DNA from: Patescibacteria group bacterium
Lineage (GTDB): Bacteria; Patescibacteriota; CPR2; UBA1875
Length of the DNA stretch: 64,000 bases
Direction: 5' to 3'
NCBI GenBank assembly: GCA_041737595.1
Contig: JBGSRK010000009.1
Coordinates: forward strand, 32,001 to 96,000
The notes under the pieces are model-generated. The model saw nothing but the letters and a program-made list of their open reading frames with translations, was not told the origin of the DNA and did not search any database. This document shows, piece by piece, positions 1 to 64,000 of the stretch. A program made the translations under genes and the position numbers. Numbering within the stretch: the first letter of the stretch is position 1; every line of letters starts with the position of its first letter.

Positions 1-52
1 CATTCTTCAATAAATATAGACCGAAAGATATAAATATGCAAAAATAATCATA

Positions 53-613
53 ATGATTGAACTTATTTTAAAAGCTATATATTTCTTTTTGCCCGCATTT
101 ATTGCAAATAGTGTCCCGGTTTATGCCCACCACTTCAACTGGTTGCCAAACTTTGCAAAACCTATCGATTTCGGTAAAAAAATAAATAAAAAAAGAATAC
201 TGGGAGATAATAAAACCTTCAGAGGATTTATAATTGGAATTATTTCGTCTTTCTTAGTCGGTATATTGCAATTCACACTTTTTAATAATTTTCAGTTTAT
301 AAAAGATATTTCTTTAACAAATAATTATCAATATTTATTTTTTTCAATATCACTTGCGGTTTTTCAGGGTTTTGGAGCATTGGTCGGAGATTCTATAAAA
401 AGTTTTATAAAAAGGCAATTTGATATCGCACCAGGTAAACCGTGGATTGGGCCAGATCAAATTGATTATATAATTGGAGGAATTATATTTAGTCTTCCTT
501 TTGTATTAATAAATTACGATATTATGTTAACTCTGTTAATTGTTGGGACTATATTACATTTTTTATCAAATGTGACATTAAAAATAATTGGAGTAAGAGA
601 TAAATGGCTTTAA
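53..613 (+). CDS. CDP-archaeol synthase (CarS)-like CTP transferase, membrane protein
   Basis: Motifs PIDFG, LGDNKTFRG, GDSIKSFIKR, PGKPWIGPDQID typical of the CarS-like family; hydrophobic. Confidence 0.8.
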   Translation: MIELILKAIYFFLPAFIANSVPVYAHHFNWLPNFAKPIDFGKKINKKRILGDNKTFRGFIIGIISSFLVGILQFTLFNNFQFIKDISLTNNYQYLFFSISLAVFQGFGALVGDSIKSFIKRQFDIAPGKPWIGPDQIDYIIGGIIFSLPFVLINYDIMLTLLIVGTILHFLSNVTLKIIGVRDKWL

Positions 614-1167
614 AAGATTTTACATTAAGAAATGTTCACTTAAAAAAAGATACATTTTTAAATAAAATAGGATTTAATTATTTATTCGATTTTTTAAATA
701 AACTAAAAGTAAAACCCACCCATTTAACTCTATTGGGCGGGATATTTTCATTAATTGCAGTATATTTTGTAGTAATTGATTTAAAATATTATATTGTATT
801 TGTTCTTTTGCATATTTTTCTTGATACATTAGATGGAAGCTATGCAAGATACATAAAATTTGAAAATGAAATAGGTGAAAAAGTTGATCATATTATCGAT
901 GCAATTTTTGAGATTTTACTTGAACTACGTGTTGCTTTTTATATAAATCAACCCTGGATGTATTTTGTGCCGCTATTATTTATCGGCGATCTAATTTTGA
1001 TTAATCTTTCAAAACAAAAAAAAGAACGTTATCCCGCAAGGTATGGAATGTTCTTCTTTATGTTTGGTTTATATATAGAAGGGATGATTATCCAAATAAT
1101 AATGCCACTTATTACTATCCCTTTGAAGTTTTTTGTTGATCTAACAAAAAAGAAAACTAAAATTTAA
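604..1167 (+). CDS. CDP-alcohol phosphatidyltransferase family protein
   Basis: Signature DTLDGSYAR...GEKVDHIID; overlaps upstream gene end. Confidence 0.85.
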   Translation: MALKDFTLRNVHLKKDTFLNKIGFNYLFDFLNKLKVKPTHLTLLGGIFSLIAVYFVVIDLKYYIVFVLLHIFLDTLDGSYARYIKFENEIGEKVDHIIDAIFEILLELRVAFYINQPWMYFVPLLFIGDLILINLSKQKKERYPARYGMFFFMFGLYIEGMIIQIIMPLITIPLKFFVDLTKKKTKI

Positions 1168-1179
1168 GTATGAATTATT

Positions 1180-1740
1180 TTATTTAGCTCTTTCTACGTA
1201 GCTACCATCTCTTGTGTCGACAATAACTCTGTCACCTTTTTTAATAAACATTGGGCCATTTATTATAAGGCCAGTTTCTAATGTTATTGGTTTTGTTGCC
1301 GCTGTAGCTGAGTTTCCTTTGTCGGCTTCCATTGCCTCTGTTACAAGCAAAGGGACCTTAATCGGGACATTAATAGAAATTGGTTTTCCTTTATAGTATT
1401 GGATATCAATTGAATCACCTTCTTTAACATATTTTATTGAATCTCCGGCTATTTCTTCTGAAAAATTAAATTGTTCATAATTTGCTTCATCCATAAAAAC
1501 ATATCCCGTACCGTCATTATAAAGATACTGTGCTTTTTTTCTTTCAAGTTCAACAGGTTGTAATTTATCAGAGCCTTGATATGTTTTTTGTAAATTGGCA
1601 CCCGTAATAAGATTCTTCAATTTTGTTTTAAGAACCGCTCCTCCGCGTCCCATTTTCGAATGATGATATTCTAAAACTACCCACGGTTGACCACCGTCTT
1701 CAAAAACAGTCCCAGTTTTTAAATCATTTATTCCGTACAT
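1180..1740 (-). CDS. efp: Translation elongation factor P
   Basis: KMGRGGA loop (Arg at tip), LETG, C-terminal VDTRDGSYVERA. Confidence 0.97.
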   Translation of the reverse strand: MYGINDLKTGTVFEDGGQPWVVLEYHHSKMGRGGAVLKTKLKNLITGANLQKTYQGSDKLQPVELERKKAQYLYNDGTGYVFMDEANYEQFNFSEEIAGDSIKYVKEGDSIDIQYYKGKPISINVPIKVPLLVTEAMEADKGNSATAATKPITLETGLIINGPMFIKKGDRVIVDTRDGSYVERAK

Positions 1741-1744
1741 AATT

Positions 1745-1969
1745 TTATTTATTAACGAATGGTAAAAGTGCCATCATTCTTGAACGTTTTATTGCAACTG
1801 CTAATTTTCTTTGGTGTTTAGCACAAAGACCGCTTCTTTTTCTAGCGTCAATTTTACCGTATGAATTTACATATTTTTGAAGTGTTTTGACATCTTTGTA
1901 ATCAATTTCGTTTACATTATCGACACAAAAACGACATACTTTCTTCGGGATATTAATCATTTCTTTCAT
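1745..1969 (-). CDS. rpsR: 30S ribosomal protein S18
   Basis: CRFC, IDYKD, CAKHQR, AIKRSR..ALLPF; rpsF-ssb-rpsR order. Confidence 0.97.
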
Positions 1970-2003
1970 ATTATTACTACTCCTGGTTTATATTTATTAC
2001 TTT

Positions 2004-2486
2004 TTAAAAGGGTATGTCTTCGATATTTACTTCTTCTTCGACATCATCTTTCTTTTTCACATCTGATTTAGTTTCACTTTTAGAAGATTTTTTATCTTCT
2101 GGTGATTCCTGAGAATAATCATCATTTGGTTCTTTATCGAATCCTCCAGAAGATGGAGCCTTATCGAGAAATGTTACATCTGTGGCGATAACTTCTGTTT
2201 TGAATTTTTTAGAACCATCTTGTGCTTCCCAGTTTCTTGTCTGGAGCCTACCAATTACATGAACTTTACTACCTTTTTTAAGATAGTTTGCGACGTTTTC
2301 GGCCATCTTTGCCCAAACCACTACATCAGTAAATTCAGCTTGATCTTTATATTCTCCTTGGTCATCCTTCCATCTTCTATTTGTAGCTATTGTTATTTGG
2401 GTAACCGCTTGCCCATTTGGTGTATATCTTAGTTCTGGGTCTTTAGTGATATTCCCCAGTAAAAAAACCATATTTAGATCTTTCAT
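2004..2486 (-). CDS. ssb: Single-stranded DNA-binding protein
   Basis: DPELRYTPNG, GRLQTRNW, acidic C-terminal DIPF. Confidence 0.97.
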   Translation of the reverse strand: MKDLNMVFLLGNITKDPELRYTPNGQAVTQITIATNRRWKDDQGEYKDQAEFTDVVVWAKMAENVANYLKKGSKVHVIGRLQTRNWEAQDGSKKFKTEVIATDVTFLDKAPSSGGFDKEPNDDYSQESPEDKKSSKSETKSDVKKKDDVEEEVNIEDIPF

Positions 2487-2555
2487 ATTTACTCCTTCGC
2501 CATTCTTTTGGCTTATTAAACATTAACTTAAGTGTTTTAATTATAACACTATAAA

Positions 2556-3056
2556 TTATTTTTTACTCTCTTCTCCTATTATAGCACCAAGTTTTTCGTC
2601 TAACTGTTTCATTCTTTCTTCTTCAGATTCTTCTGGTTCTTTTTTAACTTTTTCTTTTTTTGGAGCAGCGGCAGATTTAACTTCTTTTTTAGGTTTTTCA
2701 GGAACAACTTCTTCTTTTTGCTCATCAGATTTTTTAACTTCTTTTTTAGGTTTTTCTACTTTAACTTTAACCTTATCTGGAGCTGAAAGAAGCATAAATC
2801 TAATAATTTCTTCAGTTTGACGGATATCTCTTTCTATCTTAATCAAAGATGATTTAGGTGCTTCAAAATACCAAAGAACATAAATACCAACATCTGACTT
2901 TTTAATTTCATAAGCCAGTTTTCTTTTACCCCAATTTTCTTCATAAGTAATCTTGCCATCTCGTGATTCAATGGACTTCTTAATTCGATCGGTTATTTTA
3001 TCGATCGAAGCTTCTAGGTCTGGATGTACTATATATAGTAATTCGTATTTTCCCAT
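2556..3056 (-). CDS. rpsF: 30S ribosomal protein S6 with charged C-terminal extension
   Basis: YELLYIVHP, WGKRKLAYEI; operon context. Confidence 0.95.
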   Translation of the reverse strand: MGKYELLYIVHPDLEASIDKITDRIKKSIESRDGKITYEENWGKRKLAYEIKKSDVGIYVLWYFEAPKSSLIKIERDIRQTEEIIRFMLLSAPDKVKVKVEKPKKEVKKSDEQKEEVVPEKPKKEVKSAAAPKKEKVKKEPEESEEERMKQLDEKLGAIIGEESKK

Positions 3057-3059
3057 ATA

Positions 3060-3170
3060 AAAAAATCCTTTCTTTGACCGTTAGTTTATACTTCGGTGAT
3101 CGGACCACAAGTCTCCTTGTAGGGCCTGCACATTCCATATATCGATGGACCGCAAGCTAAAAGATCTTCT
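3060..3170 (-). promoter_or_regulatory. Structured 5' leader of rpsF, possible S6:S18 autoregulatory leader
   Basis: GC-richer leader with repeated TTGYGGTCC; 5' TCTTT could pair with SD-proximal AAAGA; position matches known S6:S18 leaders. Confidence 0.35.
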
Positions 3171-3223
3171 TCATTTTAGCTTAAAAATTAGAATTCGTCA
3201 ATAAAAGCTTATATAATGAAATT

Positions 3224-3751
3224 ATGAAAATATTTGCAACCGATATTATTGGTTATAAGATTATCACTTTTCATAACAGCTTTGAAGCAGGATTAGTACA
3301 GAGTATTATTATTGATCCAGAAAACGGGCAGTTTCTTGGGGTAAAGTTTATCTATGAGAAAAAAATAAGAGTTGTCCCATTAAGTGAAATATTAACTTTT
3401 GGTAATTCATTTTTGATTATCAAAGATGCAAAATCTATTTCCGAAATAGATGATGTCGTAAAAATTGAAAAGGCTTTATTAATAGATGCCCAAATAATTG
3501 ATGAAAAAGTAGAGACTGAAAGTGGTCAAAAAGTCGGCAAAGTTTCAAATTATATAATTGATCTTTCAAAAATGTCCCTTGATAAACTATATGTTGCCCC
3601 GGCAGTTTCTATAAATTTTCTTGCCAGTGAATTGATTATTCCATTAACAAATATTATAGAAATTAAGAAGAAAAAAATTATTGTATCTGATAAATATATC
3701 AAAGTAAAAAAGCCATTTTTTGATATAAGCCCATCTCCTGTAATAGAATAA
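3224..3751 (+). CDS. Tandem PRC-barrel domain protein
   Basis: Two repeats of G..V.....G..VG.V....ID pattern. Confidence 0.75.
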   Translation: MKIFATDIIGYKIITFHNSFEAGLVQSIIIDPENGQFLGVKFIYEKKIRVVPLSEILTFGNSFLIIKDAKSISEIDDVVKIEKALLIDAQIIDEKVETESGQKVGKVSNYIIDLSKMSLDKLYVAPAVSINFLASELIIPLTNIIEIKKKKIIVSDKYIKVKKPFFDISPSPVIE

Positions 3752-3805
3752 TATATTGTTAATAAAATATGTATTTTAAGCCTTCGCGAAGCCTATTTTT
3801 AGGGC

Positions 3806-3834
3806 TTGACAGTGATTTTCCCTGGGTGTATTAT
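3806..3834 (+). promoter_or_regulatory. Sigma70 promoter of small ORF
   Basis: TTGACA-17bp-TATTAT. Confidence 0.65.
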
Positions 3835-3868
3835 TGTTTCGTTGCATTGGGAGGATAAAGGAGGCTTA

Positions 3869-3934
3869 ATGACTCTTATACTATTGTGGGCAGTTGCATT
3901 CGCATTCGCTTACAGGGTAATCACTCAAAGCTAG
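3869..3934 (+). CDS. 21-aa hydrophobic small protein MTLILLWAVAFAFAYRVITQS (not in ORF track)
   Basis: AAGGAGG SD just upstream of ATG, consensus promoter, downstream terminator. Confidence 0.55.
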   Translation: MTLILLWAVAFAFAYRVITQS

Positions 3935-3957
3935 GGTAAAATCAAAAATTAGCTTAT

Positions 3958-3990
3958 AAAAAATCCGCCTGATTTTCAGACGGGTTTTTT
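3958..3990 (+). terminator. Intrinsic terminator (possibly bidirectional)
   Basis: AAAAATCCGCCTGA-TTT-TCAGACGGGTTTTTT hairpin with T tract. Confidence 0.7.
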
Positions 3991-4087
3991 AGTTATCTAA
4001 TAAAATTTAAAAATAATAATCATAGATAGATATTATAATAATTCTTATTCTTGTCTACTTCACTTTAGCGACGTGCGTATAAATATA

Positions 4088-4699
4088 TTAAGAAAATAAG
4101 TTATCAATTACTTTTTTTATTATATCGTAAGAATAACCACGTCGAGAAAGGAAACCACCAATTTTTTTATATGCTTCATTTTTATCTAAATTTTGAAATT
4201 TTTTTCTAGTATTAATTAGTTCTATCGCAGCAGTAAGTTCCGAATCAGAATCAAGATCATAAATTACAATTTCAATATCTTGAGGTTTAACTCCTTTTCT
4301 TTTTAACTCAAATTTAAGAGCATTAATTGATTTTTCAGATTTTCTCGATCTAACCCAAACACGAGCAAAATCTATGTCGTTAATATAATTATATTCTTTT
4401 AATTTTTCTATGGATTTATTTACTGTAAATTCATTATATTTTTCTGATAATTTATCAAACATTTCTTTTTCAGACCGCATCCTAAATGATAAAAAATGAT
4501 AGGCCTTAGAAAGACACTTTGAAAGATCATCCCCCTCTTTATATTTTTTAATATCTTCTTCTGTAACTTCTTTACCTCTATATAAATCATAATCAACTAA
4601 AAGAAGTGATGAAATCCCAAATTCAAATTTATCATCAATGTATATATTCACTCTGTCTTTAGCTTTTTTTTGTTTTTCAATTTTTGTTATTTTTCCCAT
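4088..4699 (-). CDS. recX: Recombination regulator RecX (start probably ATG 4699)
   Basis: RVNIYID, LSFRMRSEKE, IND.DFA, L..RGYSYD. Confidence 0.9.
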   Translation of the reverse strand: MGKITKIEKQKKAKDRVNIYIDDKFEFGISSLLLVDYDLYRGKEVTEEDIKKYKEGDDLSKCLSKAYHFLSFRMRSEKEMFDKLSEKYNEFTVNKSIEKLKEYNYINDIDFARVWVRSRKSEKSINALKFELKRKGVKPQDIEIVIYDLDSDSELTAAIELINTRKKFQNLDKNEAYKKIGGFLSRRGYSYDIIKKVIDNLFS

Positions 4700-4713
4700 A
4701 TAGTTATTATACC

Positions 4714-4739
4714 AAAAGCGACCCATAATGGGCCGCTTT
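4714..4739 (-). terminator. Hairpin terminator after rnj
   Basis: AAAGCGACCCAT-A-ATGGGCCGCTTT imperfect inverted repeat. Confidence 0.55.
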
Positions 4740-4765
4740 AAATTTTAAACGAGTAGAAGTTATTA

Positions 4766-6625
4766 TTATACTTCTATAATAACCGGTATAACCATTGGTC
4801 TTCGTTGTGTTTGATTATAAAGAAAATCAGCAACTCTATCACGTACTTTAGTTTTAAGAATGGCCCAATTTTGTGGAGCATCCCCTTCTTTTCTTTCAAG
4901 AAGTTTTTTAACTTCAGCACGAGCATTATTAACCAGTTTTTCATTTTCCCTCATATAAATGAACCCTCTAGAAATAATATCAGGGCTTGTTACTAGTTTT
5001 CCGCTTCTTCTTTCCACGGTGCAGATGACTACAAATATTCCTTCTGTTGACATTGCTTTTCTATCACGAAGAACAATCTCCCCAATATCACCGATTCCAA
5101 GACCGTCAACAAGAATTATTCCATTTGGAACTTTTTGTTCTAAAACATGAGCTGAATCTTGTGAAACTTGAAGAACATCACCATTATCCATTACAAAAAT
5201 ATTTTCTGCTGGAATCCCAACTTCAAGTGCAAGATCCCTGTGATGTACTAGATGATGGCGTTCACCATGCATTGGCATGAAATATTTTGGTTTAGTGATT
5301 GTAAGCATTATTTTCATTTCTTCTTGACCTGGATGACCAGAAACATGAGTTTTATTTCCTTCTTTGTCATCAAAGATAACATTCGCACCTTCTCGGAATA
5401 AATCATCTATTACGGCTGTAATAGAATTTTCATTACCGGGGATAGGGGAAGATGAAAAAACAACGGTATCACCTTTTTTAATTTTAATATTTCTGTGATC
5501 TCCTGATGCCATTCTTGATAAAGCTGACATCGCCTCTCCTTGAGATCCGGTTGACATTACAACAACTTTTTCATCAGGGAACTTTGAAATATCTTCAATT
5601 TTTACAATAAGACCCGCTGGGATTCTTAAGTACCCAAGTCTAACAGTAATTTCAACATTTCGTAAAAGAGAACGACCCGAAAAAGCTAATTTTTTGCCAT
5701 GTTTAAGTGCAGAATTAATAATCATTTGGATTCTGTTTATCTGAGATGAAAATGAAGCAATAATAATTCTGCCTTCAGAAATGTCCATAATTCTATCAAA
5801 TGTTTCAGCTAGATTTTTTTCTGACATTGTATAACCAGGAACTTCTGCCCCTGTAGAATCAGATAAAAGTAATAATACTCCTTCATCTCCCCAACGTGCT
5901 AGTTTTGCAAAATCAAAATTTTTATTATCAATTGGAGAATGATCAATTTTGAAGTCGCCTGTTGTTAATATACGGCCATCTGGAGTTGAGATTGATATCC
6001 CAACTGCATCTGGGATAGAGTGACAAACTCTAAACCATTCAATTTTAAATTTACCAAGTTGTAAGACATCTTTATCAGGATCAATAATGTTAAGCCCAAT
6101 ATTCCCAGTTAAATTAAACTCACCAAGTTTACCCTCAATTAGACCAATTGTAAGTTTTGGGGCATAAATCGGTGCTCCAATTTTAGGGAGTAAATAAGGT
6201 ATTCCTCCTATATGATCTTCATGACCATGTGTGATTAATACACCTTTAATTCTATCTTTTTTATCTTCTAGATAAGTAATATCTGGGATTATATAGTCTA
6301 CCCCTAACATTTCATCATCTGGGAACATAAATCCCATATCTACAATAACTATGTCTTCTTCGTATTCAAAAACATACATATTTTTCCCGATTTCACCCAA
6401 GCCTCCGAGTGCAAGCACTCGAAAAGAACCTTTTTTGTAAACGGTTTCTACTGATGTTTTCATAACAGGATCATTTTTTGTTTTAATCCCTTTTTGTCTT
6501 AATCTTTTATCTTCAAGATTAAATCTTGGTCTTTTTTGATTTTTTCTTTTTCGGCCAGAGGCGGATTCGCCTTTGGCAAAGTTTTTATCAGCTTTTGGCT
6601 GATTTGAATTTGTGTTTGGTTCCAT
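4766..6625 (-). CDS. rnj: Ribonuclease J (start probably ATG 6625)
   Basis: GGLGEIGKN, THGHEDHIG, HSIPD, HVSGH, C-terminal RRPMVIPVI. Confidence 0.96.
   Translation of the reverse strand: MEPNTNSNQPKADKNFAKGESASGRKRKNQKRPRFNLEDKRLRQKGIKTKNDPVMKTSVETVYKKGSFRVLALGGLGEIGKNMYVFEYEEDIVIVDMGFMFPDDEMLGVDYIIPDITYLEDKKDRIKGVLITHGHEDHIGGIPYLLPKIGAPIYAPKLTIGLIEGKLGEFNLTGNIGLNIIDPDKDVLQLGKFKIEWFRVCHSIPDAVGISISTPDGRILTTGDFKIDHSPIDNKNFDFAKLARWGDEGVLLLLSDSTGAEVPGYTMSEKNLAETFDRIMDISEGRIIIASFSSQINRIQMIINSALKHGKKLAFSGRSLLRNVEITVRLGYLRIPAGLIVKIEDISKFPDEKVVVMSTGSQGEAMSALSRMASGDHRNIKIKKGDTVVFSSSPIPGNENSITAVIDDLFREGANVIFDDKEGNKTHVSGHPGQEEMKIMLTITKPKYFMPMHGERHHLVHHRDLALEVGIPAENIFVMDNGDVLQVSQDSAHVLEQKVPNGIILVDGLGIGDIGEIVLRDRKAMSTEGIFVVICTVERRSGKLVTSPDIISRGFIYMRENEKLVNNARAEVKKLLERKEGDAPQNWAILKTKVRDRVADFLYNQTQRRPMVIPVIIEV
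6554..6577. repeat. Short palindrome within the rnj 5' coding region
   Basis: GCCAGAGGCG-GATT-CGCCTTTGGC, translated as AKGESASG. Confidence 0.55.
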
Positions 6626-6701
6626 TTTTTTATTTCGACAAATAGTTTTTGTCGGTTTGCATCCTTTCTTTATACTCATAAGAGTTGTAATGCATTTTAA
6701 T

Positions 6702-7337
6702 TTATATTAATTTTTTTTGTTCTAGTTTTTGAGCTCCCCCTTTTTGCTCATTAATTTTTATTATAATTTTTGGTATTTTATTAAAATCTTCTTTTAAAGT
6801 CTCTCGCATCGATCCGTTATATAAAGCTGCTGCTGGGTGATAAAGTGCTAAAAATACTTGTTCGTGCCCGTCCCACATTTTTCTAAACGCTTTACCATGA
6901 ACCTCTGAAATTTTTGCAGTTGGGAAAAATCTGTTTAGGGCATGTCTGCCTAAAAATATAATTAATTTTGGAGAAATAATTCTAATTTGGCTCTCAAGAA
7001 ATGGCCAACAAGCTTCTATCTCATCTGGTAATGGGTCCCTATTATCTGTTGGTCTATGTTTAAGGACATTTGCAATAAATATATCTTTACGTTTTATATT
7101 TATATCTTCAAGCATTTCTGTTAAAAATTTTCCGGCAGCTCCAATAAATGGTTCCCCTTCTTCATCTTCTTTTTTACCTGGTGCTTCACCAATAAACATT
7201 ATTTCAGCTTTTTCGTCTCCAGTTCCAAAAACATCTTTTTTTTTGGTTTTTGAAAGCTCACAACGAGTACAATTAGAAATTAAGCGGTTTAATTCGCTCA
7301 AACTAGATGCATCTAAAATATCAGTGTCTGTTGGCAT
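6702..7337 (-). CDS. Uracil-DNA glycosylase family 4
   Basis: CTRC, GEAPG, FIGAAG, YHPAAAL; usual KCRP is KHRP. Confidence 0.93.
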   Translation of the reverse strand: MPTDTDILDASSLSELNRLISNCTRCELSKTKKKDVFGTGDEKAEIMFIGEAPGKKEDEEGEPFIGAAGKFLTEMLEDINIKRKDIFIANVLKHRPTDNRDPLPDEIEACWPFLESQIRIISPKLIIFLGRHALNRFFPTAKISEVHGKAFRKMWDGHEQVFLALYHPAAALYNGSMRETLKEDFNKIPKIIIKINEQKGGAQKLEQKKLI

Positions 7338-7399
7338 ATTTTATAGAGAACTTTCTAAAAAGCTAAAAACAGTATAGCAAAATTTTCATGTTATGTCAA

Positions 7400-7446
7400 T
7401 AAAGAAAGAGCCCGCACTTGCGAACTCCTTCGAGTACAGTGCGGAC
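7400..7446 (-). terminator. Terminator of GC-rich orphan gene
   Basis: Minus strand CCGCACT...ACTC-GAAG-GAGT...AGTGCGG then CTCTTTCTTT. Confidence 0.6.
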
Positions 7447-7454
7447 CATTTGGG

Positions 7455-7877
7455 TCAGTCAACAAAACGATGACCCCTTGTAGAATGAGACTGAGTTTCC
7501 CAGTCAACCCTTGGTCGAGATGAGGATCTTGAATCCCCAACTGCAGAGTCAAAGTGACTTTGCAGAATAAGAATCTCGATTTCTCCTGATCGAGAACGAA
7601 AAGCCTTGAACCGGACTCGATCTTTATCCTTGAGAAGCAGATCTCGAGCCTCTCCAATCCTTATCCCCTTATCATGAGGGTTGATTGTTCTTTGAACTCC
7701 TTCGGGGTCTGTTGGGCTTGAGATAACAGCTCGGAAGGTTCTCTTGTTCGAGGATACTAGTGCAATTCGCACATTGTCCTCAACCAGAAAACCTACTATC
7801 TTCCCTGGTTCCAACCTGATGGGCTGGTTCCCGAGAATGATAGAAACTGCTTTCCCCGGTCTCTTCTTCTTTGACAT
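7455..7877 (-). CDS. Hypothetical basic protein (GC-rich orphan)
   Basis: 140-aa ORF with GAGG SD, own TTGACA-17-TATCAT promoter overlapping truB 3' end, own terminator. Confidence 0.6.
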   Translation of the reverse strand: MSKKKRPGKAVSIILGNQPIRLEPGKIVGFLVEDNVRIALVSSNKRTFRAVISSPTDPEGVQRTINPHDKGIRIGEARDLLLKDKDRVRFKAFRSRSGEIEILILQSHFDSAVGDSRSSSRPRVDWETQSHSTRGHRFVD

Positions 7878-7932
7878 GTTATCCTCGATTCACTCGGGGT
7901 AGGTGCATTTGTATTGGAAGATGATAACATAT

Positions 7933-8619
7933 TTATAGTTTAGTGTCAATATTTTCTATATTTTTTGCCTTATTAATATCATATTCTCCGATTTTAGTTC
8001 GTCGTAATCCCGTAAGATAAGCACCACATTCAAGATCTTTACCAATATCTTCTGCGAGTGTACGAATATAGGTTCCACTAGAACATTTTACTTTTATTTT
8101 AAGTTCAGGATATTTATAATTAATTATTTTAATGTCATAAATTTTAATAATACGAGGTTCAATTTTAACTTCTTTGCCTTGTCGAGCAAGTTTATAGGCG
8201 CGTTCGCCATTAATTTTAATTGCAGAAAATGCTGGAGGAGTTTGTTTAATTTCCCCGATAAATTTTTTTAATACCTTCTCTATGTCATCCTGAGTGAAAC
8301 GAAGGATCTTTTTAGATTCTTCACTTTGTTCAGAATGACAAAAGGGGGTTATTTCTCCTTCTGGGTCACCAGTGTTAGAAATAAAACCGAGTTTTAATGT
8401 TGCTTCATATTCTTTATTAAGCTTCATAAAACTATCTTGATTTTTTGTGGCATCACCACAAAGTATTATAAGAAGACCAGTTGCAAAGGGATCTAGTGTG
8501 CCCGAATGACCAACTTTAACTTTTTTACCTTCATTTTTTGACAGTATCCCACGAATCTTTGCAACTACATCAAAACTAGTCCAACCAGCTGGCTTATCAA
8601 TTAAAATTATTTCGTTCAT
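7933..8619 (-). CDS. truB: tRNA pseudouridine(55) synthase
   Basis: DKPAGWTSFDVV, VGHSGTLDPFATG, PPAFSAIK, GTYIRTL. Confidence 0.96.
   Translation of the reverse strand: MNEIILIDKPAGWTSFDVVAKIRGILSKNEGKKVKVGHSGTLDPFATGLLIILCGDATKNQDSFMKLNKEYEATLKLGFISNTGDPEGEITPFCHSEQSEESKKILRFTQDDIEKVLKKFIGEIKQTPPAFSAIKINGERAYKLARQGKEVKIEPRIIKIYDIKIINYKYPELKIKVKCSSGTYIRTLAEDIGKDLECGAYLTGLRRTKIGEYDINKAKNIENIDTKL
8283..8340. repeat. REP-like palindromic element in frame within truB
   Basis: TGTCATCCTGAGTGAAACGAAGGATCT-TTTT-AGATTCTTCACTTTGTTCAGAATGACA; encodes CHSEQSEESKKILRFTQDD. Confidence 0.75.
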
Positions 8620-8678
8620 ATTTATATTATACCGTTATCCCCGCGAAAACAGGAATTTATTTGTTGTTCTAGATAAAA

Positions 8679-10151
8679 CTAAATATTCAAATTTGAAATT
8701 CGGCCATCATCATCAGATTCATCAAACACATCAATTTCATTTTCTTGAGTTTTTTGTGACGAATCTATCCCAAAATCCTTCTTTTTTTCAGCAATTACAT
8801 CTTTAATGCTTGAAAAAGGAACTTCAATTTTACTAACTTTTTCAATTGATTTTAGAGCAGTATCAATCGGATCCTTTGTAACTTCTGTAGTTTCTTGAAT
8901 TTCTTCTTCAGTTTCTGGATGAGAAAAAGATTCTTTTGTTGATTCAATTTCAATTTCTGATTTTGGTGGAGTTAAATCTTCCCCAATAACATCAAAAACG
9001 TTTTTATCTTTTGTTTCACCTCTTTTGGACCAAAAATCATGAATTTTTTTAATAACTTTTAGTTCAATTTCAGCTAGATCTTTTCCTGACTCTGAAAATG
9101 TTGCATTATTGGCAGAGCCTTCACCCCCAAGAGATTTCGCAAGAGTTGCAACTTCTGCCCCTTTTCTACCTTTTAATTTCCCAAATGCTTTACCTTTTTC
9201 GGTTTCACATAAAATAAGAACTGTGTCTGCGTCTGGAGTATTTGTTAAAAGTTCATCAGCCGCATCAGCAATATCTGCTGTCGTTATTGATTTATCAGAA
9301 ATATCAGAAATTGCTACCTTGGTCCAAGCAAAACTATGTTCTTTATCAATTTGAATACCTTCTATCATCTCTCCCCAAAGTTTCATCAGGGCAATTGGTT
9401 TCTTTTTATAAAGATTTGAAATAATTTCTTGTTGTCTACCACCAGCTGCAAGAAGTTGAGCTGCAACAGTTAAAGACTTAGGAGTGGTTGATTGTGAACG
9501 AAAACTTTGAGTATCAGATACAATACCGCAAAGTAAGCAAGTTGCAGCATCAGGGTCTGATATTTTAACTCCAAGTGCTTCAAAAAGGGATACAAGTATT
9601 TCTGATGTTGAAGAAGCTGTTAAATCAACTAAATTTACAGTACCAAAGTATTCATTCCCAGGATGATGATCGATATTTACGATTGGTACTTCAAAAAATA
9701 GTTCTGTATTTTTATCATAAATTTTATCTATTGTTTCTACGTCTGGAGTATCAAGCACAATTACTATATCTGGCTTTGGCATTCCATTTATGATTTCTAA
9801 AAATTCAAATTTAAGATTTCTATTTGCATCTAAAATAATATCAATGTGTTCATCGGCGTTTTTTACACTCATACTTGAAACTGGAAATTTTCTTGTATCA
9901 ATTCGTAGAATTTTTCCATCAGTGAAAAGAAGGCTCTTTTTTACTTTATTTATATTTGGTAAAAATTTAAAAACTTCAGGAATTTTATCAGAGATAATTA
10001 ATTCCACTGTTTTACCCATTGAAATTAATGCTTTTTCAATCGCAAGGGAAGAACCACAAAGGTCTCCATCAGGATTTTTATGCCCAATTACAAGCACACG
10101 ATTAGATTTTTTTATTAATTCAACGGTTTGTTGTTTTGGAGATAATTCCAT
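8679..10151 (-). CDS. DHH-family phosphoesterase (NrnA-like) with acidic C-terminal tail
   Basis: HKNPDGD, VLDT, NIDHH, SSTSE, GIVSDT. Confidence 0.85.
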   Translation of the reverse strand: MELSPKQQTVELIKKSNRVLVIGHKNPDGDLCGSSLAIEKALISMGKTVELIISDKIPEVFKFLPNINKVKKSLLFTDGKILRIDTRKFPVSSMSVKNADEHIDIILDANRNLKFEFLEIINGMPKPDIVIVLDTPDVETIDKIYDKNTELFFEVPIVNIDHHPGNEYFGTVNLVDLTASSTSEILVSLFEALGVKISDPDAATCLLCGIVSDTQSFRSQSTTPKSLTVAAQLLAAGGRQQEIISNLYKKKPIALMKLWGEMIEGIQIDKEHSFAWTKVAISDISDKSITTADIADAADELLTNTPDADTVLILCETEKGKAFGKLKGRKGAEVATLAKSLGGEGSANNATFSESGKDLAEIELKVIKKIHDFWSKRGETKDKNVFDVIGEDLTPPKSEIEIESTKESFSHPETEEEIQETTEVTKDPIDTALKSIEKVSKIEVPFSSIKDVIAEKKKDFGIDSSQKTQENEIDVFDESDDDGRISNLNI

Positions 10152-10307
10152 AAATTAAATTCCTATCATTAAAACCCATTCAGCCCTCTCAAAATTGAGT
10201 TGACTTAGCAGTATATATCCAAAGGGATTTGTAGTCAATAGTGTTTACAGATATTTAACAAAAATTTATTTACAAACTTTATCATTCATGCTAAACTTAC
10301 TTTCGTT

Positions 10308-10637
10308 ATGCCAATCATAAAATCAGCAATCAAAAAACAAAGACAGGATATCAAAGCCCGAATTCATAATCGGGGGATTCGTGATGCTTATAAAGAAGCT
10401 TCAAAGAATGTACGTAAACTTGTTGAAGCCGGTGAATTGAAAAAATCTGTAGAAGCATTAAAAGAAGCATATTCAAAGATTGATAGAGCCGCAAAAACTA
10501 ATGTTATTCATAAAAATAACGCCTCACGAAGGAAATCAAGACTTGCGGAAATTGTAAAAAATCAAAAAGTAGCCAAAAATGCTAAAAAGAGCGCGAAAAA
10601 AGTTGTCGCAAAGGTAACTAAAAAATCAAAAAAATAA
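10308..10637 (+). CDS. rpsT: 30S ribosomal protein S20
   Basis: MPIIKSAIK, IDRAAK..VIHKNNASRRKSRL. Confidence 0.96.
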   Translation: MPIIKSAIKKQRQDIKARIHNRGIRDAYKEASKNVRKLVEAGELKKSVEALKEAYSKIDRAAKTNVIHKNNASRRKSRLAEIVKNQKVAKNAKKSAKKVVAKVTKKSKK

Positions 10638-10662
10638 TCCGCAAGTAAACGGATTATTTTTT
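10632..10662. terminator. Bidirectional terminator between convergent genes
   Basis: AAATAATCCG-CAAGTAAA-CGGATTATTTTTT. Confidence 0.65.
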
Positions 10663-12087
10663 CTAAATAGAGGCGTAAAATTCTATTGGAGAATAGTCAT
10701 CAGTAAAAATTTTATCTGAATATGGGTTGATATCTAACCTATTTTTTAAAAGTTCAGAATATTTATTATTACCTTCGGGGATATCGCTATCTGTAGCCAC
10801 TAATATTACATTTTGTTTTATATTTTGGTTATCATTTTCAACTGGGAATACATATACATTATTAAAAACTTTTTTATAGGTTGAATATTCTGAGATAAAA
10901 TATTTACTATTAATCTTTGCAACCAGATTAATAACTATAACACCGTTTTTATTTAAAATTTCTGACTCTTTTTTAATTGCCTCCTCGGTACCAAGTTGAT
11001 AAGGAGGGACTATGCTTGTAAAAGCATCAATCATAATCACATCATATTTTTCTTTAGTATTATTCAAAAATACTCTACCATCTTCATGCACAATATTCAT
11101 CCTATCGTTATCCCTTAGATTAAAATACTTTTTCGCTATTTCAGTAACTTTAGGGTCTATTTCTACAACAGTTATATCCCCGCTATTTCTAGCTATAAAA
11201 TCTTTTGGATATGAATAAGCAGCTCCACCAATCATAAGGGCATTCTTTATATCAGGGTTAAAGAGTTCTGAAAGACGAAAATATTTAGTATATTCAAGAA
11301 CAAGCTCATTACTGTTTTTAAACATTGCCGATTGAACTCCTAACTTATCCTGAAGAAGTGCAAGGACATCTTTTCCAGTTAATTTATCTTTACCTTCCTG
11401 CAAAAGAATACGACTGTATTGAGTATCGATATCTAATAAATATTTACTTGAGACATTACTATCTACGGCATAAATGTAAAAAATTATCGGTATAAATATA
11501 AAAACCTTAGTTATATCTGGGTTTATTAACAAAGACGAAACTATAAGTAAAAAAACTAATAAATACAAAATATTTGTACTCCCCATTAATGGAATTAAGA
11601 TTAAACCTGCCCCGAATGTCCCAACAATACTTCCAAACGTTGAAACTGCATATATACCACCAACAGTGCTACCGCTGTCTTTTAAATTATTTAGTAATAG
11701 TCTTGTTGTATATGGTGTTACCATCCCTAAAAGAAAACTTGTGGGCCCAAAAAGAATAGCCGCTGCAATAAATGATCCTGCAATAGTACTTAAATTAGTC
11801 CCCAATAAATCTAAAATAGGTTCTTTAATAATAATATTTAAAGCGATTAGTAAGGCAGCAATTAAAATTATAGTTGAAAGTTTTTTAGGCTTTGGATCTT
11901 TATCCGCATATTTACCACCTAGATAATAACCTAAGCTCAAACTTGCTAAAACTACCCCAATAATATTGGTCCATACATAAATCGCATTTCCAAACTGCGG
12001 AGCGATAATTCTTGAACCAACAAGTTCAAAAATCATTACAACAGCGCCAACTATCGTAATTGCAATATATAAAAATATCCTTTTCAT
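10663..12087 (-). CDS. Membrane-fused spermidine synthase-like SAM-dependent transferase
   Basis: N-terminal TM domain (ELVGSR, GSIVGTF) plus C-terminal IGGAAY, VEIDP, EDGR, IDAF. Confidence 0.85.
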   Translation of the reverse strand: MKRIFLYIAITIVGAVVMIFELVGSRIIAPQFGNAIYVWTNIIGVVLASLSLGYYLGGKYADKDPKPKKLSTIILIAALLIALNIIIKEPILDLLGTNLSTIAGSFIAAAILFGPTSFLLGMVTPYTTRLLLNNLKDSGSTVGGIYAVSTFGSIVGTFGAGLILIPLMGSTNILYLLVFLLIVSSLLINPDITKVFIFIPIIFYIYAVDSNVSSKYLLDIDTQYSRILLQEGKDKLTGKDVLALLQDKLGVQSAMFKNSNELVLEYTKYFRLSELFNPDIKNALMIGGAAYSYPKDFIARNSGDITVVEIDPKVTEIAKKYFNLRDNDRMNIVHEDGRVFLNNTKEKYDVIMIDAFTSIVPPYQLGTEEAIKKESEILNKNGVIVINLVAKINSKYFISEYSTYKKVFNNVYVFPVENDNQNIKQNVILVATDSDIPEGNNKYSELLKNRLDINPYSDKIFTDDYSPIEFYASI

Positions 12088-12132
12088 ACATCGATTATAT
12101 CAAATATTTATTTAATCTAAATGAGTTAGATA

Positions 12133-13362
12133 TTAAACAACAAATGTAAGGGCTTTACCGATAGAATCTGCACGGCCTGTTCTACCAATTCTGTGAACAT
12201 AATCATCGTAGGTTTGAGGAACAGTATAGTTTATTACGTGAGTAACTTCTTTTATATCAAGACCTCTTGCTGCAACATCAGTTGCAACTAAGATATCTAC
12301 TCGATTTTCCTTAAAATTATTAAGAGCTCTTTGTCTTTGACCTTGTCTTTTGTCTCCATGTATTGAATCAGCTTTAAAACCATGGCTAATAAGATCATTT
12401 GAAAGTTTTTCTACATCTCTTTTTGTTTCAGAAAATACTAAAACCTTATTTGCCCCTGGTTCACTCAGTAAATCTGTAAGTTTCCCAAATTTCATATCTT
12501 TACTTGTACGGATAACTTCTTGTTTTACATTATTCGAAATTTCTTGAGATTTAACTTGCACAACAATAGGGTTATTTGAGAATATTTCAATTAAAGATTT
12601 AATTTTAGGTGGCATTGTTGCTGAGAAAAATAGACTCTGTCTTTCCTTCGGAAGTTCATTTAACATAAATTTTATTTCATCAACAAAACCCATATCAAGC
12701 ATACGATCCACCTCATCAAGTATCACATTTTTAAAAGTATGAAGCCTTATTAAACCTCTATCAGTTAGGTCTTTAATACGTCCAGGTGTTCCAATTATAA
12801 AATTTGGATTATGATTTTTAATATCTCTGATTTGTCGTCCAATAGGCATACCTCCAACGCAAGATACATAAAAAATTCTCATTCTGTATGAAAATTCTCT
12901 GAGCTCTGTCTCAATTTGAAGAGCAAGCTCACGAGTCGGTGCTACTATTAATACTTTTTCAGTTCTATCTCTATATACTTTTTCAATCATAGGCAAAAGA
13001 AAAGCAGCTGTTTTACCAGTACCTGTATTTGCCATACCAATAAGATCTTTACCTTCAAGAATTGGTTTGATTGATTGATCTTGGATAGGTGTTGGAGTTC
13101 GATAGCCTTTATATTTAAGATTATCTTGTATCCCCACTGATAAATCAAAATCCAAAAAAGTATTTTTGATTACTGTTTTTACTTGCGGTTCTGCCGCTTT
13201 TTGAATCGCTTTTTGGATATAAGAATTTATATCAAGTTTACTTTCACCTCTTCGCCCTCGATTATATTTTGGGCTATAAGTGTTGTGACCTGGTCTGCTT
13301 CTGAAATTACTTTGAGTTCTACCTCTACTAAAACCGTTATTTGATCTTCTACTTCCTTGCAT
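12133..13362 (-). CDS. DEAD-box RNA helicase (DEVD variant; start probably ATG 13362)
   Basis: PTPIQ, GTGKT, PTRELA, TPGR, DEVD, SAT, ARGLD, HRIGRTGR. Confidence 0.95.
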   Translation of the reverse strand: MQGSRRSNNGFSRGRTQSNFRSRPGHNTYSPKYNRGRRGESKLDINSYIQKAIQKAAEPQVKTVIKNTFLDFDLSVGIQDNLKYKGYRTPTPIQDQSIKPILEGKDLIGMANTGTGKTAAFLLPMIEKVYRDRTEKVLIVAPTRELALQIETELREFSYRMRIFYVSCVGGMPIGRQIRDIKNHNPNFIIGTPGRIKDLTDRGLIRLHTFKNVILDEVDRMLDMGFVDEIKFMLNELPKERQSLFFSATMPPKIKSLIEIFSNNPIVVQVKSQEISNNVKQEVIRTSKDMKFGKLTDLLSEPGANKVLVFSETKRDVEKLSNDLISHGFKADSIHGDKRQGQRQRALNNFKENRVDILVATDVAARGLDIKEVTHVINYTVPQTYDDYVHRIGRTGRADSIGKALTFVV

Positions 13363-13506
13363 AAAAAAAATTCCCGTCTCGACAAATTGTCGGATTATTA
13401 TTATTCTTTCTTTCAACAAGCTGCATAGAACGTCGAAAGAATAATACTTACGGAAATCTACAAAACTTTATTGACTCGAGAATTATATCAACTTTTTTTA
13501 TGATTG

Positions 13507-14115
13507 TCAATAATACTTTATAATAGTTTCGATAACTCGGTCTAAACTTTTTTCAGAAATCATAATTTTATTTTTTTCTAAGGTTATTCTATTTTTATAA
13601 ACGTCTGTCCAAGGAATATGAATAAATAAAAAGGGTATAGGGTTTTCACTTTCTGATATTTTTTTGCTCAATAAATATATTAAAGTATTGCAAATAAACC
13701 CTTCAGAATTATTTGAAAGCTCTGCTCTTATACCAAATTTTTCTAATTCTTTTACTAGTTGGGGAATTTTCCCCGAAGTATAATAAAATTCTTTATCCCC
13801 CTTAATAATTGGAACCCCTGAAAATTGCCTGCCTTCAGAGTCCATATATTTACTATTTTTAACATTTCTTCCTCGTGTTTCAAATCTAATAGAAGGGACT
13901 CTAGATGCAAGGCCAAAAGATATAACAATATCAGGTTTGTTTTTTTTAATAAGATCAGATGCAACTTTTACGGCATCATTATAGGAACAAGGTAATACTT
14001 TACCAATAATAATACTCCCTGCTATTTCCTTCCCATTAAGTCGGTTAATTAGATCTTGTGTAGGGTTATATTTATAATCCCCAAATGGGTAAAAACCCGT
14101 TAAAAGTACTTTTAT
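13507..14115 (-). CDS. pcp: Pyroglutamyl peptidase I, apparently starting at ATA; ORF track shows only its C-terminal half
   Basis: Frame open from ATA AAA GTA CTT TTA ACG GGT TTT (xKVLLTGFYPFG..NP); catalytic Glu (RFE), Cys (FICN), His (FIHIP); GGAG SD 7 nt upstream. Confidence 0.85.
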   Translation of the reverse strand: MKVLLTGFYPFGDYKYNPTQDLINRLNGKEIAGSIIIGKVLPCSYNDAVKVASDLIKKNKPDIVISFGLASRVPSIRFETRGRNVKNSKYMDSEGRQFSGVPIIKGDKEFYYTSGKIPQLVKELEKFGIRAELSNNSEGFICNTLIYLLSKKISESENPIPFLFIHIPWTDVYKNRITLEKNKIMISEKSLDRVIETIIKYY

Positions 14116-14136
14116 AATTTATCTCCAATACAAATA

Positions 14137-15246
14137 TTAAAAATTAAGAATGCTCTCAGGGGTTTCTCCACCTTGGCTTTTTATTTTTATCCCAGATTCT
14201 TTAACTATTGTTCCACAAACCTTTACCTTAAATTTATATTTTTCGGCTATTTCTTTTATTTTTTTATCTTCTGGCGCGATAATAAGCATACCTTGCCCCA
14301 TATTCCAAGTTTGATAAGCCTCCTTATCAGATACTTCTCCCATCTTTTGCATCTCTAACATTAGATCACATGGAGCAAAAAGATTTGGTAAATCTGCTCC
14401 TAGCCCTGATGGTCTTAAAATCCTGCCAAGTTTTCCTGGCACCCCTCCGCCTGTTACATGAACGACTCCATGGATTTCGGTTTTTGGCTCTTTTGAAAAA
14501 CCACCAGTAAGTTCACAAATAAATTTTGAATATATTTTAGAAGGCTCAAGTATTTTTTCTGCCAAATCTTCTTTTTTATGCCATTCATTTCCATAAGCAT
14601 TTGATAATATCTTTCTGGCTAAAGAAAGTCCATTTGATCTGAAACCACTTTCTGAAAGAGCAATAACCTTGTCCCCCTCTTTTATTTCATGGCCAGTAAA
14701 CATACGATCCTTTCTGGCAAACCAAACTAGACCAGCCCCCCAATTATAATTAAAATCACCATAGCCAGAAACTCTTGAACCAAGTTCTGCAAGTTCTCCA
14801 TTAATAACTGCAACATTTGCTTCTTTTGCAGCTGCAACATAACCGACGGCTAAATCTTTAAGAAAATTTTTAAATTCAACCCCATTTTTTGAAAGACAAT
14901 TTACGTCAAGGATTGAACCAATTAATACAGGTTCACCACCTCTCACTACTGCATCATCACAAACCATCGCAAAAAGATCATATGCAATTGTGTCATGTTT
15001 TCCGATTCTCTCACCTATTTCCATTTTTGTCCCAACACCATCAAAGCCAAGACACATTAATGAACCTTTTGGGAGTTCGCTTACATCAACTACTCTTACT
15101 CCGCTAAAATCGTCAAATGGGCTTATTACTTCACCAATTTCACCTTTCCGGTTTTCCCAAGTCAATTTAGCAGCTTGAAATAATACTTTTGAAGCATCAT
15201 CGCCTAATTCAATATCAACACCGGCATCTTTATAAGAAATTCCCAT
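14137..15246 (-). CDS. purM: AIR synthetase
   Basis: YKDAGVD, DGVGTK, GELAE, SGFRSNG, HVTGGG, TWNMGQG. Confidence 0.92.
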   Translation of the reverse strand: MGISYKDAGVDIELGDDASKVLFQAAKLTWENRKGEIGEVISPFDDFSGVRVVDVSELPKGSLMCLGFDGVGTKMEIGERIGKHDTIAYDLFAMVCDDAVVRGGEPVLIGSILDVNCLSKNGVEFKNFLKDLAVGYVAAAKEANVAVINGELAELGSRVSGYGDFNYNWGAGLVWFARKDRMFTGHEIKEGDKVIALSESGFRSNGLSLARKILSNAYGNEWHKKEDLAEKILEPSKIYSKFICELTGGFSKEPKTEIHGVVHVTGGGVPGKLGRILRPSGLGADLPNLFAPCDLMLEMQKMGEVSDKEAYQTWNMGQGMLIIAPEDKKIKEIAEKYKFKVKVCGTIVKESGIKIKSQGGETPESILNF

Positions 15247-15247
15247 T

Positions 15248-16063
15248 TTAATCCTTTTGTTTAAAATAATTTACTGCGTTTTCAAAAATCATAAGAGCGG
15301 GTTCATAAATTTCACTTATTGCTATTTTTCTTCTTCTCGCTTGCTCTCTTTTTTCATAATAATCAGGATGAGAAAGAAATGAAATTGATCTTTCAGGGTG
15401 AGGCATCATTCCAAGAATATGGCCTGTTTCGTCACAAATACCAGCCACATCTTCTAATGCCCCGTTTGGGTTAAATGGAAACTCACCTTCTGCTAAGGTG
15501 CTATCTTCTTTCACATACCTAAATACGACTTGATCTGAGTCATTCATTTTACTCATCATTTTTTCATCGGCATAAAAATTACCCTCACCATGTGCAATTG
15601 GAATATTCATTTCTTTTATACCTTTTGTAAAAACACAAATATTTGATTCAACCCTTATCTTAACCCAACGGCATTCAAACCTAGCCTTCTGATTATGGAG
15701 AAGGGCAACCTGTTTTTCTCCATACCCACCATTGGCTGCAGGAAGTAACCCTAAATTAACTAGAATTTGGAAACCATTGCATATTCCAATTATCAGATTA
15801 CCTCTCTTAATAAAATCTTTAATCTCTGTAAATAGGTTATTTTTTATTTTATTCGCAAAAGCTTTTCCAGAACCAGTATCATCACCATAAGAGAAACCAC
15901 CCGGGAAAACAAGAATCTGAGCACTTTTTAACTTTGATTTATCTTCTGTTAAATCATTTATATGAACAATTTCTACATCTGCACCAACCTTATTAAATGC
16001 AAAAGCAGTCTCCTCGTCACAATTTATCCCATATCCGGTGATTACAATTACTTTTGGTTTCAT
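15248..16063 (-). CDS. purQ: FGAM synthase glutaminase subunit
   Basis: PGGFSYGD, GICNGFQ, AHGEG, NPNG, MMPHPER. Confidence 0.95.
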   Translation of the reverse strand: MKPKVIVITGYGINCDEETAFAFNKVGADVEIVHINDLTEDKSKLKSAQILVFPGGFSYGDDTGSGKAFANKIKNNLFTEIKDFIKRGNLIIGICNGFQILVNLGLLPAANGGYGEKQVALLHNQKARFECRWVKIRVESNICVFTKGIKEMNIPIAHGEGNFYADEKMMSKMNDSDQVVFRYVKEDSTLAEGEFPFNPNGALEDVAGICDETGHILGMMPHPERSISFLSHPDYYEKREQARRRKIAISEIYEPALMIFENAVNYFKQKD

Positions 16064-19000
16064 TTAATAGTCCTTTAATGTTTTATGATAATTATTTTGA
16101 AGATCATTTATTAATAAATTAATTATTTTTTCCCCATTACTATTTATTATAAATCGGTTATTATCTGAAACCTCGCCAATAAATGTAGCGTCCACTGAAA
16201 ACAATTTTTCAAATTCTTCTTTATTTTCCTTTGCTATACTTACTAAAAATCTACTCTGTGTTTCAGAAAATAAATATTGATCCTTTTTTATTGTTTTTTC
16301 ATCAGTATTTATATCTATTTTTACCCCTAAATTACTAGATATCGTACTTTTTGCAAGAGCTACCCCAATACCACCTCTCTCAATACTAATCGACGAAGCT
16401 AATAGCCCCCTTTTTATAGCAATGGTAACTTTTTGGTATCTTTCTTTTGCAACTTTGGCATCAACTTTTGGAGAAGTATTCCCAATCGCGCCGAGTAATT
16501 TATAATATTCACTTCCACCTAATTCATCCTTTGTTTCTCCAATAACATATATTAAATCACCAGGAGTTTTAAAAGCTATATCTATAGTTTCAGAAACATC
16601 ATCTATAACCCCTATTGAAGATATTAACAGAGTTGGCGGGACTGATATTTTTATTTTATTATCTGAATCATCTTCATACCCAACAAAATCATTAAACATA
16701 CTGTCTTTCCCGGAAATAAATGGTGTTTCAAAGGCAACTGAATAATCATAACAAGCCTTAACAGCTTCTTTTAGTTGACCTAATCTTTCTGGCTCATTTG
16801 AACTACACCAACAGAAATTATCTAAAAGAGCTAATTTATTAATATCACCACCGGCAGAAATTGCATTTCTTATAGCAGTATCAATTGTACAAGCAGCCAT
16901 GTGGTAAGTGTCTATTTCTGAAAGATTTGGGTATAAGGCTTGTGAAAGTACTACTCCTTTTTTTGAATCAAGCCTTGGTCTTGTTATTGTAGTTGTCGAA
17001 TTCACTCTACCTTTACCTTGAAGTGGTTTTAAAACCGAACCTCCTTGTACTTCATGATCATATTGGGTAGAGATAAATTCAAAAGAAGATATATTTAATG
17101 TCGAGAGTATATCACAAATTATTTTATCTAGATCTGTTGGGAATTTGTCTGGTTCTGGATTTATTTTTTTTTGATATGAAGATGTGAGAACTTTATCAGG
17201 GAGACCATCATGAAGAAAGTCCATACTAATATCCATAATTACATTATTATTGAATTTAACAATACATTTCCCGTTATTTTTAAATTCTCCTATAATTGTT
17301 GCTTCTACTCCTCTTTTTTTCATTAATATATCGAAAGAATTCCATTTTTCTTTTGGAACTGAAAGAGTCATTCTTTCTTGAGATTCAGAAATCCAAATTT
17401 CCCAAGGTTTAAGACCAGGATACTTTAATGGAACCTTTTCTAAATCAACAACACACCCACCACATTCTTTTGCCATTTCAGCTACCGAACAAGAAATCCC
17501 ACCTGCCCCGTTATCTGTAATACTTGTATATAAATCTAAATCTCTTGCTTCTTTTACAATTGCATCAGAAAGCTTTTTTTGTGTTATTGGATCTCCAATT
17601 TGGACTGCAGTTGCAGGACTCCCAGAATCCATTGCTTCAGATGAAAAAGTAGCACCATGGATACCATCTGCCCCAACCTTGCCGCCAATCATTACAATAT
17701 AATCACCAGACTGTGCTTGTTTTTTTGTACTATCTTTCCTATTTATTGTCCGAGGGATTAACCCAACCGTACCAACAAAAACTAGTGGCTTTCCTCGATA
17801 TTTTTCATCAAAGTAAATAAATCCCTGAGGACTAGGTATTCCAGAACAATTTCCACCGACATTAACCCCTGAAATTACACCTTCCATTATTTTCCTTGGG
17901 CTAAGCATTTTTTGAGTTTTATTTGACCCTTTATAAAGTTTTCTTTCGTCTCTTGGATCAGCAAAACAAAATCCATAACGATTAATAACTGGTTTTGCTC
18001 CCATACCAAACCCAATTGTGTCACGATTAACTCCGACTATCCCAGTAATTGCTCCTCCGAAAGGATCAAGAGCAGAAGGGGAATTATGTGTCTCAACCTT
18101 ATCTGTAATTAAATATTCATCGTCAAATATAATCCCACCAGAATTATCAACAAAAACTGAAACACAAATATCATTCTTCCCTTTTTTCTTTCTAATTTCC
18201 TGGGTAGCTTTTTTAATGTAATCTTTGTAAAGCCCCCCTTTAATTTCATCTAAAGAAGCAGCAAAAATAGTATGTTTACAATGTTCTGACCAGGTTTGTG
18301 CAAGAGATTCAATTTCAATATCGGTTGGTATGCGTTTTTCTTTATTAAAATATTTTTTAATTTCTTTTAGTGATTCAAGATCAAGTGCTAAGGGGCCCCT
18401 TCTTGAACCATCTTTGTTTAAAACACCCTCTTTTCCCAGTTTTGTAAGTTCTTCATCTGAAAGATCTAAAGAAACTAAATCAGTAGTTTGACCTAATTCA
18501 AGTTTGACTAAAGGAGTTGAGATACCCATACCATTGTTTTTGATATAATCATTCTTAGATAAAAGTTGGGCTCTTTGAATAAGTGGGTTATAAAGTGATT
18601 CAGAAATTTCTTTTTGTTTATCAATTTCACCACTTATAAGATATAAAAATGATGAATATACAGACTCCTCATTCTTAAAATCACAATTTATTGATTCCGA
18701 AATTTCCTCTTTAATAGTAGTTGCAATATTATCAGTTACTCCCGGTAAAAAACCTATTTCAATTGCAAAATCAAAGTTTTCTATACTAGTTGGCTCATCA
18801 ATTTTTATCTCTTCATTTACTGAATTAAGTAATAGATCGGTGATTTTTTTAAGCTCATTTTGGCTAAAATCTTTTGCTATAGTATAAACATTAATAATTT
18901 TTACATTAGATATTTTGAATCCAAGAGATTTTAAATCAGCAAGTAGTGTTTCAGACCTGCCATCATGAATTTTTGATTTTATTTCTACCCTGTGTCCCAT
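16064..19000 (-). CDS. purL: FGAM synthase synthetase subunit with N-terminal PurS-like region
   Basis: QTWSEHCKH, KVETHNSPS, DNGAGG, SESQERM, QYDHEVQ, FISGKDS. Confidence 0.95.
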   Translation of the reverse strand: MGHRVEIKSKIHDGRSETLLADLKSLGFKISNVKIINVYTIAKDFSQNELKKITDLLLNSVNEEIKIDEPTSIENFDFAIEIGFLPGVTDNIATTIKEEISESINCDFKNEESVYSSFLYLISGEIDKQKEISESLYNPLIQRAQLLSKNDYIKNNGMGISTPLVKLELGQTTDLVSLDLSDEELTKLGKEGVLNKDGSRRGPLALDLESLKEIKKYFNKEKRIPTDIEIESLAQTWSEHCKHTIFAASLDEIKGGLYKDYIKKATQEIRKKKGKNDICVSVFVDNSGGIIFDDEYLITDKVETHNSPSALDPFGGAITGIVGVNRDTIGFGMGAKPVINRYGFCFADPRDERKLYKGSNKTQKMLSPRKIMEGVISGVNVGGNCSGIPSPQGFIYFDEKYRGKPLVFVGTVGLIPRTINRKDSTKKQAQSGDYIVMIGGKVGADGIHGATFSSEAMDSGSPATAVQIGDPITQKKLSDAIVKEARDLDLYTSITDNGAGGISCSVAEMAKECGGCVVDLEKVPLKYPGLKPWEIWISESQERMTLSVPKEKWNSFDILMKKRGVEATIIGEFKNNGKCIVKFNNNVIMDISMDFLHDGLPDKVLTSSYQKKINPEPDKFPTDLDKIICDILSTLNISSFEFISTQYDHEVQGGSVLKPLQGKGRVNSTTTITRPRLDSKKGVVLSQALYPNLSEIDTYHMAACTIDTAIRNAISAGGDINKLALLDNFCWCSSNEPERLGQLKEAVKACYDYSVAFETPFISGKDSMFNDFVGYEDDSDNKIKISVPPTLLISSIGVIDDVSETIDIAFKTPGDLIYVIGETKDELGGSEYYKLLGAIGNTSPKVDAKVAKERYQKVTIAIKRGLLASSISIERGGIGVALAKSTISSNLGVKIDINTDEKTIKKDQYLFSETQSRFLVSIAKENKEEFEKLFSVDATFIGEVSDNNRFIINSNGEKIINLLINDLQNNYHKTLKDY

Positions 19001-19067
19001 CTATATTTATTTAATCACAGTTTTTATTTATTAAGAAGCTTTTTAAGGTTATTGGATATTTCGACCA

Positions 19068-19096
19068 TTTACAGCTTATGGTTCTGATGATAGAAT
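19068..19096 (+). promoter_or_regulatory. Sigma70 promoter of purC
   Basis: TTTACA-17bp-TAGAAT with TGn extension. Confidence 0.6.
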
Positions 19097-19167
19097 GTCT
19101 CCACGTGAATATAGGATATGGATCCGTACTCAGGTTCCTAAAAACCGAAAGGCAAGGTGAATATCTA

Positions 19168-20079
19168 ATGAACGAAGATAGGACTGGCTTTCAACCTGAT
19201 CATAGGGGGAAAGTCAGAGATATCTACGATCTTGGGGACAGACTTCTCCTAATCGCTACCGATCGAGCTTCGTCGTTTGATGTTGTTCTCCCTGGCACGA
19301 TTCCTGGGCGCGGGGTGATTCTCACCAAGATCTCGAAGTTCTGGCTTGAGGGTCCACTCGCAGATATCGTCCCTAACCACCTTCTGAGCACCAATATCCT
19401 CGATCTTCCAGCTGACTTCCTGATGCAGTTCACTTCTGATGAAGTGGACTATCTCGAAGGTAGAATCATGATCGCGAAAAAGGCCAAGGTTTTCCCTGTC
19501 GAATGTATTGTCAGGGGATATTTGGCCGGCTCAGGTCTCAAGGAGTACAACAATCAAGGGACCGTTTGCGGGATCGTTCTTCCTACTGGTTTGGTCAATT
19601 CCGACAAACTGCCGGAACCGATCTTTACTCCGTCAACCAAGGCCGAGGCAGGCTCCCACGACGAAAACATCACTTTTGGGCAGATGTGTCGCATTGTCGG
19701 CGAGTCAGTCGCAGTAGAACTCAAGCGGCTCTCTCTCGAACTCTACAACAGAGCGGCCGAACACGCTCTGGTACGAGGTGTCATCATTGCCGATACCAAG
19801 TTCGAGTTCGGAATCATCAACGACGAGATCATGTTGATCGACGAAGTTCTGACCCCTGACTCATCTCGGTTCTGGCCTCTCGATGAGTACGAGCCAGGTC
19901 GGGAGCAGAACAGCTTCGACAAGCAGATCCTGAGGAACTACCTTACGGGTCTCAAGAAGCAAGGTCTGTGGAATGGAGAAGCCCCTGGGCCTGTCATTTC
20001 TCAAGAGATCGTCGAACAGACTATCGCACGCTATCGCGAAGTCTACGGGAGAATCACCGGTCATACCTATATGGTCTGA
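19168..20079 (+). CDS. purC: SAICAR synthetase, Ade1-type; GC-rich
   Basis: GKVRDIY, ECIVRGYLAGS, FTPSTKA, ADTKFEFG, DEVLTPDSSRFW, DKQ; AAGGTG SD before ATG 19168. Confidence 0.95.
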   Translation: MNEDRTGFQPDHRGKVRDIYDLGDRLLLIATDRASSFDVVLPGTIPGRGVILTKISKFWLEGPLADIVPNHLLSTNILDLPADFLMQFTSDEVDYLEGRIMIAKKAKVFPVECIVRGYLAGSGLKEYNNQGTVCGIVLPTGLVNSDKLPEPIFTPSTKAEAGSHDENITFGQMCRIVGESVAVELKRLSLELYNRAAEHALVRGVIIADTKFEFGIINDEIMLIDEVLTPDSSRFWPLDEYEPGREQNSFDKQILRNYLTGLKKQGLWNGEAPGPVISQEIVEQTIARYREVYGRITGHTYMV

Positions 20080-20083
20080 CACC

Positions 20084-20140
20084 AACCCCTCAGAAGAAAG
20101 TGCTCCATGAAGGACCTCTCGCGCGAGGGGTTCTTTATTA
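20084..20140 (+). terminator. Long terminator hairpin after purC
   Basis: AACCCCTC...GAGGGGTT then CTTTATT. Confidence 0.6.
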
Positions 20141-20145
20141 TTTAT

Positions 20146-20883
20146 TTATCTAACTATATCCCAATCAGATTCTTTATCATTTTTTAAAATAACTCTGTAA
20201 AAATAACTTTTCATTCTTTTAACGAGTTGTGAAAAAAATCTCCCTTGAAAACGACGATAACTAGTTTCTAGAATTAATTTGGGACAATATTTAATTTTTC
20301 CTATTTCTTTTACTCTTAAAGATAAATCAACATCTTCAAGTGCGCTAATTTCGGGGTTAAACCCCCTTGACTTTAAATAGGCTTTTTTTGTAATCGCAAA
20401 GTTTAAACCCCGAAAAGCATACCCCCGATTAAATATTCGATGGATATAATCGAAAAATATCATGGCAGACCGGAAAGAAAAATTAAATATATCGCTCTTA
20501 TCAAAAAATCTATATGTCCCAACTGTTCCTACATATCTGTTATCATTTATATTATTATAAATTTTTATTAGCCAATCTGACGGTAGAACTGTATCTGCAT
20601 CAGTGCTCGCAATAATTTCACTTTTGACCTTAGTAAAACCTTTTTTCCGAGCAGAACCAATCCCTTGTTTTTTCTCTTTTACAATCTTTAGGGTTGGTAA
20701 TTTTTTTTTGTATTTATTTATTATTTCTAAAGTTTTATCAGTTGAATTATTATCAACTAGAATTAGTTCATATGATACCTCTTTAGAAAGATTTAATATC
20801 GAATTCAAGAGATGTATTATAGATTTCTCTTCATTATAGAATGGTATAACAATAGATATTTTTGGACTATTTTGTAAATTCAT
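20146..20883 (-). CDS. Glycosyltransferase family 2
   Basis: [27 protein letters not shown]. Confidence 0.9.
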
Positions 20884-22663
20884 CTTCATTGCCTGCTTGA
20901 TGCCCCCAAAGTTTTGCATATAAACCATCTAATTTAATCAACTCTTCATGGGTACCATCTTGAACAATTTTCCCCTTATCAAGAACTAGTATTCTATCAA
21001 GATGTTTAATAGTTGAAAGCCTATGGGCAATAACAAGCGCTGTTTTATCTTTCATAAGTTCCCACAAACCTTCTTGAATATATTTTTCTAATTCAGAATC
21101 ATGTGAACTTGTAGCTTCGTCTAAAACAAGTATTGGGGCTTTTTTTAATAGGGCCCTTGCAATTGCTACTCTTTGTCTTTGCCCCCCACTTAGTTTAATT
21201 CAACGTTCTCCTACTAATGTATTATAGCCTTCAGGTAGTAAATTAATAAATTCATCAGCATGTGCAATTTTTGCAGCTTTTAAAATATCTTTTTTTGATG
21301 CATTTTCATCTCCGTATGAAATATTCTCCAAAAGAGAACGATGGAAAAGTAGTGGTTCTTGCGGAACGTAAGAAATTGCTTCTCTGAGAGAAATTTGGGT
21401 AACTTCTTTAATTGGTTGGTTATCAATAGTTATTTCCCCCGATTCAGAATCTATAAATCTTAAAATCATCTTTGTTATAGTTGTCTTTCCACCACCACTT
21501 GGTCCGACAAGCCCAACTTTTTCTTTTTTCTTAATATCTAAACTAAAATTGTTTAAAAAACACTCTCCATCTTTTCCATTATCACAATATTTAAAATTAA
21601 CATCCGAAAAAGAAATATTTCCATCTATAACTTTTAAATCTTTCGCACAATCAATATCTTTAATTGATGGCGGATCTACAAATAGTTGAGTAAATTCAGC
21701 AGCTTCACTTATAGAAGATTCTGTATTACGATAAATTTTACTAATATTCCAAAATATTCTCGTAATTTGAGCATAATAAGAGAAAACAACTACAATCGCG
21801 CCAGCATTTAAATTAAGGGACTGAGCAAAAAATATTGCCGCAAAAAGCCCAATTGCGTTTGTAAAAACATAAAATGGAGAAACAATTGAATCATAACGTA
21901 AATTTTGAAAATCTGCAGTTTGTTTGAATTTGTTAGTAAATTTATCTACATGTTTACCAAAAATTTTATATTCTTGATTTTCTTTTGCAAAAGACTTAAC
22001 TGCAAGAATATTTGTGAGTGAATCTGATAATCTCCCAACCATTTTACTGCTTGCATCATGTCTTTCTGTAACTAATTTTACTCTTTTTTTAATGAGAGGA
22101 ATGGCGATGAAAACCAATATAGACAAACAAAATAATAATATAGTTGGTATCCAAGGTGAATATCTCCATAAGACAAAAAAGACAAAAAAGACCGGAAGGA
22201 TTTCTGAAACAATATTAAAACTCAAAGTATCAGTCACGGTTTCAAAATTTCTTGAATAGGAAGCAGCCTTTTTTGTAAGTGTTCCAACAAAATTATTCGA
22301 ATAAAAATCATAATCTCTTTCAGCTAATAATGAAAAAGATTTTTTTGATAAGTTATTAATCCCTTTAGTTTCAATTTTAATAATAAAATGTATTCCAACC
22401 CGCCAAAATATTTCCCCGATTAACCAACCTCCGGCAAAAAGGAAAATATAACCTAAAGAATCAGAAAGTAAAATTTGCTGTTTTTCATTAAAAATATCAA
22501 TCAGCTTTGCAATTATTAAAGGTGGGACATAAAAAACAAAAATATTACCAAAACCAGGTGAAAAAAGAGCTATTAGTGTTTGAAATGGAAAACTACGTAA
22601 TTGAACCCAATAATCACTAATAACCTGGTTGACTGCTTTTTTTGTAATTAACTTTTCTGCCAT
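20867..22663 (-). pseudogene. ABC exporter (TMD+NBD) interrupted by in-frame TGA at 21200-21202
   Basis: [13 protein letters not shown] continues in frame through [11 protein letters not shown] and IAHRLST to stop at 20867. Confidence 0.8.
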
Positions 22664-22793
22664 TTTATACCTTTATTTTTTATATAAACTAAATTATAAC
22701 AACAAACAGGAACGTAGCAAAGATAAACAAAAAAGATCTACTTTTAGGTTTTGTTAAATATCGAGATATTTTGTAAATAATCTTTTAGTTTAG

Positions 22794-24800
22794 TTATTGT
22801 TTCATTAAAGCAAATTGGCTGTTATAAAGAGATGCATAAAAGCCTTTTTTTGCTAATAATTCTTTGTGAGTGCCTTGTTCAACAACATCACCATTATTCA
22901 TAACTAAAATAAGATCTGCGTCGCGTATAGTTGAAAGACGGTGTGCTATAACAAAACTTGTTTTATTCTTCATTAAATTATCCATAGCTTTTTGAATAAG
23001 TACTTCTGTTCTAGTATCAACCGAGCTTGTGGCTTCATCAAGTATGAGCATGGGTGTTTTAGCAAGCATTGCTCTTGCAATCGTTAAGAGTTGTTTTTCA
23101 CCTTGAGATATATTATTTGCTTCTTCATTTAATTTCATATCATAACCATCAGGCAAAGAACAAACAAAATGATCAACATGAGCTTCTTTAGCTGTTTTAA
23201 TTATTTCTCTATCAGAAGCATTAGTATTGCCATAGGTAATATTATCTCGAATAGTACCATTAAAAAGCCAAGTGTCCTGGAGTACCATCCCAAAAAGTTT
23301 TCTAACATCAGAACGTCTCATATCTCTGATATCAACACCATCAATTTTTATAGAACCACTATTTATTTCATAGAATCGCATCAAAAGATTTACTAAAGTT
23401 GTTTTCCCGGCTCCAGTTGGACCAACTATTGCAATTCTGTGCCCCGGTTCGATTTTCACAGTAAGATTTTTAATTATTTTTGTATCTGGTTTATAGCCAA
23501 ATACTACATTATTAAATTCAATTTGACCCTTAATATTTGAAATAGTTACCGGTTTTTTTGTTTCTGAAGATTGTTCTTCTTCTGCTAAAAACTCAAAAAC
23601 CCTTTCAGCTGATGCTGCAGTTGATTGTAAAACATTTGCGATATTTGCTGTTTGAGCAATTGGTTGGTTAAACTGTTGAACATATTGAATAAATGCTTGG
23701 ATATCTCCGATTTGTATTTTGCCATTTATTGCTTGCCAACCTCCCACAACAGCAACCCCAACATAACCTAAATTTCCAACAAATGTCATCACCGGGAACA
23801 TTAAACCAGATAAAAACTGTGATTTCCAAGCACTATGATATAACTTATCATTTATCTTATTAAACTTATCAACAGATGACTTTTCACCATTAAAAACACG
23901 CATTACCATATGACCTGCATACATCTCTTCAATATGGCCATTAAGATCGCTAAGTTCTTTTTGTTGTTTTGTAAATTGAACTTGAGATTTTTTCATAATC
24001 AACATAATTAGAATAAAACTTAAAGGTAAAATTAAAAGAGTAACTAAGGTTAAAAGCCAGCTGATTGAAAGCATCATTACGATAATTCCAATAATCATTA
24101 CAAAAGAAGTAACAATTTGAGATAAACTTTGATTTAAAGTCTGGCTAACAGTATCTACATCATTTGTAACTCGGCTAAGAACTTCCCCATAAGTGATTTT
24201 ATCGAAATAGCTAAGTGGTAATCGATTAATTTTTTCAGAAATATCTTTTCGAAACTGATAAGTAACTTTTTGAGTTACTCCCGTCATAATCCAACCCTGT
24301 ATATAACTAAAAATTGCACTAAAAATATATAAAGCAAAAAGAAATAGAATAATATTTCTAGTACTCGTAAAATCAAATTTTGGGCGACTAGTTAAATCAA
24401 GAGATTTAATTTTATCAAGCTTATCCTGAGGGATTTGCTCCAACATTTTAGGAGGCATTTTCTGGATTAAATCAGCTACAGTTGTTCCAGCGGGAAGTTT
24501 CGTCCCAGCTGGAATTTTTTCAATAACCTGATCATATGCTTTAATATTTATATAATCATCAACTATTTGGTTTGTGACATTCCCTAAAATCTTTGGGCTA
24601 ACTATTGCAAATATTGTGCTCGCAATCGCAAAAATAAATACAAACATTATCTTAACCCAGTAAGGCTTAAGATAAACTGCAAGGCTTTTTAGCGTACCCA
24701 TAAAATCTTTTGCTTTTTCTTGTGCATTACCACCTAACATCGGAGGACCAAAATGTCTGCCTGGACGCGCTTGTGAAGTAGTTATTTTTTTTTCTTCCAT
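22794..24800 (-). CDS. Heterodimeric ABC exporter, consensus subunit
   Basis: GPTGAGKT, ISQGEKQ, LDEATSSVD, IAHRLST. Confidence 0.92.
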   Translation of the reverse strand: MEEKKITTSQARPGRHFGPPMLGGNAQEKAKDFMGTLKSLAVYLKPYWVKIMFVFIFAIASTIFAIVSPKILGNVTNQIVDDYINIKAYDQVIEKIPAGTKLPAGTTVADLIQKMPPKMLEQIPQDKLDKIKSLDLTSRPKFDFTSTRNIILFLFALYIFSAIFSYIQGWIMTGVTQKVTYQFRKDISEKINRLPLSYFDKITYGEVLSRVTNDVDTVSQTLNQSLSQIVTSFVMIIGIIVMMLSISWLLTLVTLLILPLSFILIMLIMKKSQVQFTKQQKELSDLNGHIEEMYAGHMVMRVFNGEKSSVDKFNKINDKLYHSAWKSQFLSGLMFPVMTFVGNLGYVGVAVVGGWQAINGKIQIGDIQAFIQYVQQFNQPIAQTANIANVLQSTAASAERVFEFLAEEEQSSETKKPVTISNIKGQIEFNNVVFGYKPDTKIIKNLTVKIEPGHRIAIVGPTGAGKTTLVNLLMRFYEINSGSIKIDGVDIRDMRRSDVRKLFGMVLQDTWLFNGTIRDNITYGNTNASDREIIKTAKEAHVDHFVCSLPDGYDMKLNEEANNISQGEKQLLTIARAMLAKTPMLILDEATSSVDTRTEVLIQKAMDNLMKNKTSFVIAHRLSTIRDADLILVMNNGDVVEQGTHKELLAKKGFYASLYNSQFALMKQ

Positions 24801-26575
24801 TATTTAACTCCCTCACTAATAACTTTAGTTGGATCTATTTCAATAGATTTCAATTCTTCATCAGAGAGTTGTGAATAAGCAATTTCTTTATAAACTTTAT
24901 TATTTTTAAGAAGTTCTTTATGTTTACCTTGACCGACAATTTTACCTTCATCTAAAACAATTATTTTATCTGCATTTGAAATTGTACTAATTCTTTGGCC
25001 AACAATAAGAACCGTTTTATTTTTAATTTCCTCTGAAAGAGCTTCTCTTAGTAGGGAATCAGTTTTAAAATCAAGCGCTGAAAATGAATCATCAAATATA
25101 TATATCTTTGGATCAACTGTAAGTGCTCTTGCAATTGATAACCTTTGCTTTTGTCCTCCTGAAACATTTGAACCACCTTGTGAAATTTTATTATCGTATT
25201 TATTTCCTAAGTTATTCACAAAATCACTTGCTTGTGCAATTTCTACAGATTTTTCTATTTTTGAATCTTTAGCATTTTTATTCCCATATTTAATATTACT
25301 TTTAATGGTTCCCGAAAAAAGTACACCCTTTTGTGGAACATAACCAATTTGTTTATATAAATCTTCTAGATTCATATCTCGAATATCCACACCATCAATT
25401 AATATCTGGCCAGATGAAACATCATAAAATCTTGGGATTAGATTTATAAGAGTTGATTTTCCGCTACCAGTACTACCTATAAATGCAGTTGTTTGGCCTA
25501 TCTCAGCAGTAAAATTAATCCCCATAATAACTGGTAAATCCGCGCCAGGATAACTAAATGTAACATCTTTAAATTCGATTCGTCCCTTACTTTTTTTATC
25601 TATCTTAATAGGTTTTTTAGGATTTTTTATTGTCGATTCTGTTTCAATTACTTCTGATATTCTGTTTGCAGAAACTGAGGCACGTGGGATCATAATAAAC
25701 ACAATTGATATCATTAAAAATGACATAATCACTTGTATTGCATATTGCATGAAAGCAAGCATATTACCTATTTCTAAATTACCGGCATCAATTAAATGAG
25801 CTCCAAACCAAACAATAGCAACTATTGCAAGATTCATAATAAGCATCATGGCTGGCTGTAAAATAACCATTAATCTATTAACAAATAAATTTAAATTTGT
25901 TAGATCTACATTTGCTTTTTCAAATTTTTCTTCTTCTTTAGCTTCATTATTAAATGCACGAACCACTCTTAGCCCAGTCAAATTTTCTCGAGTTACTAAG
26001 TTTAATCTATCAACCATTTTTTGAAGAAGCTTAAATTTAGGGATACCAATTGAAAAAAGAACAATAATCATTACCATTAATGATGTTGCGGCAACAGCAA
26101 TAATCCAGCTCATTGATGGGGCCATATTAATAGCTTTTTGTAGTGCGCCTACAGCCATAAATGGTGCCATTAATACCATCCTAAATATCATGATCATAGC
26201 CATTTGAATCTGTTGAACATCATTTGTAGAGCGTGTTATTAAAGATGCAGTTGAAAATTTATTAAATTCATTTATAGAAAAACCCTCTACTTTTGTAAAA
26301 ACCTTTTTTCTGATATCACGAGAAGCACCTGTTGCAATCTTTGAGGCAAGATAACCTACAATGACAGCACAAATACCTCCACCTAAAGTCACAAGTAGCA
26401 TTAACCCACCATTTTGATAAATTGCATTTATATCTTTTAAGAGGATGCCTTTATTAATAATATTTGCGATATAGTCCGGAAGTTTAAGATTTGCCATTAC
26501 TTGGAGGTAAGTAAAAAAAACTAAAACTACCATTAGCCATGTGTAGGGTTTAAAGAATTTTAGTAATTTTTTCAT
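24800..26575 (-). CDS. Heterodimeric ABC exporter, degenerate-site subunit
   Basis: GSTGSGKS, VSGGQKQR, FDDSFSALD, GQRIST. Confidence 0.92.
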   Translation of the reverse strand: MKKLLKFFKPYTWLMVVLVFFTYLQVMANLKLPDYIANIINKGILLKDINAIYQNGGLMLLVTLGGGICAVIVGYLASKIATGASRDIRKKVFTKVEGFSINEFNKFSTASLITRSTNDVQQIQMAMIMIFRMVLMAPFMAVGALQKAINMAPSMSWIIAVAATSLMVMIIVLFSIGIPKFKLLQKMVDRLNLVTRENLTGLRVVRAFNNEAKEEEKFEKANVDLTNLNLFVNRLMVILQPAMMLIMNLAIVAIVWFGAHLIDAGNLEIGNMLAFMQYAIQVIMSFLMISIVFIMIPRASVSANRISEVIETESTIKNPKKPIKIDKKSKGRIEFKDVTFSYPGADLPVIMGINFTAEIGQTTAFIGSTGSGKSTLINLIPRFYDVSSGQILIDGVDIRDMNLEDLYKQIGYVPQKGVLFSGTIKSNIKYGNKNAKDSKIEKSVEIAQASDFVNNLGNKYDNKISQGGSNVSGGQKQRLSIARALTVDPKIYIFDDSFSALDFKTDSLLREALSEEIKNKTVLIVGQRISTISNADKIIVLDEGKIVGQGKHKELLKNNKVYKEIAYSQLSDEELKSIEIDPTKVISEGVK

Positions 26576-27015
26576 CTATTATTTTCTTTAATTTTCTTAA
26601 GTAGTTTTGTTGTAATAATATTAAGCTGTTTAATTTCAGTTTCCGATAAAATTTCAAAAAAAGTAAAAATTTTATCAAAAGCTTTTTTTCTCGTGTTTTC
26701 TAAATATTTAACACCTTTATTTGAAGGTTTTATTCTAAAAATCCTTCTGTCAATATCATCAACTTCTCTTATAACAAACTTATTTTTGATTAAACCATCA
26801 ATTAACTGTGTTGCGGCACTTTTTGTAACCCCAAGCATATTAGCAATTTCAGTAACATTCATTTCTTTTTTATTTTTCAGCATAAATAAAACCATTGCCT
26901 GAGTAACAGTCATGCCGAAATTATTATTCATACACTGTTTTTCAAAAGCAATCATTCTTTTTATAGCATGAAAGTTTTTAAATATTTTTTCGATTTGTAT
27001 ATTTCTTTTATTCAA
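26572..27015 (-). CDS. MarR-family transcriptional regulator (TTG start)
   Basis: wHTH EIANMLGVTKSAATQLIDGL, DRR; leads the ABC operon. Confidence 0.9.
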   Translation of the reverse strand: MNKRNIQIEKIFKNFHAIKRMIAFEKQCMNNNFGMTVTQAMVLFMLKNKKEMNVTEIANMLGVTKSAATQLIDGLIKNKFVIREVDDIDRRIFRIKPSNKGVKYLENTRKKAFDKIFTFFEILSETEIKQLNIITTKLLKKIKENNR

Positions 27016-27026
27016 ATTCTACCTTA

Positions 27027-27070
27027 GTTAAGTACCTAAATAGTTTAGTATCTTAACCTTTATTTGTCAA
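27027..27070 (-). promoter_or_regulatory. marR promoter with palindromic operator over the -10
   Basis: TTGACA (27070-27065)-17-TAAACT; inverted repeat GTTAAG..CTAAA-TAG-TTTAG..CTTAAC at 27027-27057. Confidence 0.65.
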
Positions 27071-27107
27071 TAATAAATTTTAGGTTAGTTTTAACCTTTA
27101 CCTAAAT

Positions 27108-27920
27108 TTATTTAGATAAAAGTGATTTCATCTGTTTTGCTATAAGATTTGTTGCAAAAACAGGGTTCAGGCGATAAAGCATATTCATAAATTTCGAATC
27201 TTTACCGGTAAATATTTGAAATTTATTTTTTTCTATACCATCTAAAATTATTTTTGCTGCCTCACTGGCAGGGAGCATTGGAATATTTTGTTCTTTTGAA
27301 TTTGTTTTTGGTGTTTCTGGCATTCCAACCCCTGAATTTTTTGAAATATTAGTTTCAGTTGCACCCGGGAAAACGACTGAAACTCGAACATTTGTATCTT
27401 TTAGCTCTGCATATAACCCTTCAGTCAAAAGTTTTACGGCAGCTTTTGATGCTCCATAGACACTCTGCCCAGGAACTGGGAGGAAGCCACCCATACTAGA
27501 AATATTAACTATATGAGCCTCTGGTCTTTTTAATAGTTTTGGCAAAAATGCTTTTACCATATATAGTGTGCCATAAAAATTAACATTCATTACTCTTTCA
27601 ATCGCTTCAAAATCAAGATCGTTAACTTTTAAAAATGGCTGAATAATCCCTGCACAGTTAACTATTCCATCTATACTACCTTGTTTTTTTATAACATCTT
27701 CTGGTAAATCAAAAACGGCCTTTTTATCTGAAATGTTTATAACATGAATTGAAATATCTTTAGCCTTTTCGCCTGCTAATTTTTTTAATTCTATTAAAGA
27801 TTCTTCTCGAAGATCAACCGCAGCTACTTTTGCTCCTTTTGATATCAAAGCTAATGTTATCTCTCTTCCGATACCACTTCCAGCACCTGTTACAAGAATT
27901 GTTTTATTTTGTATATTCAT
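27108..27920 (-). CDS. Short-chain dehydrogenase/reductase
   Basis: TGAGSGIG, NCAG, SS, YGASK. Confidence 0.93.
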   Translation of the reverse strand: MNIQNKTILVTGAGSGIGREITLALISKGAKVAAVDLREESLIELKKLAGEKAKDISIHVINISDKKAVFDLPEDVIKKQGSIDGIVNCAGIIQPFLKVNDLDFEAIERVMNVNFYGTLYMVKAFLPKLLKRPEAHIVNISSMGGFLPVPGQSVYGASKAAVKLLTEGLYAELKDTNVRVSVVFPGATETNISKNSGVGMPETPKTNSKEQNIPMLPASEAAKIILDGIEKNKFQIFTGKDSKFMNMLYRLNPVFATNLIAKQMKSLLSK

Positions 27921-28023
27921 AAGATTAGTTTATCATTTTACTCAATTAATATAAATAAGCTAAACATAGACAGTTAATTTATTATCCTCTATTTAAAAAT
28001 AGTAATAAAATCACAAAATATAC

Positions 28024-29064
28024 TTAATATTCTAAATAAATCTTTTTTTGAGAAGTAAGAACGCGAGCTTTTTTACCAAGTGGGAGTGAAATTTGAGGGT
28101 CTGTGTGACCAAAATCAAGATTTTGAACAATCGGTATACTTTTATTATATTCTCTTACTACTCTTATTATTGTTTCTCTTTGTTCTTTTCGATAATTAGC
28201 TTTTTCGACCGTGCTAAGTTTTTTCCCAAAATCCCACGCCTTAGGACGACCAATTAAAATTGCCTTAAATTTTTCTAAAAATCCCCGTTCTCCAAAACCG
28301 GTAAGAAGATACTCTATAACCCAATGTTCTGGGATGTCTTCTGCAGTTTCAAGAACAAGAATAGTTCCATCTAAATCATTATCATTTGGTAAATATTTGT
28401 TTGTTGTAGTTTGGACAATAAGACTCTCGACACATCCGCCCCACAAAATACCTTCTGCGTTTAAGTTCCCGTCCCAATAAAGACCATCATTTTTTTCAAT
28501 TTCCCTAGTCTTTAAAAGATTTCCCCTATCTGACCAGTCAAGCCCAATATCGTTATAATTATCAGAAACCGTAAGCTCATATTCACCAACATCAAAAAGT
28601 GCATGCTTTAAGAAATTGATAGTTTCACGGTCCATTTCTCCTTGCATCGCGAACTGAGTCATAATTGCACCACCATAATAGGTAGGGATGCCAAGATTCC
28701 ATAAATAATTATGAAGATGAGTGTTATCGCTAAAACCAAAAAATGGTTTTTTATTTGCTATTAATATTTTTGGATCAAGATATTTTAATAATTTAATTTG
28801 GTCATTACCTCCAATTGATGTAAAAACTGCTTTATTATTTGGGTCAGAAAAAGCATCCATAATATCACGCGCCCTATCTTTTAAAGAAGACCCCATTAAT
28901 CTAGTGGTTGGATATTCTTTCGGCACAAGACCAAAAACATCTCTTAATCTTTCTAGCCCAAGGTCAAAAACCCATGGGAAAATTCCAGGTAGTCCAGCAG
29001 ACGGAGATATAACAGCAACTTGGTCACCCTTTTTTAGTTTTGGTAATGTAATAAATCTTTTCAT
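28024..29064 (-). CDS. Peptidase S66 (LD-carboxypeptidase/MccF family)
   Basis: ISPSA, IGGND, GFSDNT, LE, DFGHTDP. Confidence 0.9.
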   Translation of the reverse strand: MKRFITLPKLKKGDQVAVISPSAGLPGIFPWVFDLGLERLRDVFGLVPKEYPTTRLMGSSLKDRARDIMDAFSDPNNKAVFTSIGGNDQIKLLKYLDPKILIANKKPFFGFSDNTHLHNYLWNLGIPTYYGGAIMTQFAMQGEMDRETINFLKHALFDVGEYELTVSDNYNDIGLDWSDRGNLLKTREIEKNDGLYWDGNLNAEGILWGGCVESLIVQTTTNKYLPNDNDLDGTILVLETAEDIPEHWVIEYLLTGFGERGFLEKFKAILIGRPKAWDFGKKLSTVEKANYRKEQRETIIRVVREYNKSIPIVQNLDFGHTDPQISLPLGKKARVLTSQKKIYLEY

Positions 29065-29089
29065 ATTAAAATTTTATCATAAAAGATAA

Positions 29090-29266
29090 TTAATCTTCAT
29101 CTTCATTCTCAATATCTTCTTCAAAGTTATTTCCATCCTCTTCGGGCAAATAATCTGGATCTAAACTTTTGTTTTTTTTAGAAATTTTTTCTGCTTCTTC
29201 TGCATCTTTTAGCCTGCTTCTAAATTCGCCATAACTATCAACCCCTGGTAAAAATTCCCGGCTCAT
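29090..29266 (-). CDS. Small acidic hypothetical protein (58 aa)
   Basis: AGGAGG SD upstream of ATG 29266 (MSREF...). Confidence 0.5.
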   Translation of the reverse strand: MSREFLPGVDSYGEFRSRLKDAEEAEKISKKNKSLDPDYLPEEDGNNFEEDIENEDED

Positions 29267-29279
29267 AATAAATGCCTCC

Positions 29280-30017
29280 TTATTTAACTTTATGGTTTTT
29301 AGAATTATGTTGGTCAAGTTTTTCGTAGAGAGGAACAATCTTAAGTGCAAGAATAAACGCAAATATCAATGCAAACCCACACATAATTGATGCGACACCA
29401 ATTCTTGAATTCACTATAAATAAATAAACAAGAGTTAAGGGAACGATAAATGAAAGATATCCAACAATGAACCAAAATAGAATCTTTCTTAAAATTTTAT
29501 TTGTACCATCTTCCTTTAAGCGTTGGAATGATTCCCACATTGCAAAAAGTAAAAATCCAAAATAATAAAAGCCGTAAAATTTAAATAAAGTTTCCGGTCC
29601 ATTAAATATTACATAATTTCCTCCGCAAGCCGCACCATCAATTGCTTTTGGAACAAAAATAAAATAAAGGCCAAATCCTATAGAAAGAATATACCCTAAA
29701 TATAAAAGCCAGGTTTTTTTATTTATTAAAGAAATAAGATATAAACCTAATATTGGTAATATAGTGATAGAAAAAAGGCCTACCTTTGACCATAAAAGAG
29801 GGTTAGAGCCCGAACAAATTTGAAATTCAGAAATTTGGAAAAAGGCTAAAAAAATTAAGGTATAAATCGCCCCACGGCCGAATTTAGTAGATCTGGCTTT
29901 TAAAAAAGTCCATGCTGCAAGAATTATTTCTGCCGAAAAAGTAAAAAACATTACTTCTGGGGTAAAACAATATAGTTTCAAATAATTATTTTTTTTGTTT
30001 TTAATATTTCTTAACAT
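29280..30017 (-). CDS. Hypothetical multi-pass membrane protein
   Basis: About seven hydrophobic segments, CFTPEV N-terminus. Confidence 0.7.
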   Translation of the reverse strand: MLRNIKNKKNNYLKLYCFTPEVMFFTFSAEIILAAWTFLKARSTKFGRGAIYTLIFLAFFQISEFQICSGSNPLLWSKVGLFSITILPILGLYLISLINKKTWLLYLGYILSIGFGLYFIFVPKAIDGAACGGNYVIFNGPETLFKFYGFYYFGFLLFAMWESFQRLKEDGTNKILRKILFWFIVGYLSFIVPLTLVYLFIVNSRIGVASIMCGFALIFAFILALKIVPLYEKLDQHNSKNHKVK

Positions 30018-30023
30018 TTATAA

Positions 30024-31421
30024 TTATTTATTTTTGTCTTTTGTTAATTTCACACCAGCTTCCTTTAAAAGAACATCGGGTAGTGAGGTTGGTGCTCCCG
30101 TCATAGGGTCTTTAGCATCTCCTGTTTTAGGGAATGCAATTACTTCTCGTATATTTGGCTCTTCCAAAAGAATTGAAAGTATTCTATCAATACCTAGAGC
30201 GATCCCGCCATGTGGGGGTGGAGAAAATTTAAATGCTTTAAGCAAGTGCCCGAATCGTTCTGACATTTCATTTTTAGGGACTCCCAAAACTTCGAATATC
30301 TTTTTTTGTAATTCTTCCTCATGGATTCTAATGCTTCCGCCGCCAATTTCAAATCCGTTTAAAACAAGGTCATAAGCTGATGCCCTAACCTTAGCTGGTT
30401 CTTTTTCTAAAAGTTTCATATCACTATCTTTGGGTCTAGTAAATGGGTGATGAGATGAAGTTAAACCATTTGAATTTTCTGTTTTTTCGAAAAGTGGAAA
30501 ATCGACGACCCATGCAAATGCTAGTTCATTTTGGTCCTTTTTGTTCTTTCTAAGATCGGGCTTATCAGTTTTGTATTTTTTTATCGATTCTGAATAGTCA
30601 ATCCTTGGAAATGGTTTTCCCGTAATTTTCTTTTCAGGGAAAAGCTTTGTTACAAGTTCAATAATCATCTGCTCTGTTAAAGATAAAACATCTTCTTCTT
30701 CAACAAATGACATTTCAATATCAAGTTGTGTAAATTCAGGTTGACGGTCACCCCTTTGATCTTCATCTCTAAAACAACGCGCTATCTGGAAATACTTTTC
30801 AAAACCAGCCACCATTAAAAGTTGTTTATATTGTTGAGGGGATTGGGGTAAAACAAAGAATGAACCTTTACTTAAACGAGAAGGAACAATAAATTCTCTG
30901 GCCCCCTCCGGTGTCCCCTTGGTTAAAATAGGTGTCTCTATTTCTAAAAAAGATTTTTCAGAAAGATAATTTCTTAAAAAAAGATTAAATTCATGACGTG
31001 TCTTAATATTTCGAGCCATTCTAGGTGTTCTAAGATCTAAATAACGATATTTAAATCGAGTTTCTTCATTCACATTACTTGTTGATTTATTAATTTCAAA
31101 AGGCGGGACCTCACAACTAGAAACTAGAGAGATGGATTCTGAAGCTAATTCTAAGTTGCCATTTTTTAGTTCTGGATTCACAAGTTTATCTGGTCTTTTT
31201 TTAACTTTACCTGTAATTGAAACTAAAAATTCTTCTCTGAAACTTTTTACCTGCTCTAAAAGATCTTTATTAAAAATAACAACCTGCACTACCCCAGATG
31301 TGTCGCGAACATCCCAAAAAACAACTTTGCCGTGATCCCGAGAATTTTCAATCCATCCAGTGATAGTCACTTCTTGATCTATTTTATCTGAAATTTTTTC
31401 AATCATTTCTCTCTTAGCCAT
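30024..31421 (-). CDS. aspS: Aspartyl-tRNA synthetase, compact (no GAD insertion)
   Basis: RYLDLR, LPQSPQ, CFRDED..DRQPEFTQLD, PPHGGIALGIDR. Confidence 0.95.
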   Translation of the reverse strand: MAKREMIEKISDKIDQEVTITGWIENSRDHGKVVFWDVRDTSGVVQVVIFNKDLLEQVKSFREEFLVSITGKVKKRPDKLVNPELKNGNLELASESISLVSSCEVPPFEINKSTSNVNEETRFKYRYLDLRTPRMARNIKTRHEFNLFLRNYLSEKSFLEIETPILTKGTPEGAREFIVPSRLSKGSFFVLPQSPQQYKQLLMVAGFEKYFQIARCFRDEDQRGDRQPEFTQLDIEMSFVEEEDVLSLTEQMIIELVTKLFPEKKITGKPFPRIDYSESIKKYKTDKPDLRKNKKDQNELAFAWVVDFPLFEKTENSNGLTSSHHPFTRPKDSDMKLLEKEPAKVRASAYDLVLNGFEIGGGSIRIHEEELQKKIFEVLGVPKNEMSERFGHLLKAFKFSPPPHGGIALGIDRILSILLEEPNIREVIAFPKTGDAKDPMTGAPTSLPDVLLKEAGVKLTKDKNK

Positions 31422-31525
31422 TTTTTACCTAACTTTTTTATTTATTATTAAAATAACGTAATTTAACCCTCATTATAATACTAAAAGCTTGGGCTTCCAA
31501 GTGTTACTAACTTTTTAAATAGATT

Positions 31526-32434
31526 TTATTTTAGGTTTTTTGGTTTTAAATTATAATCATTACGAATGTCTCGTTGCTTACCATCTATCTCTACTGTTGC
31601 CATTACAGGATCTTCAATTCCAATAGCGTATGCGAGTTTAACGAGTACTTCTTGAGCTTTTTCTTTCTTAAGTATTTCAAGAGCTATTTCCCTAGCTTTT
31701 TTGGCACCTGATCTATCTACCTTTGTGTAATCTTTACCAGAAAAAGCGCCGCCGCCAACAGGTATTTCTGGACCATAGGCGTCAACAACTATTTTTCTTC
31801 CCGTTAAACCTGTATCAGCTTCAAATCCACCAACCGTAAATTCACCAGTTGGGTTAATAAGAATGTTTTTTGGTTTATATCTTTTTGCTAAATCATATAA
31901 AGGGGTTAAATCTTGGCCTTTTTTATGTTGTGCTGAGATAACAATGGTTTCTACTTCATTTTTTTTATTAATTGTAACTTGGCTCTTTGCGTCTGGACCG
32001 AAATTTTTAGGTAGTTCTTCTATAATTTTTTTAGCTAGATAATATTCTTGAGGTAAATATTCTTCATTATCAGAACAAGCGTAACCAATCATGATACCTT
32101 GGTCACCAGCACCTCCAGAATCTACCCCTAGCGCGATATTTGGACTTTGTTTAACTATATTTACTGTAATATCTAATTTATCTTTATATCCAATCGATTC
32201 ATATTTATCTTGAGCTATTTTCTTTACATCTACATCATGTTTAGATGTTATCTCACCCATAATATATAATTTGCCGTGTCCACCCATGCACTCTACAGCA
32301 ACTCGGCTATCTTTGTCTTTTTCTAAATACGCGTCCAGAATTGCATCAGATATTGCATCACACATTTTATCTGGATGCCCAGCTGAAACATATTCAGCAG
32401 TTCTAATCCCTTTAGTAGTTACAAAATTCTTCAT
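31526..32434 (-). CDS. metK: S-adenosylmethionine synthetase, short form (302 aa)
   Basis: GHPDK, GAGDQG, DAKSQV, GRKIVVD, GGGAFSGKD.TKVDRS; AAGGAG SD before ATG 32434. Confidence 0.93.
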   Translation of the reverse strand: MKNFVTTKGIRTAEYVSAGHPDKMCDAISDAILDAYLEKDKDSRVAVECMGGHGKLYIMGEITSKHDVDVKKIAQDKYESIGYKDKLDITVNIVKQSPNIALGVDSGGAGDQGIMIGYACSDNEEYLPQEYYLAKKIIEELPKNFGPDAKSQVTINKKNEVETIVISAQHKKGQDLTPLYDLAKRYKPKNILINPTGEFTVGGFEADTGLTGRKIVVDAYGPEIPVGGGAFSGKDYTKVDRSGAKKAREIALEILKKEKAQEVLVKLAYAIGIEDPVMATVEIDGKQRDIRNDYNLKPKNLK

Positions 32435-32452
32435 TTTTTCTCCTTTTAAACA

Positions 32453-32592
32453 AAAAAATCTTTCCGTATGGAAAGACTTCTTAACTTTAGTTAATACTCG
32501 TATCTTCCCACTTTCGTGGCTGGATTTAGCACCGTTGTTATCCGGTTGTTGGTAGATCACTGGGCCAGGTCCCTAACTACACTCTCAATATA
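32453..32592 (-). ncRNA. SAM-I riboswitch with downstream terminator
   Basis: Minus strand GAGAG..AGGGACCTGGCCC..ACAACC..GGTGCTAAATCC..GAAA..GAAGAT, then TCTTTCC-ATAC-GGAAAGA-T7; upstream of metK. Confidence 0.88.
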
Positions 32593-32641
32593 TTCCTTTG
32601 TATTAATATTATATCATATTAATTTTATAAACCCCCTATAA

Positions 32642-33412
32642 TTATTTCCTATTTGGCAAAGGAATAAGAGGGCTCGTTTTCTTCTTGTATTCTTGCCAAT
32701 GTGGCTTATTTTCAAAATGTTTTTCGGTGAGTGGAATACCAGAAACAAAAATAATAAGATAAGTGATAGTGATTGGGGTTATAATTGCCCAATAATTATT
32801 GGTGTTTAAAAAAACAAATATAAAAATACCCCACCACATCGTAACTTCACCAAAATAATTTGGATGTCTAGAATATTTCCAAAGACCTCTGTCCATAATT
32901 TTGCCTTTATTATCAATCTCCGCAATAAAACCTTTTAACTGTGTATCGGCGATTGTTTCAAATATGAACCCAAATAGCCAAATAGCTACACCAATAAGAG
33001 AAAGTGAATTCCAGTTTTTATCACTTATAATTAAAAACATTGAGCTCATGCCCAATAAATACATTAGGAACCCCTGAAGTAAAAATACATATATATATGC
33101 TTTTAATTTTGGAAATTTTTTCCAATTGGCACGCATTTCTAAATAACGGACATCTTCGGAAGAACTCTTGGCATGTCTCTTGTGAATATGATTAGACAGC
33201 CTATACCCCCAAATAAAAGTTAAGATCAATAAAATAATTGAGCCTAAAAAATAGTTTTTAGTTAAAAAAATAGCTGTTAGCACTATAAATGGTTGTGCCA
33301 ACCCCCAAGCTTCATCGGCAACATCAAGACGCCCTATTTTTTGTCCATATATATACCACAAACTAGTATATATCAGTACAGCGAATGCAATAATTATAAA
33401 ATATGAAAACAT
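32642..33412 (-). CDS. DUF1295 / steroid 5-alpha reductase-like membrane protein
   Basis: EDVRY, AD.QL, GLWKYSRHPNYFGE. Confidence 0.88.
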   Translation of the reverse strand: MFSYFIIIAFAVLIYTSLWYIYGQKIGRLDVADEAWGLAQPFIVLTAIFLTKNYFLGSIILLILTFIWGYRLSNHIHKRHAKSSSEDVRYLEMRANWKKFPKLKAYIYVFLLQGFLMYLLGMSSMFLIISDKNWNSLSLIGVAIWLFGFIFETIADTQLKGFIAEIDNKGKIMDRGLWKYSRHPNYFGEVTMWWGIFIFVFLNTNNYWAIITPITITYLIIFVSGIPLTEKHFENKPHWQEYKKKTSPLIPLPNRK

Positions 33413-33416
33413 ATTA

Positions 33417-33818
33417 TTAGAATAACTTTTTACTAATAAAGTAAGAAATTGTTGCCACAACCCCTGTAAGTACACTACCCCAAACCATATCAACAAGGGT
33501 AATTGAGAGTGGCCAATTTTTCATGACTGCATAGTTTGTCAGATCGTAGGTTGCATAAGCAAAAAAACCGAATAGCGCACCATAAAGAAGAACATGTTGC
33601 CAACCTTTATCTATGTTTGGTAAAACTGCAAATATTAAAATCCCAACTATATAAATAAGATAAAAAATTATTGCAGCTAACCAGTTTGGTTGAGGGCTAA
33701 GACCTGGTATTGTTTTGAAATAGAAATCCTTTGCAATAACTCCTATCCAGAGCATGTCGATAGCAAAAAATATTGGAACCGTAGCTATATATAGCATTAC
33801 TTCTTTGATATTTACCAC
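33417..33818 (-). CDS. DUF2177 family membrane protein
   Basis: D.LWIG, AYATYDLTN, WP...VD..WG. Confidence 0.85.
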   Translation of the reverse strand: MVNIKEVMLYIATVPIFFAIDMLWIGVIAKDFYFKTIPGLSPQPNWLAAIIFYLIYIVGILIFAVLPNIDKGWQHVLLYGALFGFFAYATYDLTNYAVMKNWPLSITLVDMVWGSVLTGVVATISYFISKKLF

Positions 33819-33909
33819 CTTTCTTTACTATATTTTAACATATTATATATATTAGATTGGAGAATTTGTGTCATTTATATAAATAGACCGATAAAATCGG
33901 CCTATTTCG

Positions 33910-33942
33910 TATGCGTTCCATTTGGCGAAGCGAGTAACGAAG
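33910..33942. repeat. att-like repeat of tRNA-Asp 3' end and trailer
   Basis: 33910-33928 matches 49651-49669 at 18/19; 33924-33942 matches 45142-45160 at 17/19. Confidence 0.65.
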
Positions 33943-33948
33943 ATAATA

Positions 33949-34965
33949 TTAAGAATAATCCTTAATCAAAGATTTGATAATTTTAAATCTTTTTGTGTAA
34001 TCTAGATAATATTGTTTGAGTTCTTTTGTGAGTTTACCATCTTTCTCATCATGATAAGCTTCAAAATATCTACCTTGATATCTTTTCTCAAGGGCATAAT
34101 AAAACGACATTATTTTTTCTTCTTTATTAAGTTTTTTTATGGATTCATACCCATCAAAAAAAATTTCAATTTTTCTTTTACATGATTTTTTATTACCCCT
34201 TTTTAAGAGCACATGGAAAAACATCCCGATATCTTCTGAAACTACGCTATGTCTAGTATCATCAAAATCAAAAATACCCGAAAGTTTATTGTGCAAAAAT
34301 CTTAGATTCCCTTCATGCATATCAGAATGAATTTGAAGTGTTGGTAATTTCTTAATAACTTTAGGATTAATAAATTTTTGGTAATAATTAATAATTGGTA
34401 GATATGAATGACTAATATCCTCATCTTTCACCTCTTGTTTTTTCCTCGCCGCATCAACCCACCAATTGTAATAGTTTAGGGCTCCATCTTTTTCTCGAAT
34501 ATATTTTGGTTTATAATTCAAGGTTAATTTATGAATTTTAGCCATCCATTTTGCTAAATCTTTAATCTTTTCCTTATTAAACTTTTTGATTTTATCACCA
34601 TATATATAATCAAAAAGGACAACAAAAAGATCATATTGACCCAATCTAATCTTAGTAAATAACTTACCATTAGTAGTTTTATTAATATGAGCAACTAGTA
34701 TTTTATGTTCAGACAAAAAGTTTAGAAAATTCAATTCATATAAAAGATGTTTTTTATCCCTAAAAACTCGACCATATTGTTTATCATTATAAATCCTAAC
34801 TACATATTTCTTTTTGCTAATTTTAACTATTATATTAATATTTTCATAACCTTGTTCTACTGGCGTAAAATTAAATTGAAAATCGCCAGAATAATAATTT
34901 TTTAAAATTTCATGTAATTTTTCTTTCGTTACTAAATGGCCGTATTTATCTTTGAATCTTTCCAT
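33949..34965 (-). CDS. APH/type II homoserine kinase-like phosphotransferase
   Basis: GYENIN, YVVRIY, HSDMHEGN, FDFDD. Confidence 0.85.
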   Translation of the reverse strand: MERFKDKYGHLVTKEKLHEILKNYYSGDFQFNFTPVEQGYENINIIVKISKKKYVVRIYNDKQYGRVFRDKKHLLYELNFLNFLSEHKILVAHINKTTNGKLFTKIRLGQYDLFVVLFDYIYGDKIKKFNKEKIKDLAKWMAKIHKLTLNYKPKYIREKDGALNYYNWWVDAARKKQEVKDEDISHSYLPIINYYQKFINPKVIKKLPTLQIHSDMHEGNLRFLHNKLSGIFDFDDTRHSVVSEDIGMFFHVLLKRGNKKSCKRKIEIFFDGYESIKKLNKEEKIMSFYYALEKRYQGRYFEAYHDEKDGKLTKELKQYYLDYTKRFKIIKSLIKDYS

Positions 34966-35067
34966 ATATAAATCTTATCACAAATAGAGCTTAGTAGATT
35001 AGCACTTCTGGTAATTAATATATATAGGTTGAAAATTATTGATTACCTTTAAAACATTTAATTTTGT

Positions 35068-35901
35068 ATGTATATTTTTTTTAGATTTTTCACTAGAGGT
35101 ATGTCCCATTTCTTCGAATCTATAAAGCTTGCATTTTCTTGTAATAAGTCCTATAAACAGTCTATCAAACCATTAATCGAAAAAATTTATAACTGTATGT
35201 TTTTTAATCCAAAGAAGAAAAATGAATGGAAGTTTTGGGATTATAAAATGTCAAAAAAAGTTAGTGAAATTATTAAGGGAGGGGAATTTAAGGAAATAGA
35301 AGATCCGGTAGAAAAAAAGTTTTATTTTTGGTTATTAGAAGAATTGTCTAATGATATTAACTTTAATAAATTAAACACCCTTGAGTTAGGTGCAGGTTCT
35401 GGAGCTTTTTCCTATTATTTACAGAAGCGCTTCAGATGCTCGGTTACACTTTTAGATAATAGTAAAAATGCCATTAAATACGCAAAGTTACTAAACTATA
35501 GAGCAAAAATATTAGAAAAAGATGCTCGGCAGTCATTTGGTATCAGTAAATATAATTTTATTCATACAACTGGGTTACTTGAACACCTTAATGACAAAGA
35601 TATAAAACAAATAATCAAAAACATTAAGCGAGCCTTAAAACCTAATGGTATAGCCTTCTTAGCAGTCCCAAATTATTTTAGCCCAGCATTAATAACACTA
35701 TGGAAAATTCACGGCAAGGGTTCAGAAAGGTATATAACAATAAGAGATCTTAAAAAATATATAAAATCTTATGGATTTAACTTGATTGCAGCTCGTCATT
35801 CGTATTTTAGTTTTGAAAAGATAACAAGATATATCTGGTTGGAGAAAATAATAGGTAGACTCGGTCTAGGCTTTTTAAATTATATTATTGTACAAAAATG
35901 A
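35068..35901 (+). CDS. Class I SAM-dependent methyltransferase (true start probably downstream, e.g. ATG 35248)
   Basis: LELGAGSG, LLD, GLLEHL, LKPNG, VPN. Confidence 0.85.
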   Translation: MYIFFRFFTRGMSHFFESIKLAFSCNKSYKQSIKPLIEKIYNCMFFNPKKKNEWKFWDYKMSKKVSEIIKGGEFKEIEDPVEKKFYFWLLEELSNDINFNKLNTLELGAGSGAFSYYLQKRFRCSVTLLDNSKNAIKYAKLLNYRAKILEKDARQSFGISKYNFIHTTGLLEHLNDKDIKQIIKNIKRALKPNGIAFLAVPNYFSPALITLWKIHGKGSERYITIRDLKKYIKSYGFNLIAARHSYFSFEKITRYIWLEKIIGRLGLGFLNYIIVQK

Positions 35902-36178
35902 AAACCAATAACGAACATTCAAATTATTAAAAACTTATATCTTGGTTACCAATTTATAATTTTTAAGGTTGAAAAATAATATAATGAGTTAGTTTATTTG
36001 TATTATTTGTAATTTTAGTTTAAAAGGAGAATTATTATATGACTAGATAAAAAATAATTTCTGAAATGTTTATTACTAACCAAAAGATTAAAATGGCTAT
36101 TTAATATATTATAGATTCTTATTGAATTTATTACGATTATGGCTTATTATTAATGAAATATTAAAAAAAGGAAAAATC

Positions 36179-37195
36179 ATGTATATATATAATAAAAAAT
36201 ATTTCATTGTTACACTGGTTGTATTGGCTTTATTCCTAATTACATGTATCGTATTTAATATTTATATGCCAAAAAAACAGACATCTAAAACAAAAATTAG
36301 AATTGGTTGGCAAACTCCTTGGGCTATTCAAGGACAAATAGCTCAAAGTTTAAAAAATACTGATTATTTATCAAAAAATAATCTAGAACCAGAGTTTACT
36401 GGTTTTGATTCTGGTGCTCCTCTTAATGAGGCTGCGTTAGCAGGTAAAGTAGATGTTATATTTACTGCGGATCAACCAGCCGCTACATTATTATCTAAAA
36501 GCAGTGACTGGGTAATTGTTTCGCGATTGATGTATAATAGGGTTTCTCTGTATGTACCACCAAAATCAAGTATTTTAAGCATATCTGATTTAAAAGGGAA
36601 AACAGTTGGTATGCCATTTGGGGCAGCGGCACAGAGAATGGCTTATAAAGCAGAACAAGATATGGGGCTAAAACCAGGCATAGATGTGAAAAATGTAAAC
36701 CTGGGAATCTATGAACAAAGTGATTTGGTAAAAAATTCTGAAGCAACTAATTGGGGCAACTTTGATGCCTTAGCAGGTTTTGATCCGACCCCAGCTGTAT
36801 TTGAAGATAAGGGACTTATAAAGATGCTTAAAACCGATACTGTTATTTCACTAGTACTTGTAAACAAAAAATATATTTCTGAAAATACTGACTCAGTTCG
36901 TAGTTTTCTAAAATCACTTAAGTCTAGTTATCTATTTTATGCACAAAATCAGGAAAAAGCTAACAAATGGTTTAAGGATGCTTCTAGACTAAATATCTCG
37001 GATAATGCACTAAAAATTTCTGCCTCTGTTGAACCAAACTTAAAAGCAAAAAAAGAAAAAGATATAATACTTAATTTAAATGATAATGATTATAAAATAA
37101 TGCAGGAAGCTGCAGACTTTTTATTCAATAATGGTTTAATAAAAACTAAGGTTGATATGCGAGCTAATGTGAATTTAGATTATCTTACAAAGTAA
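36179..37195 (+). CDS. NitT/TauT/SsuA-family ABC substrate-binding protein
   Basis: N-terminal TM anchor, IRIGWQ, SGAPLNEAALAGKVD, DLKGKTVG. Confidence 0.85.
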   Translation: MYIYNKKYFIVTLVVLALFLITCIVFNIYMPKKQTSKTKIRIGWQTPWAIQGQIAQSLKNTDYLSKNNLEPEFTGFDSGAPLNEAALAGKVDVIFTADQPAATLLSKSSDWVIVSRLMYNRVSLYVPPKSSILSISDLKGKTVGMPFGAAAQRMAYKAEQDMGLKPGIDVKNVNLGIYEQSDLVKNSEATNWGNFDALAGFDPTPAVFEDKGLIKMLKTDTVISLVLVNKKYISENTDSVRSFLKSLKSSYLFYAQNQEKANKWFKDASRLNISDNALKISASVEPNLKAKKEKDIILNLNDNDYKIMQEAADFLFNNGLIKTKVDMRANVNLDYLTK

Positions 37196-38313
37196 TGAAA
37201 AATATCCTACTTATTTCTATTGATTCTGTAAGAGCAGATGTAGCATATAATAGCAATCTACCTACATTAGATAATTTAGCAGCCGATGGTATAAAATACA
37301 TTAATTGTATTTCCTCCTCTCCTCTTACCCCAGTTAGTCATGCGACTGTTTTGACTGGTTTACAACCATTTAACCACGGTGTCAGACATCTTTTTAAGGA
37401 AAAAATGAATGACAAAAGACCAACATTAGCAGAAATACTGAAATTAAATGGATATAAAACAAGAGCCATTGTCTCTTGTCCAGGGATGAATAGTTGGTAC
37501 GGATTTTCTCGTGGTTTTGATATATACGATGATGAAATCCCAAAATTAACAGACGGTTCTGATGCTCTACTTACTGTTGATGTTGAAAAAAGAGGGTTAG
37601 CAATGAAAAGAGCGAAAGACGTAGTTGATAGGGCTATTTCACATATAGATGAGTTAGATAACAACTTCTTTCTTTTTGTTCACTTTTTCGATGCGCACTG
37701 GCCTTACAACCCTCCTAAAAAATATGGTGGAAAAAATAAATACGAAGAGGAAGTATTTTATACTGATCATCATTTAGGTAGACTTATTAATCACCTTAAA
37801 GAGATTAATAAGTATAAAGATACTACTATTATATTATTCTCTGACCACGGGGAAGATCTTGGCGGATGGTATCCGAACGATAAAGCAGGAGATAAATATG
37901 GTAATCCAGACGAAAAAGGTCATGGTACACTACTATATGATCAGACCATAATGACTGTTCTTATTATAAAAGACTCACGAATTAAAAAAAATCAGACTGT
38001 AATAGACCAAGTCAGGCTTGTTGATATTATGCCAACAATCTTAGATTTACTAGATATAAAAACTGATAATCAGTTTGATGGATTTAACCTTTTAAAGACA
38101 ACTGAAGAGGAGGGAAAACAGCTACTAGGCTATTCTGAGACTTTTTTCCCTGAAGAAATCAAAAGTGGTATTAGTAGAAAAAAATCATTCCGTTTAAATA
38201 ATACTTATAAAGTCATTATTGGGTTAGATAATGATGCAATTGAGTTTTATAACTTAATTGCTGACCCAAACGAGCAAAACAACATGTTTAAAACAATTGA
38301 CAAAAATGCATAA
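37195..38313 (+). CDS. Sulfatase-fold (alkaline phosphatase superfamily) enzyme, Thr at nucleophile position
   Basis: ISIDSVRAD, PLTPVSHATVLTG, HFFDAHWPY, SDHGE, GHG, DIMPTI. Confidence 0.88.
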   Translation: MKNILLISIDSVRADVAYNSNLPTLDNLAADGIKYINCISSSPLTPVSHATVLTGLQPFNHGVRHLFKEKMNDKRPTLAEILKLNGYKTRAIVSCPGMNSWYGFSRGFDIYDDEIPKLTDGSDALLTVDVEKRGLAMKRAKDVVDRAISHIDELDNNFFLFVHFFDAHWPYNPPKKYGGKNKYEEEVFYTDHHLGRLINHLKEINKYKDTTIILFSDHGEDLGGWYPNDKAGDKYGNPDEKGHGTLLYDQTIMTVLIIKDSRIKKNQTVIDQVRLVDIMPTILDLLDIKTDNQFDGFNLLKTTEEEGKQLLGYSETFFPEEIKSGISRKKSFRLNNTYKVIIGLDNDAIEFYNLIADPNEQNNMFKTIDKNA

Positions 38314-38325
38314 GTTTGGTAGAAT
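38297..38325 (+). promoter_or_regulatory. Sigma70 promoter of hisS overlapping sulfatase 3' end
   Basis: TTGACA-17bp-TAGAAT. Confidence 0.7.
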
Positions 38326-38380
38326 ATGCCCTACGAAGGCTCAGTGGGCTTTCGGGCCCCTTAAAAAGGAGAAGATTTAG

Positions 38381-39682
38381 ATGAATAAGAAAAGAGCAGG
38401 ACTCCTTAGTGGGTTCTTGGATTTCCTTCCCGAGGTAGAGCTCATGAGAGAGGCCATGATCGATAAGGTTACTGGCGTCTTCAAGCTCTATGGGTATGGT
38501 CCCCAAGATACTCCCTGTCTGGAGTACGCCGAGACCTTGTTAGACAAGTATGGTGAGAACCAGAAGCTTGTCTACGAGTTCGAGGACAATGGTGGGCGAA
38601 AGGTTGCCCTGAGGTATGACCTGACCGTTCCGCTTTCACGTGTGGTGCCGTCCTATCCAAGTAAGATCAAGCTTCCATTCAAGCGCTACCAAGTAGGCAA
38701 GGTGTGGCGAGCAGATCGTCCTGGTAAAGGACGTTTTCGCGAATTCATACAAGTAGATGCTGACACAATCGGCACGTCCTCGCCGCAGCTCGATTCTGAG
38801 CTTGTCATGGTTACACTTGATGTCATCGCCGCACTGAAGCTCACAGCATATGTGAGGATCAACGATAAACGGATCCTCGACGCTCTGAGCAAAACATGTG
38901 GTCTGACCGAAGAGCAGAAGATACTTGTACTGCGCTCAATTGACAAGCTGGATAAGATCGGTCAAGACGCTGTAGTTGTCGAGATTAGCAAGATTGGCCT
39001 CGATGCTGAGAAGCTAGATATCGTACAGCAGTATCTCGGCATCAACGGGATACCCCGTGAAGTCATCACCAGTCTTCGCGACTTGCTTCAGCCGTGTACT
39101 GAGCTTGACGAGGGATGCAAAGTTCTCGAGACAGTATTCGAAACCGTCTTTGCGCTTGGCTACGATGCCAAGTCTCTGCGTATCGATCCATGTATCGCCC
39201 GAGGCCTCGACTACTACACGGGAGTCATCTTCGAGACCATGCTGGTTGATAACCCAGAATTCGGGAGTATCTGTTCCGGCGGACGTTACGACTCGATCGT
39301 CAAGGATGGCAATGGCAGAGTTTTGCCGGCGGCCGGTGTTTCAATCGGCCTAGATAGACTCTTTGCGGCCATGCTTGATCGGGATCAGCTTCCCAATGCG
39401 GAAGCAGTTGCGAGAGTCCTCATTACAAACATGGGAGACTCTACTGCTCGGAAAGCAACAGAGATCGCCTCGTCACTCAGACGCGCCGGTATCTCTGTGC
39501 TTTACTACCCAGAAAAGGCCAAGCTCGCAAAACAGCTTGGCTACGCATCCGACCTTAAGATCCCTTGGGCCCTTATCGTAGGTCCCGAAGAGATCGAAGC
39601 CGGTATGTACACCATCCGTTCTATGGTAGACCGTCAGCAGACAACCGTACCCCAGGATCAAATCATCAAATCACTCCGCTAG
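38381..39682 (+). CDS. hisS: Histidyl-tRNA synthetase, canonical; GC-rich
   Basis: LRYDLTVP, WRADRPGKGRFREFIQ, ARGLDYYTG, GGRYD, GVSIGLDR, anticodon-binding domain. Confidence 0.95.
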   Translation: MNKKRAGLLSGFLDFLPEVELMREAMIDKVTGVFKLYGYGPQDTPCLEYAETLLDKYGENQKLVYEFEDNGGRKVALRYDLTVPLSRVVPSYPSKIKLPFKRYQVGKVWRADRPGKGRFREFIQVDADTIGTSSPQLDSELVMVTLDVIAALKLTAYVRINDKRILDALSKTCGLTEEQKILVLRSIDKLDKIGQDAVVVEISKIGLDAEKLDIVQQYLGINGIPREVITSLRDLLQPCTELDEGCKVLETVFETVFALGYDAKSLRIDPCIARGLDYYTGVIFETMLVDNPEFGSICSGGRYDSIVKDGNGRVLPAAGVSIGLDRLFAAMLDRDQLPNAEAVARVLITNMGDSTARKATEIASSLRRAGISVLYYPEKAKLAKQLGYASDLKIPWALIVGPEEIEAGMYTIRSMVDRQQTTVPQDQIIKSLR

Positions 39683-39715
39683 ATCAGTGGGGCGGCTTCG
39701 CCGCCCCACTGATCT
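39681..39715. terminator. Perfect 15-bp-stem hairpin after hisS
   Basis: AGATCAGTGGGGCGG-CTTCG-CCGCCCCACTGATCT; T tract weak. Confidence 0.65.
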
Positions 39716-39732
39716 CAATCTTTTAAACGAAA

Positions 39733-40368
39733 ATGATTATTTTAAATAACATATTAACATTATTTATTACAGATGGACTTGCCAGCCTTAGTCGGGTTTT
39801 TGTCGGTTTTTTTATTGCTATTATTCTAGGGGTAGGGCTAGGTACTATTACTTTTTATATAAAAGGGTATAGAAATATACTAAAATTAATTGCAGAATTT
39901 CTTAAGTCAATTCCACCCATAGCATGGATTCCTATTACTATTATGTTTTTAGGGCTTGGTTCGCAATCTGCGATATTTATAGTCTTTTTAGGTGGTTTCT
40001 TCCCTATTTTTCTTAATACAGCTTACGGCGTAACTTCAATGCCAAAAAAATATACTGAAATATCAAAAAATTTCGGAGTAAATGGAGTATATTTTTATCA
40101 TAAAATTCTCTTAGGCTATCTCATGCCATATATATTAACAGGGCTAAAAATAGGGATAGGGATTGCCTGGACAAGTGTAATTGCCTCTGAAATGATAGGA
40201 GTTCAAAGTGGTCTTGGCTATTATATTCAGATAAACAGACTTTTACTTAATACCCAGGAGGTAGTTACTGGCATGGTAATGATAGGCGTAATTGGTTACG
40301 GAATGACAAAGTTTGTTGAGAAAATTGAGAAGAAGTACTTAGTTTGGCAAGAGGCAAAGAATGCTTAG
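39733..40368 (+). CDS. NitT/TauT ABC permease
   Basis: SLSRV, IPPIAWIP, FFPI, ASEM, GLGY. Confidence 0.9.
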   Translation: MIILNNILTLFITDGLASLSRVFVGFFIAIILGVGLGTITFYIKGYRNILKLIAEFLKSIPPIAWIPITIMFLGLGSQSAIFIVFLGGFFPIFLNTAYGVTSMPKKYTEISKNFGVNGVYFYHKILLGYLMPYILTGLKIGIGIAWTSVIASEMIGVQSGLGYYIQINRLLLNTQEVVTGMVMIGVIGYGMTKFVEKIEKKYLVWQEAKNA

Positions 40369-41047
40369 ATTGGATAATGTTATTTTTAATAGAGGCGGCA
40401 AAAGAATACTTGAAAATATCAACATTCATATCAAAAAATCTGAAGTTGTGAGCATACTTGGACCATCGGGGATAGGGAAAACTACTCTTGCAAAGATTAT
40501 GTCAGGTTTACTGAATCCTATTTCTGGTTCAGTATTTTTAGAGGGGAATATTCTGAAAACCCCTGTACCAACACTAGTATTATCTCACCAAGAATCAGAT
40601 TTGTTTGATTGGTTGACGGTTGAGGAAAATGTAGGGTTAGTAGGTGGCAAGAAAAACGCAGAAAAATGGCTTAATATATTTGGTCTGGTTGAATACCGTA
40701 ATAACTATCCAAAAACCCTCTCAGGTGGTATGAAAAAAAAAGTTTCACTAGCTAGAGCCGCAAGTGTAAATCCTTCTGTAATAATTTTAGACGAGCCGTT
40801 CTCTTCACTGGATGAAAAACAAAAAATAAAGTATTATAAAGAATTTAAAAATTTAGCAAATCAAGAAGGAGTTGCAATTATTGTTGTGACTCACGACATA
40901 AACGAAGCATATAATTTTTCAAACAGAATTATTTTTCTAGGTGGCAACCCTGCGACTATAATAGATGAAAAAATTCCGACCGGGGAAGAAAGTTCAAGTG
41001 AAAAAAGAGATTTAGTACTAAAAAATCTTGAGTCGATAGGAAAATGA
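40361..41047 (+). CDS. NitT/TauT ABC ATP-binding protein
   Basis: GPSGIGKT, LSGGMKK, LDEPFSSLD, VTHD. Confidence 0.92.
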   Translation: MLRLDNVIFNRGGKRILENINIHIKKSEVVSILGPSGIGKTTLAKIMSGLLNPISGSVFLEGNILKTPVPTLVLSHQESDLFDWLTVEENVGLVGGKKNAEKWLNIFGLVEYRNNYPKTLSGGMKKKVSLARAASVNPSVIILDEPFSSLDEKQKIKYYKEFKNLANQEGVAIIVVTHDINEAYNFSNRIIFLGGNPATIIDEKIPTGEESSSEKRDLVLKNLESIGK

Positions 41048-41050
41048 AAG

Positions 41051-42391
41051 ATGAAATATTTAAAAACCGTACTCCCGATGGAAATAAATGAAATCCCAAA
41101 GGCAGCTTCGCTTTTAATATCAAGAGCAAGAGATTTTGAAGTCTTACTATTTTCTGAGGCAGGGAGCTGGCCTATTAAATATATTTGGGAAAAGATGGCT
41201 GCAAAAGATAATAATTATAATAAAGTATTTTTTTCATCAAAAATTACTTCATTTTCAAAAAGTCCACTAGCTAATCAATTGTGTGGACTGCTAACAATTA
41301 CTGAAAGAAAATCAAAGCTTTCTCAAAAGAAAAAAAATAAGATTGCTACACTTTTAAATTCATTTAATGATGAATTTAAAGGTAAAATAACAAATCAGTT
41401 ACTTAATCAAAATGTAGAAAAAATTATACATTATATTTCTTCAATGGGGCTTATAATCCCTAGTGAAGAAGGGTTGATAAAACAAAATAAATGTTTTGAT
41501 AATAATATATCCACACTTAGTAAAAATTTTATTGATTTTAAAAAAAAATCAGTATCATACATTCTTTCTGATCTCCCAAATATTAAACATGAAGTTAGGC
41601 CTATACTGCAGATAATTTTATCAGATACTAAATTTGGTAAAGCAATAAAGTCACGAAAAGTTTATGTATTTGATGAGATAATAAGTCGTGGGAGGACTAT
41701 CAATTCTATAGAAGTGATTATAAATTCATTTTCATCCACAACGGATTGGGTTATGGGAGTTGTCTATTGCCCAAAGTTTTATGTTGGAAGTAAAATTGAT
41801 TTTGTTTATAGCGATAAAAAGGCATTACCTACGTCAAATCGACCAGATATGATTGGAGAAGTGACTTATGAGACTGTATTTGCTTTTGAAACTAAATCAC
41901 TTACGAATATTTTGCCTAATACAAGAGTAAAAAATGAAGACGATATAAGTATTTATAACAGTGAAATTGCAAAGTTTAATAGTCGATATTTCCCAAAGCT
42001 TAAAATGTTAAATAAGACATCTTTTCGAGCTCTTTTAAACTTATACTTTATGGCTGACGATAAGGATATATTTGAAAAGTGCCTTCATCTTAATTTAGTT
42101 GAATCAGTAAGCCTTTTAGAAGAAATCGCTTTTTATATAACAATGCCATTTCCACTTTCAGATATTATAAAACGAAATAAGTTTAAAAAAGAATCACGGC
42201 AAGTATTAAAAAAATTAGAATGCTCAATAACTAATTCTGATTTTTCTGATAACCTTAACAAGCTAAAAATAAAGTACTATGCTATTAGAAGTATAATTAT
42301 TAAGAGTGAAATAGCTTCCTGGATAAAAACAAATACTAAAGTAATAAGGGAGTTAGACTTAGTACTGGAGGAGGTTTTTAATGGAAAATAG
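41051..42391 (+). CDS. Hypothetical protein with type I PRTase-like PRPP-binding loop
   Basis: KVYVFDEIISRGRTI resembles hhhhDDhhxxGxT. Confidence 0.5.
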   Translation: MKYLKTVLPMEINEIPKAASLLISRARDFEVLLFSEAGSWPIKYIWEKMAAKDNNYNKVFFSSKITSFSKSPLANQLCGLLTITERKSKLSQKKKNKIATLLNSFNDEFKGKITNQLLNQNVEKIIHYISSMGLIIPSEEGLIKQNKCFDNNISTLSKNFIDFKKKSVSYILSDLPNIKHEVRPILQIILSDTKFGKAIKSRKVYVFDEIISRGRTINSIEVIINSFSSTTDWVMGVVYCPKFYVGSKIDFVYSDKKALPTSNRPDMIGEVTYETVFAFETKSLTNILPNTRVKNEDDISIYNSEIAKFNSRYFPKLKMLNKTSFRALLNLYFMADDKDIFEKCLHLNLVESVSLLEEIAFYITMPFPLSDIIKRNKFKKESRQVLKKLECSITNSDFSDNLNKLKIKYYAIRSIIIKSEIASWIKTNTKVIRELDLVLEEVFNGK

Positions 42392-43778
42392 CTATAAACA
42401 TATTATTCTTATTTCTATTGATACTTTACGAGCAGACTGTATTACTGCAGTCGAAACTAGTGATTTTATAAAAAAATATGGTCCAAAAAATTTTTCTACA
42501 AAATCACTAAATAATATTGTGAAAAAAGGTACTTTTTTCACAAACTGTATCTCGGCAGCACCATATACAACAGCTTCACATGCAGCCTATTTTACTGGTT
42601 GTTGGCCTAAAAATAACGGAGTTTATGAATTCTTTAACCAAAAATTAAAGAAACCTACTATATTTGAATTTGCAAAAAATAACCAATATAGAACTATATT
42701 TCAAACTGACTTTCCTATTATTCTAGGTGAAACACTTGGGTTTACTAAGGATGTTGATGATTATTTTATTGAGGATGAAATATCAGCTTTTGACAAATTA
42801 AAAAATTCAACAAAAAAAACTGTTTCTTTTTTCCATTTTGGTGGTGTTCATTATCCATATGGGTTTCATAAACTAAAGTTTGCTGGAAAGGATTATATCC
42901 ATAAAGTTGAAAGTCTAGAAAAAGAATTATCCGTTAGTAGTAAAGACAAATTAGACGATATATTAGTAGAAAGCTATTATAATAACAAAGATAGAGAGCT
43001 ACTTTCCAGATATAAAAGGATAGTCGACAAACTTTACAGAGAAAAAAAATATAATCGACTGAAGAATCTATATATTGAGGGAATAGATTATTTTATGGAA
43101 AATCGGTTCAATAGCTTTATAAAAAAAATAGTTGATTTTACCGACAGCACTGGTAGTTTACTAGTTATCTTTGCTGACCATGGGGAAGAATGGGATGATT
43201 TATCGCGCGGACATGCAAATTCCATCTCTGACACTGTTCTTCGAGTCCCTCTTATATTCTATGGGAAGGGTATCCCAAAAGGCGTAATAAATGATAGTTT
43301 AGTTAGAACAATCGATCTTCTCCCTACTATTTCGAATTTATTTAACATAGAAACCCCTCAATTAGATGGCGTAGCCATGAAATTTACAAAAGAAAAGAAA
43401 AATACAAACAATATGGCAATTTCTCAGGTTTGGAGATTAGGAGATAAGGATAAAATAGCAAAACACCAACAAATGATGATTAACAAAGAAAAGGTGGCGC
43501 CCCTACAGACTCTCTTAGAAAAAGAATCAATATATTTCAAAAATGTAGCATTTAAAAGAATATACAACAAAGAAGGAACAACTATTTCTGAAAAAACATA
43601 TTATAATAATGGAAAACAACTTATAAATTCAGTTGATACACAAAATGAAGAGTTAATAATAATGAAAAATCTACTTGAGAAATATAATTCAAAAGGATTT
43701 CGAAAAGTTGAGGCGGCAATTAGTTTACCTAAAAGACTTATTAAAGAGCTTCGCATGCAGGGCTATAAAATAAAATAA
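42381..43778 (+). CDS. Second sulfatase-fold enzyme, Thr at nucleophile position
   Basis: ISIDTLRAD, PYTTASHAAYFTG, HYPY, ADHGE, GHAN, DLLPT, C-terminal LRMQGY. Confidence 0.88.
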   Translation: MENSYKHIILISIDTLRADCITAVETSDFIKKYGPKNFSTKSLNNIVKKGTFFTNCISAAPYTTASHAAYFTGCWPKNNGVYEFFNQKLKKPTIFEFAKNNQYRTIFQTDFPIILGETLGFTKDVDDYFIEDEISAFDKLKNSTKKTVSFFHFGGVHYPYGFHKLKFAGKDYIHKVESLEKELSVSSKDKLDDILVESYYNNKDRELLSRYKRIVDKLYREKKYNRLKNLYIEGIDYFMENRFNSFIKKIVDFTDSTGSLLVIFADHGEEWDDLSRGHANSISDTVLRVPLIFYGKGIPKGVINDSLVRTIDLLPTISNLFNIETPQLDGVAMKFTKEKKNTNNMAISQVWRLGDKDKIAKHQQMMINKEKVAPLQTLLEKESIYFKNVAFKRIYNKEGTTISEKTYYNNGKQLINSVDTQNEELIIMKNLLEKYNSKGFRKVEAAISLPKRLIKELRMQGYKIK

Positions 43779-43789
43779 AGGAGAATATT

Positions 43790-45076
43790 TTGCCTAAATA
43801 TAAAACAATTAAACCTCCCAGAGGAATGCATGATCAATTTGAAGAAGATTTATTAAAAATTGAATCAGTTATTTCTATAGCATCTGAGATTGCTAGATCA
43901 TACGGATTTAAAAGAATAGAAACCCCCACTATTGAGTCAATCGAAGTTTTCACAAATACTGGAGATAAGACGATTGATAAATGTTTTACATTTATGGATA
44001 AATCAAACCGCGAGATGATATTGAGACCAGATATAAATGCTCCAATCAGCCGCGCTATAGTAAATCATAGCTCATCTCAACCACTACCTCAAAAAATATT
44101 TTTCCATGGCAGCGTTTTCAGATATAGAAAATCATACCGACGTGAGTTTATTATGTTTGGGGTAGAGACATATGGGATTGCTGAGCCTATTGCAGACGCC
44201 GAAATACTTCGAGTAGTGGTTGATTTGATTAAAAGACTGGGTTTTAAAAAATATACGATTGAATATAGTAATCTTTCAATATTTAGTAGGTTGATTAAAT
44301 TTTTATCAAAGACAGACAAAGTTAATGTTAATGTAGAAGAGCTAATATATAAGCTTAGATTTCATAATAAAAAAGAGCAAAAAAGTATTTTAAATAAAAT
44401 AGGTTTCCAAAAAAAATCAGAAGAGCTAATCATGGATTTTCTATCTTGCCCAGAGGTGAATAAAAACAGCTTTAATTTACTTAAAAAGGTAGCGGCTATG
44501 GATAAGTCTATAGAAATTGAAGCTCTGTCTGTTCTGAATTTCCGAGATGAACTCTTAAAACAACAGTTATCAAATTGTATTTTTAAAATTTCAAATCTAC
44601 ATGGTGAATCATTTTACTCTGGTCTTACATATCGTTTATATTTATCAACAGAAATGGGAGATGGGGGAAGATATGACAATTTTACTCTTTTACTAGGGGG
44701 TTTATATATTCCAGCTACTGGGTTAGGTTTTGGTATTAGTAGATTAATTAGACTAGCAGAAGCAGAAAGTATATTAATCCCAATAAAAACAAACATAAAA
44801 TATTTAGTTCGAATAGTAAGAGGCTCTGAAGAAACTGTACGACCTTATCTGAGATTACTTAGGAAACAAAATATTATTGTCAACGAAATCCCTGAAGACT
44901 ATAAAGATGATCGGTTGATGCCATTTGCAATCAAAGGTGGTTATCACCGTATCTTTGTTATAAAAAGTTTTAACAAAATAAGTGGACTTTATGAAGTTTG
45001 GTCAATAAATATAGTTGATGGAACTAATAAAAAATTTTCTACATATGGTCTAAAAGATATATTTAATTGCTCATAA
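43790..45076 (+). CDS. Divergent HisRS paralog (HisRS/HisZ-like)
   Basis: PRGMHD, IETPTIE, LRPDIN, FRY..RREF, GGRYD, GFGISR; His-pocket motifs altered. Confidence 0.8.
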   Translation: MPKYKTIKPPRGMHDQFEEDLLKIESVISIASEIARSYGFKRIETPTIESIEVFTNTGDKTIDKCFTFMDKSNREMILRPDINAPISRAIVNHSSSQPLPQKIFFHGSVFRYRKSYRREFIMFGVETYGIAEPIADAEILRVVVDLIKRLGFKKYTIEYSNLSIFSRLIKFLSKTDKVNVNVEELIYKLRFHNKKEQKSILNKIGFQKKSEELIMDFLSCPEVNKNSFNLLKKVAAMDKSIEIEALSVLNFRDELLKQQLSNCIFKISNLHGESFYSGLTYRLYLSTEMGDGGRYDNFTLLLGGLYIPATGLGFGISRLIRLAEAESILIPIKTNIKYLVRIVRGSEETVRPYLRLLRKQNIIVNEIPEDYKDDRLMPFAIKGGYHRIFVIKSFNKISGLYEVWSINIVDGTNKKFSTYGLKDIFNCS

Positions 45077-45253
45077 TATTAAAATGTGAAGACAAACCAG
45101 GTAATATTATATTTAGATCTTTTCCCCAAATTACAAACTTAGGCGATGCGAGTAACGCAGTGACTATCCAGAAAGATATAGAAATGAGATAAATAAAACA
45201 TTATAAAAAGGGATAGTCTTTATGTTTCTTATATTTTTTAAGTATTAAAGGAA

Positions 45254-45283
45254 AGAAGCCACACCCCGCTGGGGTATGGCTTC
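45254..45283 (-). terminator. Terminator after purB
   Basis: Minus strand GAAGCCATACCCC-AGC-GGGGTGTGGCTTC-TTTCCTTT. Confidence 0.65.
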
Positions 45284-45306
45284 AATTCCGTTGTGTCTTA
45301 TTCGAT

Positions 45307-46713
45307 CTAGATGGTCAGTGAGCCAAGAATTTCGGTCCACTGGCCGACAATGCGCTCGGTCGACTCAATCGAGAGACCAATATAGTTATGCGCCGGATCC
45401 TTGATAGTCGCAAGTTCAGAAGCGTTGAAAGTGTTGATATAGGTACGAAGCTTCTGACTTTGAAGTGCGAGGTCCTGGACCGAGACCCCTGTCTCTTTCG
45501 ACTCGAGAGTCAAAAGACGAACAGCTTCATGCGCATCCGGATGACCGTGTTTGGCCAAAAGAATGTAGAGCTGCTCACCACATGAACCCTTTCTCATCTC
45601 GAGGTTGCGTTCCATGTTGCCAGTGTGAACCTGAAGCTTCTTCATCGTTTTTGTGATTTTGGTCACGACGATGTAGAGATAGCCCAGAATCTCACCATAA
45701 GTACGGCCGGATGCTGAGTTAGTTAGGTCACGTTGGTGCTCACAGATCTGATCAAGCTGGACCGTAACCCAGCGACCAACCAGAACCTTGTAGAGTGACT
45801 CCGCGTTTTCGAAGTTGATCGGGTTCTGCTTGTCGGGCATCGTTGATGACCCGACCTGACCAGCTTCGAAAAATTCACCGACTTCGGCAATTTCTGTACG
45901 CTGCAGGTTCCGCATATCGCGTGAGAGTCCGGCAAGGAGTCCGGCGGTCTGTACGACCTCAAACAGTAGGTACTGAAGCGGTTCAGGTGGTGCGATCTGA
46001 GTTGAGATCGGCGCCGGGTTGACACCAAGTCGGCCAAGCACAAGACGCTCGAACTCACGAGGATCATCCACTAGAAGCGAGCTGGCATTGTACGCTCCAA
46101 CTGCTCCAGAGAACTTCCCAACCAGACCGTTTTTGGCCTGGCAGAGTTTAAGAATCTTCTGACCAAGGGCGTCGACGTACTTTGAGATGGCATTGCCAAA
46201 GGTGATCGGAACGGCGTGTTGGCCGTGGGTTCGACCTACCTGAAGCTGAGCCTTCTCCCGGAGAGCAAGATCGATTAGGACCTTCTCGAGCTCGATCAGA
46301 GCCGGAAGAAGGACCTGTTCAGTCACTGCCTTGTAGCGCGCCACGTTGGCAGTATCGATAATGTCGTACGAAGTGGCAGCAAGGTGGACGAATGGACGGG
46401 CTTCTGGACTTACTCGAGCCTGAATGCAGTTGACGACCGCTCGGATGTCATGCCGTGTCAGATCTTCCTCCTTGTACACCTCATCGGTCGTGATCTGCTT
46501 GCAAGCCTCAGTGACCTCATCAAGGACATCAGACGAACAAAGGCCAAGCTCTGCAAGAGTGGCAACAAGCGCACACTCTGCCTCGAGCTTGTAATCCGTG
46601 AAAGCATTCTCGGACAGGAACGGTACGAGCGGAATCACATCCTTCGCGTAACGAGTATCGATAGGAGCAATCCCATCCCAACGGTCATAAGTGACTTTTT
46701 CAGTAGGCTCCAT
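45307..46713 (-). CDS. purB: Adenylosuccinate lyase; GC-rich (start probably ATG 46713)
   Basis: RHD, TSYDI, GRTHGQHA, GAVG, GSSTMPDKQNP, HQRDLTNS. Confidence 0.93.
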   Translation of the reverse strand: MEPTEKVTYDRWDGIAPIDTRYAKDVIPLVPFLSENAFTDYKLEAECALVATLAELGLCSSDVLDEVTEACKQITTDEVYKEEDLTRHDIRAVVNCIQARVSPEARPFVHLAATSYDIIDTANVARYKAVTEQVLLPALIELEKVLIDLALREKAQLQVGRTHGQHAVPITFGNAISKYVDALGQKILKLCQAKNGLVGKFSGAVGAYNASSLLVDDPREFERLVLGRLGVNPAPISTQIAPPEPLQYLLFEVVQTAGLLAGLSRDMRNLQRTEIAEVGEFFEAGQVGSSTMPDKQNPINFENAESLYKVLVGRWVTVQLDQICEHQRDLTNSASGRTYGEILGYLYIVVTKITKTMKKLQVHTGNMERNLEMRKGSCGEQLYILLAKHGHPDAHEAVRLLTLESKETGVSVQDLALQSQKLRTYINTFNASELATIKDPAHNYIGLSIESTERIVGQWTEILGSLTI

Positions 46714-46881
46714 GGCGATTATCTTCTCCTTTTTCAAAGGGCTGGACACAACGAGAATGTCGCTATTTTACTACCAAATAAGGGAAAGGTAAACGTGCTT
46801 TATATCCTAAATGTTCAAAAAACTTTATTTTTTTAAATCGATTTTAGTAAAAATAAAAAAATAGATAAAAAACATGAATTA

Positions 46882-46910
46882 TTTACAGTAAACGATTGTT
46901 ATGTTAATAT
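46882..46910 (+). promoter_or_regulatory. Sigma70 promoter of purE-purC2
   Basis: TTTACA-17bp-TAATAT with TGn extension. Confidence 0.6.
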
Positions 46911-46984
46911 ACCCGCACGTGTAAGAAAGACAAACGTCAAGATCTACAGTTTCCTTCAATAGAGAGGTAAGGTGAAAAGGCTCT

Positions 46985-47533
46985 ATGGCTGCAAACGTAC
47001 CGCTTCTTAGTACCAAATGGCCCAACAAAGAGGCATATGTCGCGATTGTGCTCGGTAGCAAGAATGATTACAGCAAGATCGAAAAGTTGATCGAGATGAT
47101 GGAGAAGTTCTCTATCCCCTACGTCATCGTCGTCATCTCGGCACACCGCAACAAGCAAAAACTCGACGAGTTCATCCAAGGATTATCTGCCACAAACGTT
47201 CGCTTTGTCGTAGCTGTCGCCGGTATGGCAGCAGCACTAGGTGGCGCAATTGCCGCGGAGACCTGTCTTCCAGTATTTGGCATCCCACTACCATCACCGA
47301 ATGACCCCGATGGTATTGGTGCCAAATTCGCAACCAATGAGTTGCCTCCAGGCATCGCACAAGTAGCAGTTCTGGCGGACAATGTCTCAGACAACAGCAC
47401 ACGAATCGTGAACTTGATTGCTCGAACTCTTGCGATCCTTGACCCCAACTATAAGGGGTTGAAAGAGTTCATGGCAAGTGCATCCGTCGAGAAGCCACCA
47501 GTCATTCCGTATGTTCCAAAGGAGGCGAGCTAG
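46985..47533 (+). CDS. purE: PurE-family AIR carboxylase/mutase; GC-rich
   Basis: GSKND, SAHR, AGMAAALGG, PVFGIP, LPPGI. Confidence 0.85.
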   Translation: MAANVPLLSTKWPNKEAYVAIVLGSKNDYSKIEKLIEMMEKFSIPYVIVVISAHRNKQKLDEFIQGLSATNVRFVVAVAGMAAALGGAIAAETCLPVFGIPLPSPNDPDGIGAKFATNELPPGIAQVAVLADNVSDNSTRIVNLIARTLAILDPNYKGLKEFMASASVEKPPVIPYVPKEAS

Positions 47534-48388
47534 ATGGCTCACAGAAGAGAAATCAACCGTGGCAAGACTAAGACGATCTACGAAGGCACCAAACTCGGAA
47601 CTGTCCACGTTGTCAGTCGTGACGACATAACCGCTGGCGATGGCCAGCGTAAAGATCTGATCCCGGGCAAGGGCCATCTTTCGACCGTCACTACCGCGAA
47701 CATGTTCATGCTTCTTGCCGCACACGGCATCCCTACCCACTTCATGAGCATGATCAATGGGAATACGTTCAAAGCGAAGCAAGTCGACATGATCCCGCTC
47801 GAATGTGTCGCTCGGAGACTCGCTGTCGGTTCGTTCCTTGATCGTCAGCCCTCGTTCAAATCCGATCCTCCTCACCGCTTCGAGGCGATTGTTACCGAGC
47901 TCTTCTACAAGAGCGACGCAGACAACGACCCGATCGTCGTTCCTCAGAGCAACGGTGAGCTCTGGATTCACGATGCACACAAGCCGATTACAGACGCAAC
48001 CCACAAGGGTATGCTTTCACCGGTGGCGTATCATGTCCCACCGGAGAGCTACAACGGCACTCAACTCGAACTCATCGAACAACTGCTCAAGATCACCGAA
48101 CGAGTCTTTGAGATCCTTGAGCAGGCCTGGCGACAAATGGCGAACGCTAATCTCGTTGATCTCAAGATCGAATTTGGGGTGACGAGTGATGGCGAGCTCA
48201 TAGTTGCCGACGTTATCGATGCAGATTCATGGCGTCTCTGGCCAGACGGCGACCCGAACCAGGCATGGGACAAGGACTACTACCGTCAGCATGCCGATGC
48301 TTCTCGCATTGAAGCTACTCTTCACAAGTACAATGAAGTAGCCAAGGCGAGTAACGTTGTTGCCACTTACCGAGACATGACATCCTAA
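47534..48388 (+). CDS. purC: Second SAICAR synthetase, PAICS-like type; GC-rich
   Basis: GKTKTIY, DITAGDG, LECVARR, DLKIEFG, ADVIDADSWRLWP, DKDYYR. Confidence 0.9.
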   Translation: MAHRREINRGKTKTIYEGTKLGTVHVVSRDDITAGDGQRKDLIPGKGHLSTVTTANMFMLLAAHGIPTHFMSMINGNTFKAKQVDMIPLECVARRLAVGSFLDRQPSFKSDPPHRFEAIVTELFYKSDADNDPIVVPQSNGELWIHDAHKPITDATHKGMLSPVAYHVPPESYNGTQLELIEQLLKITERVFEILEQAWRQMANANLVDLKIEFGVTSDGELIVADVIDADSWRLWPDGDPNQAWDKDYYRQHADASRIEATLHKYNEVAKASNVVATYRDMTS

Positions 48389-48447
48389 CCCCCTTAAGGG
48401 GAGAAAGAACCTGAAGGTTCCCTCTCTCTGAGAGGGGGCCTTTATTT
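48389..48447 (+). terminator. Long terminator hairpin after purC2
   Basis: CCCCCT...AACC-TGAA-GGTT...AGGGGG then CCTTTATTT. Confidence 0.6.
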
Positions 48448-48573
48448 ACAAAAAAGTGCTAAGCATATTAGTTGATTTGAGTCATTAATAGAAATAAGCT
48501 ACTTAAAGTAGCTTATTCAAGGTGTGTTATATTTAGCGAATTGGGGGGCAAGAGCTACAATCATAATCACTTA

Positions 48574-49551
48574 CTATTGATGTAATATTCCTTCGGCTTG
48601 ATCATAACATCCAACAAAAAACTTTTCGTTTTCATCTAAGGTATTGGGGTCTTTAGTTTTTGCTAAAGCCGAAGCTTCTGCGAAAAATTCTGCATAATAT
48701 TCAGAAAATTCATACATAAATTTGTCAGTTTTTACTGGGTCTTGAGTCTCTAAACATTCTGAATATAGACTTTGTAAAGCCTTAACTCTAACTTGTAAAT
48801 AAGGAGTAAACGGACAATCCATAAATGTTTGTATAAAATCATAGTTATAACAAAGATTCTCTTGTTCTTTAACATATAATAAACTACCGAACTGAGTTCT
48901 TTCAGGTACATCATCTCTTACTGATAAATCGTCGTTCAAGAAGACTGAACTATAAACAAAATGACCTACTTCATGTCCTAAAAGATATAAAAGTAATGCC
49001 CTATCCTTATCAGGAGCTGACTCAACATAGTCAGGCAGTTCATAAGGGTAATCATAAAAATCAAAGATTTCAATGGATCCATATTCAGTATCGCTTTTGC
49101 TCCAATGGGAAGCAGCTCTAACTCTTAACCACTCATTAGCAGCGGGCAAAGTTCCTCTATCTTTTGCTCCATTATATTCTTTTCTAGTATAAATTTTTGG
49201 TTTAATCTTGTCCGTATCATTACCTGGTTCTTCGCTGCTTATTTTATAGAACCTAATTTCATCAACTAAATTAATTGATGTTAAACCTATTTTCTCAAGT
49301 TCAGAAACTCTATAGTTTCGAGCCAGAAATTCAATAATTGAACCAGTATATTCGGGATTTTCTTCCCCACCAATTATTTCAATATAACCACGCATTTCGT
49401 CTAGTCTTTCAGCACTTATCTGATCGTGAGCTTCCTGATAGTCACAAGCATCAATAGGTGCATCTGGAAAATTACAAAAAATTTTTGCACGTTCTTGGAC
49501 TTCCATTCCCTCTTTTTCAGCTGTAGCTTTATTTAACGGTATATTTTCCAT
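48574..49551 (-). CDS. Acidic hypothetical protein, possible zincin metallopeptidase
   Basis: HEVGH plus downstream EFFAE. Confidence 0.55.
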   Translation of the reverse strand: MENIPLNKATAEKEGMEVQERAKIFCNFPDAPIDACDYQEAHDQISAERLDEMRGYIEIIGGEENPEYTGSIIEFLARNYRVSELEKIGLTSINLVDEIRFYKISSEEPGNDTDKIKPKIYTRKEYNGAKDRGTLPAANEWLRVRAASHWSKSDTEYGSIEIFDFYDYPYELPDYVESAPDKDRALLLYLLGHEVGHFVYSSVFLNDDLSVRDDVPERTQFGSLLYVKEQENLCYNYDFIQTFMDCPFTPYLQVRVKALQSLYSECLETQDPVKTDKFMYEFSEYYAEFFAEASALAKTKDPNTLDENEKFFVGCYDQAEGILHQ

Positions 49552-49616
49552 ATTTGACCTTCTATCTACCTTTTATCGCATTATTAGATTAACAAATTAA
49601 GATTATTTTGTCATTA

Positions 49617-49650
49617 ATTTAATAAGCTGACTTTATGTCAGCTTATTAAA
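49617..49650 (-). terminator. Terminator after tRNA-Asp
   Basis: TTAATAAGCTGAC-TTTAT-GTCAGCTTATTAA. Confidence 0.6.
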
Positions 49651-49663
49651 TATACGTTCCATT

Positions 49664-49740
49664 TGGCGATCCAGATGGGACTCGAACCCACGACCTCCGC
49701 CGTGACAGGGCGGCGCTCTAACCAGCTGAGCTACTGGACC
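49664..49740 (-). tRNA. tRNA-Asp(GTC)
   Basis: GGTCCAGTAGCTCAGCTGG...CCTGTCAC...GGTTCGAGTCCC...CGCCA cloverleaf with CCA. Confidence 0.96.
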
Positions 49741-49828
49741 GTATAAAAAAAGTCACCTTTCGATGACATAAAATCGCTGTCACCGATTACGAATATTATA
49801 GCAAAAATAAAAGAAATATCAATAGTAA

Positions 49829-50815
49829 CTAGCTCTTCAGTAGATTAATGATTAGTTTAATTAGAATATCTTTTTCTTTTGGGTCACTTGAGGCTGTAAG
49901 AATCGCGAGTGCAACAAGCGTATTATCATTTATTTTCCGCTCACCATCTTTGCGATACAAATATTTATTCTTTTCAAGAAAATAGACAAACAAAATTGAT
50001 GCGATACGTTTATTACCATCGAAAAAAGCATGGTCTTTTGTGACTAAATAAAGCAGGTTGGCTGCCTTACTTTCTATAGAATTGTATAAATCGATTCCAT
50101 CAAAGGTTTGATATATGCTCCCAATTACTGATTTAAATTTATGCTCAATTTCTGAACCAAAAAATGAACCAGCTTCATTTGTTGTAAGTAAATTTTGTTT
50201 TAAACTCCCGACAATATTAATAGCCGATTCATAGGTCAACTCAAACGACGGGATAATGCCTTTTGTCACTCTTAGTTTCTTTGAGTCATACCTGCCAAGA
50301 ATTGAGATTGAGCTGGAATAATATTCCAAAACAGAAAAAAGTTCTTGTTCCTGACCTAAAAGATCTTCGGTTTTGGCACTTTTGCTCAGAAAATTTACAG
50401 TGTCCTTTAATTCTTGTAACTTATTTTGACTTTCTACAAGTAATTTTTGATTTACAACATGCCCCTGAAGTAAATATTGTTTTAGCACATTGTTAGCCCA
50501 GATTCTAAATTGCGTTCCCTGAATTGAATTAACCCGATAACCTACAGAAATAGTGACGTCTAGGCTATAATAATCAACCTGATATACCTTACCATCAGCG
50601 GCAGTTGTTGCATATTTTGCAACAACTGATTTTCTTTCTAGTTCTTTTTCATTAAATATATTCTTTAGGTGACGTGAAATAACCGATTTATCGCGGTGAA
50701 AAAGTTCTGCTATTTGATCAAGTGAAAGCCACAGGGTTTCTTTTTCTAACTTAACCTCAAACTGAGTTTGGCCTGTTTTATCTTTATAAATAACTAACTT
50801 TTGTGTTTTTACCAT
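49829..50815 (-). CDS. RhuM-like N-terminus fused to Fic/Doc domain
   Basis: ETLWLS..QIAELF, ISVGYRVNS..GTQFR.WA; Fic motif HAFFDGNKR. Confidence 0.9.
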   Translation of the reverse strand: MVKTQKLVIYKDKTGQTQFEVKLEKETLWLSLDQIAELFHRDKSVISRHLKNIFNEKELERKSVVAKYATTAADGKVYQVDYYSLDVTISVGYRVNSIQGTQFRIWANNVLKQYLLQGHVVNQKLLVESQNKLQELKDTVNFLSKSAKTEDLLGQEQELFSVLEYYSSSISILGRYDSKKLRVTKGIIPSFELTYESAINIVGSLKQNLLTTNEAGSFFGSEIEHKFKSVIGSIYQTFDGIDLYNSIESKAANLLYLVTKDHAFFDGNKRIASILFVYFLEKNKYLYRKDGERKINDNTLVALAILTASSDPKEKDILIKLIINLLKS

Positions 50816-50889
50816 ACCTTAATCATAAGTATTATAAATATAAAAACAAGTATACAAAGCTTATGTTTTTTTATAGTATTAAAGTACTT

Positions 50890-52317
50890 ATGTTACACCC
50901 ATCCCGAATTTTTGTTTTGTATCTTTCTCTGTTCTTGGTTTCTGTCTGTTATTTTATATTCCATCCAATATTTATCGATAAGATATATTTAATTCCTATC
51001 TTAATAATACTTTTGGCGTTTTGGAGAATTAAATTTATTAGATACGTATATTTGTTATTATTTGTTATTTTACTTGCCTGTATTCGAACTTTTCCTTATG
51101 CCCAATCTCCCGATCTAAATATTTACAAAGATAAATTAATTAGTGGATATATCTCATCTGAGCCATACATAGTAGATTCAAAACAAAAATTTACTCTTAC
51201 TCTTACAGGGTCCCACCCTGTCAAACCTAAAATTGAAATCGCCACCAATCAATCTCCTAAATATAAATTTGGTGATGAAATTAAAATCGACGGTAAATTA
51301 TCGAACGAGTATCTAAATTCATCCCACAAGTCCAAGAATATTTTTGCCAGAATGTCTTACCCAGATATTAAAGTTACTGGGGAATCGAAACTTCTCTACA
51401 TCGGAGTAGAGAAGTATCTGCTTAAAATAAAAAACTTTTTTAAAGACAGAATATCTATGATTTTACCGGAACCACATTCCGGGCTCGTAAATGGCATACT
51501 TTTAGGTGAACGTTCAAATATTTCTGATAGTCTTAAAACTTCACTTTCAAGAACTGGGACAACTCATATTATTGCTCTTTCAGGTTTTAATATTACAATT
51601 GTCGCTATTTTTTTAGGATTTTTAACCTCTGGTTTATCAAGAAAATCTTCGGTCATTATAAGTATTATTGGGATATTTTGTTTTGTGTGTGCAACTGGAT
51701 TTTCCTCTTCTGCAATCCGGGCCGGTATAATGGGAACATTACTTGTTCTTTCTAAAATTTTTGGTAGAAAATCTGATGGGATTATAGCAATTATTTTTGC
51801 ATGCGTAGTAATGACTTTTTTAAATCCAATGATACTTTTATATGATATTGGGTTCCAACTTTCATTTTCTGCTGCGTGTGGAATTATCTTTTTTTACCCT
51901 AAAATTGAACATTATTTTAATATTTTTGGAAAAACTATGTCCCAAAACATCGCAGCGACTATATCGGCTATTTTATTTACCTGGCCAATAACTAGTTATT
52001 ATTTTGAAGTATTTTCTTTGGTTGCACTTTTTACAAATATTTTAATACTTCCATTTATAGAATGGCTGATGTTTTTTGGATTTATATCAGTTTTTATTTC
52101 GTATATTTCTAAGGGATTAACGGATATTTTTATATATATTTGTTGGGGGATGTCTTCATATATATTTAAAGTAATTGAAACATTTTCAAAAATTAATTGG
52201 GCAGTTTTGGATTTAAAAATAAATTCATGGATATTTTTAATTGGGTACTTTTTAGTCGTATTTGAAATAATATATATCTTGGGGAATATAAAATATGCAA
52301 AAACAAAAAATATTTGA
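50890..52317 (+). CDS. comEC: ComEC/Rec2 competence membrane domain (start probably ATG 50890)
   Basis: GILLGE, HIIALSGFN, SAIRA, DIGFQLSF. Confidence 0.88.
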   Translation: MLHPSRIFVLYLSLFLVSVCYFIFHPIFIDKIYLIPILIILLAFWRIKFIRYVYLLLFVILLACIRTFPYAQSPDLNIYKDKLISGYISSEPYIVDSKQKFTLTLTGSHPVKPKIEIATNQSPKYKFGDEIKIDGKLSNEYLNSSHKSKNIFARMSYPDIKVTGESKLLYIGVEKYLLKIKNFFKDRISMILPEPHSGLVNGILLGERSNISDSLKTSLSRTGTTHIIALSGFNITIVAIFLGFLTSGLSRKSSVIISIIGIFCFVCATGFSSSAIRAGIMGTLLVLSKIFGRKSDGIIAIIFACVVMTFLNPMILLYDIGFQLSFSAACGIIFFYPKIEHYFNIFGKTMSQNIAATISAILFTWPITSYYFEVFSLVALFTNILILPFIEWLMFFGFISVFISYISKGLTDIFIYICWGMSSYIFKVIETFSKINWAVLDLKINSWIFLIGYFLVVFEIIYILGNIKYAKTKNI

Positions 52318-53140
52318 AAAATTTATTGTAGCTATATTTATCGCAGGTCTGTTTTTTTTAGGTCTAGATATTTACAGCAAATCAGAGAGTGATATATACC
52401 CAGTTGAAGTAACGTTTTTTGATGTAGGGCAAGGGGATGCATCAATGATAAAGGTAGGGAAAGATAAAGAACTTTTAATAGATGCTGGGCCAAATAGAAA
52501 AATTAGTGAAGAATTAGGAAAATATTTAATACCAACTGATAATGAAATTGAGGCGGTGATAATTTCACATATGCATGCTGATCATATTTCTGGTCTTAAT
52601 TATCTTATTAAAGAAAGAAAAATAAATGAAATATTTATTTCGGATCCGGATTATTCTGCGCCTGATGCGGTTGAATTAATATCAAATATTAAGAAATTCA
52701 ACATAAAAGTAACTAAAATAGAAAGAGGTACACATATAGATTTTTATGGTGTAAATATTAATACTTTGTGGCCGGAAAGTGGTTATCTAAGTAATGATCT
52801 AAATAATAATTCAGTAATATTTACTGCAAATTTTGGGGGATGTAACTACTTTTTCCCTGGAGATGCATCAGCGGAAATACAGGAAGGGGTAATTAATAAT
52901 ATAGAAAAAATTAATATTTTAAAAGTTTCACACCATGGTTCTAAAACTGGAACATCAGAAAATATTATTAAAAATTTAAATCCAGATTATATAATTATTT
53001 CCGTTGGGAAAAATAATCAATACCGCCACCCATCAAAATTTACTACTAATTTATTATTACCTTACAAAACATTTAGAACAGATATAAATGGCACTATAAA
53101 ATTTGGTTGTGATGGAAAAAACAATTTACTTATTCCATAA
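52295..53140 (+). CDS. ComEC-associated metallo-beta-lactamase nuclease domain, split from comEC
   Basis: DVGQGD, SHMHADH, LKVSHHGS, ISVG..N.Y.HP, RTD..G. Confidence 0.88.
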   Translation: MQKQKIFEKFIVAIFIAGLFFLGLDIYSKSESDIYPVEVTFFDVGQGDASMIKVGKDKELLIDAGPNRKISEELGKYLIPTDNEIEAVIISHMHADHISGLNYLIKERKINEIFISDPDYSAPDAVELISNIKKFNIKVTKIERGTHIDFYGVNINTLWPESGYLSNDLNNNSVIFTANFGGCNYFFPGDASAEIQEGVINNIEKINILKVSHHGSKTGTSENIIKNLNPDYIIISVGKNNQYRHPSKFTTNLLLPYKTFRTDINGTIKFGCDGKNNLLIP

Positions 53141-53157
53141 TCTGCTATAATTAAAAT

Positions 53158-53511
53158 ATGCGAAGGGGGAATTCAGGGGTCAAATATTTTTGGCTCGCGG
53201 TAGTTCTATACATAATCTTCTCAGTCGGTCGTTTAGCGTATAAGAATTACCAACTTAATCTAGAAGAGGCTAATCTTAAACAAGATGTAGCTCAACTTCA
53301 GGTTGAAATTCAACAATTGAAAAATCAGATAGTATATTTTCAGTCAGATTCATATAAAGATAAGATGATTCGATCAAAACTAAATATGCAAAAAGAAGGT
53401 GAAAAAGTTGTTGTAATCCCAGAATCACCTAAAATAACTGAGGTATCAGATAAATCTAAAGAAAAATTAAATAATCCGCAAAGATGGATGAGATATTTTT
53501 TCGGAATCTAG
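53158..53511 (+). CDS. Septum formation initiator (FtsB/DivIC family)
   Basis: TM helix, coiled coil, R.KLNM.KEGE. Confidence 0.75.
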   Translation: MRRGNSGVKYFWLAVVLYIIFSVGRLAYKNYQLNLEEANLKQDVAQLQVEIQQLKNQIVYFQSDSYKDKMIRSKLNMQKEGEKVVVIPESPKITEVSDKSKEKLNNPQRWMRYFFGI

Positions 53512-53558
53512 CGTTGATTTAAAGTTAATAAAATGCTAAAATATCAAAGTTAAAACGA

Positions 53559-53633
53559 CGCGGGGTAGAGCAGTGGTAGCTCGTCGGGCTCATAACCCGG
53601 AAGTCGCAGGTTCGAATCCTGCCCCCGCTACCA
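53559..53633 (+). tRNA. Initiator tRNA-fMet(CAT)
   Basis: C1:A72 mismatch, GGG/CCC anticodon stem, CAT anticodon, CCA. Confidence 0.95.
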
Positions 53634-53752
53634 AGTTTATATATTGACAAAGAATAGAATCGACAAAATCTGTCGATTTTGTCGAAAAAGAAGGAATCGC
53701 AAAAGGATGAAGACGTTTAATAGCGTCTGAATTCAAAAGCAGATTCCGACGC

Positions 53753-53829
53753 GGCAGGGTAGCTCAGCTGGTTAGAGCACAGGACTCATAAGCCTGAGGT
53801 CGTGGGTTCGAGTCCCACCCCTGCTACCA
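53753..53829 (+). tRNA. tRNA with CAT anticodon, probably elongator Met (Ile2 not excluded; tilS adjacent)
   Basis: Cloverleaf GGCAGGG...CTCATAA...CCCTGCTACCA; G2-C71 and C3-G70. Confidence 0.9.
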
Positions 53830-53912
53830 ACGGACTCGAAGGGTGTGAGTAGGAAACGAATGCATGGAGTTTTCTGTGTGTAGCACCCAGGCTCTTTAGT
53901 CGGAGCGAAGAG

Positions 53913-53932
53913 GAGTCCCACCCCTGCTACCA
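53913..53932 (+). repeat. Exact 20-bp duplication of tRNA 3' end
   Basis: GAGTCCCACCCCTGCTACCA identical to 53810-53829. Confidence 0.9.
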
Positions 53933-53995
53933 TAAAAATATCTACATTATTTACATATAGAACTATAATAAAGTAAGTTAACGTTTAGGACACCT

Positions 53996-55288
53996 ATGGG
54001 GAATAAACCTTTTTTAGATTTAAATAAAAATATTTTAGTAAAAAACGACAAATTAATTGTTGCTGTTTCTGGTGGCGTTGATTCTGTTGTACTTTTGGAT
54101 TTAATTACAAAAAATACTAATTCTAAAAATATAATAATCGTGCATATTAATCATGGTTTAAGAAAAGAATCCCTTGATGAAGCTATTTTTGTTGAAAAGT
54201 TAGCAAAAAAATATGGCATACAATATGAAACATCTAAATTAAATTTAAAAAATCCGACAGAAGAAAATTTAAGAAATTCACGCTATAAGTTTTTAAGAAA
54301 AATTAAAGAAAAATATAATGCAAAATACGTCGTAACCGCTCATCATCTTAATGATCAGGCCGAAACAGTTCTTTTATATTTAACTCGTGGGACTGGACCA
54401 ACACAAATCTGGGGCATGAAAGAAATTGAAAATGATATTTGGCGCCCATTACTCTCATTTTCTAAAAAAGAAATTATTGCTTATGCCAAAGATAATAAAT
54501 TAAAACACATAACTGATAAATCAAATTTAGATTCTAAATATTCTAGAAATCGAATTCGTAACAAAATTATCCCCGAGATTAATAAAATAAATGAAAATTT
54601 TTTAACTACGATTCAAAAAGAAATTATACTTGGGCAAGAATTGGAATATTTTATTAAGGAAGAGACAAAAAAAGCATTAAAAAATATCGCTAGTGGCAAT
54701 ACAATAGACCTTAAAAAGTTTAAAAAACTTAATATTTTTATCAAAAAAAGCATTCTTTTTGAAATGTTAAAAACTCATACTCCAAAAAAAGAAGGTATTT
54801 ATCAAAAAAACGTTAATGAAATATTAAAAATCGCCGATTCTTCCGGAAATAAAATGTCAAAAATTGGAGGATTTACGGTGAGCAAAAATTATGATAAAAT
54901 CATCTTTGATTTCAAGAGAAAAAAGTCACAAAAAAAGACACATTTAGTTTTAGGAGGGAATAACTACAATAATTGGTCACTTATTCTTAGTAAAGAGAAG
55001 AATAAAAAGCCCACAAAAAACAATGTTTTACTCCCAATAAAATACGAAAATGAGCTTTTTGTTAGAAGTTGGAAAACTGGTGACAAAATAAGTACAAATA
55101 TTGGGACAAAAAAGATTCAAGATATTTTTACTGACGCAAAAATTGATACGGAAAGTAGAAAAAACTGGCCAATAATTGTTTTTAGAAATAAAATTATTTG
55201 GGTCCCGAAACTTCAGGCAAGCATTTATGCGTTAAAAAAATCAAATGATAATAATTTAATAATTGAGGTGAAAAATGAAAAAAGATAG
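53996..55288 (+). CDS. tilS: tRNA(Ile)-lysidine synthetase
   Basis: AVSGGVDS, HINHGLR, AHHLNDQAET, RPLL, RNRIR. Confidence 0.95.
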   Translation: MGNKPFLDLNKNILVKNDKLIVAVSGGVDSVVLLDLITKNTNSKNIIIVHINHGLRKESLDEAIFVEKLAKKYGIQYETSKLNLKNPTEENLRNSRYKFLRKIKEKYNAKYVVTAHHLNDQAETVLLYLTRGTGPTQIWGMKEIENDIWRPLLSFSKKEIIAYAKDNKLKHITDKSNLDSKYSRNRIRNKIIPEINKINENFLTTIQKEIILGQELEYFIKEETKKALKNIASGNTIDLKKFKKLNIFIKKSILFEMLKTHTPKKEGIYQKNVNEILKIADSSGNKMSKIGGFTVSKNYDKIIFDFKRKKSQKKTHLVLGGNNYNNWSLILSKEKNKKPTKNNVLLPIKYENELFVRSWKTGDKISTNIGTKKIQDIFTDAKIDTESRKNWPIIVFRNKIIWVPKLQASIYALKKSNDNNLIIEVKNEKR

Positions 55289-57095
55289 TAATAAAAATTG
55301 GATATATATAGTAGGGTTCATTTTTTTAATGATTTCTTTCTACTTTATACTTGGTGACCCACTAACTAAAAAAGAAACGGTTCCAATTTCTCAGGTAGCA
55401 GAAGAAATTAAAGCAGAAAAAGTAGAATCTATTTCTGTATCTGGGACTGAAGTCACTGTAAATTTAAAAGATAATTCAAAACAAACCTCTGAAATTGCTG
55501 CAGGACAACAAATTACTACTACATTAAAAGACCTTGGAGCAGACCCTTCAAAAGTAAGACTTGAAATCAAGGAGGGCGGGGGGAATAGTATGTTTTGGGC
55601 AATATTTATAAGCTTTGCTCCTGTACTTTTAATTGTCGGGTTCTTTTGGTATATGATGAAACAGGCGCAGGGTTCAAACAATCAAGCAATGACTTTCGGA
55701 AAATCAAAAGCAAAACTTTTTGATCCAAATCGAGAAAAAGTAACCTTTAATGATGTCGCTGGAGCAGAAGAATCAAAACAAGAACTGTTAGAAATAGTAG
55801 AATTTTTGAAATATCCCAAAAAATTCACCGCTCTTGGAGCAAAAATTCCAAAAGGTGTTCTTCTTTTTGGGCCTCCAGGAACAGGAAAAACATTGATGGC
55901 CAGAGCAGTTGCAGGAGAAGCTGGAGTCCCGTTCTTTTCAATTTCTGGTTCTGAATTTGTTGAAATGTTTGTTGGGGTAGGGGCTTCTCGGGTACGAGAT
56001 TTATTTTCTCGAGCAAAAAAGAATGCTCCTTGTATAATTTTTATTGATGAAATTGATGCAGTTGGAAGACAACGAGGATCTGGGCTTGGTGGCTCACATG
56101 ATGAAAGAGAACAAACCTTAAATCAAATACTGACAGAAATGGATGGATTTGAACAAGGTGCAAATGTTATTGTTATGGCCGCTACAAATCGTCCTGATGT
56201 TTTAGACCCTGCTCTTCTTAGACCTGGACGGTTTGATCGTAGAGTAACGCTTGATCTTCCGGATATAAAAGATAGAGAAGCTATTCTTAAAGTACACTCA
56301 AAAAATAAACCACTCATAAAGGGCGTTGATCTTATGGTTGTTGCTAGAAAAACTCCAGGTTTTTCAGGTGCAGATCTATCAAACATGATGAATGAAGCTG
56401 CAATTTTCACTGCCAGAGCTAATCGTAAAGAAATTACTTTACCTGATCTTTTAGAAGCATCTGAAAAAGTAATGCTTGGACCAGAAAGAAAAAGTATGGT
56501 TATTTCTACAAAAGAGAAAGAAATAACTGCTTATCATGAAGCGGGTCACGCCATTGTCGGTCATCTTTTAGTGCATACTGACCCTATCCATAAAATATCA
56601 ATTATATCTCGAGGTATGGCTCTTGGACTTACTTGGAGCCTACCCGAAGAAGATAAAAGATTAGTTTCCAAATCTGAAATGGAAGACAAAATTGCTATGG
56701 CTCTTGGAGGAAGAATAGCCGAAGAATTAATATTCAATGAGATAACAACTGGAGCTGGTTCTGATATGGAAGAGGCAACAAAAACAGCTCGAAATATGGT
56801 TACAAGATATGGGATGAGTAAAAACTTAGGGCCTCAAATATATGGGAAGAGAGATGAATTAGTTTTTCTTGGTAGGGAACTTGCAGAACATGAAAAAAAT
56901 TATTCTGAAGAAGTTGCAGCTAAAATAGATAAAGAAGTTTCTGATATTATTACTGAAGCTTATAAAAAAGCATCTTTAGTTATTTCAAAAAATAAGAATA
57001 AATTAAAAGAAATTGCGGAAAAACTTATCAAAAATGAAACAATAGAAGCTGAAGAATTTGAGAAAATAATGGGAGCTAGGCCTAAAAAGAAATAG
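55275..57095 (+). CDS. ftsH: ATP-dependent zinc metalloprotease FtsH
   Basis: Two TMs, [26 protein letters not shown]. Confidence 0.97.
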
Positions 57096-58711
57096 TGAAA
57101 GAAAGAGCTAAAAAATTTTGGTATGAGATTTCTCAGAAAAAGCTGACAATACCATCGGCTGCTTTAATATTGGCAGTAACCGCAACTATCTCAAATCTTT
57201 TAGGTGTATACCGTGAAAGATTAATTGCAGGACAATTTGGAGCAACTCATTTAACTGATATTTTTTACGCCAGTTTCAAAATACCCGATCTTATATTTAA
57301 TTTATTAGTACTTGGGGCTGTTTCATCTGCATTCATCCCAATTTTTGTTGATTCTTTAAAAAAAGACACTAAAGAAGAATCAAATTTAATCGCTTCAAAC
57401 TTTATGAATTTTTTATCGATCGCGACTATCATATTTGGAGTTGTTATTTTTGTTCTTGCAAGAAAACTTGTACCATTTTTACTCCCAGGTTTTTTTGCTA
57501 ACGGTGTTAATGCAGATTTTAACACTTTTGAGGTAGCCGTAAATGCGGTCAGGATAATGGTCCTTTCACCTGTTTTTTTCGCAATATCTTCAGTTTTTTC
57601 AGGTATATTAAACTCACACAAAAAATTTGTAGCCTATGCCATGGCGCCAATTGTTTATAATATCTCAATTATTATTGGGATAATCTTCTTTACTAGTAAA
57701 ACAGGTTCTCCAATTTATGGTCTTTTGTATGGAGTAATTCTTGGAGCAATTTTACATGCATTAATTCAATTACCTTCTGCTTTTATAAATGGTTTTCGTT
57801 GGAAACCGGTCTTAAATTTAAGAAAATACGAATTACCTCAAATAATAAAACTAATGGTCCCTAGAACTATTTCTATAGGAGTTGGGCAAATAAATATCTT
57901 AGTTGATACAATTATTGCTTCATATTTTGTTGGCGGGATTACGGTACTTAATTTTGCTAATAATATTCAAACTGTTCCAACAGTAATTTTTGGAATATCA
58001 ATTGCAACTGCAGTATTCCCACTTTTGGCGGAAAAATCAGGTCCAGAAAGCAAAAAAGAATTTCTTGCTACATTCTCTGAGTCAGCTCGGAAAATATTAT
58101 ATTTTATGATTCCTGCAGCTATTGGAGTAATTGTACTCCGGGCACAAATTGTAAGACTTTTATATGGAGTTGGTAATTTTAGTTGGGATAATACTTATTG
58201 GACTACAAAAGCACTTGGGTTTTTTGCAATTGGACTTATTGCACAAGGGTTAATCCCTTTACTTGTTAGAGCCTTTTATGCATTAAAAGATACAAAAACA
58301 CCGTTGATAATTAGTCTTATTGTTATGGCAACAAATTTAATATTTTCTCTTTCTCTCCCATTTATACCAAAACTTGGGCTTGGAATTGCAGGTGTAGCAC
58401 TTGCCTTTTCTATTGCAGGGTTTGTAAATATTATCCTTTTATTCTGGTTTTTACATGGCAAAGTTGGTGCCCTTGATAAAGATAATAAAATTTTTGCATC
58501 TACTACAAGACTTTTGTTTTCTGCTACTATTATGGGTCTTGTAGCTCATTATTCACTTTATCTATTTGATCCATTTTTGAATACTCACACTGTTATTGGC
58601 CTTCTCATACAAACAAGTGGAGCAATTACACTTGGAGCAATAACTTACTTTGGTCTTTCACATTTTTTCAAATGTGACGAAGCTGGATATATTTTTAAAA
58701 AATCTATCTAA
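57095..58711 (+). CDS. murJ: Lipid II flippase MurJ
   Basis: LLG..RE, FKIPD, SAFIP, RAFYALKDTKTP. Confidence 0.92.
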   Translation: MKERAKKFWYEISQKKLTIPSAALILAVTATISNLLGVYRERLIAGQFGATHLTDIFYASFKIPDLIFNLLVLGAVSSAFIPIFVDSLKKDTKEESNLIASNFMNFLSIATIIFGVVIFVLARKLVPFLLPGFFANGVNADFNTFEVAVNAVRIMVLSPVFFAISSVFSGILNSHKKFVAYAMAPIVYNISIIIGIIFFTSKTGSPIYGLLYGVILGAILHALIQLPSAFINGFRWKPVLNLRKYELPQIIKLMVPRTISIGVGQINILVDTIIASYFVGGITVLNFANNIQTVPTVIFGISIATAVFPLLAEKSGPESKKEFLATFSESARKILYFMIPAAIGVIVLRAQIVRLLYGVGNFSWDNTYWTTKALGFFAIGLIAQGLIPLLVRAFYALKDTKTPLIISLIVMATNLIFSLSLPFIPKLGLGIAGVALAFSIAGFVNIILLFWFLHGKVGALDKDNKIFASTTRLLFSATIMGLVAHYSLYLFDPFLNTHTVIGLLIQTSGAITLGAITYFGLSHFFKCDEAGYIFKKSI

Positions 58712-59760
58712 AGTTTCAAATTTGGATCAGCAACAAAATTATTATTCCCTTTATCACCTTTTTTAATATGATAAAAAGCTGCAGCTCCCATCATCCCTGC
58801 ATTATCTGTACAAAGATTGAACTCAGGGATAATAAATGTAGTTTTGCCTTTAAGTGCAATCGTAAGAGATTCCCTTAATGATTTATTTGCAGCAACCCCA
58901 CCTGAAAGTATAAATGTCTTTGGTTTATATTTTTCCACTGCACGAAGTGAATTTTGTACTAATGTGTCTATTACCGCTTTTTGGAATGATGCAGCAATAT
59001 CATTTTTATTTTTCTCGGTTAATTTATTTTCTCCGATTTTTTTTACTTGGTTTATTACAGCTGTTTTTAGCCCAGAGAATGAAAAATCCAAAGAAAGTTC
59101 CGGATATTTCAAAAACATATCTTCTCCTCTTTCAGGGCTTGGGGTTAAATCAATAACAGGAAATTTATAAGCATTTTCATCACCCTGTACTGCTGCGACT
59201 GAAATTGCTGGCCCTCCTGGATAACCAAGACCCAAAACTTTTGAAACTTTATCAAAAGCCTCTCCCGCTGCATCATCTTTTGTAGTTCCAATAATCTTAT
59301 ATTCTAAGTGGTCAGACATATAGATAAGCATTGAATGACCACCAGATACGAGTAAAGCGACTATTGGGAATTTTGGCTTAACGTCAGATAAAAAGTTTGC
59401 ATAAAAATGACCCTCTAGGTGATTTAGTGGGATTATAGGTTTATTATAAACTGCAGCAATTGCCTTTGTTGTTTCGACTCCAACTACAAGAGAACCAATA
59501 AGACCAGGGCCTGAGGTAACTGAAAAATAATCTATATCGGCAATATTTACTTTTGCCTTCGTTAAACATTCTGAGATTACAGGGATAATATTTTCTATAT
59601 GAGCTCTTGCTGCTACCTCAGGGACAACTCCACCAAATTCTTTATGAATATCAATCTGAGAAGAAACAATATTTGAAAGTAAAACAGGATTACCTGATTT
59701 TTCTGTTATAACGGCGGCCGATGTTTCATCGCAAGATGATTCAATTGCTAATATATTCAC
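58708..59760 (-). CDS. tsaD: tRNA threonylcarbamoyltransferase
   Basis: IESSCDET, GGVVPE, HLEGH, VSGGH, DDAAGEAFDK, FSFSGLKT, CTDNA. Confidence 0.97.
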   Translation of the reverse strand: MNILAIESSCDETSAAVITEKSGNPVLLSNIVSSQIDIHKEFGGVVPEVAARAHIENIIPVISECLTKAKVNIADIDYFSVTSGPGLIGSLVVGVETTKAIAAVYNKPIIPLNHLEGHFYANFLSDVKPKFPIVALLVSGGHSMLIYMSDHLEYKIIGTTKDDAAGEAFDKVSKVLGLGYPGGPAISVAAVQGDENAYKFPVIDLTPSPERGEDMFLKYPELSLDFSFSGLKTAVINQVKKIGENKLTEKNKNDIAASFQKAVIDTLVQNSLRAVEKYKPKTFILSGGVAANKSLRESLTIALKGKTTFIIPEFNLCTDNAGMMGAAAFYHIKKGDKGNNNFVADPNLKL

Positions 59761-59797
59761 CCGTGTATTCTATCAGTTATGTTAAAATATTAGAAGT

Positions 59798-60709
59798 ATG
59801 CAAAAAGATTTATATAAAAAAAATAATAATATTTTCCAATCCAAGGATTGGCTGTCTTTTCAGAGTGATTTTGGGAGAGATATTATAACTAGCAAAAACT
59901 TATCTTTTATAAAAATTGATTTACCATTTAAAAAATTTGGACTTTTATCTCAAAAATCTCCAGAAAAATTTGACCTTAATGAGTTAAAAAAAATTGGAAA
60001 AGATAATAATGCGATATTTATAAGAGTTGAGCCAAAAGAAAATATAAATTTAAAAGAGTTAAAAAAAATAACTAAAAAATCACTGCTTTCCGGTCAAGCA
60101 TCTCCTAAAGCGACACAAATTTTAGATATTTCAGGTTCAGAAGATGAAATTTTAAAAAATATGAAACCTAAAACTAGATATAATATTCGTCTCGCTGAAA
60201 AAAAGGGCGTAAAAGTAAAGGTTTCAGATAACGTAGATGTTTTTTATGAACTACTAGAAAAAACTGCCAAAAGAGAAAAGGGTTATTCTCCACATATAAA
60301 AGATTATTATTTAAAAATGATAAAAAATCTAAAAGATAATAATTTCGCACATATATTTATTGCAGAGCATGATGATGAACCGCTAGCGGGTATTTTAGTT
60401 TCCTTTTATGGTGATACTGCAATATATTTACATGGCGGGTTTAACGATTTAAAAAGAAATTTTATGGCTCCATATTTATGCCAATGGGAAGCAATAAAAT
60501 ATGCCAAAAGCCAAGGGTGTAAATATTATGATTTTTGGGGAGTCGCAGAAAGTAATGACCCGCTTGACCCTTGGGCCGGAATTACAAGATTTAAAGAGGG
60601 TTTCGGTGGGGAAAAGGTAATATTTACAGGAACTTATGATATTGTTATTAATAAATTCTGGTATAATATTTTAACCTTAGGGGCAAAAATTAAACATATG
60701 GTGAAATAA
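59798..60709 (+). CDS. FemABX-family lipid II aminoacyltransferase
   Basis: KTRYNIRLAEKKGV, QWEAI..AK, YDFWG, FKEGFGG. Confidence 0.88.
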   Translation: MQKDLYKKNNNIFQSKDWLSFQSDFGRDIITSKNLSFIKIDLPFKKFGLLSQKSPEKFDLNELKKIGKDNNAIFIRVEPKENINLKELKKITKKSLLSGQASPKATQILDISGSEDEILKNMKPKTRYNIRLAEKKGVKVKVSDNVDVFYELLEKTAKREKGYSPHIKDYYLKMIKNLKDNNFAHIFIAEHDDEPLAGILVSFYGDTAIYLHGGFNDLKRNFMAPYLCQWEAIKYAKSQGCKYYDFWGVAESNDPLDPWAGITRFKEGFGGEKVIFTGTYDIVINKFWYNILTLGAKIKHMVK

Positions 60710-62010
60710 TGTTAGAAAAATTATTAAATTTTGGAAGAAAATTAATACCAAGAAAAATATTTAGATTTTTCCAGCCAGCTTATCATTATTTACTTGCATT
60801 ATCTGGTAATATTTTTTATAGATTCCCAGGTAAAAAAATGATTTGTATAGGCGTTACTGGGACAAATGGTAAATCAACAACAGTTGAACTGATAAACTCA
60901 ATTTTAAAATCTGCAGGCTATAAAACTGGCATGATTTCAACTGTAGCCTTTGAAATTGCAGGCAAAAGAGAAGATAACAAGACATCAAGAACAACATTGG
61001 GACGTTGGCAGACTCCAAAAATGCTTCGGAAAATGGTAAAAGCTGGTTGTAAGTATGCTGTTGTTGAAGTTGCTTCTGAGGGAATATTACACTTTAGGAC
61101 CTGGGGGATACCATTTGATGTTGCTGTTTTTACAAATTTATCACCCGAACATTTAAATACCCACAAAACAATGGCTAATTATAGAAATACAAAGGGGAAA
61201 TTATTTGCAAACCTTTCACTATCTAAAAAGAAAAAGGGTATATTAAAGATTAATATCTATAACGCAGAGGATAAAGAAAGTAATTATTTTGGCTCTTTTC
61301 CTGCGGATAAACATATAAGTTACGGATTCAATAAAGGAAATGTTTTAATAAAAAATCTTAGTGAAACTCAAGGACTAATGTTTGATCTAAAATATCTAAA
61401 TAAAAGTTACCCGATTAAATCTGATCTTACGGCGGCTTTTAATGCTCAAAATATTGCGGCTTCCTGGTGCGTTGGTCTTTCTCAAAATATAGATCCGAAA
61501 GATATAGCCAAAGGGATAAATAATTTACATTCAGTAAAAGGTAGAATGGAAAAGGTAACTGAAAAAAACGGAGTAAAATATTTTATAGATTATGCGATGA
61601 CTCCAGATTCATATGAGATGTTAATATCAGAGATGAAAAAAATAGCGAAAGGAAAAGTTATTTTAGTTTTTGGAGCAGCAGGTGATCGTGATAAATTAAA
61701 GCGACCAAAAATAGGTGAGATTGCCGCGAAAAACGCTGATTTTTCTATACTTACAGATGACGAATCATATTCGGAAGATACAAAAAAAATTATAGAAGAG
61801 ATTGAGGTTGGTTTTAAAAAAGCGAAAAAAAATAACTATAAAGTAATTCTGGATAGAAAAAATGCTTTCCGTGAAGCGGTGAAAATAGCAAAAGATGGTG
61901 ATGTTGTTGTAATCCCAGGAATAGGGCATGAATCTTTTAGAAATATTGGTGGAAACAATAAAATACCTTGGAATGAGTCGGAAATTATTAGAAAAATTGT
62001 AAATAAATAA
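60709..62010 (+). CDS. murE: Mur ligase, MurE-like
   Basis: GVTGTNGKSTT, EVASE, FTNLSPEHL, GRME, DYA, GAAGDRD. Confidence 0.85.
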   Translation: MLEKLLNFGRKLIPRKIFRFFQPAYHYLLALSGNIFYRFPGKKMICIGVTGTNGKSTTVELINSILKSAGYKTGMISTVAFEIAGKREDNKTSRTTLGRWQTPKMLRKMVKAGCKYAVVEVASEGILHFRTWGIPFDVAVFTNLSPEHLNTHKTMANYRNTKGKLFANLSLSKKKKGILKINIYNAEDKESNYFGSFPADKHISYGFNKGNVLIKNLSETQGLMFDLKYLNKSYPIKSDLTAAFNAQNIAASWCVGLSQNIDPKDIAKGINNLHSVKGRMEKVTEKNGVKYFIDYAMTPDSYEMLISEMKKIAKGKVILVFGAAGDRDKLKRPKIGEIAAKNADFSILTDDESYSEDTKKIIEEIEVGFKKAKKNNYKVILDRKNAFREAVKIAKDGDVVVIPGIGHESFRNIGGNNKIPWNESEIIRKIVNK

Positions 62011-62023
62011 TTTAATTTGAGTT

Positions 62024-62065
62024 ACGGGCTCCGCTCACTAGAAAATCCTAGGAGCGGAGCCCGCA
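62024..62065. terminator. Strong hairpin between murE and a convergent small-ORF unit
   Basis: CGGGCTCCGCTC..CTAG....CTAG.GAGCGGAGCCCG. Confidence 0.65.
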
Positions 62066-62158
62066 GTTGTTGGGCCATAATGAGCCCGTAGCAGTTTTTT
62101 TGGCGCCTCCCTTTTCGCTCGTTGGTTCCGGGCGTCACCCGGCCTTCTTAGACAAGGA

Positions 62159-62314
62159 TCACCTCCGCCGCCCAAAGGGTATAGAACGGACAGAAAGCCC
62201 ATGATCACGACGATACTGCCTCATAAGAGATGCATTTCGTCTGCGTGGATGAACATTTATCCGAGAACCGAGTGCAATAAGGAAGTACAGCACCAATATT
62301 AAGGTGCGTTTCAC
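62159..62314 (-). CDS. 51-aa small protein, hydrophobic N-terminus and Arg-rich tail (not in ORF track)
   Basis: AAGGGGAG SD then GTG; MKRTLILVLYFLIALGSRINVHPRRRNASLMRQYRRDHGLSVRSIPFGRRR. Confidence 0.4.
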   Translation of the reverse strand: MKRTLILVLYFLIALGSRINVHPRRRNASLMRQYRRDHGLSVRSIPFGRRR

Positions 62315-62502
62315 GGTTCTCCCCTTCTTTTGACTAGATGATTTGCTTTTCTTCTCTCTTTGGAGCTAAAAACTATTACCTTCCGTGAGAAGTTATCCTC
62401 ACAAATTGTAATGAGTTACTTCCCAATGTTTGTCCCATTGTTATTATAATTTTAGCATAACTTTATTTTAAGAAAAGATACTTTTAGGGTACAATATATT
62501 TA

Positions 62503-63831
62503 ATGAATTTATCAGCTTTTAAAGCATATGATATCCGTGGACAATATCCAGAAGAAGTTAATGAGGATTTAGCTTATTCTGTTGGTAGAGCACTAGTTAG
62601 AAAGTTATCTGCTAAAACTATTGTTGTAGGGCGTGATATGAGACTATCTTCTCCTTCACTTTCAGAAAAAATTATTGAAGGAGTAACCTGCGAGGGGGCT
62701 GATGTAATTAACATTGGAATGTGTACAACCCCAATGCTTAATTTTGCAGTCGCAAATTACGGGTATGATGGTGGAATTATGATTACTGCATCTCATAACC
62801 CTGGCAAAGACAATGCTTTTAAAGTTATTGGGCCTGGTGCAATTCAATTAGATGAAGATTACGGACTTTCTGATTTAAAAGAAATTGTAAAAAAAGGGTT
62901 TGGACAATGTGCAAGAAGTGGGGCTGTAACTGAAAAAGAAGTACTTTCAGATTATTTATCTCATTTAATGTCACAAGCGACTAATATTAATCATATGAAA
63001 ATTGCGGTAGATTATGGGAATGGTGTTGGAGCTATTTCTGCAAAACCTCTTTTTGCGAGATTAGATGTGGAAACTATTGATATGTACGAAGAGCCTGATG
63101 GAAACTTCCCTAATCATCCTGCAAACCCTCATGATGAAATAAATTTTAATGATTTAAAAAAGAAAGTAATAGATGAAAATTGTGATCTTGGTATATTTTT
63201 TGATGGTGATGCCGACCGTGCAACTTTTGTAGATGAGAATGGCAGTATTATTCCTATTGATCTTTTAGTTACACTTTTTGCCTTAGAAAAAATTAAGTTA
63301 GAAAAAAGTGGGAAAGTATATTATGATTTAAGATTTTCAAAATCTATTCCTGACCATATAAAAAAGGCTGGCGGAGAGCCAATAATGATGAGAGTTGGGA
63401 ATCCTTTCTATAAAAGAAGACTTACAAAAGAAGGAGGACTTTTAGGCGCCGAATTTTCTGGTCATATTATGTTTCCTGAAAATTTTAATATGGATGATGG
63501 TCTTTTTGCGGCAATAAAAACAATCAAATTAATTTCAGATTCAAATAAAAAGATCTCTGAACTAATTGAATCTGTTAGAGAATATTTTGCTTCACCTGAA
63601 GAATCATATGAAGCAAAAAACCCAGATACAGTTCAAGATAGATTAATAAATGCTTTTCCTGAAGCTTCGAAAATCGAACTAGATGGTACTTATCTTGATT
63701 TTATAGATGGCTTTATATCTGTTAGGCAATCAAAAAATGAGCCTCAGCTTTTTAGAATTAGGGTAGAAGCAAAAACGCCCGAAAAACTTTCCGCGCGTTT
63801 TAAAAAAGTAAAAGAAATTGTGCTATCTTAA
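62503..63831 (+). CDS. Phosphomannomutase/phosphoglucomutase
   Basis: FKAYDIRG, TASHNP, DGDADR, AEFSGH. Confidence 0.93.
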   Translation: MNLSAFKAYDIRGQYPEEVNEDLAYSVGRALVRKLSAKTIVVGRDMRLSSPSLSEKIIEGVTCEGADVINIGMCTTPMLNFAVANYGYDGGIMITASHNPGKDNAFKVIGPGAIQLDEDYGLSDLKEIVKKGFGQCARSGAVTEKEVLSDYLSHLMSQATNINHMKIAVDYGNGVGAISAKPLFARLDVETIDMYEEPDGNFPNHPANPHDEINFNDLKKKVIDENCDLGIFFDGDADRATFVDENGSIIPIDLLVTLFALEKIKLEKSGKVYYDLRFSKSIPDHIKKAGGEPIMMRVGNPFYKRRLTKEGGLLGAEFSGHIMFPENFNMDDGLFAAIKTIKLISDSNKKISELIESVREYFASPEESYEAKNPDTVQDRLINAFPEASKIELDGTYLDFIDGFISVRQSKNEPQLFRIRVEAKTPEKLSARFKKVKEIVLS

Positions 63832-64000
63832 TAATATTTATCAACCCCAATTGATTTTTTAACTCTTGCAACTACATCTTGGACTACTTTTCGGCCTTTT
63901 TCAGTCCCCTCTTTCATAACTTCTCGAACATATTTAGGATCGTTTTCAAATTTTTTTCTTTTTTCACGAATTGGAGCAATAAAATTTTCCATTGCAACAA
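63828..64000 (-). CDS. trpS: Tryptophanyl-tRNA synthetase C-terminus (partial)
   Basis: FIAPIREKRKKFENDPKYVREVMKEGTEKGR..V...VKKSIG resembles the TrpRS C-terminal helices. Confidence 0.7.
   Translation of the reverse strand, partial: VAMENFIAPIREKRKKFENDPKYVREVMKEGTEKGRKVVQDVVARVKKSIGVDKYY

Follow-up and report, generated by a model that had tools for sequence, protein, structure and literature searches.

Probable horizontal acquisition of single GC-rich transcription units by an AT-rich Patescibacteria genome

Five GC-rich segments in a genome of the Patescibacteria are probably horizontally acquired genes, each imported as a small but complete transcription unit from a GC-richer source. 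They lie in the window, the stretch of 64,000 nucleotides that was analyzed here, and belong to a hot-spring genome of approximately 1 Mb whose own DNA is at 31% GC. The phenomenon is ordinary horizontal transfer in an unusually clean form, and a new mechanism is not called for. In the model that we propose, an import unit would start with a promoter of the sigma-70 type, or no less than its -10 element, continue through a long leader with a Shine-Dalgarno sequence into the coding sequence, close with a GC-rich hairpin terminator, and be inserted into a spacer between native genes of an AT-drifted genome. One conceivable route of uptake is transformation, with the DNA then joined illegitimately or through microhomology. 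The transfers would be recent, native AT mutation pressure having yet to erode the third codon positions.

Results

The units, the high-GC segments given by two-state GC segmentation of the window, and two additional high-GC segments outside the earlier list are as follows.

7404..7949, minus strand: ORFan unit (promoter 7949-7921, ORF 7877-7455, terminator 7431-7404); high-GC segment 7408-7906, GC 0.481
19068..20138, plus strand: purC unit (promoter 19068-19096, CDS 19168-20079, terminator 20107-20138); high-GC segment 19181-20130, GC 0.522
38297..39715, plus strand: hisS unit (promoter 38297-38325, CDS 38381-39682, hairpin 39681-39715); high-GC segment 38328-39711, GC 0.520
45255..46793, minus strand: purB unit (promoter 46793-46765, CDS 46713-45307, terminator 45283-45255); high-GC segment 45258-46763, GC 0.524
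46882..48438, plus strand: purE-purC2 unit (promoter 46882-46910, purE 46985-47533, purC2 47534-48388, terminator 48420-48438); high-GC segment 46912-48440, GC 0.519
53556-53931: additional high-GC segment with two tRNA-Met genes
62025-62324: additional high-GC segment without an ORF or an Rfam match

The contrast that the initial annotation had estimated by eye, about 50% GC against about 30%, is borne out by the segmentation, which places the five segments at 0.48 to 0.52 and the window background at 0.31 (0.312). Pfam and NCBIfam searches likewise support the names purC, hisS, purB, purE, and second purC (purC2), and the 140-amino-acid (aa) ORF (the ORFan) has no family in either. Third-position GC (GC3) is 0.56 to 0.61 in the purC, hisS, purB, and purE-purC2 units versus 0.19 in native genes, and 0.40 in the ORFan. 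Genome-wide, 22 high-class genes have GC1/GC2/GC3 values of 0.57/0.39/0.57, versus 0.44/0.33/0.19 for 499 native genes, and their amino acid use is shifted as well, with K, N, and I down and A, R, and G up. Another 47 "mid" genes form a graded GC3 series from 0.57 to the native 0.19. Orthologues in the family have GC3 values of 0.27 to 0.41, below the 0.57 of the units, indicating that the units are not an ancestral relic.

These figures bear on an alternative, raised in the initial annotation as a transcription-linked mutation or selection regime, in which units of whatever origin are kept GC-rich in place from start site to terminator, either by transcription-coupled mutation bias or by selection, for example for stable or structured mRNA under hot-spring conditions. 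The genes for EF-Tu, EF-G, and RpoB and a 1,278-aa ORF adjoining rpoB, presumably rpoC although it carries no annotation here, are among the most highly expressed native genes, and their GC3 is only 0.15 to 0.18. The shift also reaches first and second codon positions (GC1, 0.57 versus 0.44) and amino acid use, and the GC-rich genes either duplicate native ones as extra xenologues or went undetected in the relatives that were searched. We know of no mechanism for an in-place regime of this kind and consider it improbable, notwithstanding several observations in its favor that are given below.

The clearest case of a foreign gene is hisS. Its unit sits in a single string of genes between a sulfatase gene and an ABC permease gene; the permease has no orthologues in the class, and the site thus has no comparison locus. 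The promoter (TTGACA-17-TAGAAT) has its -35 hexamer in the last sulfatase codons and is followed by a GC-rich leader of approximately 50 nt, a 433-aa coding sequence, and a terminal hairpin of 16 pairs. The product scores 360.5 bits against TIGR00442 (cutoff, 286.75) and 54 bits against HGTP_anticodon. A native, AT-rich HisRS gene on contig C137 encodes a protein that scores 459 bits, also above the hisS equivalog cutoff of 286.75, and that is 75% identical to that of G002 in the same family and 52 to 57% identical to those of six other relatives within the order or class, whereas the GC-rich HisRS is only 26 to 33% identical to the relatives' enzymes. Per-gene phylogeny had been suggested as a check, and the tree built for hisS (quick maximum likelihood, 50 rows, with four mis-extracted relative rows dropped beforehand) conflicts with the species tree at supports of 98 to 99: native HisRS is sister to that of G002 (support, 99) within the relatives' clade (98), and the GC-rich HisRS lies across two long branches amid database sequences (99), with a terminal branch of 0.92. 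Judged by sequence, the GC-rich hisS is a xenologue, a predicted second and redundant histidyl-tRNA synthetase gene. A third, HisRS-like gene lies 4 kb from it.

43790..45076, plus strand: AT-rich HisRS-like paralogue, left neighbor of the purB unit, with Pfam tRNA-synt_His only, without the anticodon-binding domain, and below the TIGR00442 cutoff at 190 bits

The remaining named units carry purine genes. The purC unit (promoter TTTACA-17-TAGAAT, leader of approximately 66 nt with AAGGTGAA) encodes a 303-aa SAICAR synthetase scoring 384 bits against NF010568 (cutoff, 251), with identities of 52% to G017, 50% to G006, and 34% to the PurC of G007; the SAICAR_synt family occurs in 6 of the 32 class genomes but in none of four in the family. 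The purB unit (promoter TTTACC-17-TAAAAT, leader of approximately 50 nt) encodes a 468-aa protein of the adenylosuccinate lyase type, found in 2 of the 32 class genomes, the studied genome included. It passes Pfam Lyase_1 and ASL_C and scores 274.4 bits against TIGR00928, below the cutoff of 326.2, and the sources of those closest homologues that carry names describe them as adenylosuccinate lyase or lyase family protein; the protein is predicted to function like PurB. Divergent from purB, the purE-purC2 unit (promoter TTTACA-17-TAATAT, leader with AAGGTGAA) encodes PurE (Pfam AIRC, 99 bits versus a cutoff of 30; TIGR01162, 91.8 bits, below the cutoff of 149.6) and a second SAICAR synthetase (Pfam SAICAR_synt, 175 bits versus 20; TIGR00081, 123 versus 190). 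Divergent from the GC-rich purC is a block of purine genes of native composition, in which PurQ and PurL are 65% and 61% identical to those of G007, of the same order.

14137..19000, minus strand: AT-rich purine genes (a purM-like AIRS-family ORF, purQ, and a fused purS-purL, by Pfam)

As predicted from these assignments, purC, purE-purC2, and purB would extend the partial purLQS and purM-like segment of native composition to AICAR.

The ORFan unit provides the comparison of sites that hisS lacks.

6702..7399, minus strand: native UDG gene (Pfam UDG; promoter 7399-7371, TTGACA-17-TATACT)
7933..8619, minus strand: native truB (GC3, 0.17; 62 to 72% identity to four family relatives)

The family shares the gene order DHH-truB-UDG-RNase J, and the leader of this UDG gene is conserved there as well, with a motif that recurs in G001, G003, and G004. 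The truB-UDG spacer is 62 to 95 bp in G001, G002, and G003, holds the ORFan unit in the studied genome, and contains a different insert in the fourth family genome; the site is thus empty in three of the four relatives, which argues against an in-place regime. The unit has a promoter matching consensus at 11 of 12 positions (TTGACA-17-TATCAT), with the -35 in the last truB codons, and a leader with GAGGA. A copy of the 8-nt TATTGACA flanks each side of the unit and doubles as the -35 consensus. Neither a word-index search nor one of 1.84 billion representatives gave a homologue of the ORFan. Its transcript folds better than shuffled versions of it (z, -3.8), and among the five units only this one, along with ORF-less islands elsewhere, could be RNA.

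We also considered whether reads of a GC-richer organism had been misjoined into an AT-rich contig, a concern given that the bin comprises 143 contigs, many of them small and at 0.5 to 0.68 GC, and has a stated contamination of 3.5%. The junctions are real and not an assembly artifact. A separate 14,580-nt Logan contig from run X1, which may be the source sample, matches 37001-48831, a span that includes three units, at 0 differences. In a second sample, run X2, contigs bridge 45258, 46912, and 48440, again with 0 differences; the check proposed earlier was thus made with contigs. Every unit moreover sits between native genes, flanked on either side by working signals, and -35 hexamers overlap native stop regions. 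A chimera is accordingly extremely unlikely.

The promoter strings quoted in the initial annotation are present in the sequence, and its placement of -35 hexamers inside the last codons of truB (IDTKL*) and the sulfatase gene (IDKNA*) was confirmed, indicating that in these two units that hexamer at least is recipient DNA. Its description of all promoters as near consensus holds for hisS and the ORFan (11/12) and purC (10/12), but purB and purE reach only 9/12; in these AT-rich regions, promoters at that level numbered 53 and 57 versus 41.4 and 57.9 expected from dinucleotide shuffles, which thus yield them about as often. Likewise, the GC shift falls near the predicted +1 in four units, 2 to 15 nt past the -10 (purB, 2; purE, 2; hisS, 3; ORFan, 15), but not in purC (85 nt). 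All five units close, as described, with predicted hairpin terminators, which are among the strongest in their regions and are followed by T-runs as at terminators. The purB-purE spacer (46764-46911, 148 bp) is AT-rich, with approximately 0.2 GC by letter count, compared with 0.30 to 0.49 for spacers in GC-richer relatives, suggesting that the promoter DNA may come from the recipient or may have ameliorated ahead of the third codon positions.

Translation signals fit the recipient. Shine-Dalgarno sequences of the units are complementary to the 3' end of the genome's own 16S rRNA (GATCACCTCCTTTCT), and the units may well be expressed. A Shine-Dalgarno motif precedes 20 of 22 GC-rich genes versus 223 of 499 native genes; AAGGTGAA occurs before purC, purE, fabK, and one further GC-rich ORF but before none of the 499 native genes, and a 14-mer ribosome-binding stretch is found genome-wide only before hisS and purB. 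Downstream hairpins of -20 kcal/mol or stronger follow 59% of GC-rich versus 7% of native genes. The suggestion that the units are tuned for a host cell or another expression system draws on the composition contrast only and is scarcely credible in view of the sigma-70-type bacterial promoters, the Shine-Dalgarno match to the cell's own 16S rRNA, the intrinsic terminators, and products that are ordinary cytosolic enzymes; no secretion or eukaryote-type signals were seen.

Genome-wide, approximately 23 protein-coding GC-rich units were found, a count that leaves out the ORFan unit, whose GC3 of 0.40 is below the script cutoff of 0.44. The proposed genome-wide link between composition changepoints and predicted start sites was upheld in part: in 10 of the 23 units the end of a promoter falls between -10 and +25 nt of the boundary, versus 7.8% of 3,000 random AT-rich positions. 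In 8 of these 10 the distance from -10 to the GC boundary is 0 to 6 nt, and in 7 it is 0 to 2 nt. Tetranucleotide correlation between GC-rich genes of the window and those of other contigs is 0.86, as between native genes (0.84), and falls to 0.19 and -0.01 (window) or 0.37 and 0.20 (other contigs) against native genes; the 0.86 lies inside the range of unrelated GC-matched control loci (mean, 0.48; standard deviation, 0.19; maximum, 0.88), one of which, L119, reaches 0.77 to 0.80. Together with the Shine-Dalgarno and terminator signals, this single signature points to one GC-rich donor lineage that most likely supplied the approximately 23 units in many separate insertions.

Distribution among relatives is patchy for these other GC-rich genes too, absence being judged throughout on metagenome-assembled genomes 64 to 100% complete. 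The GC-rich dnaG shares 35 to 44% identity with the full-length dnaG of each relative searched; the genome also has a second, AT-rich copy, at C67:117876-119543. No dcd orthologue was found in four family genomes and no fabK in five genomes searched; of two GC-rich ORFans elsewhere, one was absent from the five and the other was found in one (37% identity).

In the fusA-tuf spacer there is a GC-rich small gene at a position where relatives hold a small CxxC gene, so that high GC is not always linked to a new insertion site.

Searches for a source gave no close or near-identical donor for hisS, purB, or the ORFan. Among 5.8 billion proteins, the best hisS match is 47% identical and the best purB match 59% over 87% of the query, otherwise 57%, with best homologues at 52 to 59%. 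The named nearest homologues of purB and hisS are from Patescibacteria, and the nearest purB loci (55 to 56% identity) include four Patescibacteria contigs of GC 0.54 to 0.58. Neither a close viral relative nor second copies on the bin's GC-rich small contigs were found. The absence of a close donor is odd for unameliorated recent transfers, unless the donor lineage is unsampled, and would suit an in-place regime, as would the boundary promoters, the GC shift within 6 nt in 8 of 23 units, the shared signature, the folding of the ORFan transcript, and the occupied fusA-tuf position.

Discussion

Horizontal acquisition of complete units, our preferred explanation, would account for the composition switch at the promoter in two ways: donor and recipient both have AT-rich promoters and spacers, and a streamlined genome retains only the functional part of imported DNA. 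The initial annotation's reading of the units as captured transcripts or cassettes thus survives insofar as foreign DNA arrived as single expression units, but there is no sign of transcript capture. If foreign or own mRNAs had been reverse-transcribed and inserted, the units would be DNA copies of whole transcripts, in keeping with their span from approximately the start site to the terminator and with the reverse transcriptases encoded in this genome: an RVT_1 gene at C36:101557-102636, with a 50% identical copy at C54:388-1425. The C36 gene, however, is away from the units and adjoins a repeat pair, presumably the layout of diversity-generating retroelements. A transcript copy would also lack a promoter, and the -10 lies within 0 to 2 nt in seven units, which fits promoter cotransfer better than repeated chance landing; with the -10 abutting the GC-rich part in 8 of 10 boundary-promoter units, the units look like complete donor transcription units rather than promoterless RNA copies. 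Inspection of unit edges revealed no A-tails or consistent target duplications, and foreign amino acid makeup is explained no better than by plain DNA transfer. Retro-capture is thus very unlikely.

A less remote, though still unlikely, possibility is a dedicated and undescribed import route from a single partner, in which complete units are joined at promoter hexamers with the TTGACA/-10 consensus as microhomology. Such a route would explain why the -10 hexamer and the foreign DNA fit within 0 to 2 nt in seven units, why -35 hexamers overlap native stop regions, why TATTGACA occurs twice around the ORFan unit, and why there is a single signature. It would deliver genes already fused to, or placed under the control of, a working promoter.

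The prevailing view of host-dependent bacteria with small genomes is that nucleotide synthesis is missing and that scavenging takes its place. Here, such a genome carries imported single genes of nucleotide metabolism (purC, purE, and purB and, elsewhere, a thyX-like gene, tmk, and dcd), as well as fabK for fatty acid reduction and spare copies of the core genes hisS and dnaG. With a contrast so sharp that each import is visible to the base, the genome offers a natural case for studying promoter gain by foreign genes, the rate of amelioration, and whether one neighbor is the main supplier.

The concept of compositionally atypical transferred genes that gradually ameliorate is reportedly that of Lawrence and Ochman, and the units share with it foreign GC, codon and amino acid use, patchy distribution, phylogenetic incongruence, and a graded GC3 series. 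They differ in that GC-richer donors supply an AT-rich genome, that single genes or pairs are trimmed to one transcription unit, that the five sites are without integrase, tRNA, or repeats, and that approximately 23 units carry one signature. Xenologous second aminoacyl-tRNA synthetases are known in bacteria, for example, as extra copies tied to inhibitor resistance; the full-length, distant-subtype HisRS beside a native enzyme is a similar case, except for the truncated third gene nearby. Integron cassettes are also gene-sized mobile units closed by an imperfect hairpin, whereas the units here have their own promoters, are scattered rather than arrayed, end in terminator-like hairpins with T-runs, and have no shared recombination site detectable among island ends. 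GC-rich islands are said, after Klein, Misulovin, and Eddy in 2002, to mark structured RNA genes in AT-rich thermophiles. In the present genome, tRNA and rRNA genes are GC islands too, and the runs in which it occurs carry the labels "hot springs metagenome" and "biofilm metagenome," but all of the units except the ORFan consist of protein genes that match their families strongly and have a GC3 typical of coding sequence.

A classical genomic island or mobile element was considered and rejected: as the initial annotation had noted, no transposase or integrase borders the five units, whose flanking ORFs are ordinary genes or without family, and neither shared cassette ends nor a repeat family was found among the GC-rich islands. 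A second, classical gene import route is present in the same genome, in the form of an integrative conjugative element at approximately 91 to 106 kb of C36. In contrast to the five units, it is a multigene block with its own mobility genes, encoding a coupling protein, a relaxase, a VirB4-like ATPase, and a large serine recombinase beside tRNA-Ala, with GC3 mostly 0.38 to 0.46 and one ORF at 0.72.

GC-rich units in the window and their junctions

Two-state GC segmentation of the window, C67:32001-96000, confirmed the five GC-rich units that the initial annotation had set against an AT-rich background, giving five protein-coding segments of 0.48 to 0.52 GC versus a background of 0.312. The same segmentation delimited a tRNA pair and a 300-nt segment that has no ORF.

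GC-rich segments of the window (two-state GC segmentation, window positions)
7408-7906, ORFan
19181-20130, purC
38328-39711, hisS
45258-46763, purB
46912-48440, purE-purC2
53556-53931, tRNA pair
62025-62324, 300-nt segment, no ORF

Genes were named from Pfam and NCBIfam. purC (start set at 19168) matched NF010568 with 384 bits (cut-off, 251) and hisS matched TIGR00442 with 360 bits (cut-off, 287); the purB-type lyase (start set at 46713, giving 468 aa) passed Lyase_1 and ASL_C and fell below the cut-off of TIGR00928, purE passed AIRC, and purC2 is a second, divergent purC copy. The 140-aa ORFan belongs to no Pfam or NCBIfam family. Across the assembly (1.09 Mb, 143 contigs, rated 96.9% complete) 23 such units were counted. 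The pattern is real, precise, and wider than was first noticed.

The junctions are real as well. The stretch occurs in two sequencing runs of one study, of which X1, perhaps the source sample, is labeled as a hot springs metagenome and X2 as a biofilm metagenome; no RNA run was listed for it. Support across the junctions, a check named by the initial annotation, was obtained from assembled Logan contigs rather than reads: a 14,580-nt contig of X1 spans 37001-48831 with 0 differences, and contigs of X2 cross 45258, 46912, and 48440, also with 0 differences. X2 has no cover in bin 39503-39919 and a third run, X3, contains almost none of the stretch; neither was counted as evidence.

Evidence for import

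The five units are best explained, with fairly high confidence, by horizontal transfer in which each piece was a small but complete transcription unit and a single GC-rich lineage was the probable donor. An AT-rich HisRS on contig C137 is 75% identical to that of the same-family genome G002 and 52 to 57% identical to those of six more relatives within its order or class, whereas the GC-rich hisS product reaches 26 to 33% identity with relatives' HisRS. A quick maximum likelihood tree of 50 rows, from which four mis-extracted rows had been removed beforehand, placed the C137 protein as sister of G002 inside the relatives' clade and assigned the GC-rich HisRS to the second deep clade, where it groups with database proteins that, when named, come mostly from Patescibacteria; the per-gene phylogeny proposed earlier puts this copy outside the relatives' clade. 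For hisS, an empty-site comparison found no orthologue of the flanking permease in the class, only 25 to 26% matches in three genomes. A third HisRS-family gene (43790-45076) is AT-rich, lacks the anticodon-binding domain, and scores under the hisS and hisZ cut-offs.

Distribution points the same way. purB is present in 2 of 32 genomes of the class, counting the one under study, and the SAICAR-synthetase family in 6 of 32, with none in the four family genomes. The family shares the gene order DHH-truB-UDG-RNase J; truB and UDG are 62 to 95 bp apart in G002, G001, and G003, and in the genome under study the 0.5-kb ORFan unit lies between them. A fourth family member, G004 (L064, contig C10), carries another insert of about 0.8 kb there; it contains an ORF of some 260 aa with native GC (0.37), and insertions may favor the truB-UDG spacer. 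Outside the window, dcd is found in none of the four family genomes and fabK in none of five genomes searched; of two further GC-rich ORFans, one occurs in 0/5 genomes and the other in 1/5 at 37% identity. Full-length dnaG genes of all relatives searched share 35 to 44% identity with the GC-rich dnaG, and contig C67 carries an AT-rich dnaG as well.

Two rival accounts of the composition were rejected. The initial annotation had offered a transcription-linked regime, under which GC would follow expression, but the highly expressed native genes for EF-Tu, EF-G, and rpoB, and the large ORF beside rpoB, have AT-rich third positions (GC3 of 0.15 to 0.18). Retention of an ancestral GC content fails because family orthologues, at GC3 of 0.27 to 0.41, lie below the units. 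The units are thus neither expression-driven nor ancestral relics, and a recent arrival is suggested by third positions that have yet to ameliorate. An in-place regime retains some room from the fusA-tuf gap (C54:58900-59720, L067). There, a 0.6-kb island of 0.51 GC carries a 106-aa ORF that contains a CxxC-x8-10-CxxC-x4-5-H motif and for which one membrane helix is predicted; the equivalent gaps of G003 and G004 (1.0 to 1.4 kb) hold ORFs with the same motif, and that of G003 also has the helix. No sequence similarity apart from the motif was detected between these ORFs and that of the genome under study, and the GC-rich CxxC gene fits replacement via conserved flanks.

Promoters, terminators, and unit boundaries

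A hairpin terminator is predicted at the end of all five units, as had been read by eye, and these hairpins are among the strongest in their regions. At the other end, the promoter strings quoted in the initial annotation are all present and differ in strength: those of hisS and the ORFan have a TG extension and agree with the consensus at 11/12 positions, that of purC at 10/12, and those of purB and purE at only 9/12. In this AT-rich DNA, sites at the 9/12 cut-off are about equally frequent in shuffled sequence (53 observed versus 41.4 expected, and 57 versus 57.9). The −10 hexamer ends ahead of the GC boundary by 3 nt for hisS, 2 nt for purB and purE, 15 nt for the ORFan, and 85 nt for purC. 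For the ORFan and hisS promoters, the −35 hexamer falls within the final codons of truB and a sulfatase gene, respectively, in agreement with the earlier reading.

Changepoints were compared with predicted starts across 23 single-orientation protein-coding GC-rich units, a set that excludes the ORFan because of its GC3 of 0.40. In 10 of the 23 a promoter of this kind ends between −10 and +25 nt relative to the boundary (8 of these within 0 to 6 nt), versus 7.8% of 3000 random AT-rich positions. The location of promoter-like sites at the GC boundary, unlike the frequency of weak sites, is not chance.

The position of the GC shift at the promoter was considered at two sites. The −35 at the truB end, used by the ORFan promoter, corresponds in position to the −35 of the UDG promoter in relatives (one case, with outgroups), and the −10 and leader now ahead of UDG are of the family type too; the ORFan unit therefore sits between two promoter copies sharing TATTGACA. 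The purB and purE promoters both fall inside the imported block; the 148-bp spacer that contains them has about 0.2 GC by letter count. Spacers of GC-richer relatives are 10 to 17 points under their genes, yet higher, at 0.30 to 0.49. Read most simply, what was imported would have been entire expression units, with promoter parts AT-rich as in any promoter, and the streamlined genome would afterwards have retained the functional span alone. Possible target duplications seen by eye, AAAATG flanking hisS and TATTGACA flanking the ORFan, are not above chance in AT-rich DNA and serve as a lead only.

The hisS unit interrupts an apparent transporter gene string (36122-41047) of binding protein, sulfatase, permease, and ATPase genes, between the second and third. 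The permease starts 18 nt past the hisS terminator, so its transcription would need read-through or an unseen promoter. In both purC (19100-19112) and purE (46913-46925), CACGTG stands a few bases past the −10 hexamer and may be a common operator of the imported purine genes.

The GC-rich class across the genome

The AT-rich contigs hold 78 GC islands totaling 74.9 kb, tRNA and rRNA genes among them. Among ORFs of at least 150 aa, 499 have a GC3 below 0.28 (mean, 0.19), 47 are intermediate (0.28 to 0.47), and 22 are at 0.47 or above, with mean GC1/GC2/GC3 of 0.57/0.39/0.57 and an amino acid make-up unlike that of native genes. Outside the window this high class includes a block of a thyX-like gene, tmk, and dcd, together with dnaG, fabK and its paralogue, a phosphatase-family gene, and numerous family-less ORFs. 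Two dnaG-rpoD loci exist (C108:186919-189857 and C67:117876-120359), each beside a contig end. In the GC-richer locus, dnaG has a GC3 of 0.49 and the adjoining rpoD 0.38; dnaG of the AT-rich locus has 0.21, and the two DnaG proteins are 39% identical.

Donor and vehicle

Tetranucleotide usage of the window's GC-rich genes correlates with that of GC-rich genes on other contigs at r of 0.86 (native versus native, 0.84), against a mean of 0.48 and a maximum of 0.88 for unrelated GC-matched loci, one of which gave 0.77 to 0.80. Correlations with native DNA were 0.19 and −0.01 for the window set and 0.37 and 0.20 for the other-contig set. Expression signals recur as well: a 14-nt ribosome-binding stretch occurs solely ahead of hisS and purB, and AAGGTGAA precedes purC, purE, fabK, and one other GC-rich ORF and none of the 499 native genes. 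Shine-Dalgarno motifs precede 20/22 GC-rich versus 223/499 native genes, and strong downstream hairpins follow 59% versus 7%. The ribosome-binding motifs of the units are complementary to the genome's own 16S 3' end.

Protein searches with hisS and purB found no close donor (47 to 59% identity at best). Among species-representative genomes, the nearest purB loci are 55 to 56% identical and include four Patescibacteria contigs of 0.54 to 0.58 GC; DPANN archaea and Halanaerobiales, too, have purB of this type (46 to 53%). Many small contigs of the bin (2.5 to 13 kb; e.g., C127, C5, C93, C34, and C105) have 0.58 to 0.68 GC and GC3 of up to 0.95 and are probably contamination; they were rejected as donor because a tblastn search with the GC-rich proteins gave no second copies on them.

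No vehicle was seen at the five sites. A phage vector was rejected (best viral purB relatives, ≤30% identical; no viral hisS relative found), as was a repeated mobile element, since the matches in an all-against-all blastn of the 78 islands were tRNA-like, apart from one contig-end overlap. The units would be a new example of a known phenomenon, horizontal gene transfer; among the titles and abstract beginnings returned by a full-text literature search, we found no description of the GC-rich unit pattern.

Elsewhere, C36:90973-105563 (L054; GC3 mostly 0.38 to 0.46), adjoining tRNA-Ala, is an integrative conjugative or mobilizable element encoding a type IV coupling protein, relaxase-like and VirB4-like (ATPase) proteins, Fic, and a large serine recombinase; related recombinases lie at C108:110655-111932 and C80:11566-12486. 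At C36:99960-102636 (L024, L054), a repeat of the last 48 residues (71% identity) of an ORF of GC3 0.72 lies about 350 nt downstream of it, and a reverse transcriptase (RVT_1) comes next, a layout known from diversity-generating retroelements. A second such ORF with repeat (GC3, 0.78) lies at a contig end (C21:93-1459), and a reverse transcriptase 50% identical to that of C36 at another (C54:388-1425).

Functional content

purS-purL, purQ, and a purM-like gene, all of native composition, adjoin the GC-rich purC. Native purQ shares 65% identity, and native purL 61%, with the counterpart in the same-order genome G007, the purC of which shares only 34% identity with the GC-rich copy. Together with purE, purC, and purB, these genes would encode the purine steps from FGAR to AICAR; purD (PF01071), purH (PF01808), and the GroEL chaperonin family (PF00118) were not found in the 96.9%-complete genome. 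The GC-rich hisS appears, by sequence, redundant with the native HisRS.

No relative of the ORFan was found among 1.84 billion representative proteins, and the ESM Atlas gave no usable match. A known RNA was rejected (chance-level Rfam matches only, at E up to 1), and its predicted transcript folds better than shuffles (z of −3.8). It stands as a putative protein-coding ORF.

Further islands of 0.6 to 3.7 kb hold short ORFs or none (C71:45611-49297, C71:37517-38319, C71:3694-4337, and C54:55823-57036); one sits between rpsJ and the next ribosomal-protein genes, and an Rfam scan of 20 loci gave no match in C71:45611-49297, C71:3694-4337, or C54:55823-57036. The segment at 62025-62324 (0.53 GC), between two plus-strand genes, has neither an ORF nor an Rfam match. 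A strong hairpin stands at its start, just past the upstream gene, and predicted folding is stronger on the minus strand (z of −4.9) than on the plus strand (z of −3.0), making it a candidate structured RNA.

What the first reader, a model, noticed from the sequence alone, without database searches (positions are those of the whole stretch)
33949..45076. Candidate undescribed pathway: two HisRS-family proteins, two Thr-type sulfatase-fold enzymes, PRTase-like protein, kinase, methyltransferase and ABC importer
Seen: a tightly coupled run SBP > sulfatase-1 > [hisS] > permease > ATPase > PRTase-like > sulfatase-2 > HisRS paralog, preceded by a methyltransferase and a divergent APH kinase, bracketed by direct repeats and adjacent to purB/purE/purC. 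Known: aaRS-inhibitor clusters (albomycin/SerRS, agrocin 84/LeuRS) carry an extra resistant synthetase, and aaRS paralogs (EpmA, MshC) act as tailoring ligases. I know of no described cluster with this combination. Inference: synthesis, or uptake and processing, of a ribosylated phospho- or sulfo-linked aminoacyl/imidazole nucleotide such as a histidyl-adenylate mimic, with the paralog as ligase and hisS as target or immunity copy.
Basis: partly seen in the sequence, partly recalled or inferred. Interest (0 to 1): 0.85.

Follow-up and report, generated by a model that had tools for sequence, protein, structure and literature searches.

The report
Mobile histidyl-tRNA-synthetase pair cassette
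An ultra-small bacterium carries a rare, horizontally moving eight-gene cassette that combines its own complete histidyl-tRNA synthetase, a re-tooled copy of that enzyme, two phosphatase-like enzymes, an orphan protein and a nutrient importer, probably to attach histidine to (or recover it from) an imported small molecule.

Summary
In detail: every gene named is there, in that order. Eight of them form a conserved cassette: SBP, Thr-type alkaline-phosphatase-fold enzymes 1 and 2, hisS, permease, ATPase, an orphan 446-aa protein and a HisRS paralog. All eight recur, rearranged, at 31-57% identity in a Buchananbacteria MAG, and parts recur on three metagenome contigs. The cassette was not found in 400 other Patescibacteria genomes. 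The 52%-GC hisS is not a stray insert. It belongs to the HisRS clade that travels with the paralog and is foreign to both host lineages. The native hisS lies on another contig. The paralog is not HisZ: no hisG or histidinol dehydrogenase was found. Both "sulfatases" carry Thr at the formylglycine position. The closest known parallel is the ascamycin cluster, which also holds an aaRS, an aaRS-like transferase, sulfatases and a PRTase. The chemistry is untested. The kinase, methyltransferase and purBEC are not conserved partners. This scan noted the same cassette before on other DNA (e1-2118343).

The parts
33921..33955 (.). left copy of the imperfect direct repeat that brackets the block
   Evidence: 27 of 35 nt identical to 45139-45173. 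The core 10-mer occurs only 3 times in the genome, all in this region.
33949..34965 (-). APH-fold small-molecule kinase, inside the bracketed block but not conserved with the cassette
   Evidence: PF01636 E 7e-15. Best NCBIfam hit is homoserine kinase at 88 bits, far below the cut-off of 271. No counterpart among the G408 proteins compared.
35068..35901 (+). class I SAM-dependent methyltransferase, not conserved with the cassette
   Evidence: Methyltransf_23 E 4e-17. No BLASTP hit to the methyltransferase near the G408 cassette.
36122..37195 (+). membrane-anchored substrate-binding protein of a NitT/TauT-type ABC importer (cassette core)
   Evidence: NMT1 1e-8. SsuA_fam 95 bits, below the cut-off of 163.5. 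Best PDB hit is SsuA 2x26, E 1.7e-5. 57% identical to the G408 ortholog.
37195..38313 (+). cytoplasmic alkaline-phosphatase-superfamily enzyme 1 with Thr at the nucleophile position (cassette core)
   Evidence: PF00884 5.6e-38. T45 aligns with the fGly position. D10, T45, D217-H218 and H243 are invariant in 6 of 6. 57% identical to the G408 ortholog.
38297..38325 (+). promoter-like site in front of hisS
   Evidence: TTGACA-17-TAGAAT with TG, 11 of 12, the best site in 33800-45400. This is a consensus match only.
38381..39682 (+). complete HisRS of the paralog-linked clade (cassette core); 51.5% GC
   Evidence: TIGR00442 360.5 bits, above the cut-off. ORF GC 0.515 against a median of 0.327. 45% identical to the G408 cassette hisS. 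At most 29% identical to any HisRS in 30 relatives. Falls in the 31-row clade holding 7 of 7 linked rows.
39681..39715 (+). terminator-like hairpin after hisS
   Evidence: 16-pair stem with 11 GC pairs and a T-rich tail, the strongest in the region (sequence).
39733..40368 (+). ABC importer permease (cassette core)
   Evidence: BPD_transp_1 3.6e-19. Best NCBIfam hits are SaoP, NtrB, TauC and SsuC. 51% identical to the G408 ortholog.
40361..41047 (+). ABC importer ATPase (cassette core)
   Evidence: ABC_tran 2.6e-29. 40% identical to the G408 ortholog.
41051..42391 (+). orphan 446-aa protein with a PRPP-loop-like motif YVxDExISRGRT (cassette core)
   Evidence: No Pfam, NCBIfam or PDB hit. Only 2 relatives among 5.8 billion proteins, plus 5 loci. 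Motif invariant in 6 of 6. hhalign places it on the PRPP loops of the genome's own ComF and PurF, weakly (E 0.0084 and 0.083).
42381..43778 (+). cytoplasmic alkaline-phosphatase-superfamily enzyme 2 with Thr at the nucleophile position (cassette core)
   Evidence: PF00884 8e-20. Thr aligns with the fGly residue of 9bes. 49% identical to the G408 ortholog.
43790..45076 (+). re-tooled HisRS paralog (cassette core)
   Evidence: PF13393 2e-39. Below the HisRS and HisZ cut-offs. The subfamily has about 16 clusters among 1.84 billion representatives. Aligns end to end with HisRS (hhalign 99.7%). Active-site changes are visible. 35% identical to the G408 paralog.
45139..45173 (.). right copy of the bracketing direct repeat

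Best explanation
SHOWN: the core of the finding is a rare, horizontally moving eight-gene cassette. It holds a NitT/TauT-type ABC importer (SBP, permease, ATPase), two cytoplasmic alkaline-phosphatase-superfamily enzymes with a Thr nucleophile, an orphan 446-aa protein, a complete HisRS of a special clade, and a HisRS paralog. The paralog keeps the class II ATP-binding arginines but has a rebuilt amino-acid pocket. INFERRED: the importer brings in a phospho- or sulfo-ester-bearing small molecule, possibly a nucleoside or ribosyl compound. The two Thr-type enzymes transfer or remove its phosphoryl or sulfuryl group, and the orphan protein may handle a ribose-phosphate moiety. The HisRS pair couples histidine to the molecule: the cassette HisRS supplies His-tRNA(His) or His-AMP, and the paralog transfers the histidyl group onto the small molecule. 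This mirrors AcmD/AcmF in ascamycin and SbzA in SB-203208 biosynthesis. The reverse direction, recovering histidine and a nucleoside from such a compound, is not excluded.
For: Conservation: all 8 core genes recur in the Buchananbacteria MAG G408 at 31-57% identity, in a different order and split by an IS. Contig L007 links enzyme 2, the IS and hisS.

Rarity: the orphan family was found in 0 of 60 relatives and 0 of 400 other phylum genomes. The paralog subfamily was found in 0 of 400 (next best 214 bits against 552 for self) and in 0 of 120 relatives of G408.

hisS is part of the cassette. Among the 38 best hits to it in 5.8 billion proteins, 5 share source and exact contig length with paralog representatives. 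In the quick tree, the window, G408 and these 5 fall in one 31-row clade (SH-aLRT 98) that holds none of the 16 HisRS rows from paralog-free genomes.

hisS is foreign in both hosts. The native G000 hisS on C137 is 70-73% identical to that of same-family kin, while the cassette hisS reaches at most 29%. G408's close kin (S51 peptidase 77-82% identical) have HisRS matches only 26-34% identical to G408's.

Paralog: the motif 2 and motif 3 Arg and GGRYD are kept. The motif 2 loop is 3 residues shorter, RGLDYY becomes LHGxxFY, and LRPEGT/LRYDLT becomes LRPDINAP. The architecture is full length.

Enzymes: the catalytic set D, T, DH, H is invariant in 6 of 6.

Precedent: the acm cluster holds AcmD (canonical AlaRS), AcmF (AlaRS-like aa-tRNA-dependent transferase), AcmG/AcmI (sulfatases) and AcmV (PRTase) (passages in PMC4257720 and PMC12945691).
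Against: No activity, ligand or product is known for any part. The paralog keeps its ATP-binding arginines, whereas AcmF has lost ATP and alanine activation, so it may activate a substrate itself rather than use His-tRNA.

hisS has its own promoter-like site and a strong terminator, and a GC content unlike the rest of the cassette. It need not be co-regulated with its neighbours.

The hisS + paralog pair appears more widespread (about 16 clusters) than the orphan family (2 database proteins plus 5 loci). The pair may therefore have a role independent of the other genes.

The cassette has no sulfate-activation genes, sulfotransferase or nucleotidyltransferase. The PRTase assignment is weak: 0 of 6 members hit PF00156, and the model has pLDDT 57 with no fold match at E 0.001 or better.

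In the tree the 'linked' label as such is not significantly clustered (6 changes; 77 of 500 shuffles as low), because 24 rows in the clade have unknown linkage. The tree is a quick one, and the window hisS sits on a long branch.
Confidence: 0.45

Rival explanations
1. Two unrelated modules travel together. One is an organophosphate or organosulfonate scavenging operon (importer plus two cytoplasmic phosphodiesterase-like enzymes plus the orphan). The other is a HisRS with a pseudo-HisRS partner that acts in translation, for example as a heteromeric or regulated HisRS or a tRNA(His)-binding factor. They share no chemistry.
For: hisS is an autonomous transcription unit. The hisS + paralog pair is adjacent in G408 but separated in the window. 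The pair has more database members than the orphan family. In G408 the cassette hisS is the only canonical HisRS found, so it must serve translation there. The SBP, permease and ATPase resemble Ssu/Tau/Nrt importers.
Against: The same eight genes were kept together through transfer into two unrelated lineages and through rearrangement. The window genome already has a native HisRS, yet keeps an intact cassette hisS and paralog interleaved with the other genes, with overlapping start and stop codons.
Confidence: 0.27
2. The cassette makes a HisRS inhibitor (a histidyl-adenylate mimic), and the cassette hisS is the producer's resistant copy.
For: G000 has three HisRS-family genes: one native, one in the cassette and the paralog. 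BGCs for aaRS inhibitors carry extra aaRS copies; SbzA and AcmD are named in passages read in PMC12945691. The gene types parallel ascamycin's.
Against: In G408 the native-type HisRS was not found and the cassette hisS is the sole HisRS. That fits replacement rather than an added immunity copy. The cassette has no exporter; its transporter has an SBP, so it is an importer. No warhead-forming enzymes were recognised. The GNAT-HIT-S51-S66 row beside the G408 cassette also occurs in cassette-free kin.
Confidence: 0.15
3. The paralog is a HisZ-like regulatory subunit that activates a novel phosphoribosyltransferase (the orphan protein), as HisZ activates short HisG.
For: The paralog's second-best NCBIfam hit is HisZ (161.7 bits). 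One subfamily member is annotated as ATP-PRTase regulatory subunit. The orphan protein has a PRPP-loop-like motif.
Against: The score is below the HisZ cut-off of 271.65. No hisG and no histidinol dehydrogenase were found. The only PF00977 hits are weak partial matches in NMO-family genes. The paralog keeps a C-terminal domain in the place of the anticodon-binding domain. From recall, HisZ lacks that domain.
Confidence: 0.08
4. The high-GC hisS is an assembly chimera or bin contaminant, so the cluster as described is an artefact.
For: The bin holds many short high-GC contigs. GC jumps from about 30% to 52% at the gene's ends.
Against: A contig from a separate assembly of run X1 (14,580 nt, 0 differences) spans 34252-48831, across all the GC junctions. 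X1 may be the source sample. In a second sample, X2, all 30 bins are covered, and a contig at 45047-45680 bridges the low-GC/high-GC junction between the paralog and purB. The same HisRS type sits in the G408 cassette.
Confidence: 0.02

Closest known systems
Ascamycin (acm) cluster of Streptomyces: AcmD / AcmF with AcmG, AcmI and AcmV
   Same: One cluster holds a canonical aaRS copy (AcmD), a diverged aaRS-like enzyme that transfers the aminoacyl group from aa-tRNA onto a nucleoside sulfamate (AcmF), two sulfatase-family proteins and a phosphoribosyltransferase (passages read in PMC4257720 and PMC12945691).
   Different: Here the amino acid system is His, not Ala. The paralog is full length and keeps the motif 2 and motif 3 arginines, whereas AcmF is truncated and lacks ATP/Ala activation residues. 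The 'sulfatases' here are Thr-type. There are no sulfate-activation, sulfotransferase, radical-SAM or aminotransferase genes. There is an ABC importer instead. The host is a Patescibacterium with about 1 Mb of genome.
SbzA of the SB-203208 (sbz) cluster
   Same: An extra aaRS copy inside a small-molecule cluster acts both as a self-resistance protein and as an aa-tRNA-dependent aminoacyl transferase (passage in PMC12945691).
   Different: SbzA is a single IleRS-like protein. Here there are two separate proteins, a canonical HisRS and a paralog, and no known product.
HisZ-HisG (ATP phosphoribosyltransferase with a HisRS-like regulatory subunit)
   Same: A HisRS paralog without demonstrated aminoacylation sits near a protein with a PRPP-loop-like motif. 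There is sequence similarity to HisZ models.
   Different: The score is below the HisZ cut-off. No hisG or histidine pathway is present. A C-terminal domain is retained. The putative PRTase is unrelated to HisG by sequence.
Ssu/Tau/Nrt (NitT/TauT family) ABC importers
   Same: The SBP, permease and ATPase best match SsuA/TauA, SsuC/TauC/NtrB and NtrCD models.
   Different: All scores are below the equivalog cut-offs. The substrate is unknown. The genes are interleaved with HisRS-family genes.
Thr-nucleophile members of the alkaline phosphatase superfamily (NPP, EptA/MCR, LtaS)
   Same: Thr lies at the nucleophile position with a conserved metal-binding D / DH / H set. There are weak hits to NPP and to EptA/LtaS models.
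   Different: The sequences are closest to S1 sulfatases, including an SGSH_C-type C-terminal domain. They are soluble, and no N-terminal signal or membrane segment is evident by eye in the sequences; this was not tested with a predictor.

Membership tests
Histidine-tRNA ligase (HisRS, TIGR00442): window hisS 38381-39682 | Score above the curated equivalog cut-off, with catalytic and anticodon-binding domains | tested here: met
   360.5 bits against a cut-off of 286.75. PF13393 plus PF03129.
Histidine-tRNA ligase (HisRS): paralog 43790-45076 | Score above the cut-off; recognisable HGTP anticodon domain; HisRS-specific RGLDYY motif | tested here: not met
   189.7 bits, below 286.75. HGTP_anticodon detected in 0 of 16 subfamily members. 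The motif reads LHGxxFY, with the Arg replaced by His. The catalytic role of that Arg is recalled, not read in a paper here.
HisZ (ATP-PRTase regulatory subunit, TIGR00443): paralog | Score above the cut-off | tested here: not met
   161.7 bits against a cut-off of 271.65.
HisZ: paralog | A hisG partner and a histidine pathway in the genome | tested here: not met
   PF01634: 0 matches. PF00815: 0 matches. PF00977: only 24.8-bit and 17.2-bit partial hits, inside NMO-family genes. The genome is 96.9% complete.
S1 formylglycine sulfatases: both PF00884 proteins | C/S-x-P-x-R motif giving formylglycine | tested here: not met
   T-P-V-S-H and T-T-A-S-H align with the motif. Thr and S-H are invariant in 6 of 6 orthologs.
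Alkaline phosphatase superfamily (catalytic core) | Metal-binding Asp, a nucleophile residue, and D-H and H ligands conserved | tested here: met
   D10, T45, D217-H218 and H243 are invariant in 6 of 6. PF00884 E 5.6e-38 and 8e-20.
Type I phosphoribosyltransferase: orphan 446-aa protein | PF00156 match or PRTase fold; PRPP-binding loop | tested here: inconclusive
   PF00156 is not among the hits of 0 of 6 members at E up to 10. The AF2 model has pLDDT 56.8, and no fold match reaches E 0.001. The motif D-E-x-I-S-R-G-R-T follows a predicted beta-strand, and hhalign puts it on the PRPP loops of ComF (E 0.0084, probability 4.8%) and PurF (E 0.083).
NitT/TauT ABC importer | SBP, permease and ATPase of the family encoded together | tested here: met
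   The best NCBIfam hits for all three belong to this family, though all are below the equivalog cut-offs. The best PDB match for the SBP is SsuA.
aaRS-inhibitor gene cluster with self-resistance copy | A second aaRS of the target type in addition to the housekeeping one | tested here: inconclusive
   Met in G000, which has a native hisS on C137 plus the cassette hisS. Not met in G408, where only the cassette hisS and the paralog were found.
aaRS-inhibitor gene cluster with self-resistance copy | Recognisable warhead-forming enzymes and an export function | tested here: not met
   None of the 10 ORFs hits an adenylyltransferase, sulfotransferase, sulfate-activation or exporter family. The transporter has an SBP.
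AcmD/AcmF-type pair (canonical aaRS plus aa-tRNA-dependent aaRS-like transferase) | A canonical aaRS and a diverged same-family paralog in one cluster | tested here: met
   The pair is seen directly in 2 genomes and inferred for 5 further contigs from matching contig length and source.
AcmD/AcmF-type pair | aa-tRNA-dependent transfer onto a small molecule | not testable with these tools
   Needs enzymology.

The most novel reading that the evidence does not exclude
Ultra-small, probably episymbiotic Patescibacteria exchange a self-contained cassette that builds a histidyl-nucleotide-like compound (a His-AMP mimic) from an imported precursor. The cassette brings its own HisRS, which both feeds the pathway and is insensitive to the product. 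This would be a portable aaRS-targeting weapon or signal in the candidate phyla radiation, and the first natural HisRS-directed aminoacyl-nucleotide.
Probability: 0.15. Interest if true: 0.9.

Novelty: new variant of a known kind. Interest (0 to 1): 0.72.

Why it matters
Few aaRS paralogs have known jobs, and each one solved (HisZ, AcmF, SbzA; also EpmA and MshC, from recall) revealed new chemistry. Here a full HisRS and a re-tooled copy move together between unrelated ultra-small bacteria. With them travel an importer, two unusual Thr-type sulfatase-fold enzymes and a protein family with almost no relatives. That gives a compact eight-gene system that can be tested directly for a new histidine-linked metabolite or salvage route, in organisms that apparently cannot make histidine (no hisG or histidinol dehydrogenase was found here) and, from recall, generally lack nucleotide biosynthesis. 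It also shows a housekeeping-type aaRS being carried into, and in one genome apparently replacing, the host's own enzyme.

Tried and rejected
1. GNAT-HIT-S51-S66-NUDIX row next to the G408 cassette. Three of these enzyme classes were confirmed in papers as microcin-C immunity enzymes: MccH and MccG from the abstract or section headings of PMC7157772 and PMC9239234; MccE and MccF from the search listing and recall. I rejected the row as cassette evidence. Cassette-free close kin carry the same neighbours: G415 has HIT-S51-NUDIX-S66, and G425 has GNAT next to S51, twice. G000 has no HIT gene and has S51 on another contig.

2. Complex prediction of the paralog with the orphan protein: no verdict. 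It is not used as evidence either way.

3. Structure of the orphan protein: the AF2 model is poor (pLDDT 56.8). Foldseek against PDB gave nothing at E 0.001 or better. A profile search against PDB gave one chance-level hit. The ESM Atlas gave only unnamed clusters below 0.9.

4. Synteny of the island's flanks in same-family genomes: only the DUF1295 gene is shared, so no empty site could be shown.

5. RNA evidence: no RNA holder is listed, so nothing can be said on expression.

6. Careful maximum-likelihood tree: not finished within two 300-s calls. The quick tree is used.

7. NIF3 and TauE, present in the G408 cassette, are not in the window cassette, and NIF3 was not found in G000. They are treated as accessory.

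8. Rfam and tRNA scans found nothing inside 33900-45200.

9. Literature searches found no description of a bacterial HisRS paralog other than HisZ. In one search, the 25 listed of 75 papers all concerned eukaryotic GCN2. Subscription journals and supplements were not searchable.

10. Rows left out: P0020 (546 aa, a longer form) was left out of alignments A3 and A4. Only the first 70 of the 119 listed hisS hits went into the tree.

Full report
WHAT IS THERE. The window is part of contig C67 of a 1.09-Mb, 143-contig, 96.9%-complete genome of Patescibacteria size. Its large contigs have 32-37% GC. Pfam and NCBIfam give:
- an APH-fold kinase on the minus strand;
- a class I methyltransferase;
- an NMT1/SsuA-like substrate-binding protein (SsuA_fam 95 bits, below the cut-off; best PDB hit SsuA 2x26);
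- a PF00884 enzyme;
- a complete HisRS (TIGR00442 360.5 bits, cut-off 286.75);
- a NitT/TauT-type permease and an ATPase;
- a 446-aa protein with no family;
- a second PF00884 enzyme;
- a HisRS-family protein that scores below both the HisRS and HisZ cut-offs.

Start and stop codons overlap or abut everywhere except around hisS. hisS has the best promoter-like site of the region (38297-38325) and a terminator-like hairpin with a 16-pair stem (39681-39715). purB, purE and purC follow.

The two bracketing repeats (33921-33955 and 45139-45173) match at 27 of 35 nt. They share a 10-mer that occurs only three times in the whole genome, all here and on one strand.

THREE HisRS-FAMILY GENES. The genome has a third HisRS on contig C137, next to a relA/spoT-like ORF (named by eye, not tested). 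It is 70-73% identical to the single HisRS of the same-family genomes G001-G004, and 51-60% identical to those of the other relatives searched. It is therefore the native housekeeping enzyme.

The cluster hisS reaches at most 29% identity in those 30 relatives. Its ORF is 51.5% GC (GC3 57%), against a median ORF GC of 32.7%. Its type (LRYDLTVP motif) is the only HisRS in 109 of 400 other Patescibacteria genomes, with at most 47% identity.

The third gene, at 43790-45076, is about 25% identical to either HisRS.

THE CLUSTER IS A CONSERVED, RARE CASSETTE. The orphan protein has only two relatives among 5.8 billion proteins. Scans with its alignment found four metagenome loci and one genome locus, a Candidatus Buchananbacteria MAG.

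In that MAG (G408), one contig carries: histidine kinase, two response regulators, SBP, PF00884 enzyme 1, NIF3, orphan homolog, PF00884 enzyme 2, IS. A second contig carries: hisS, HisRS paralog, permease, TauE, ABC ATPase. Metagenome contig L007 joins the two halves: enzyme 2, IS, hisS.

All eight core proteins match between the window and G408:
- SBP 57%
- enzyme 1 57%
- hisS 45%
- permease 51%
- ATPase 40%
- orphan 31%
- enzyme 2 49%
- paralog 35%

The window's kinase and methyltransferase have no counterpart there.

The cassette is patchy. The orphan family was found in 0 of 60 relatives and 0 of 400 other phylum genomes. The paralog subfamily was found in 0 of 400 (next best 214 bits against 552 for self) and in 0 of 120 relatives of G408. 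These tallies include one unpublished genome, G178. Among 1.84 billion representatives, the paralog subfamily has about 16 clusters at 33-44% identity before scores drop to generic HisRS.

hisS BELONGS TO THE CASSETTE. The closest database relatives of the window hisS are only 43-47% identical. Five of the best 38 share source and exact contig length with a paralog representative:
- P0170 with P0008 (55,145)
- P0179 with P0005 (9,906)
- P0190 with P0014 (44,810)
- P0198 with P0016 (13,036)
- P0165 with P0017 (14,386)

In a quick ML tree of 88 HisRS rows, the window, G408 and these five all fall in one 31-row clade (SH-aLRT 98). That clade contains none of the 16 rows from paralog-free genomes.

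Caveats on the tree:
- The careful tree did not finish.
- The window row has a long branch.
- The label test itself is not significant (77 of 500 shuffles), because 24 rows in the clade have unknown linkage.

In G408, too, this hisS is foreign. G408's close kin G415 and G425 (S51 peptidase 77-82% identical) have HisRS matches only 26-34% identical to it. No other HisRS was found in G408.

So the cassette brings its own HisRS. In the window genome that HisRS coexists with the native one. In G408 it seems to have replaced it.

THE PARTS. Both PF00884 proteins align Thr with the formylglycine residue of solved sulfatases, followed by S-H instead of S-R. Thr and the metal ligands D10, D217-H218 and H243 are invariant in 6 of 6 orthologs. 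They start directly with the catalytic domain. This points to Thr-mediated phosphoryl (or sulfuryl) transfer in the cytoplasm, not to classical sulfatase action.

The paralog aligns with HisRS end to end, including the position of the anticodon-binding domain (hhalign 99.7%), although Pfam finds that domain in 0 of 16 members. It keeps the motif 2 Arg, GGRYD and the motif 3 Arg. It has a motif 2 loop 3 residues shorter, LHGxxFY in place of RGLDYY, and LRPDINAP in place of LRPEGT/LRYDLT. The roles of these residues in HisRS are recalled from the structural literature and were not read here. It is re-tooled rather than dead.

It is not HisZ. The genome has no hisG and no histidinol dehydrogenase, and the only PF00977 hits are weak ones inside NMO-family genes.

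The orphan protein has an invariant YVxDExISRGRT motif after a predicted beta-strand. hhalign places it on the PRPP loops of the genome's own ComF and PurF, but only weakly. Its model is poor, and no fold, Pfam or PDB match was found.

IS THE ASSEMBLY SOUND? An independently built contig of run X1 (14,580 nt, no differences) spans 34252-48831, across every GC junction. X1 may be the source sample. A second sample of the same study, X2, holds 74% of the sampled words and covers all 30 bins. One of its contigs bridges the low-GC/high-GC junction between the paralog and purB. The hisS is therefore part of this genome.

HOW IT PROBABLY WORKS. Shown: a mobile eight-gene unit that keeps a canonical HisRS, a rebuilt HisRS, two Thr-type phosphatase-superfamily enzymes, an orphan protein and an importer together across unrelated hosts.

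Inferred: an imported phospho- or sulfo-ester compound is processed by the two enzymes, and perhaps by the orphan protein at a ribose-phosphate. Histidine is attached to it or released from it by the HisRS pair.

The nearest documented logic is the ascamycin cluster. There, AcmD (a canonical AlaRS) charges tRNA, and the AlaRS-like AcmF transfers alanine onto a nucleoside sulfamate. They sit beside the sulfatase AcmG (whose disruption, by the passage read and recall, stopped production), the acylsulfatase AcmI and the PRTase AcmV (passages read in PMC4257720 and PMC12945691). SbzA is a second case of an in-cluster aaRS copy acting as a transferase and a resistance protein.

The differences are large: no sulfate activation genes, an importer rather than an exporter, and ATP-binding residues kept in the paralog. 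I put this reading at 0.45. The sharper 'HisRS inhibitor plus immune HisRS' version is at 0.15, 'two unrelated modules travelling together' at 0.27, a HisZ-like regulator of a new PRTase at 0.08, and an artefact at 0.02.

WHAT DID NOT HOLD. The striking GNAT-HIT-S51-S66-NUDIX row next to the G408 cassette looked like support for an aminoacyl-nucleotide theme; HIT and S51 enzymes are published microcin-C immunity enzymes (PMC7157772 and PMC9239234, abstract or headings read). But the same neighbours occur in cassette-free kin, so it is not cassette evidence. The kinase, the methyltransferase and purBEC are not conserved partners.

NOVELTY. Three literature searches found no description of this cassette or of a bacterial HisRS paralog other than HisZ. 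Subscription journals and supplements were out of reach. Within this scan, the same cassette was already noted on another genome (e1-2118343), and twice on this stretch. One of those notes calls the low-GC HisRS-family gene 'native', which my data contradict.

I class it as a new variant of a known kind (aaRS plus aaRS-like pairs in small-molecule pathways), of high interest because it is compact, mobile and directly testable.

UNEXPLAINED.
- Why the window's hisS is 52% GC inside a 26-33% GC cassette. An in-situ replacement by a xenolog from a higher-GC, cassette-bearing donor is possible.
- What the bracketing repeats are.

Noticed in passing
window 45307-48388 and 19078-20079; L085 (G000:C71:4400-8100); L086 (G000:C120:12400-14800): The low-GC genome is dotted with islands of about 50% GC that encode mostly nucleotide-metabolism enzymes: purB, purE, purC, a second SAICAR synthetase, ThyX, thymidylate kinase, dCTP deaminase and two NMO-family genes. 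This looks like repeated recent gene import from higher-GC donors into a Patescibacterium. The cassette hisS shares this GC class.
   Followed up: partly
L046:3948-6990 (G408); L060, L061, L076 (kin): A conserved row GNAT-HIT-S51-S66-NUDIX in Buchananbacteria-like genomes unites all four enzyme classes known to inactivate microcin-C-type aminoacyl-nucleotides. It may be a standing detoxification battery in these bacteria, independent of the cassette.
   Followed up: partly
window 28024-29064 (-), 30024-31421 (-), 31526-32560 (-): An S66 LD-carboxypeptidase (MccF-like family), a class II Asp/Asn/Lys-type tRNA synthetase and a compact metK lie 2-6 kb upstream of the cassette.
   Followed up: no
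whole genome G000 (contigs C3-C143, many under 3 kb): The bin contains about a hundred short contigs of 45-68% GC and a 13-kb contig (C127) of 62% GC. These look like contamination rather than part of this genome.
   Followed up: no
L008:12868-13731; L007:4113-5179: Two different IS elements (an rve-type integrase; DDE_3 plus HTH) sit at the same place in the relatives' cassette, between enzyme 2 and hisS.
   Followed up: no
window 48347 (inside the 3' end of purC): A third copy of the 10-mer core of the bracketing repeat lies inside the high-GC purC gene. Its meaning is unknown.
   Followed up: no
G000:C99:4243-4431: A 63-residue stretch 98% identical to the N-terminus of the native C137 hisS lies at a contig end. 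It is probably the same gene split by the assembly, or a strain variant.
   Followed up: no

What the first reader, a model, noticed from the sequence alone, without database searches (positions are those of the whole stretch)
43790..45076. HisRS paralog keeps ATP-binding motifs but remodels the histidine pocket
Seen against the neighbouring canonical HisRS: RYDLT > RPDIN, motif-2 loop shortened (FRYRKSYRREF), FIQ > FIM, RGLDYY > HGESFY, while the motif-2 and motif-3 arginines and GGRYD remain; the C-terminal domain is divergent. No hisG is in the window. Inference: an adenylating ligase for a non-histidine or modified-histidine substrate rather than a HisZ regulatory subunit.
Basis: partly seen in the sequence, partly recalled or inferred. 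Interest (0 to 1): 0.7.

Follow-up and report, generated by a model that had tools for sequence, protein, structure and literature searches.

The report
New HisRS-derived paralog in CPR bacteria
This gene encodes a conserved but rare offshoot of histidyl-tRNA synthetase that keeps the nucleotide-binding half of the enzyme, rebuilds the histidine pocket, and travels with its own extra HisRS gene in a mobile gene cluster of ultra-small bacteria, so it probably does new, non-translational chemistry.

Summary
ORF 43790-45076 (+, 428 aa) is an intact HisRS-fold protein. It belongs to a small clade of about 40 sequences seen only in CPR/Patescibacteria. The clade keeps the class II nucleotide-site residues (E. 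coli numbering R113, R123, F125, motif 3 G/R) in 35-38 of 38 rows. It replaces the histidine-site and catalytic residues: T85N, Q127M, R259H, D262G, Y263F, E270R, G284D, with a shorter motif 2 loop. Reference HisZ proteins show the opposite pattern.

It is not HisZ by function. No hisG was found in any of 6 genomes that carry it, and no histidine pathway in its own genome. In the tree it forms its own clade. It is also not the housekeeping HisRS, which is a bacterial-type hisS on another contig.

The "neighbouring canonical HisRS" is a dedicated archaeal/eukaryal-type HisRS. That gene lies directly upstream of the paralog in 20 of 27 loci. The pair sits in a rare, patchily distributed cluster with:
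- a sulfonate-type ABC importer;
- two Thr-nucleophile alkaline-phosphatase-superfamily enzymes;
- either a PRT-fold protein or, in sister loci, a Mom-family (aminoacyl-tRNA-dependent) transferase.

Best reading (about 0.4): a re-specified ligase or transferase that works with the partner HisRS, analogous to AcmD/AcmF in ascamycin synthesis. The substrate is unknown.

The parts
43790..45076 (+). HisRS-derived paralog (428 aa, TTG start). Full HisRS architecture with a remodelled histidine pocket and a degenerate anticodon-binding-like C-terminal domain.
   Evidence: AlphaFold model pLDDT 86.7. Foldseek top hit 1wu7, TM 0.79-0.82 over 433-434 columns.
43779..43784 (+). Shine-Dalgarno-like AGGAG/AAGGAG, 6 nt before the TTG start and directly after the stop of the upstream gene.
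   Evidence: The N-terminus aligns with homologues.
38381..39682 (+). Partner HisRS ('HisRS_b'). A canonical archaeal/eukaryal-type HisRS with an anticodon-binding domain, on a 51.5% GC island.
   Evidence: Pfam and NCBIfam hisS 360.5 bits, above the 286.75 cut-off. GC. Orthologues lie directly upstream of the paralog in 20 of 27 loci. Clade SH-aLRT 100.
38297..38325 (+). Promoter-like site (TTGACA-17-TAGAAT, 11 of 12, TG) just before HisRS_b.
   Evidence: A consensus match only.
39681..39715 (+). Terminator-like hairpin (16-bp stem, 11 GC pairs, T-rich tail) at the HisRS_b stop. With the promoter-like site it makes HisRS_b look like a self-contained inserted cassette.
36122..37195 (+). ABC substrate-binding protein, NMT1/THI5-like, with an N-terminal membrane anchor. 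Closest solved relatives are SsuA and TauA.
   Evidence: Conserved in the cluster at 52-59% identity.
37195..38313 (+). Alkaline-phosphatase-superfamily enzyme 1 (Pfam Sulfatase). It has Thr at the nucleophile position (TPVSH instead of C/SxPxR).
   Evidence: Alignment to 5g2v. Conserved in the cluster.
39733..40368 (+). ABC permease (BPD_transp_1).
40361..41047 (+). ABC ATPase.
41051..42391 (+). 446-aa protein with no Pfam family. It has an N-terminal type I phosphoribosyltransferase fold with a PRPP-loop-like VYVFDEIISRGRT motif, plus a C-terminal helical domain.
   Evidence: VIA Z 10.9 to 7kl6; 22 chains with Z>=8, nearly all PRTs. Homologues in 7 other loci plus 1 fragment (L009 and L040 are the same contig).
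42381..43778 (+). Alkaline-phosphatase-superfamily enzyme 2 (Pfam Sulfatase). It has Thr at the nucleophile position (TTASH).
   Evidence: Alignment to 9bes/9bb9. 48-52% identity in other loci.
35068..35901 (+). Class I methyltransferase directly upstream. Possibly part of the cluster.
   Evidence: Pfam. 27% identity over 176 aa to the methyltransferase inside the L027/L028 clusters. Weak.

Best explanation
The ORF encodes a functional HisRS-derived enzyme of a new clade. It is neither HisZ nor a translational HisRS.

It has the whole HisRS fold and keeps the class II nucleotide (adenylate) site. The pocket that holds histidine's alpha-amino group and the catalytic Arg259 is rebuilt around a new invariant set: Asn/Leu-His-Gly-x-Gly-Phe-Tyr-Ser, Asp291 and Met122.

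It works together with a dedicated, canonical HisRS encoded beside it. The most likely mechanism is as follows. The partner HisRS supplies activated histidine, as His-tRNA(His) or His-AMP. Alternatively, the paralog itself activates a histidine-like acid. The paralog then couples that acyl group to a non-tRNA acceptor held in its remodelled pocket or nucleotide site. The acceptor or its precursor is brought in by the adjacent sulfonate-type ABC importer. It is then processed by the two Thr-nucleophile alkaline-phosphatase-family enzymes and by the PRT-fold protein, or in sister clusters by a Mom-family aminoacyl-tRNA-dependent transferase and methyltransferases.

Shown: fold, residue pattern, conservation, gene linkage, absence of the histidine pathway, rarity and mobility.
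Inferred: catalysis, the use of His-tRNA or His-AMP, and the nature of the acceptor.
For: **Real, selected family.**
- 25 relatives of 30-45% identity among 5.8 billion cluster representatives.
- 37 hits at E<=1e-30 among 1.84 billion representatives, with a score drop after about 19.
- 34 invariant columns in the 24-row alignment A2.

**Fold.**
- Model pLDDT 86.7.
- Full-length match to T. acidophilum HisRS 1wu7, TM about 0.8, including the C-terminal domain.

**Residue pattern over 38 family rows.**
- Kept: R113 38/38, R123 38/38, F125 38/38, G304 38/38, G308 35/38, R311 37/38, R287 38/38, Y264 38/38.
- Replaced: T85 0/38 (N in 26), Q127 0/38 (M in 32), R259 2/38 (H in 36), D262 0/38 (G in 37), Y263 2/38 (F in 36), E270 0/38 (R in 32), and 284 is D in 38/38.
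- 14 HisZ-like rows show the inverse: T85 14/14, Q127 11/14, E131 14/14, Y263 14/14, but F125 6/14, G308 4/14, R311 7/14. 12 of those 14 rows pass an NCBIfam HisZ cut-off.

**Not the histidine pathway, not the housekeeping enzyme.**
- hisG found in 0 of 6 genomes.
- A bacterial-type hisS lies elsewhere in 6 of 6 genomes.

**Partner linkage.**
- HisRS_b is directly upstream in 20 of 27 family loci. It lies in the same locus but apart in 3 (the window; L009 and L040, which are the same contig). It was not seen in 2 (L006, L010) and cannot be judged in 2 (L032, L041).
- The gaps are -38 to +62 nt in the 16 pairs with both genes whole.
- Pairwise distances of the two proteins correlate: Mantel r 0.83, matched by 0 of 2000 permutations, 15 pairs.

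**Cluster.**
- The importer genes are present in every locus long enough to show them.
- A Mom-family domain (PF25680, E 1e-12 to 6e-18) occurs in L028 and L029. L026 and L030 are 88-90% identical to L029.
- Mom transfers glycine from Gly-tRNA to adenine N6 (PMC13219725, abstract read).
- A tRNA-His gene sits next to the cluster in L008 and L042.

**Precedent (passages read in PMC12945691 and PMC4257720).**
- In the ascamycin cluster an extra AlaRS (AcmD) charges tRNA and is product-resistant.
- An AlaRS-like paralog (AcmF) moves alanine from Ala-tRNA onto a nucleoside sulfamate.
- That cluster also holds sulfatase-family genes and a phosphoribosyltransferase gene.
Against: - No biochemical data exist, and no ligand is identified.
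- E115, R121, R259 and E270 are all changed. From recall, R259H cripples E. coli HisRS about 1000-fold. A non-catalytic role therefore cannot be excluded.
- The E131 equivalent is kept only in subfamily A (28 of 38 rows). The pocket is therefore not uniform across the clade.
- HisRS_b was not found in 2 of 6 carrier genomes of unknown completeness (G003, G005). In this window it is 4.1 kb away on a foreign-GC cassette with its own terminator-like hairpin.
- The own genome showed no PRPP synthetase N-terminal domain hit. This leaves the PRT-fold protein without an obvious PRPP supply.
- The two 'sulfatases' carry Thr, not the formylglycine motif. The ascamycin parallel is therefore one of gene kinds, not of chemistry.
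- An SBP-dependent importer fits salvage at least as well as biosynthesis.
- In 2 of 27 loci (L011, L042) the paralog is split into two ORFs.
- The distance correlation may only reflect shared ancestry of the host genomes.
Confidence: 0.42

Rival explanations
1. It is a non-catalytic regulatory or scaffold subunit, following HisZ logic. The protein senses histidine, a nucleotide or uncharged tRNA(His). It controls another cluster component, for instance the PRT-fold protein (as HisZ controls HisG) or the ABC importer.
For: - HisZ is the one established bacterial HisRS paralog, and it partners a phosphoribosyltransferase.
- The window encodes a PRT-fold protein two genes upstream.
- Residues R259, E270, E115 and R121 are replaced.
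- The AU test did not clearly reject family plus HisZ as one clade (delta lnL 24.3, p 0.050).
- Public annotations call some members 'ATP phosphoribosyltransferase regulatory subunit'.
Against: - The conservation pattern is opposite to HisZ. The nucleotide site is invariant and the histidine site is changed.
- The PRT-fold protein is type I fold, not HisG. It is missing from loci that carry the Mom-like gene instead and from L004 and L039.
- hisG and the histidine pathway are absent.
- The most constant neighbour is HisRS_b, not the PRT-fold gene.
Confidence: 0.2
2. It is an obligate partner subunit of HisRS_b. The two homologues form a heterodimer, with one canonical and one altered active site. 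The altered subunit changes the specificity, regulation or inhibitor sensitivity of the dedicated HisRS.
For: - The genes are adjacent in 20 of 27 loci, with gaps of -38 to +62 nt in the 16 whole pairs. This is compatible with translational coupling.
- The two proteins have co-diverged (r 0.83).
- HisRS enzymes are dimers (recalled), and motif 1 Pro46 and other interface-region residues are invariant.
Against: - Two carrier genomes show no HisRS_b.
- In the window and in L009 the two genes are separated. The window's HisRS_b has foreign GC and its own promoter- and terminator-like sites.
- In L009 the two proteins have discordant relatives.
- No test of heterodimer formation was run.
Confidence: 0.15
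3. It is a genuine, very divergent third HisRS that still charges tRNA(His). It might, for example, be insensitive to an environmental HisRS inhibitor.
For: - It keeps R113, R123, R287, R311, Y264, GGRYD and, in subfamily A, E131.
- It has a full-length HisRS fold with a C-terminal domain in the anticodon-binding position.
- hisS is its best NCBIfam model.
Against: - It scores below the hisS cut-off in all 6 members scanned: the window's protein, P0004, P0012, P0022, P0024 and P0025.
- R259, E270, T85 and Q127 are conserved in 137-150 of 151 other HisRS rows and are all replaced here.
- Pfam finds no HGTP_anticodon domain.
- Subfamilies B and C have lost the E131 equivalent.
- Carrier genomes already hold one or two canonical HisRS genes.
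Confidence: 0.08
4. It is a decaying duplicate, or an artefact of a chimeric metagenome assembly.
For: - The genome is a MAG with 143 contigs, many of them small with odd GC.
- The window has GC islands.
- Two related loci have the gene split into two ORFs.
Against: - The ORF is intact, with a good ribosome-binding site.
- Its own GC of 0.307 matches the contig.
- The clade is conserved across many CPR lineages with invariant motifs.
- One 14,580-nt contig of run X1 covers 36000-48831 with no differences. A second sample, X2, covers all 30 bins. X1 may be the source sample.
Confidence: 0.02

Closest known systems
Histidyl-tRNA synthetase (HisRS; TIGR00442, Pfam PF13393 + PF03129)
   Same: - Same overall fold and domain order.
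- Class II motif 2 and motif 3 arginines, F125, GGRYD and Y264 are conserved.
- Nearest canonical relatives in the tree are archaeal/eukaryal-type HisRS, beyond the two odd rows P0068 and P0072.
   Different: - Scores below the hisS cut-off.
- HisA motif RGLDYY is replaced by HG(T/E)(G/S)FY.
- T85N, Q127M, E115R, E270R and 284D are changed, and the motif 2 loop is 3 residues shorter.
- The anticodon-binding domain is not recognisable by Pfam.
- It is an accessory gene in a mobile cluster, alongside a housekeeping hisS elsewhere.
HisZ, regulatory subunit of short-form ATP phosphoribosyltransferase (TIGR00443)
   Same: - A stand-alone HisRS paralog in bacteria that has lost canonical HisRS residues.
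- A phosphoribosyltransferase-fold gene is in the window's cluster.
- Some databases annotate members as HisZ.
   Different: - No hisG in 6 of 6 carrier genomes.
- Scores below the hisZ cut-off.
- Forms a separate clade, although the AU test is borderline.
- The conservation pattern is the inverse of HisZ.
- The PRT-fold neighbour is type I fold, not HisG.
aaRS-like transferases paired with an extra aaRS copy in natural-product clusters: AcmF with AcmD (ascamycin) and SbzA (SB-203208)
   Same: - A full extra aaRS plus a divergent paralog of the same aaRS, side by side in an accessory cluster.
- That cluster also holds sulfatase-family and phosphoribosyltransferase-type genes (PMC4257720 and PMC12945691, passages read).
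- The paralog's nucleotide site is retained.
   Different: - A different aaRS family and different organisms (actinomycetes versus roughly 1-Mb CPR genomes).
- The CPR 'sulfatases' have Thr nucleophiles.
- No sulfate-activation genes are seen.
- An SBP-dependent importer is present.
- No product is known, and tRNA dependence is untested.
Mom (phage Mu) family, aminoacyl-tRNA-dependent GNAT
   Same: It is a cluster-mate in sister loci L026, L028, L029 and L030. This points to aminoacyl-tRNA as a currency of the cluster.
   Different: - It is not homologous to the paralog.
- It is absent from the window's genome (tblastn).
- The PRT-fold protein that occupies the equivalent slot is unrelated to it (hhalign probability 0.1).
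- Conservation of the Mom catalytic residues was not checked.
GCN2 HisRS-like domain
   Same: A HisRS-derived module with degenerate catalytic residues that binds tRNA rather than charging it (abstracts listed).
   Different: GCN2's domain is eukaryotic and fused to a kinase. The protein here is a stand-alone 428-aa bacterial protein with no other Pfam domain. It was not included in the tree.

Membership tests
HisRS (histidine--tRNA ligase, TIGR00442) | Scores above the curated NCBIfam cut-off. | tested here: not met
   189.7 bits against a cut-off of 286.75. Five other members score 139-202 bits.
HisRS (histidine--tRNA ligase, TIGR00442) | Histidine-specific HisA motif with catalytic Arg259 (RGLDYY), plus T85, Q127 and E270. 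| tested here: not met
   The window's protein has H271, S274, F275, N83, M122 and R282. In the family R259 is kept in 2/38 rows, T85 in 0/38, Q127 in 0/38 and E270 in 0/38. Among 151 other HisRS rows these residues are kept in 137-150.
HisRS (histidine--tRNA ligase, TIGR00442) | Class II motif 2 and motif 3 nucleotide-site residues (R113, F125, R311, G-rich motif 3). | tested here: met
   R111, F120 and R318 in the window's protein. 35-38 of 38 family rows keep them.
HisRS (histidine--tRNA ligase, TIGR00442) | C-terminal HGTP anticodon-binding domain. | tested here: inconclusive
   No Pfam PF03129 hit. The model has an alpha/beta domain there, and Foldseek aligns the full length to HisRS structures.
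HisRS (histidine--tRNA ligase, TIGR00442) | Charges tRNA(His) with histidine. | not testable with these tools
   Needs an aminoacylation assay.
HisZ (ATP-PRT regulatory subunit, TIGR00443) | Scores above the curated NCBIfam cut-off. | tested here: not met
   161.7 bits against a cut-off of 271.65, and lower than its hisS score.
HisZ (ATP-PRT regulatory subunit, TIGR00443) | A cognate short hisG in the genome. | tested here: not met
   PF01634 was found in 0 of 6 carrier genomes. The own genome is 96.9% complete. The control search hit 14 of 14 reference genomes.
HisZ (ATP-PRT regulatory subunit, TIGR00443) | Groups within HisZ in a phylogeny. | tested here: inconclusive
   The family is its own clade (SH-aLRT 100), apart from the clade holding 9 of 10 HisZ-like rows. 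A tree forcing family plus HisZ together is only borderline worse (p-AU 0.050).
HisZ (ATP-PRT regulatory subunit, TIGR00443) | Histidine pocket retained, nucleotide and motif 3 residues degraded. | tested here: not met
   The pattern is the inverse.
aaRS-like aminoacyl transferase paired with an extra aaRS (AcmF/AcmD type) | A co-encoded full-length copy of the parent aaRS in addition to the housekeeping one. | tested here: met
   HisRS_b is in the same operon region. It is adjacent in 20 of 27 loci. A bacterial hisS lies elsewhere in 6 of 6 genomes.
aaRS-like aminoacyl transferase paired with an extra aaRS (AcmF/AcmD type) | Transfers the aminoacyl group from aa-tRNA to a small-molecule acceptor. 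| not testable with these tools
   Needs biochemistry. The acceptor is unknown.
GCN2 HisRS-like domain | Fused to a eukaryotic eIF2-alpha kinase domain. | tested here: not met
   The only Pfam hits are class II aaRS core families: tRNA-synt_His plus weak tRNA-synt_2b and tRNA-synt_2d. No longer or fused relatives were found (weak evidence).

The most novel reading that the evidence does not exclude
The HisRS_b and HisRS-like pair is a tRNA(His)-dependent histidylation module. It would be the first HisRS-based counterpart of AcmD/AcmF.

The dedicated HisRS makes His-tRNA(His). The paralog, or the Mom-like or PRT-fold partner, puts the histidyl group on a nucleotide or nucleobase acceptor built from an imported precursor. 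The product would be a histidyl-nucleotide conjugate. It could be a histidyl-adenylate mimic used by episymbiotic CPR bacteria against their hosts, with HisRS_b as the immunity enzyme. Alternatively it could be a histidyl mark on nucleic acid.
Probability: 0.15. Interest if true: 0.85.

Novelty: new variant of a known kind. Interest (0 to 1): 0.66.

Why it matters
aaRS paralogs repeatedly turn out to be enzymes of unexpected pathways. Examples recalled here are HisZ, AsnA, EpmA/PoxA, AcmF and SbzA. For HisRS, only HisZ and the GCN2 domain are established.

This clade is a third, independent HisRS derivative. Its design is opposite to HisZ. It always comes with its own canonical HisRS, in organisms with roughly 1-Mb genomes that cannot afford spare genes. 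Databases currently mislabel it as HisZ, HisS or 'HisS family protein'.

Its partner genes give a concrete, testable system for non-translational use of activated histidine. Those partners are the importer, the Thr-nucleophile phosphoesterase-like enzymes, and the PRT-fold or Mom-like transferase. The system could reveal a new metabolite or nucleic-acid modification in CPR bacteria.

Tried and rejected
**Histidine-pathway analogue.** I considered PRT-fold as HisG-like, the AP enzyme as HisE-like and NIF3 as HisI-like. I rejected this. There is no hisG, only a marginal partial His_biosynth hit, no PurH and no Prs N-domain.

**FGly-type sulfatases.** Rejected. Both enzymes have Thr where the formylglycine Cys/Ser sits, and His where the motif Arg sits.

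**PRT-fold protein and Mom-like protein as homologues.** hhalign gave probability 0.1, so I treat them as unrelated.

**Complex prediction, paralog with the PRT-fold protein.** No verdict, score 0.00. This is no evidence either way. The heterodimer with HisRS_b was not sent, because it would probably pass by likeness to solved homodimers.

**Searches that added nothing.**
- Protein atlas for the PRT-fold protein: only unnamed clusters scoring below 0.9.
- Foldseek for the PRT-fold model: nothing at E<=0.001. VIA-wide later gave the PRT fold.
- PADLOC: no defence-system match for the paralog, HisRS_b, the PRT-fold protein, either AP enzyme or the Mom-like protein (0 of those 6). The NTP_transf_2 protein of L004 gave 2 weak hits.
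- Fused or longer relatives: none found (weak evidence).
- RNA evidence: no RNA holder listed.

**Prevalence in the phylum.** Profile A2 was run on 401 genomes. Only G000 scored as a family member (532.7 bits). The other 42 listed hits scored 154-213 bits. The best 29 of them were checked, and none carries the NLHGxGFYSG signature. The remaining 13 lower-scoring hits were not checked.

**Extra tRNA(His).** The genome has 3 tRNA-His(GTG) genes. Two of them lie on contigs of 1.6 and 3.0 kb with other GC. All three are bacterial-type with encoded G-1 and C73, so no conclusion was drawn.

**Literature.** Searches found no paper on this clade. Supplements were closed and not seen; those of PMC5388404 and PMC13219725 might list such paralogs or Mom homologues.

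**Residue roles.** Alpha-amino contacts (E83, T85, Q127), imidazole contacts (E131, Y264), E115 with adenine N6, R121 and R311 with the gamma-phosphate, and the roughly 1000-fold R259H defect are all recalled. The passages read in PMC8558854 only list E83, R113, Q127, R259 and E270 as active-site residues, and name E270 for tRNA charging.

**Rows dropped before the residue counts.** P0024, P0062, P0063, P0069, P0068 and P0072. The first four are long, truncated or odd family-like rows. P0024 has E at the R259 position. P0068 and P0072 are the sister pair. An earlier count wrongly included P0181, a HisZ.
Full report
**What is at the coordinates.** ORF 43790..45076 (+) is 428 aa and starts at TTG. 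AGGAG lies 6 nt upstream, directly after the stop of the preceding gene. Pfam sees only the HisRS core (PF13393, E 2.2e-39) plus weak class II core hits, and no anticodon-binding domain. NCBIfam places it under both curated cut-offs: hisS 189.7 against 286.75 and hisZ 161.7 against 271.65. It is 25% identical to the HisRS at 38381..39682. Its best solved relative by sequence is Thermoplasma HisRS 1wu7 (E 1.9e-31).

- In E. coli numbering the window's protein has E83D, T85N, E115R, R121Y, Q127M, R259H, D262S, Y263F, E270R and A284D, and a motif 2 loop 3 residues shorter.
- It keeps D13, E47, R113, R123, F125, E131, D141, Y264, G285, G286, R287, Y288, D289, G304, G308 and R311.
- R259, E270, E83, R113 and Q127 are active-site residues in the passages read in PMC8558854. 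The finer roles I give to residues are recalled.

**It is a family, under selection.**
- The word-indexed search gave 25 relatives of 30-45% identity and 427-551 aa. The few named ones come from Parcubacteria, Levybacteria and Gracilibacteria, and are annotated as HisZ, HisS or 'HisS family protein'.
- The exhaustive search of 1.84 billion representatives gave 37 hits at E<=1e-30. Scores drop after about 19 (183 bits or more), then merge into the continuum of ordinary HisRS.
- The family signature is LR[PST]D[IP][ND]AP, FRYRHx-xRREFRMFGLE, NLHGxGFYSG and (A/G)DGGRYD. There are three subfamilies. Only subfamily A, which includes the window's protein, keeps the E131 equivalent.
- Of the 11 columns conserved in the family but not in other HisRS, 8 lie in E. 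coli residues 257-284, the two histidine-specific motifs.

**Opposite of HisZ.**
- Across 38 family rows (some near-duplicates) the nucleotide-site residues are kept in 35-38 rows. T85, Q127 and E270 are kept in none, and R259 and Y263 in 2.
- The 14 HisZ-like rows keep T85, E131 and Y263 in 14 of 14 and Q127 in 11 of 14. They keep F125 in 6, G308 in 4 and R311 in 7. 12 of these 14 rows pass an NCBIfam HisZ cut-off.
- In a 93-row maximum-likelihood tree (quick search, LG+G4) the family is one clade (SH-aLRT 100, stem 0.71). Its sister is two odd HisRS rows, P0068 and P0072, which still have the anticodon domain. Next come the archaeal/eukaryal-type HisRS. 9 of 10 HisZ-like rows form a separate clade.
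- An AU test of family plus HisZ as one clade gave delta lnL 24.3 and p 0.050. A remote common origin is therefore not firmly excluded. The group was named after the tree had been seen.

**Fold.** The AlphaFold model (24-row alignment) has pLDDT 86.7. It matches full-length HisRS structures, with 1wu7 at TM 0.79-0.82 over 433-434 columns. The HisZ-like 3od1 ranks third. The C-terminal part is an alpha/beta domain in the anticodon-binding position, divergent in sequence.

**Genome context.**
- The genome is 1.09 Mb in 143 contigs, 96.9% complete. It has three HisRS-like genes:
  - a bacterial-type hisS next to relA/spoT on C137 (LRPEGTA, RGLDYY);
  - the archaeal/eukaryal-type HisRS_b in the window;
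  - the paralog.
- There is no HisG, only a marginal partial His_biosynth hit, no PurH and no Prs N-domain.
- In five other carrier genomes hisG is also absent (0 of 5). Each has a bacterial-type hisS elsewhere. HisRS_b is present in 4 of the 6 genomes.

**The cluster.**
- The window's genes run as follows: (methyltransferase 35068) - binding protein 36122 - AP-family enzyme 1 37195 - HisRS_b 38381 - permease 39733 - ATPase 40361 - PRT-fold protein 41051 - AP-family enzyme 2 42381 - paralog 43790.
- 8 genome loci and 18 metagenome loci carry family members. Five further metagenome hits of 24-25% identity are not family members.
- Across the 27 loci including the window, HisRS_b is directly upstream in 20. 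It is in the same locus but apart in 3 (the window; L009 and L040, which are the same contig). It is not seen in 2 (L006, L010), and 2 are too short to tell (L032, L041).
- The gaps are -38 to +62 nt in the 16 pairs with both genes whole.
- Permease and ATPase genes follow in every locus long enough to show them.
- Variable members are NIF3/DUF34, class I methyltransferases, TauE, NTP_transf_2, peptidase S51 and an S66 LD-carboxypeptidase.
- The slot beside AP-family enzyme 2 holds one of two unrelated proteins. One is the PRT-fold protein, found in the window and 7 other loci plus a fragment. The other is a 442-448-aa Mom-family protein, in L026, L028, L029 and L030.
- Mom uses Gly-tRNA(Gly) to acylate adenine N6 in DNA (PMC13219725, abstract and passages).
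- The PRT fold rests on VIA-wide. Z is 10.9 to 7kl6. 22 chains have Z>=8 and nearly all are PRTs. Bcs3 and a ribofuranosyltransferase also cover the helical C-terminus. The model's pLDDT is only 73.9.
- Both 'sulfatases' have Thr at the nucleophile position and lack the C/SxPxR motif.
- The binding protein is nearest to SsuA and TauA.

**Mobility and rarity.**
- HisRS_b has 51.5% GC in a 31% GC contig. It has its own promoter-like and terminator-like sites.
- In many other loci both HisRS genes are 7-15 points richer in GC than their neighbours.
- A DDE transposase flanks L029.
- In 401 evenly drawn genomes of the phylum, only the window's genome carried a family member.
- The two proteins have co-diverged (Mantel r 0.83, 15 pairs). 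Shared host ancestry may contribute to this.
- The contig structure is supported by a 14.6-kb contig of run X1 (possibly the source) and by fragments in a second sample.

**Interpretation.** The data exclude decay, a HisZ role and a housekeeping role. An invariant nucleotide site, a rebuilt amino-acid pocket, a retained tRNA-side domain and an always-present dedicated HisRS fit best an enzyme that uses activated histidine, or a histidine-like acid, for a non-translational coupling. The closest precedent is the AcmD/AcmF pair and SbzA. The Mom-like cluster-mate in sister loci independently points to aminoacyl-tRNA chemistry. What remains open is whether the paralog is catalytic at all, given that E115, R121, R259 and E270 are replaced. 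Also open are which acceptor is used and whether the cluster makes or salvages its compound. I put the ligase/transferase reading at about 0.42, a regulatory pseudo-enzyme at 0.2, a heterodimer partner at 0.15, a true HisRS at 0.08 and decay or artefact at 0.02.

Noticed in passing
window 45307-48388: A 50% GC island in the 31% GC contig holds purB (- strand), purE and purC. The genome showed no PurH and no PRPP synthetase N-domain, so these three steps (AIR to AICAR) stand alone. A second sample's contig bridges the low-GC/purB boundary.
   Followed up: partly
window 49664-50815: tRNA-Asp (- strand, 49664-49740) lies next to a Fic/RhuM-family gene (49829-50815) and an unknown 325-aa gene (48574-49551). 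This is a possible edge of an integrated island that includes the cluster and the pur genes.
   Followed up: no
G000 contigs C72, C108, C118: There are three tRNA-His(GTG) genes in a genome with 44 tRNAs. Two lie on contigs of 3.0 and 1.6 kb with other GC. All have encoded G-1 and C73. Many small contigs of 47-59% GC suggest some contamination of the MAG.
   Followed up: partly
L008:5215-5291 and L042:5236-5312: A tRNA-His(GTG) gene lies directly downstream of the cluster's ATPase in these two closely related loci.
   Followed up: partly
L011:3113-4202 and L042 (ORFs of 97 and 347 aa): The paralog is split into two overlapping ORFs in these loci. This is either a frameshift, an assembly error or real decay.
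   Followed up: no
P0068, P0072 (no locus): The sister pair of the family consists of HisRS-like proteins with intermediate motifs (xMNAP, RGTMHY/RGTNHY) that still have an HGTP_anticodon domain. Their context is unknown.
   Followed up: partly
L050, L051, L054, L055, L058, L074 (genome search family f22 and others): In some CPR genomes the single HisRS hit has LKYE(L/V)M in place of LRPEGT, and my pattern found no RGLDYY-like motif. This may be another divergent HisRS type.
   Followed up: no
window 50803-53140: ComEC appears as two overlapping ORFs, a membrane competence domain (50803-52317) and a metallo-beta-lactamase domain (52295-53140). This was read from the translations only.
   Followed up: no
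L009:2309-3253, the syntenic 314-aa ORF L010:3921-4865, and L040: An S66 LD-carboxypeptidase-family gene sits divergently next to the cluster. It was scanned in L009 only and inferred for L010 and L040 from synteny. From recall, this family includes MccF, which cleaves aminoacyl-nucleotide antibiotics.
   Followed up: no
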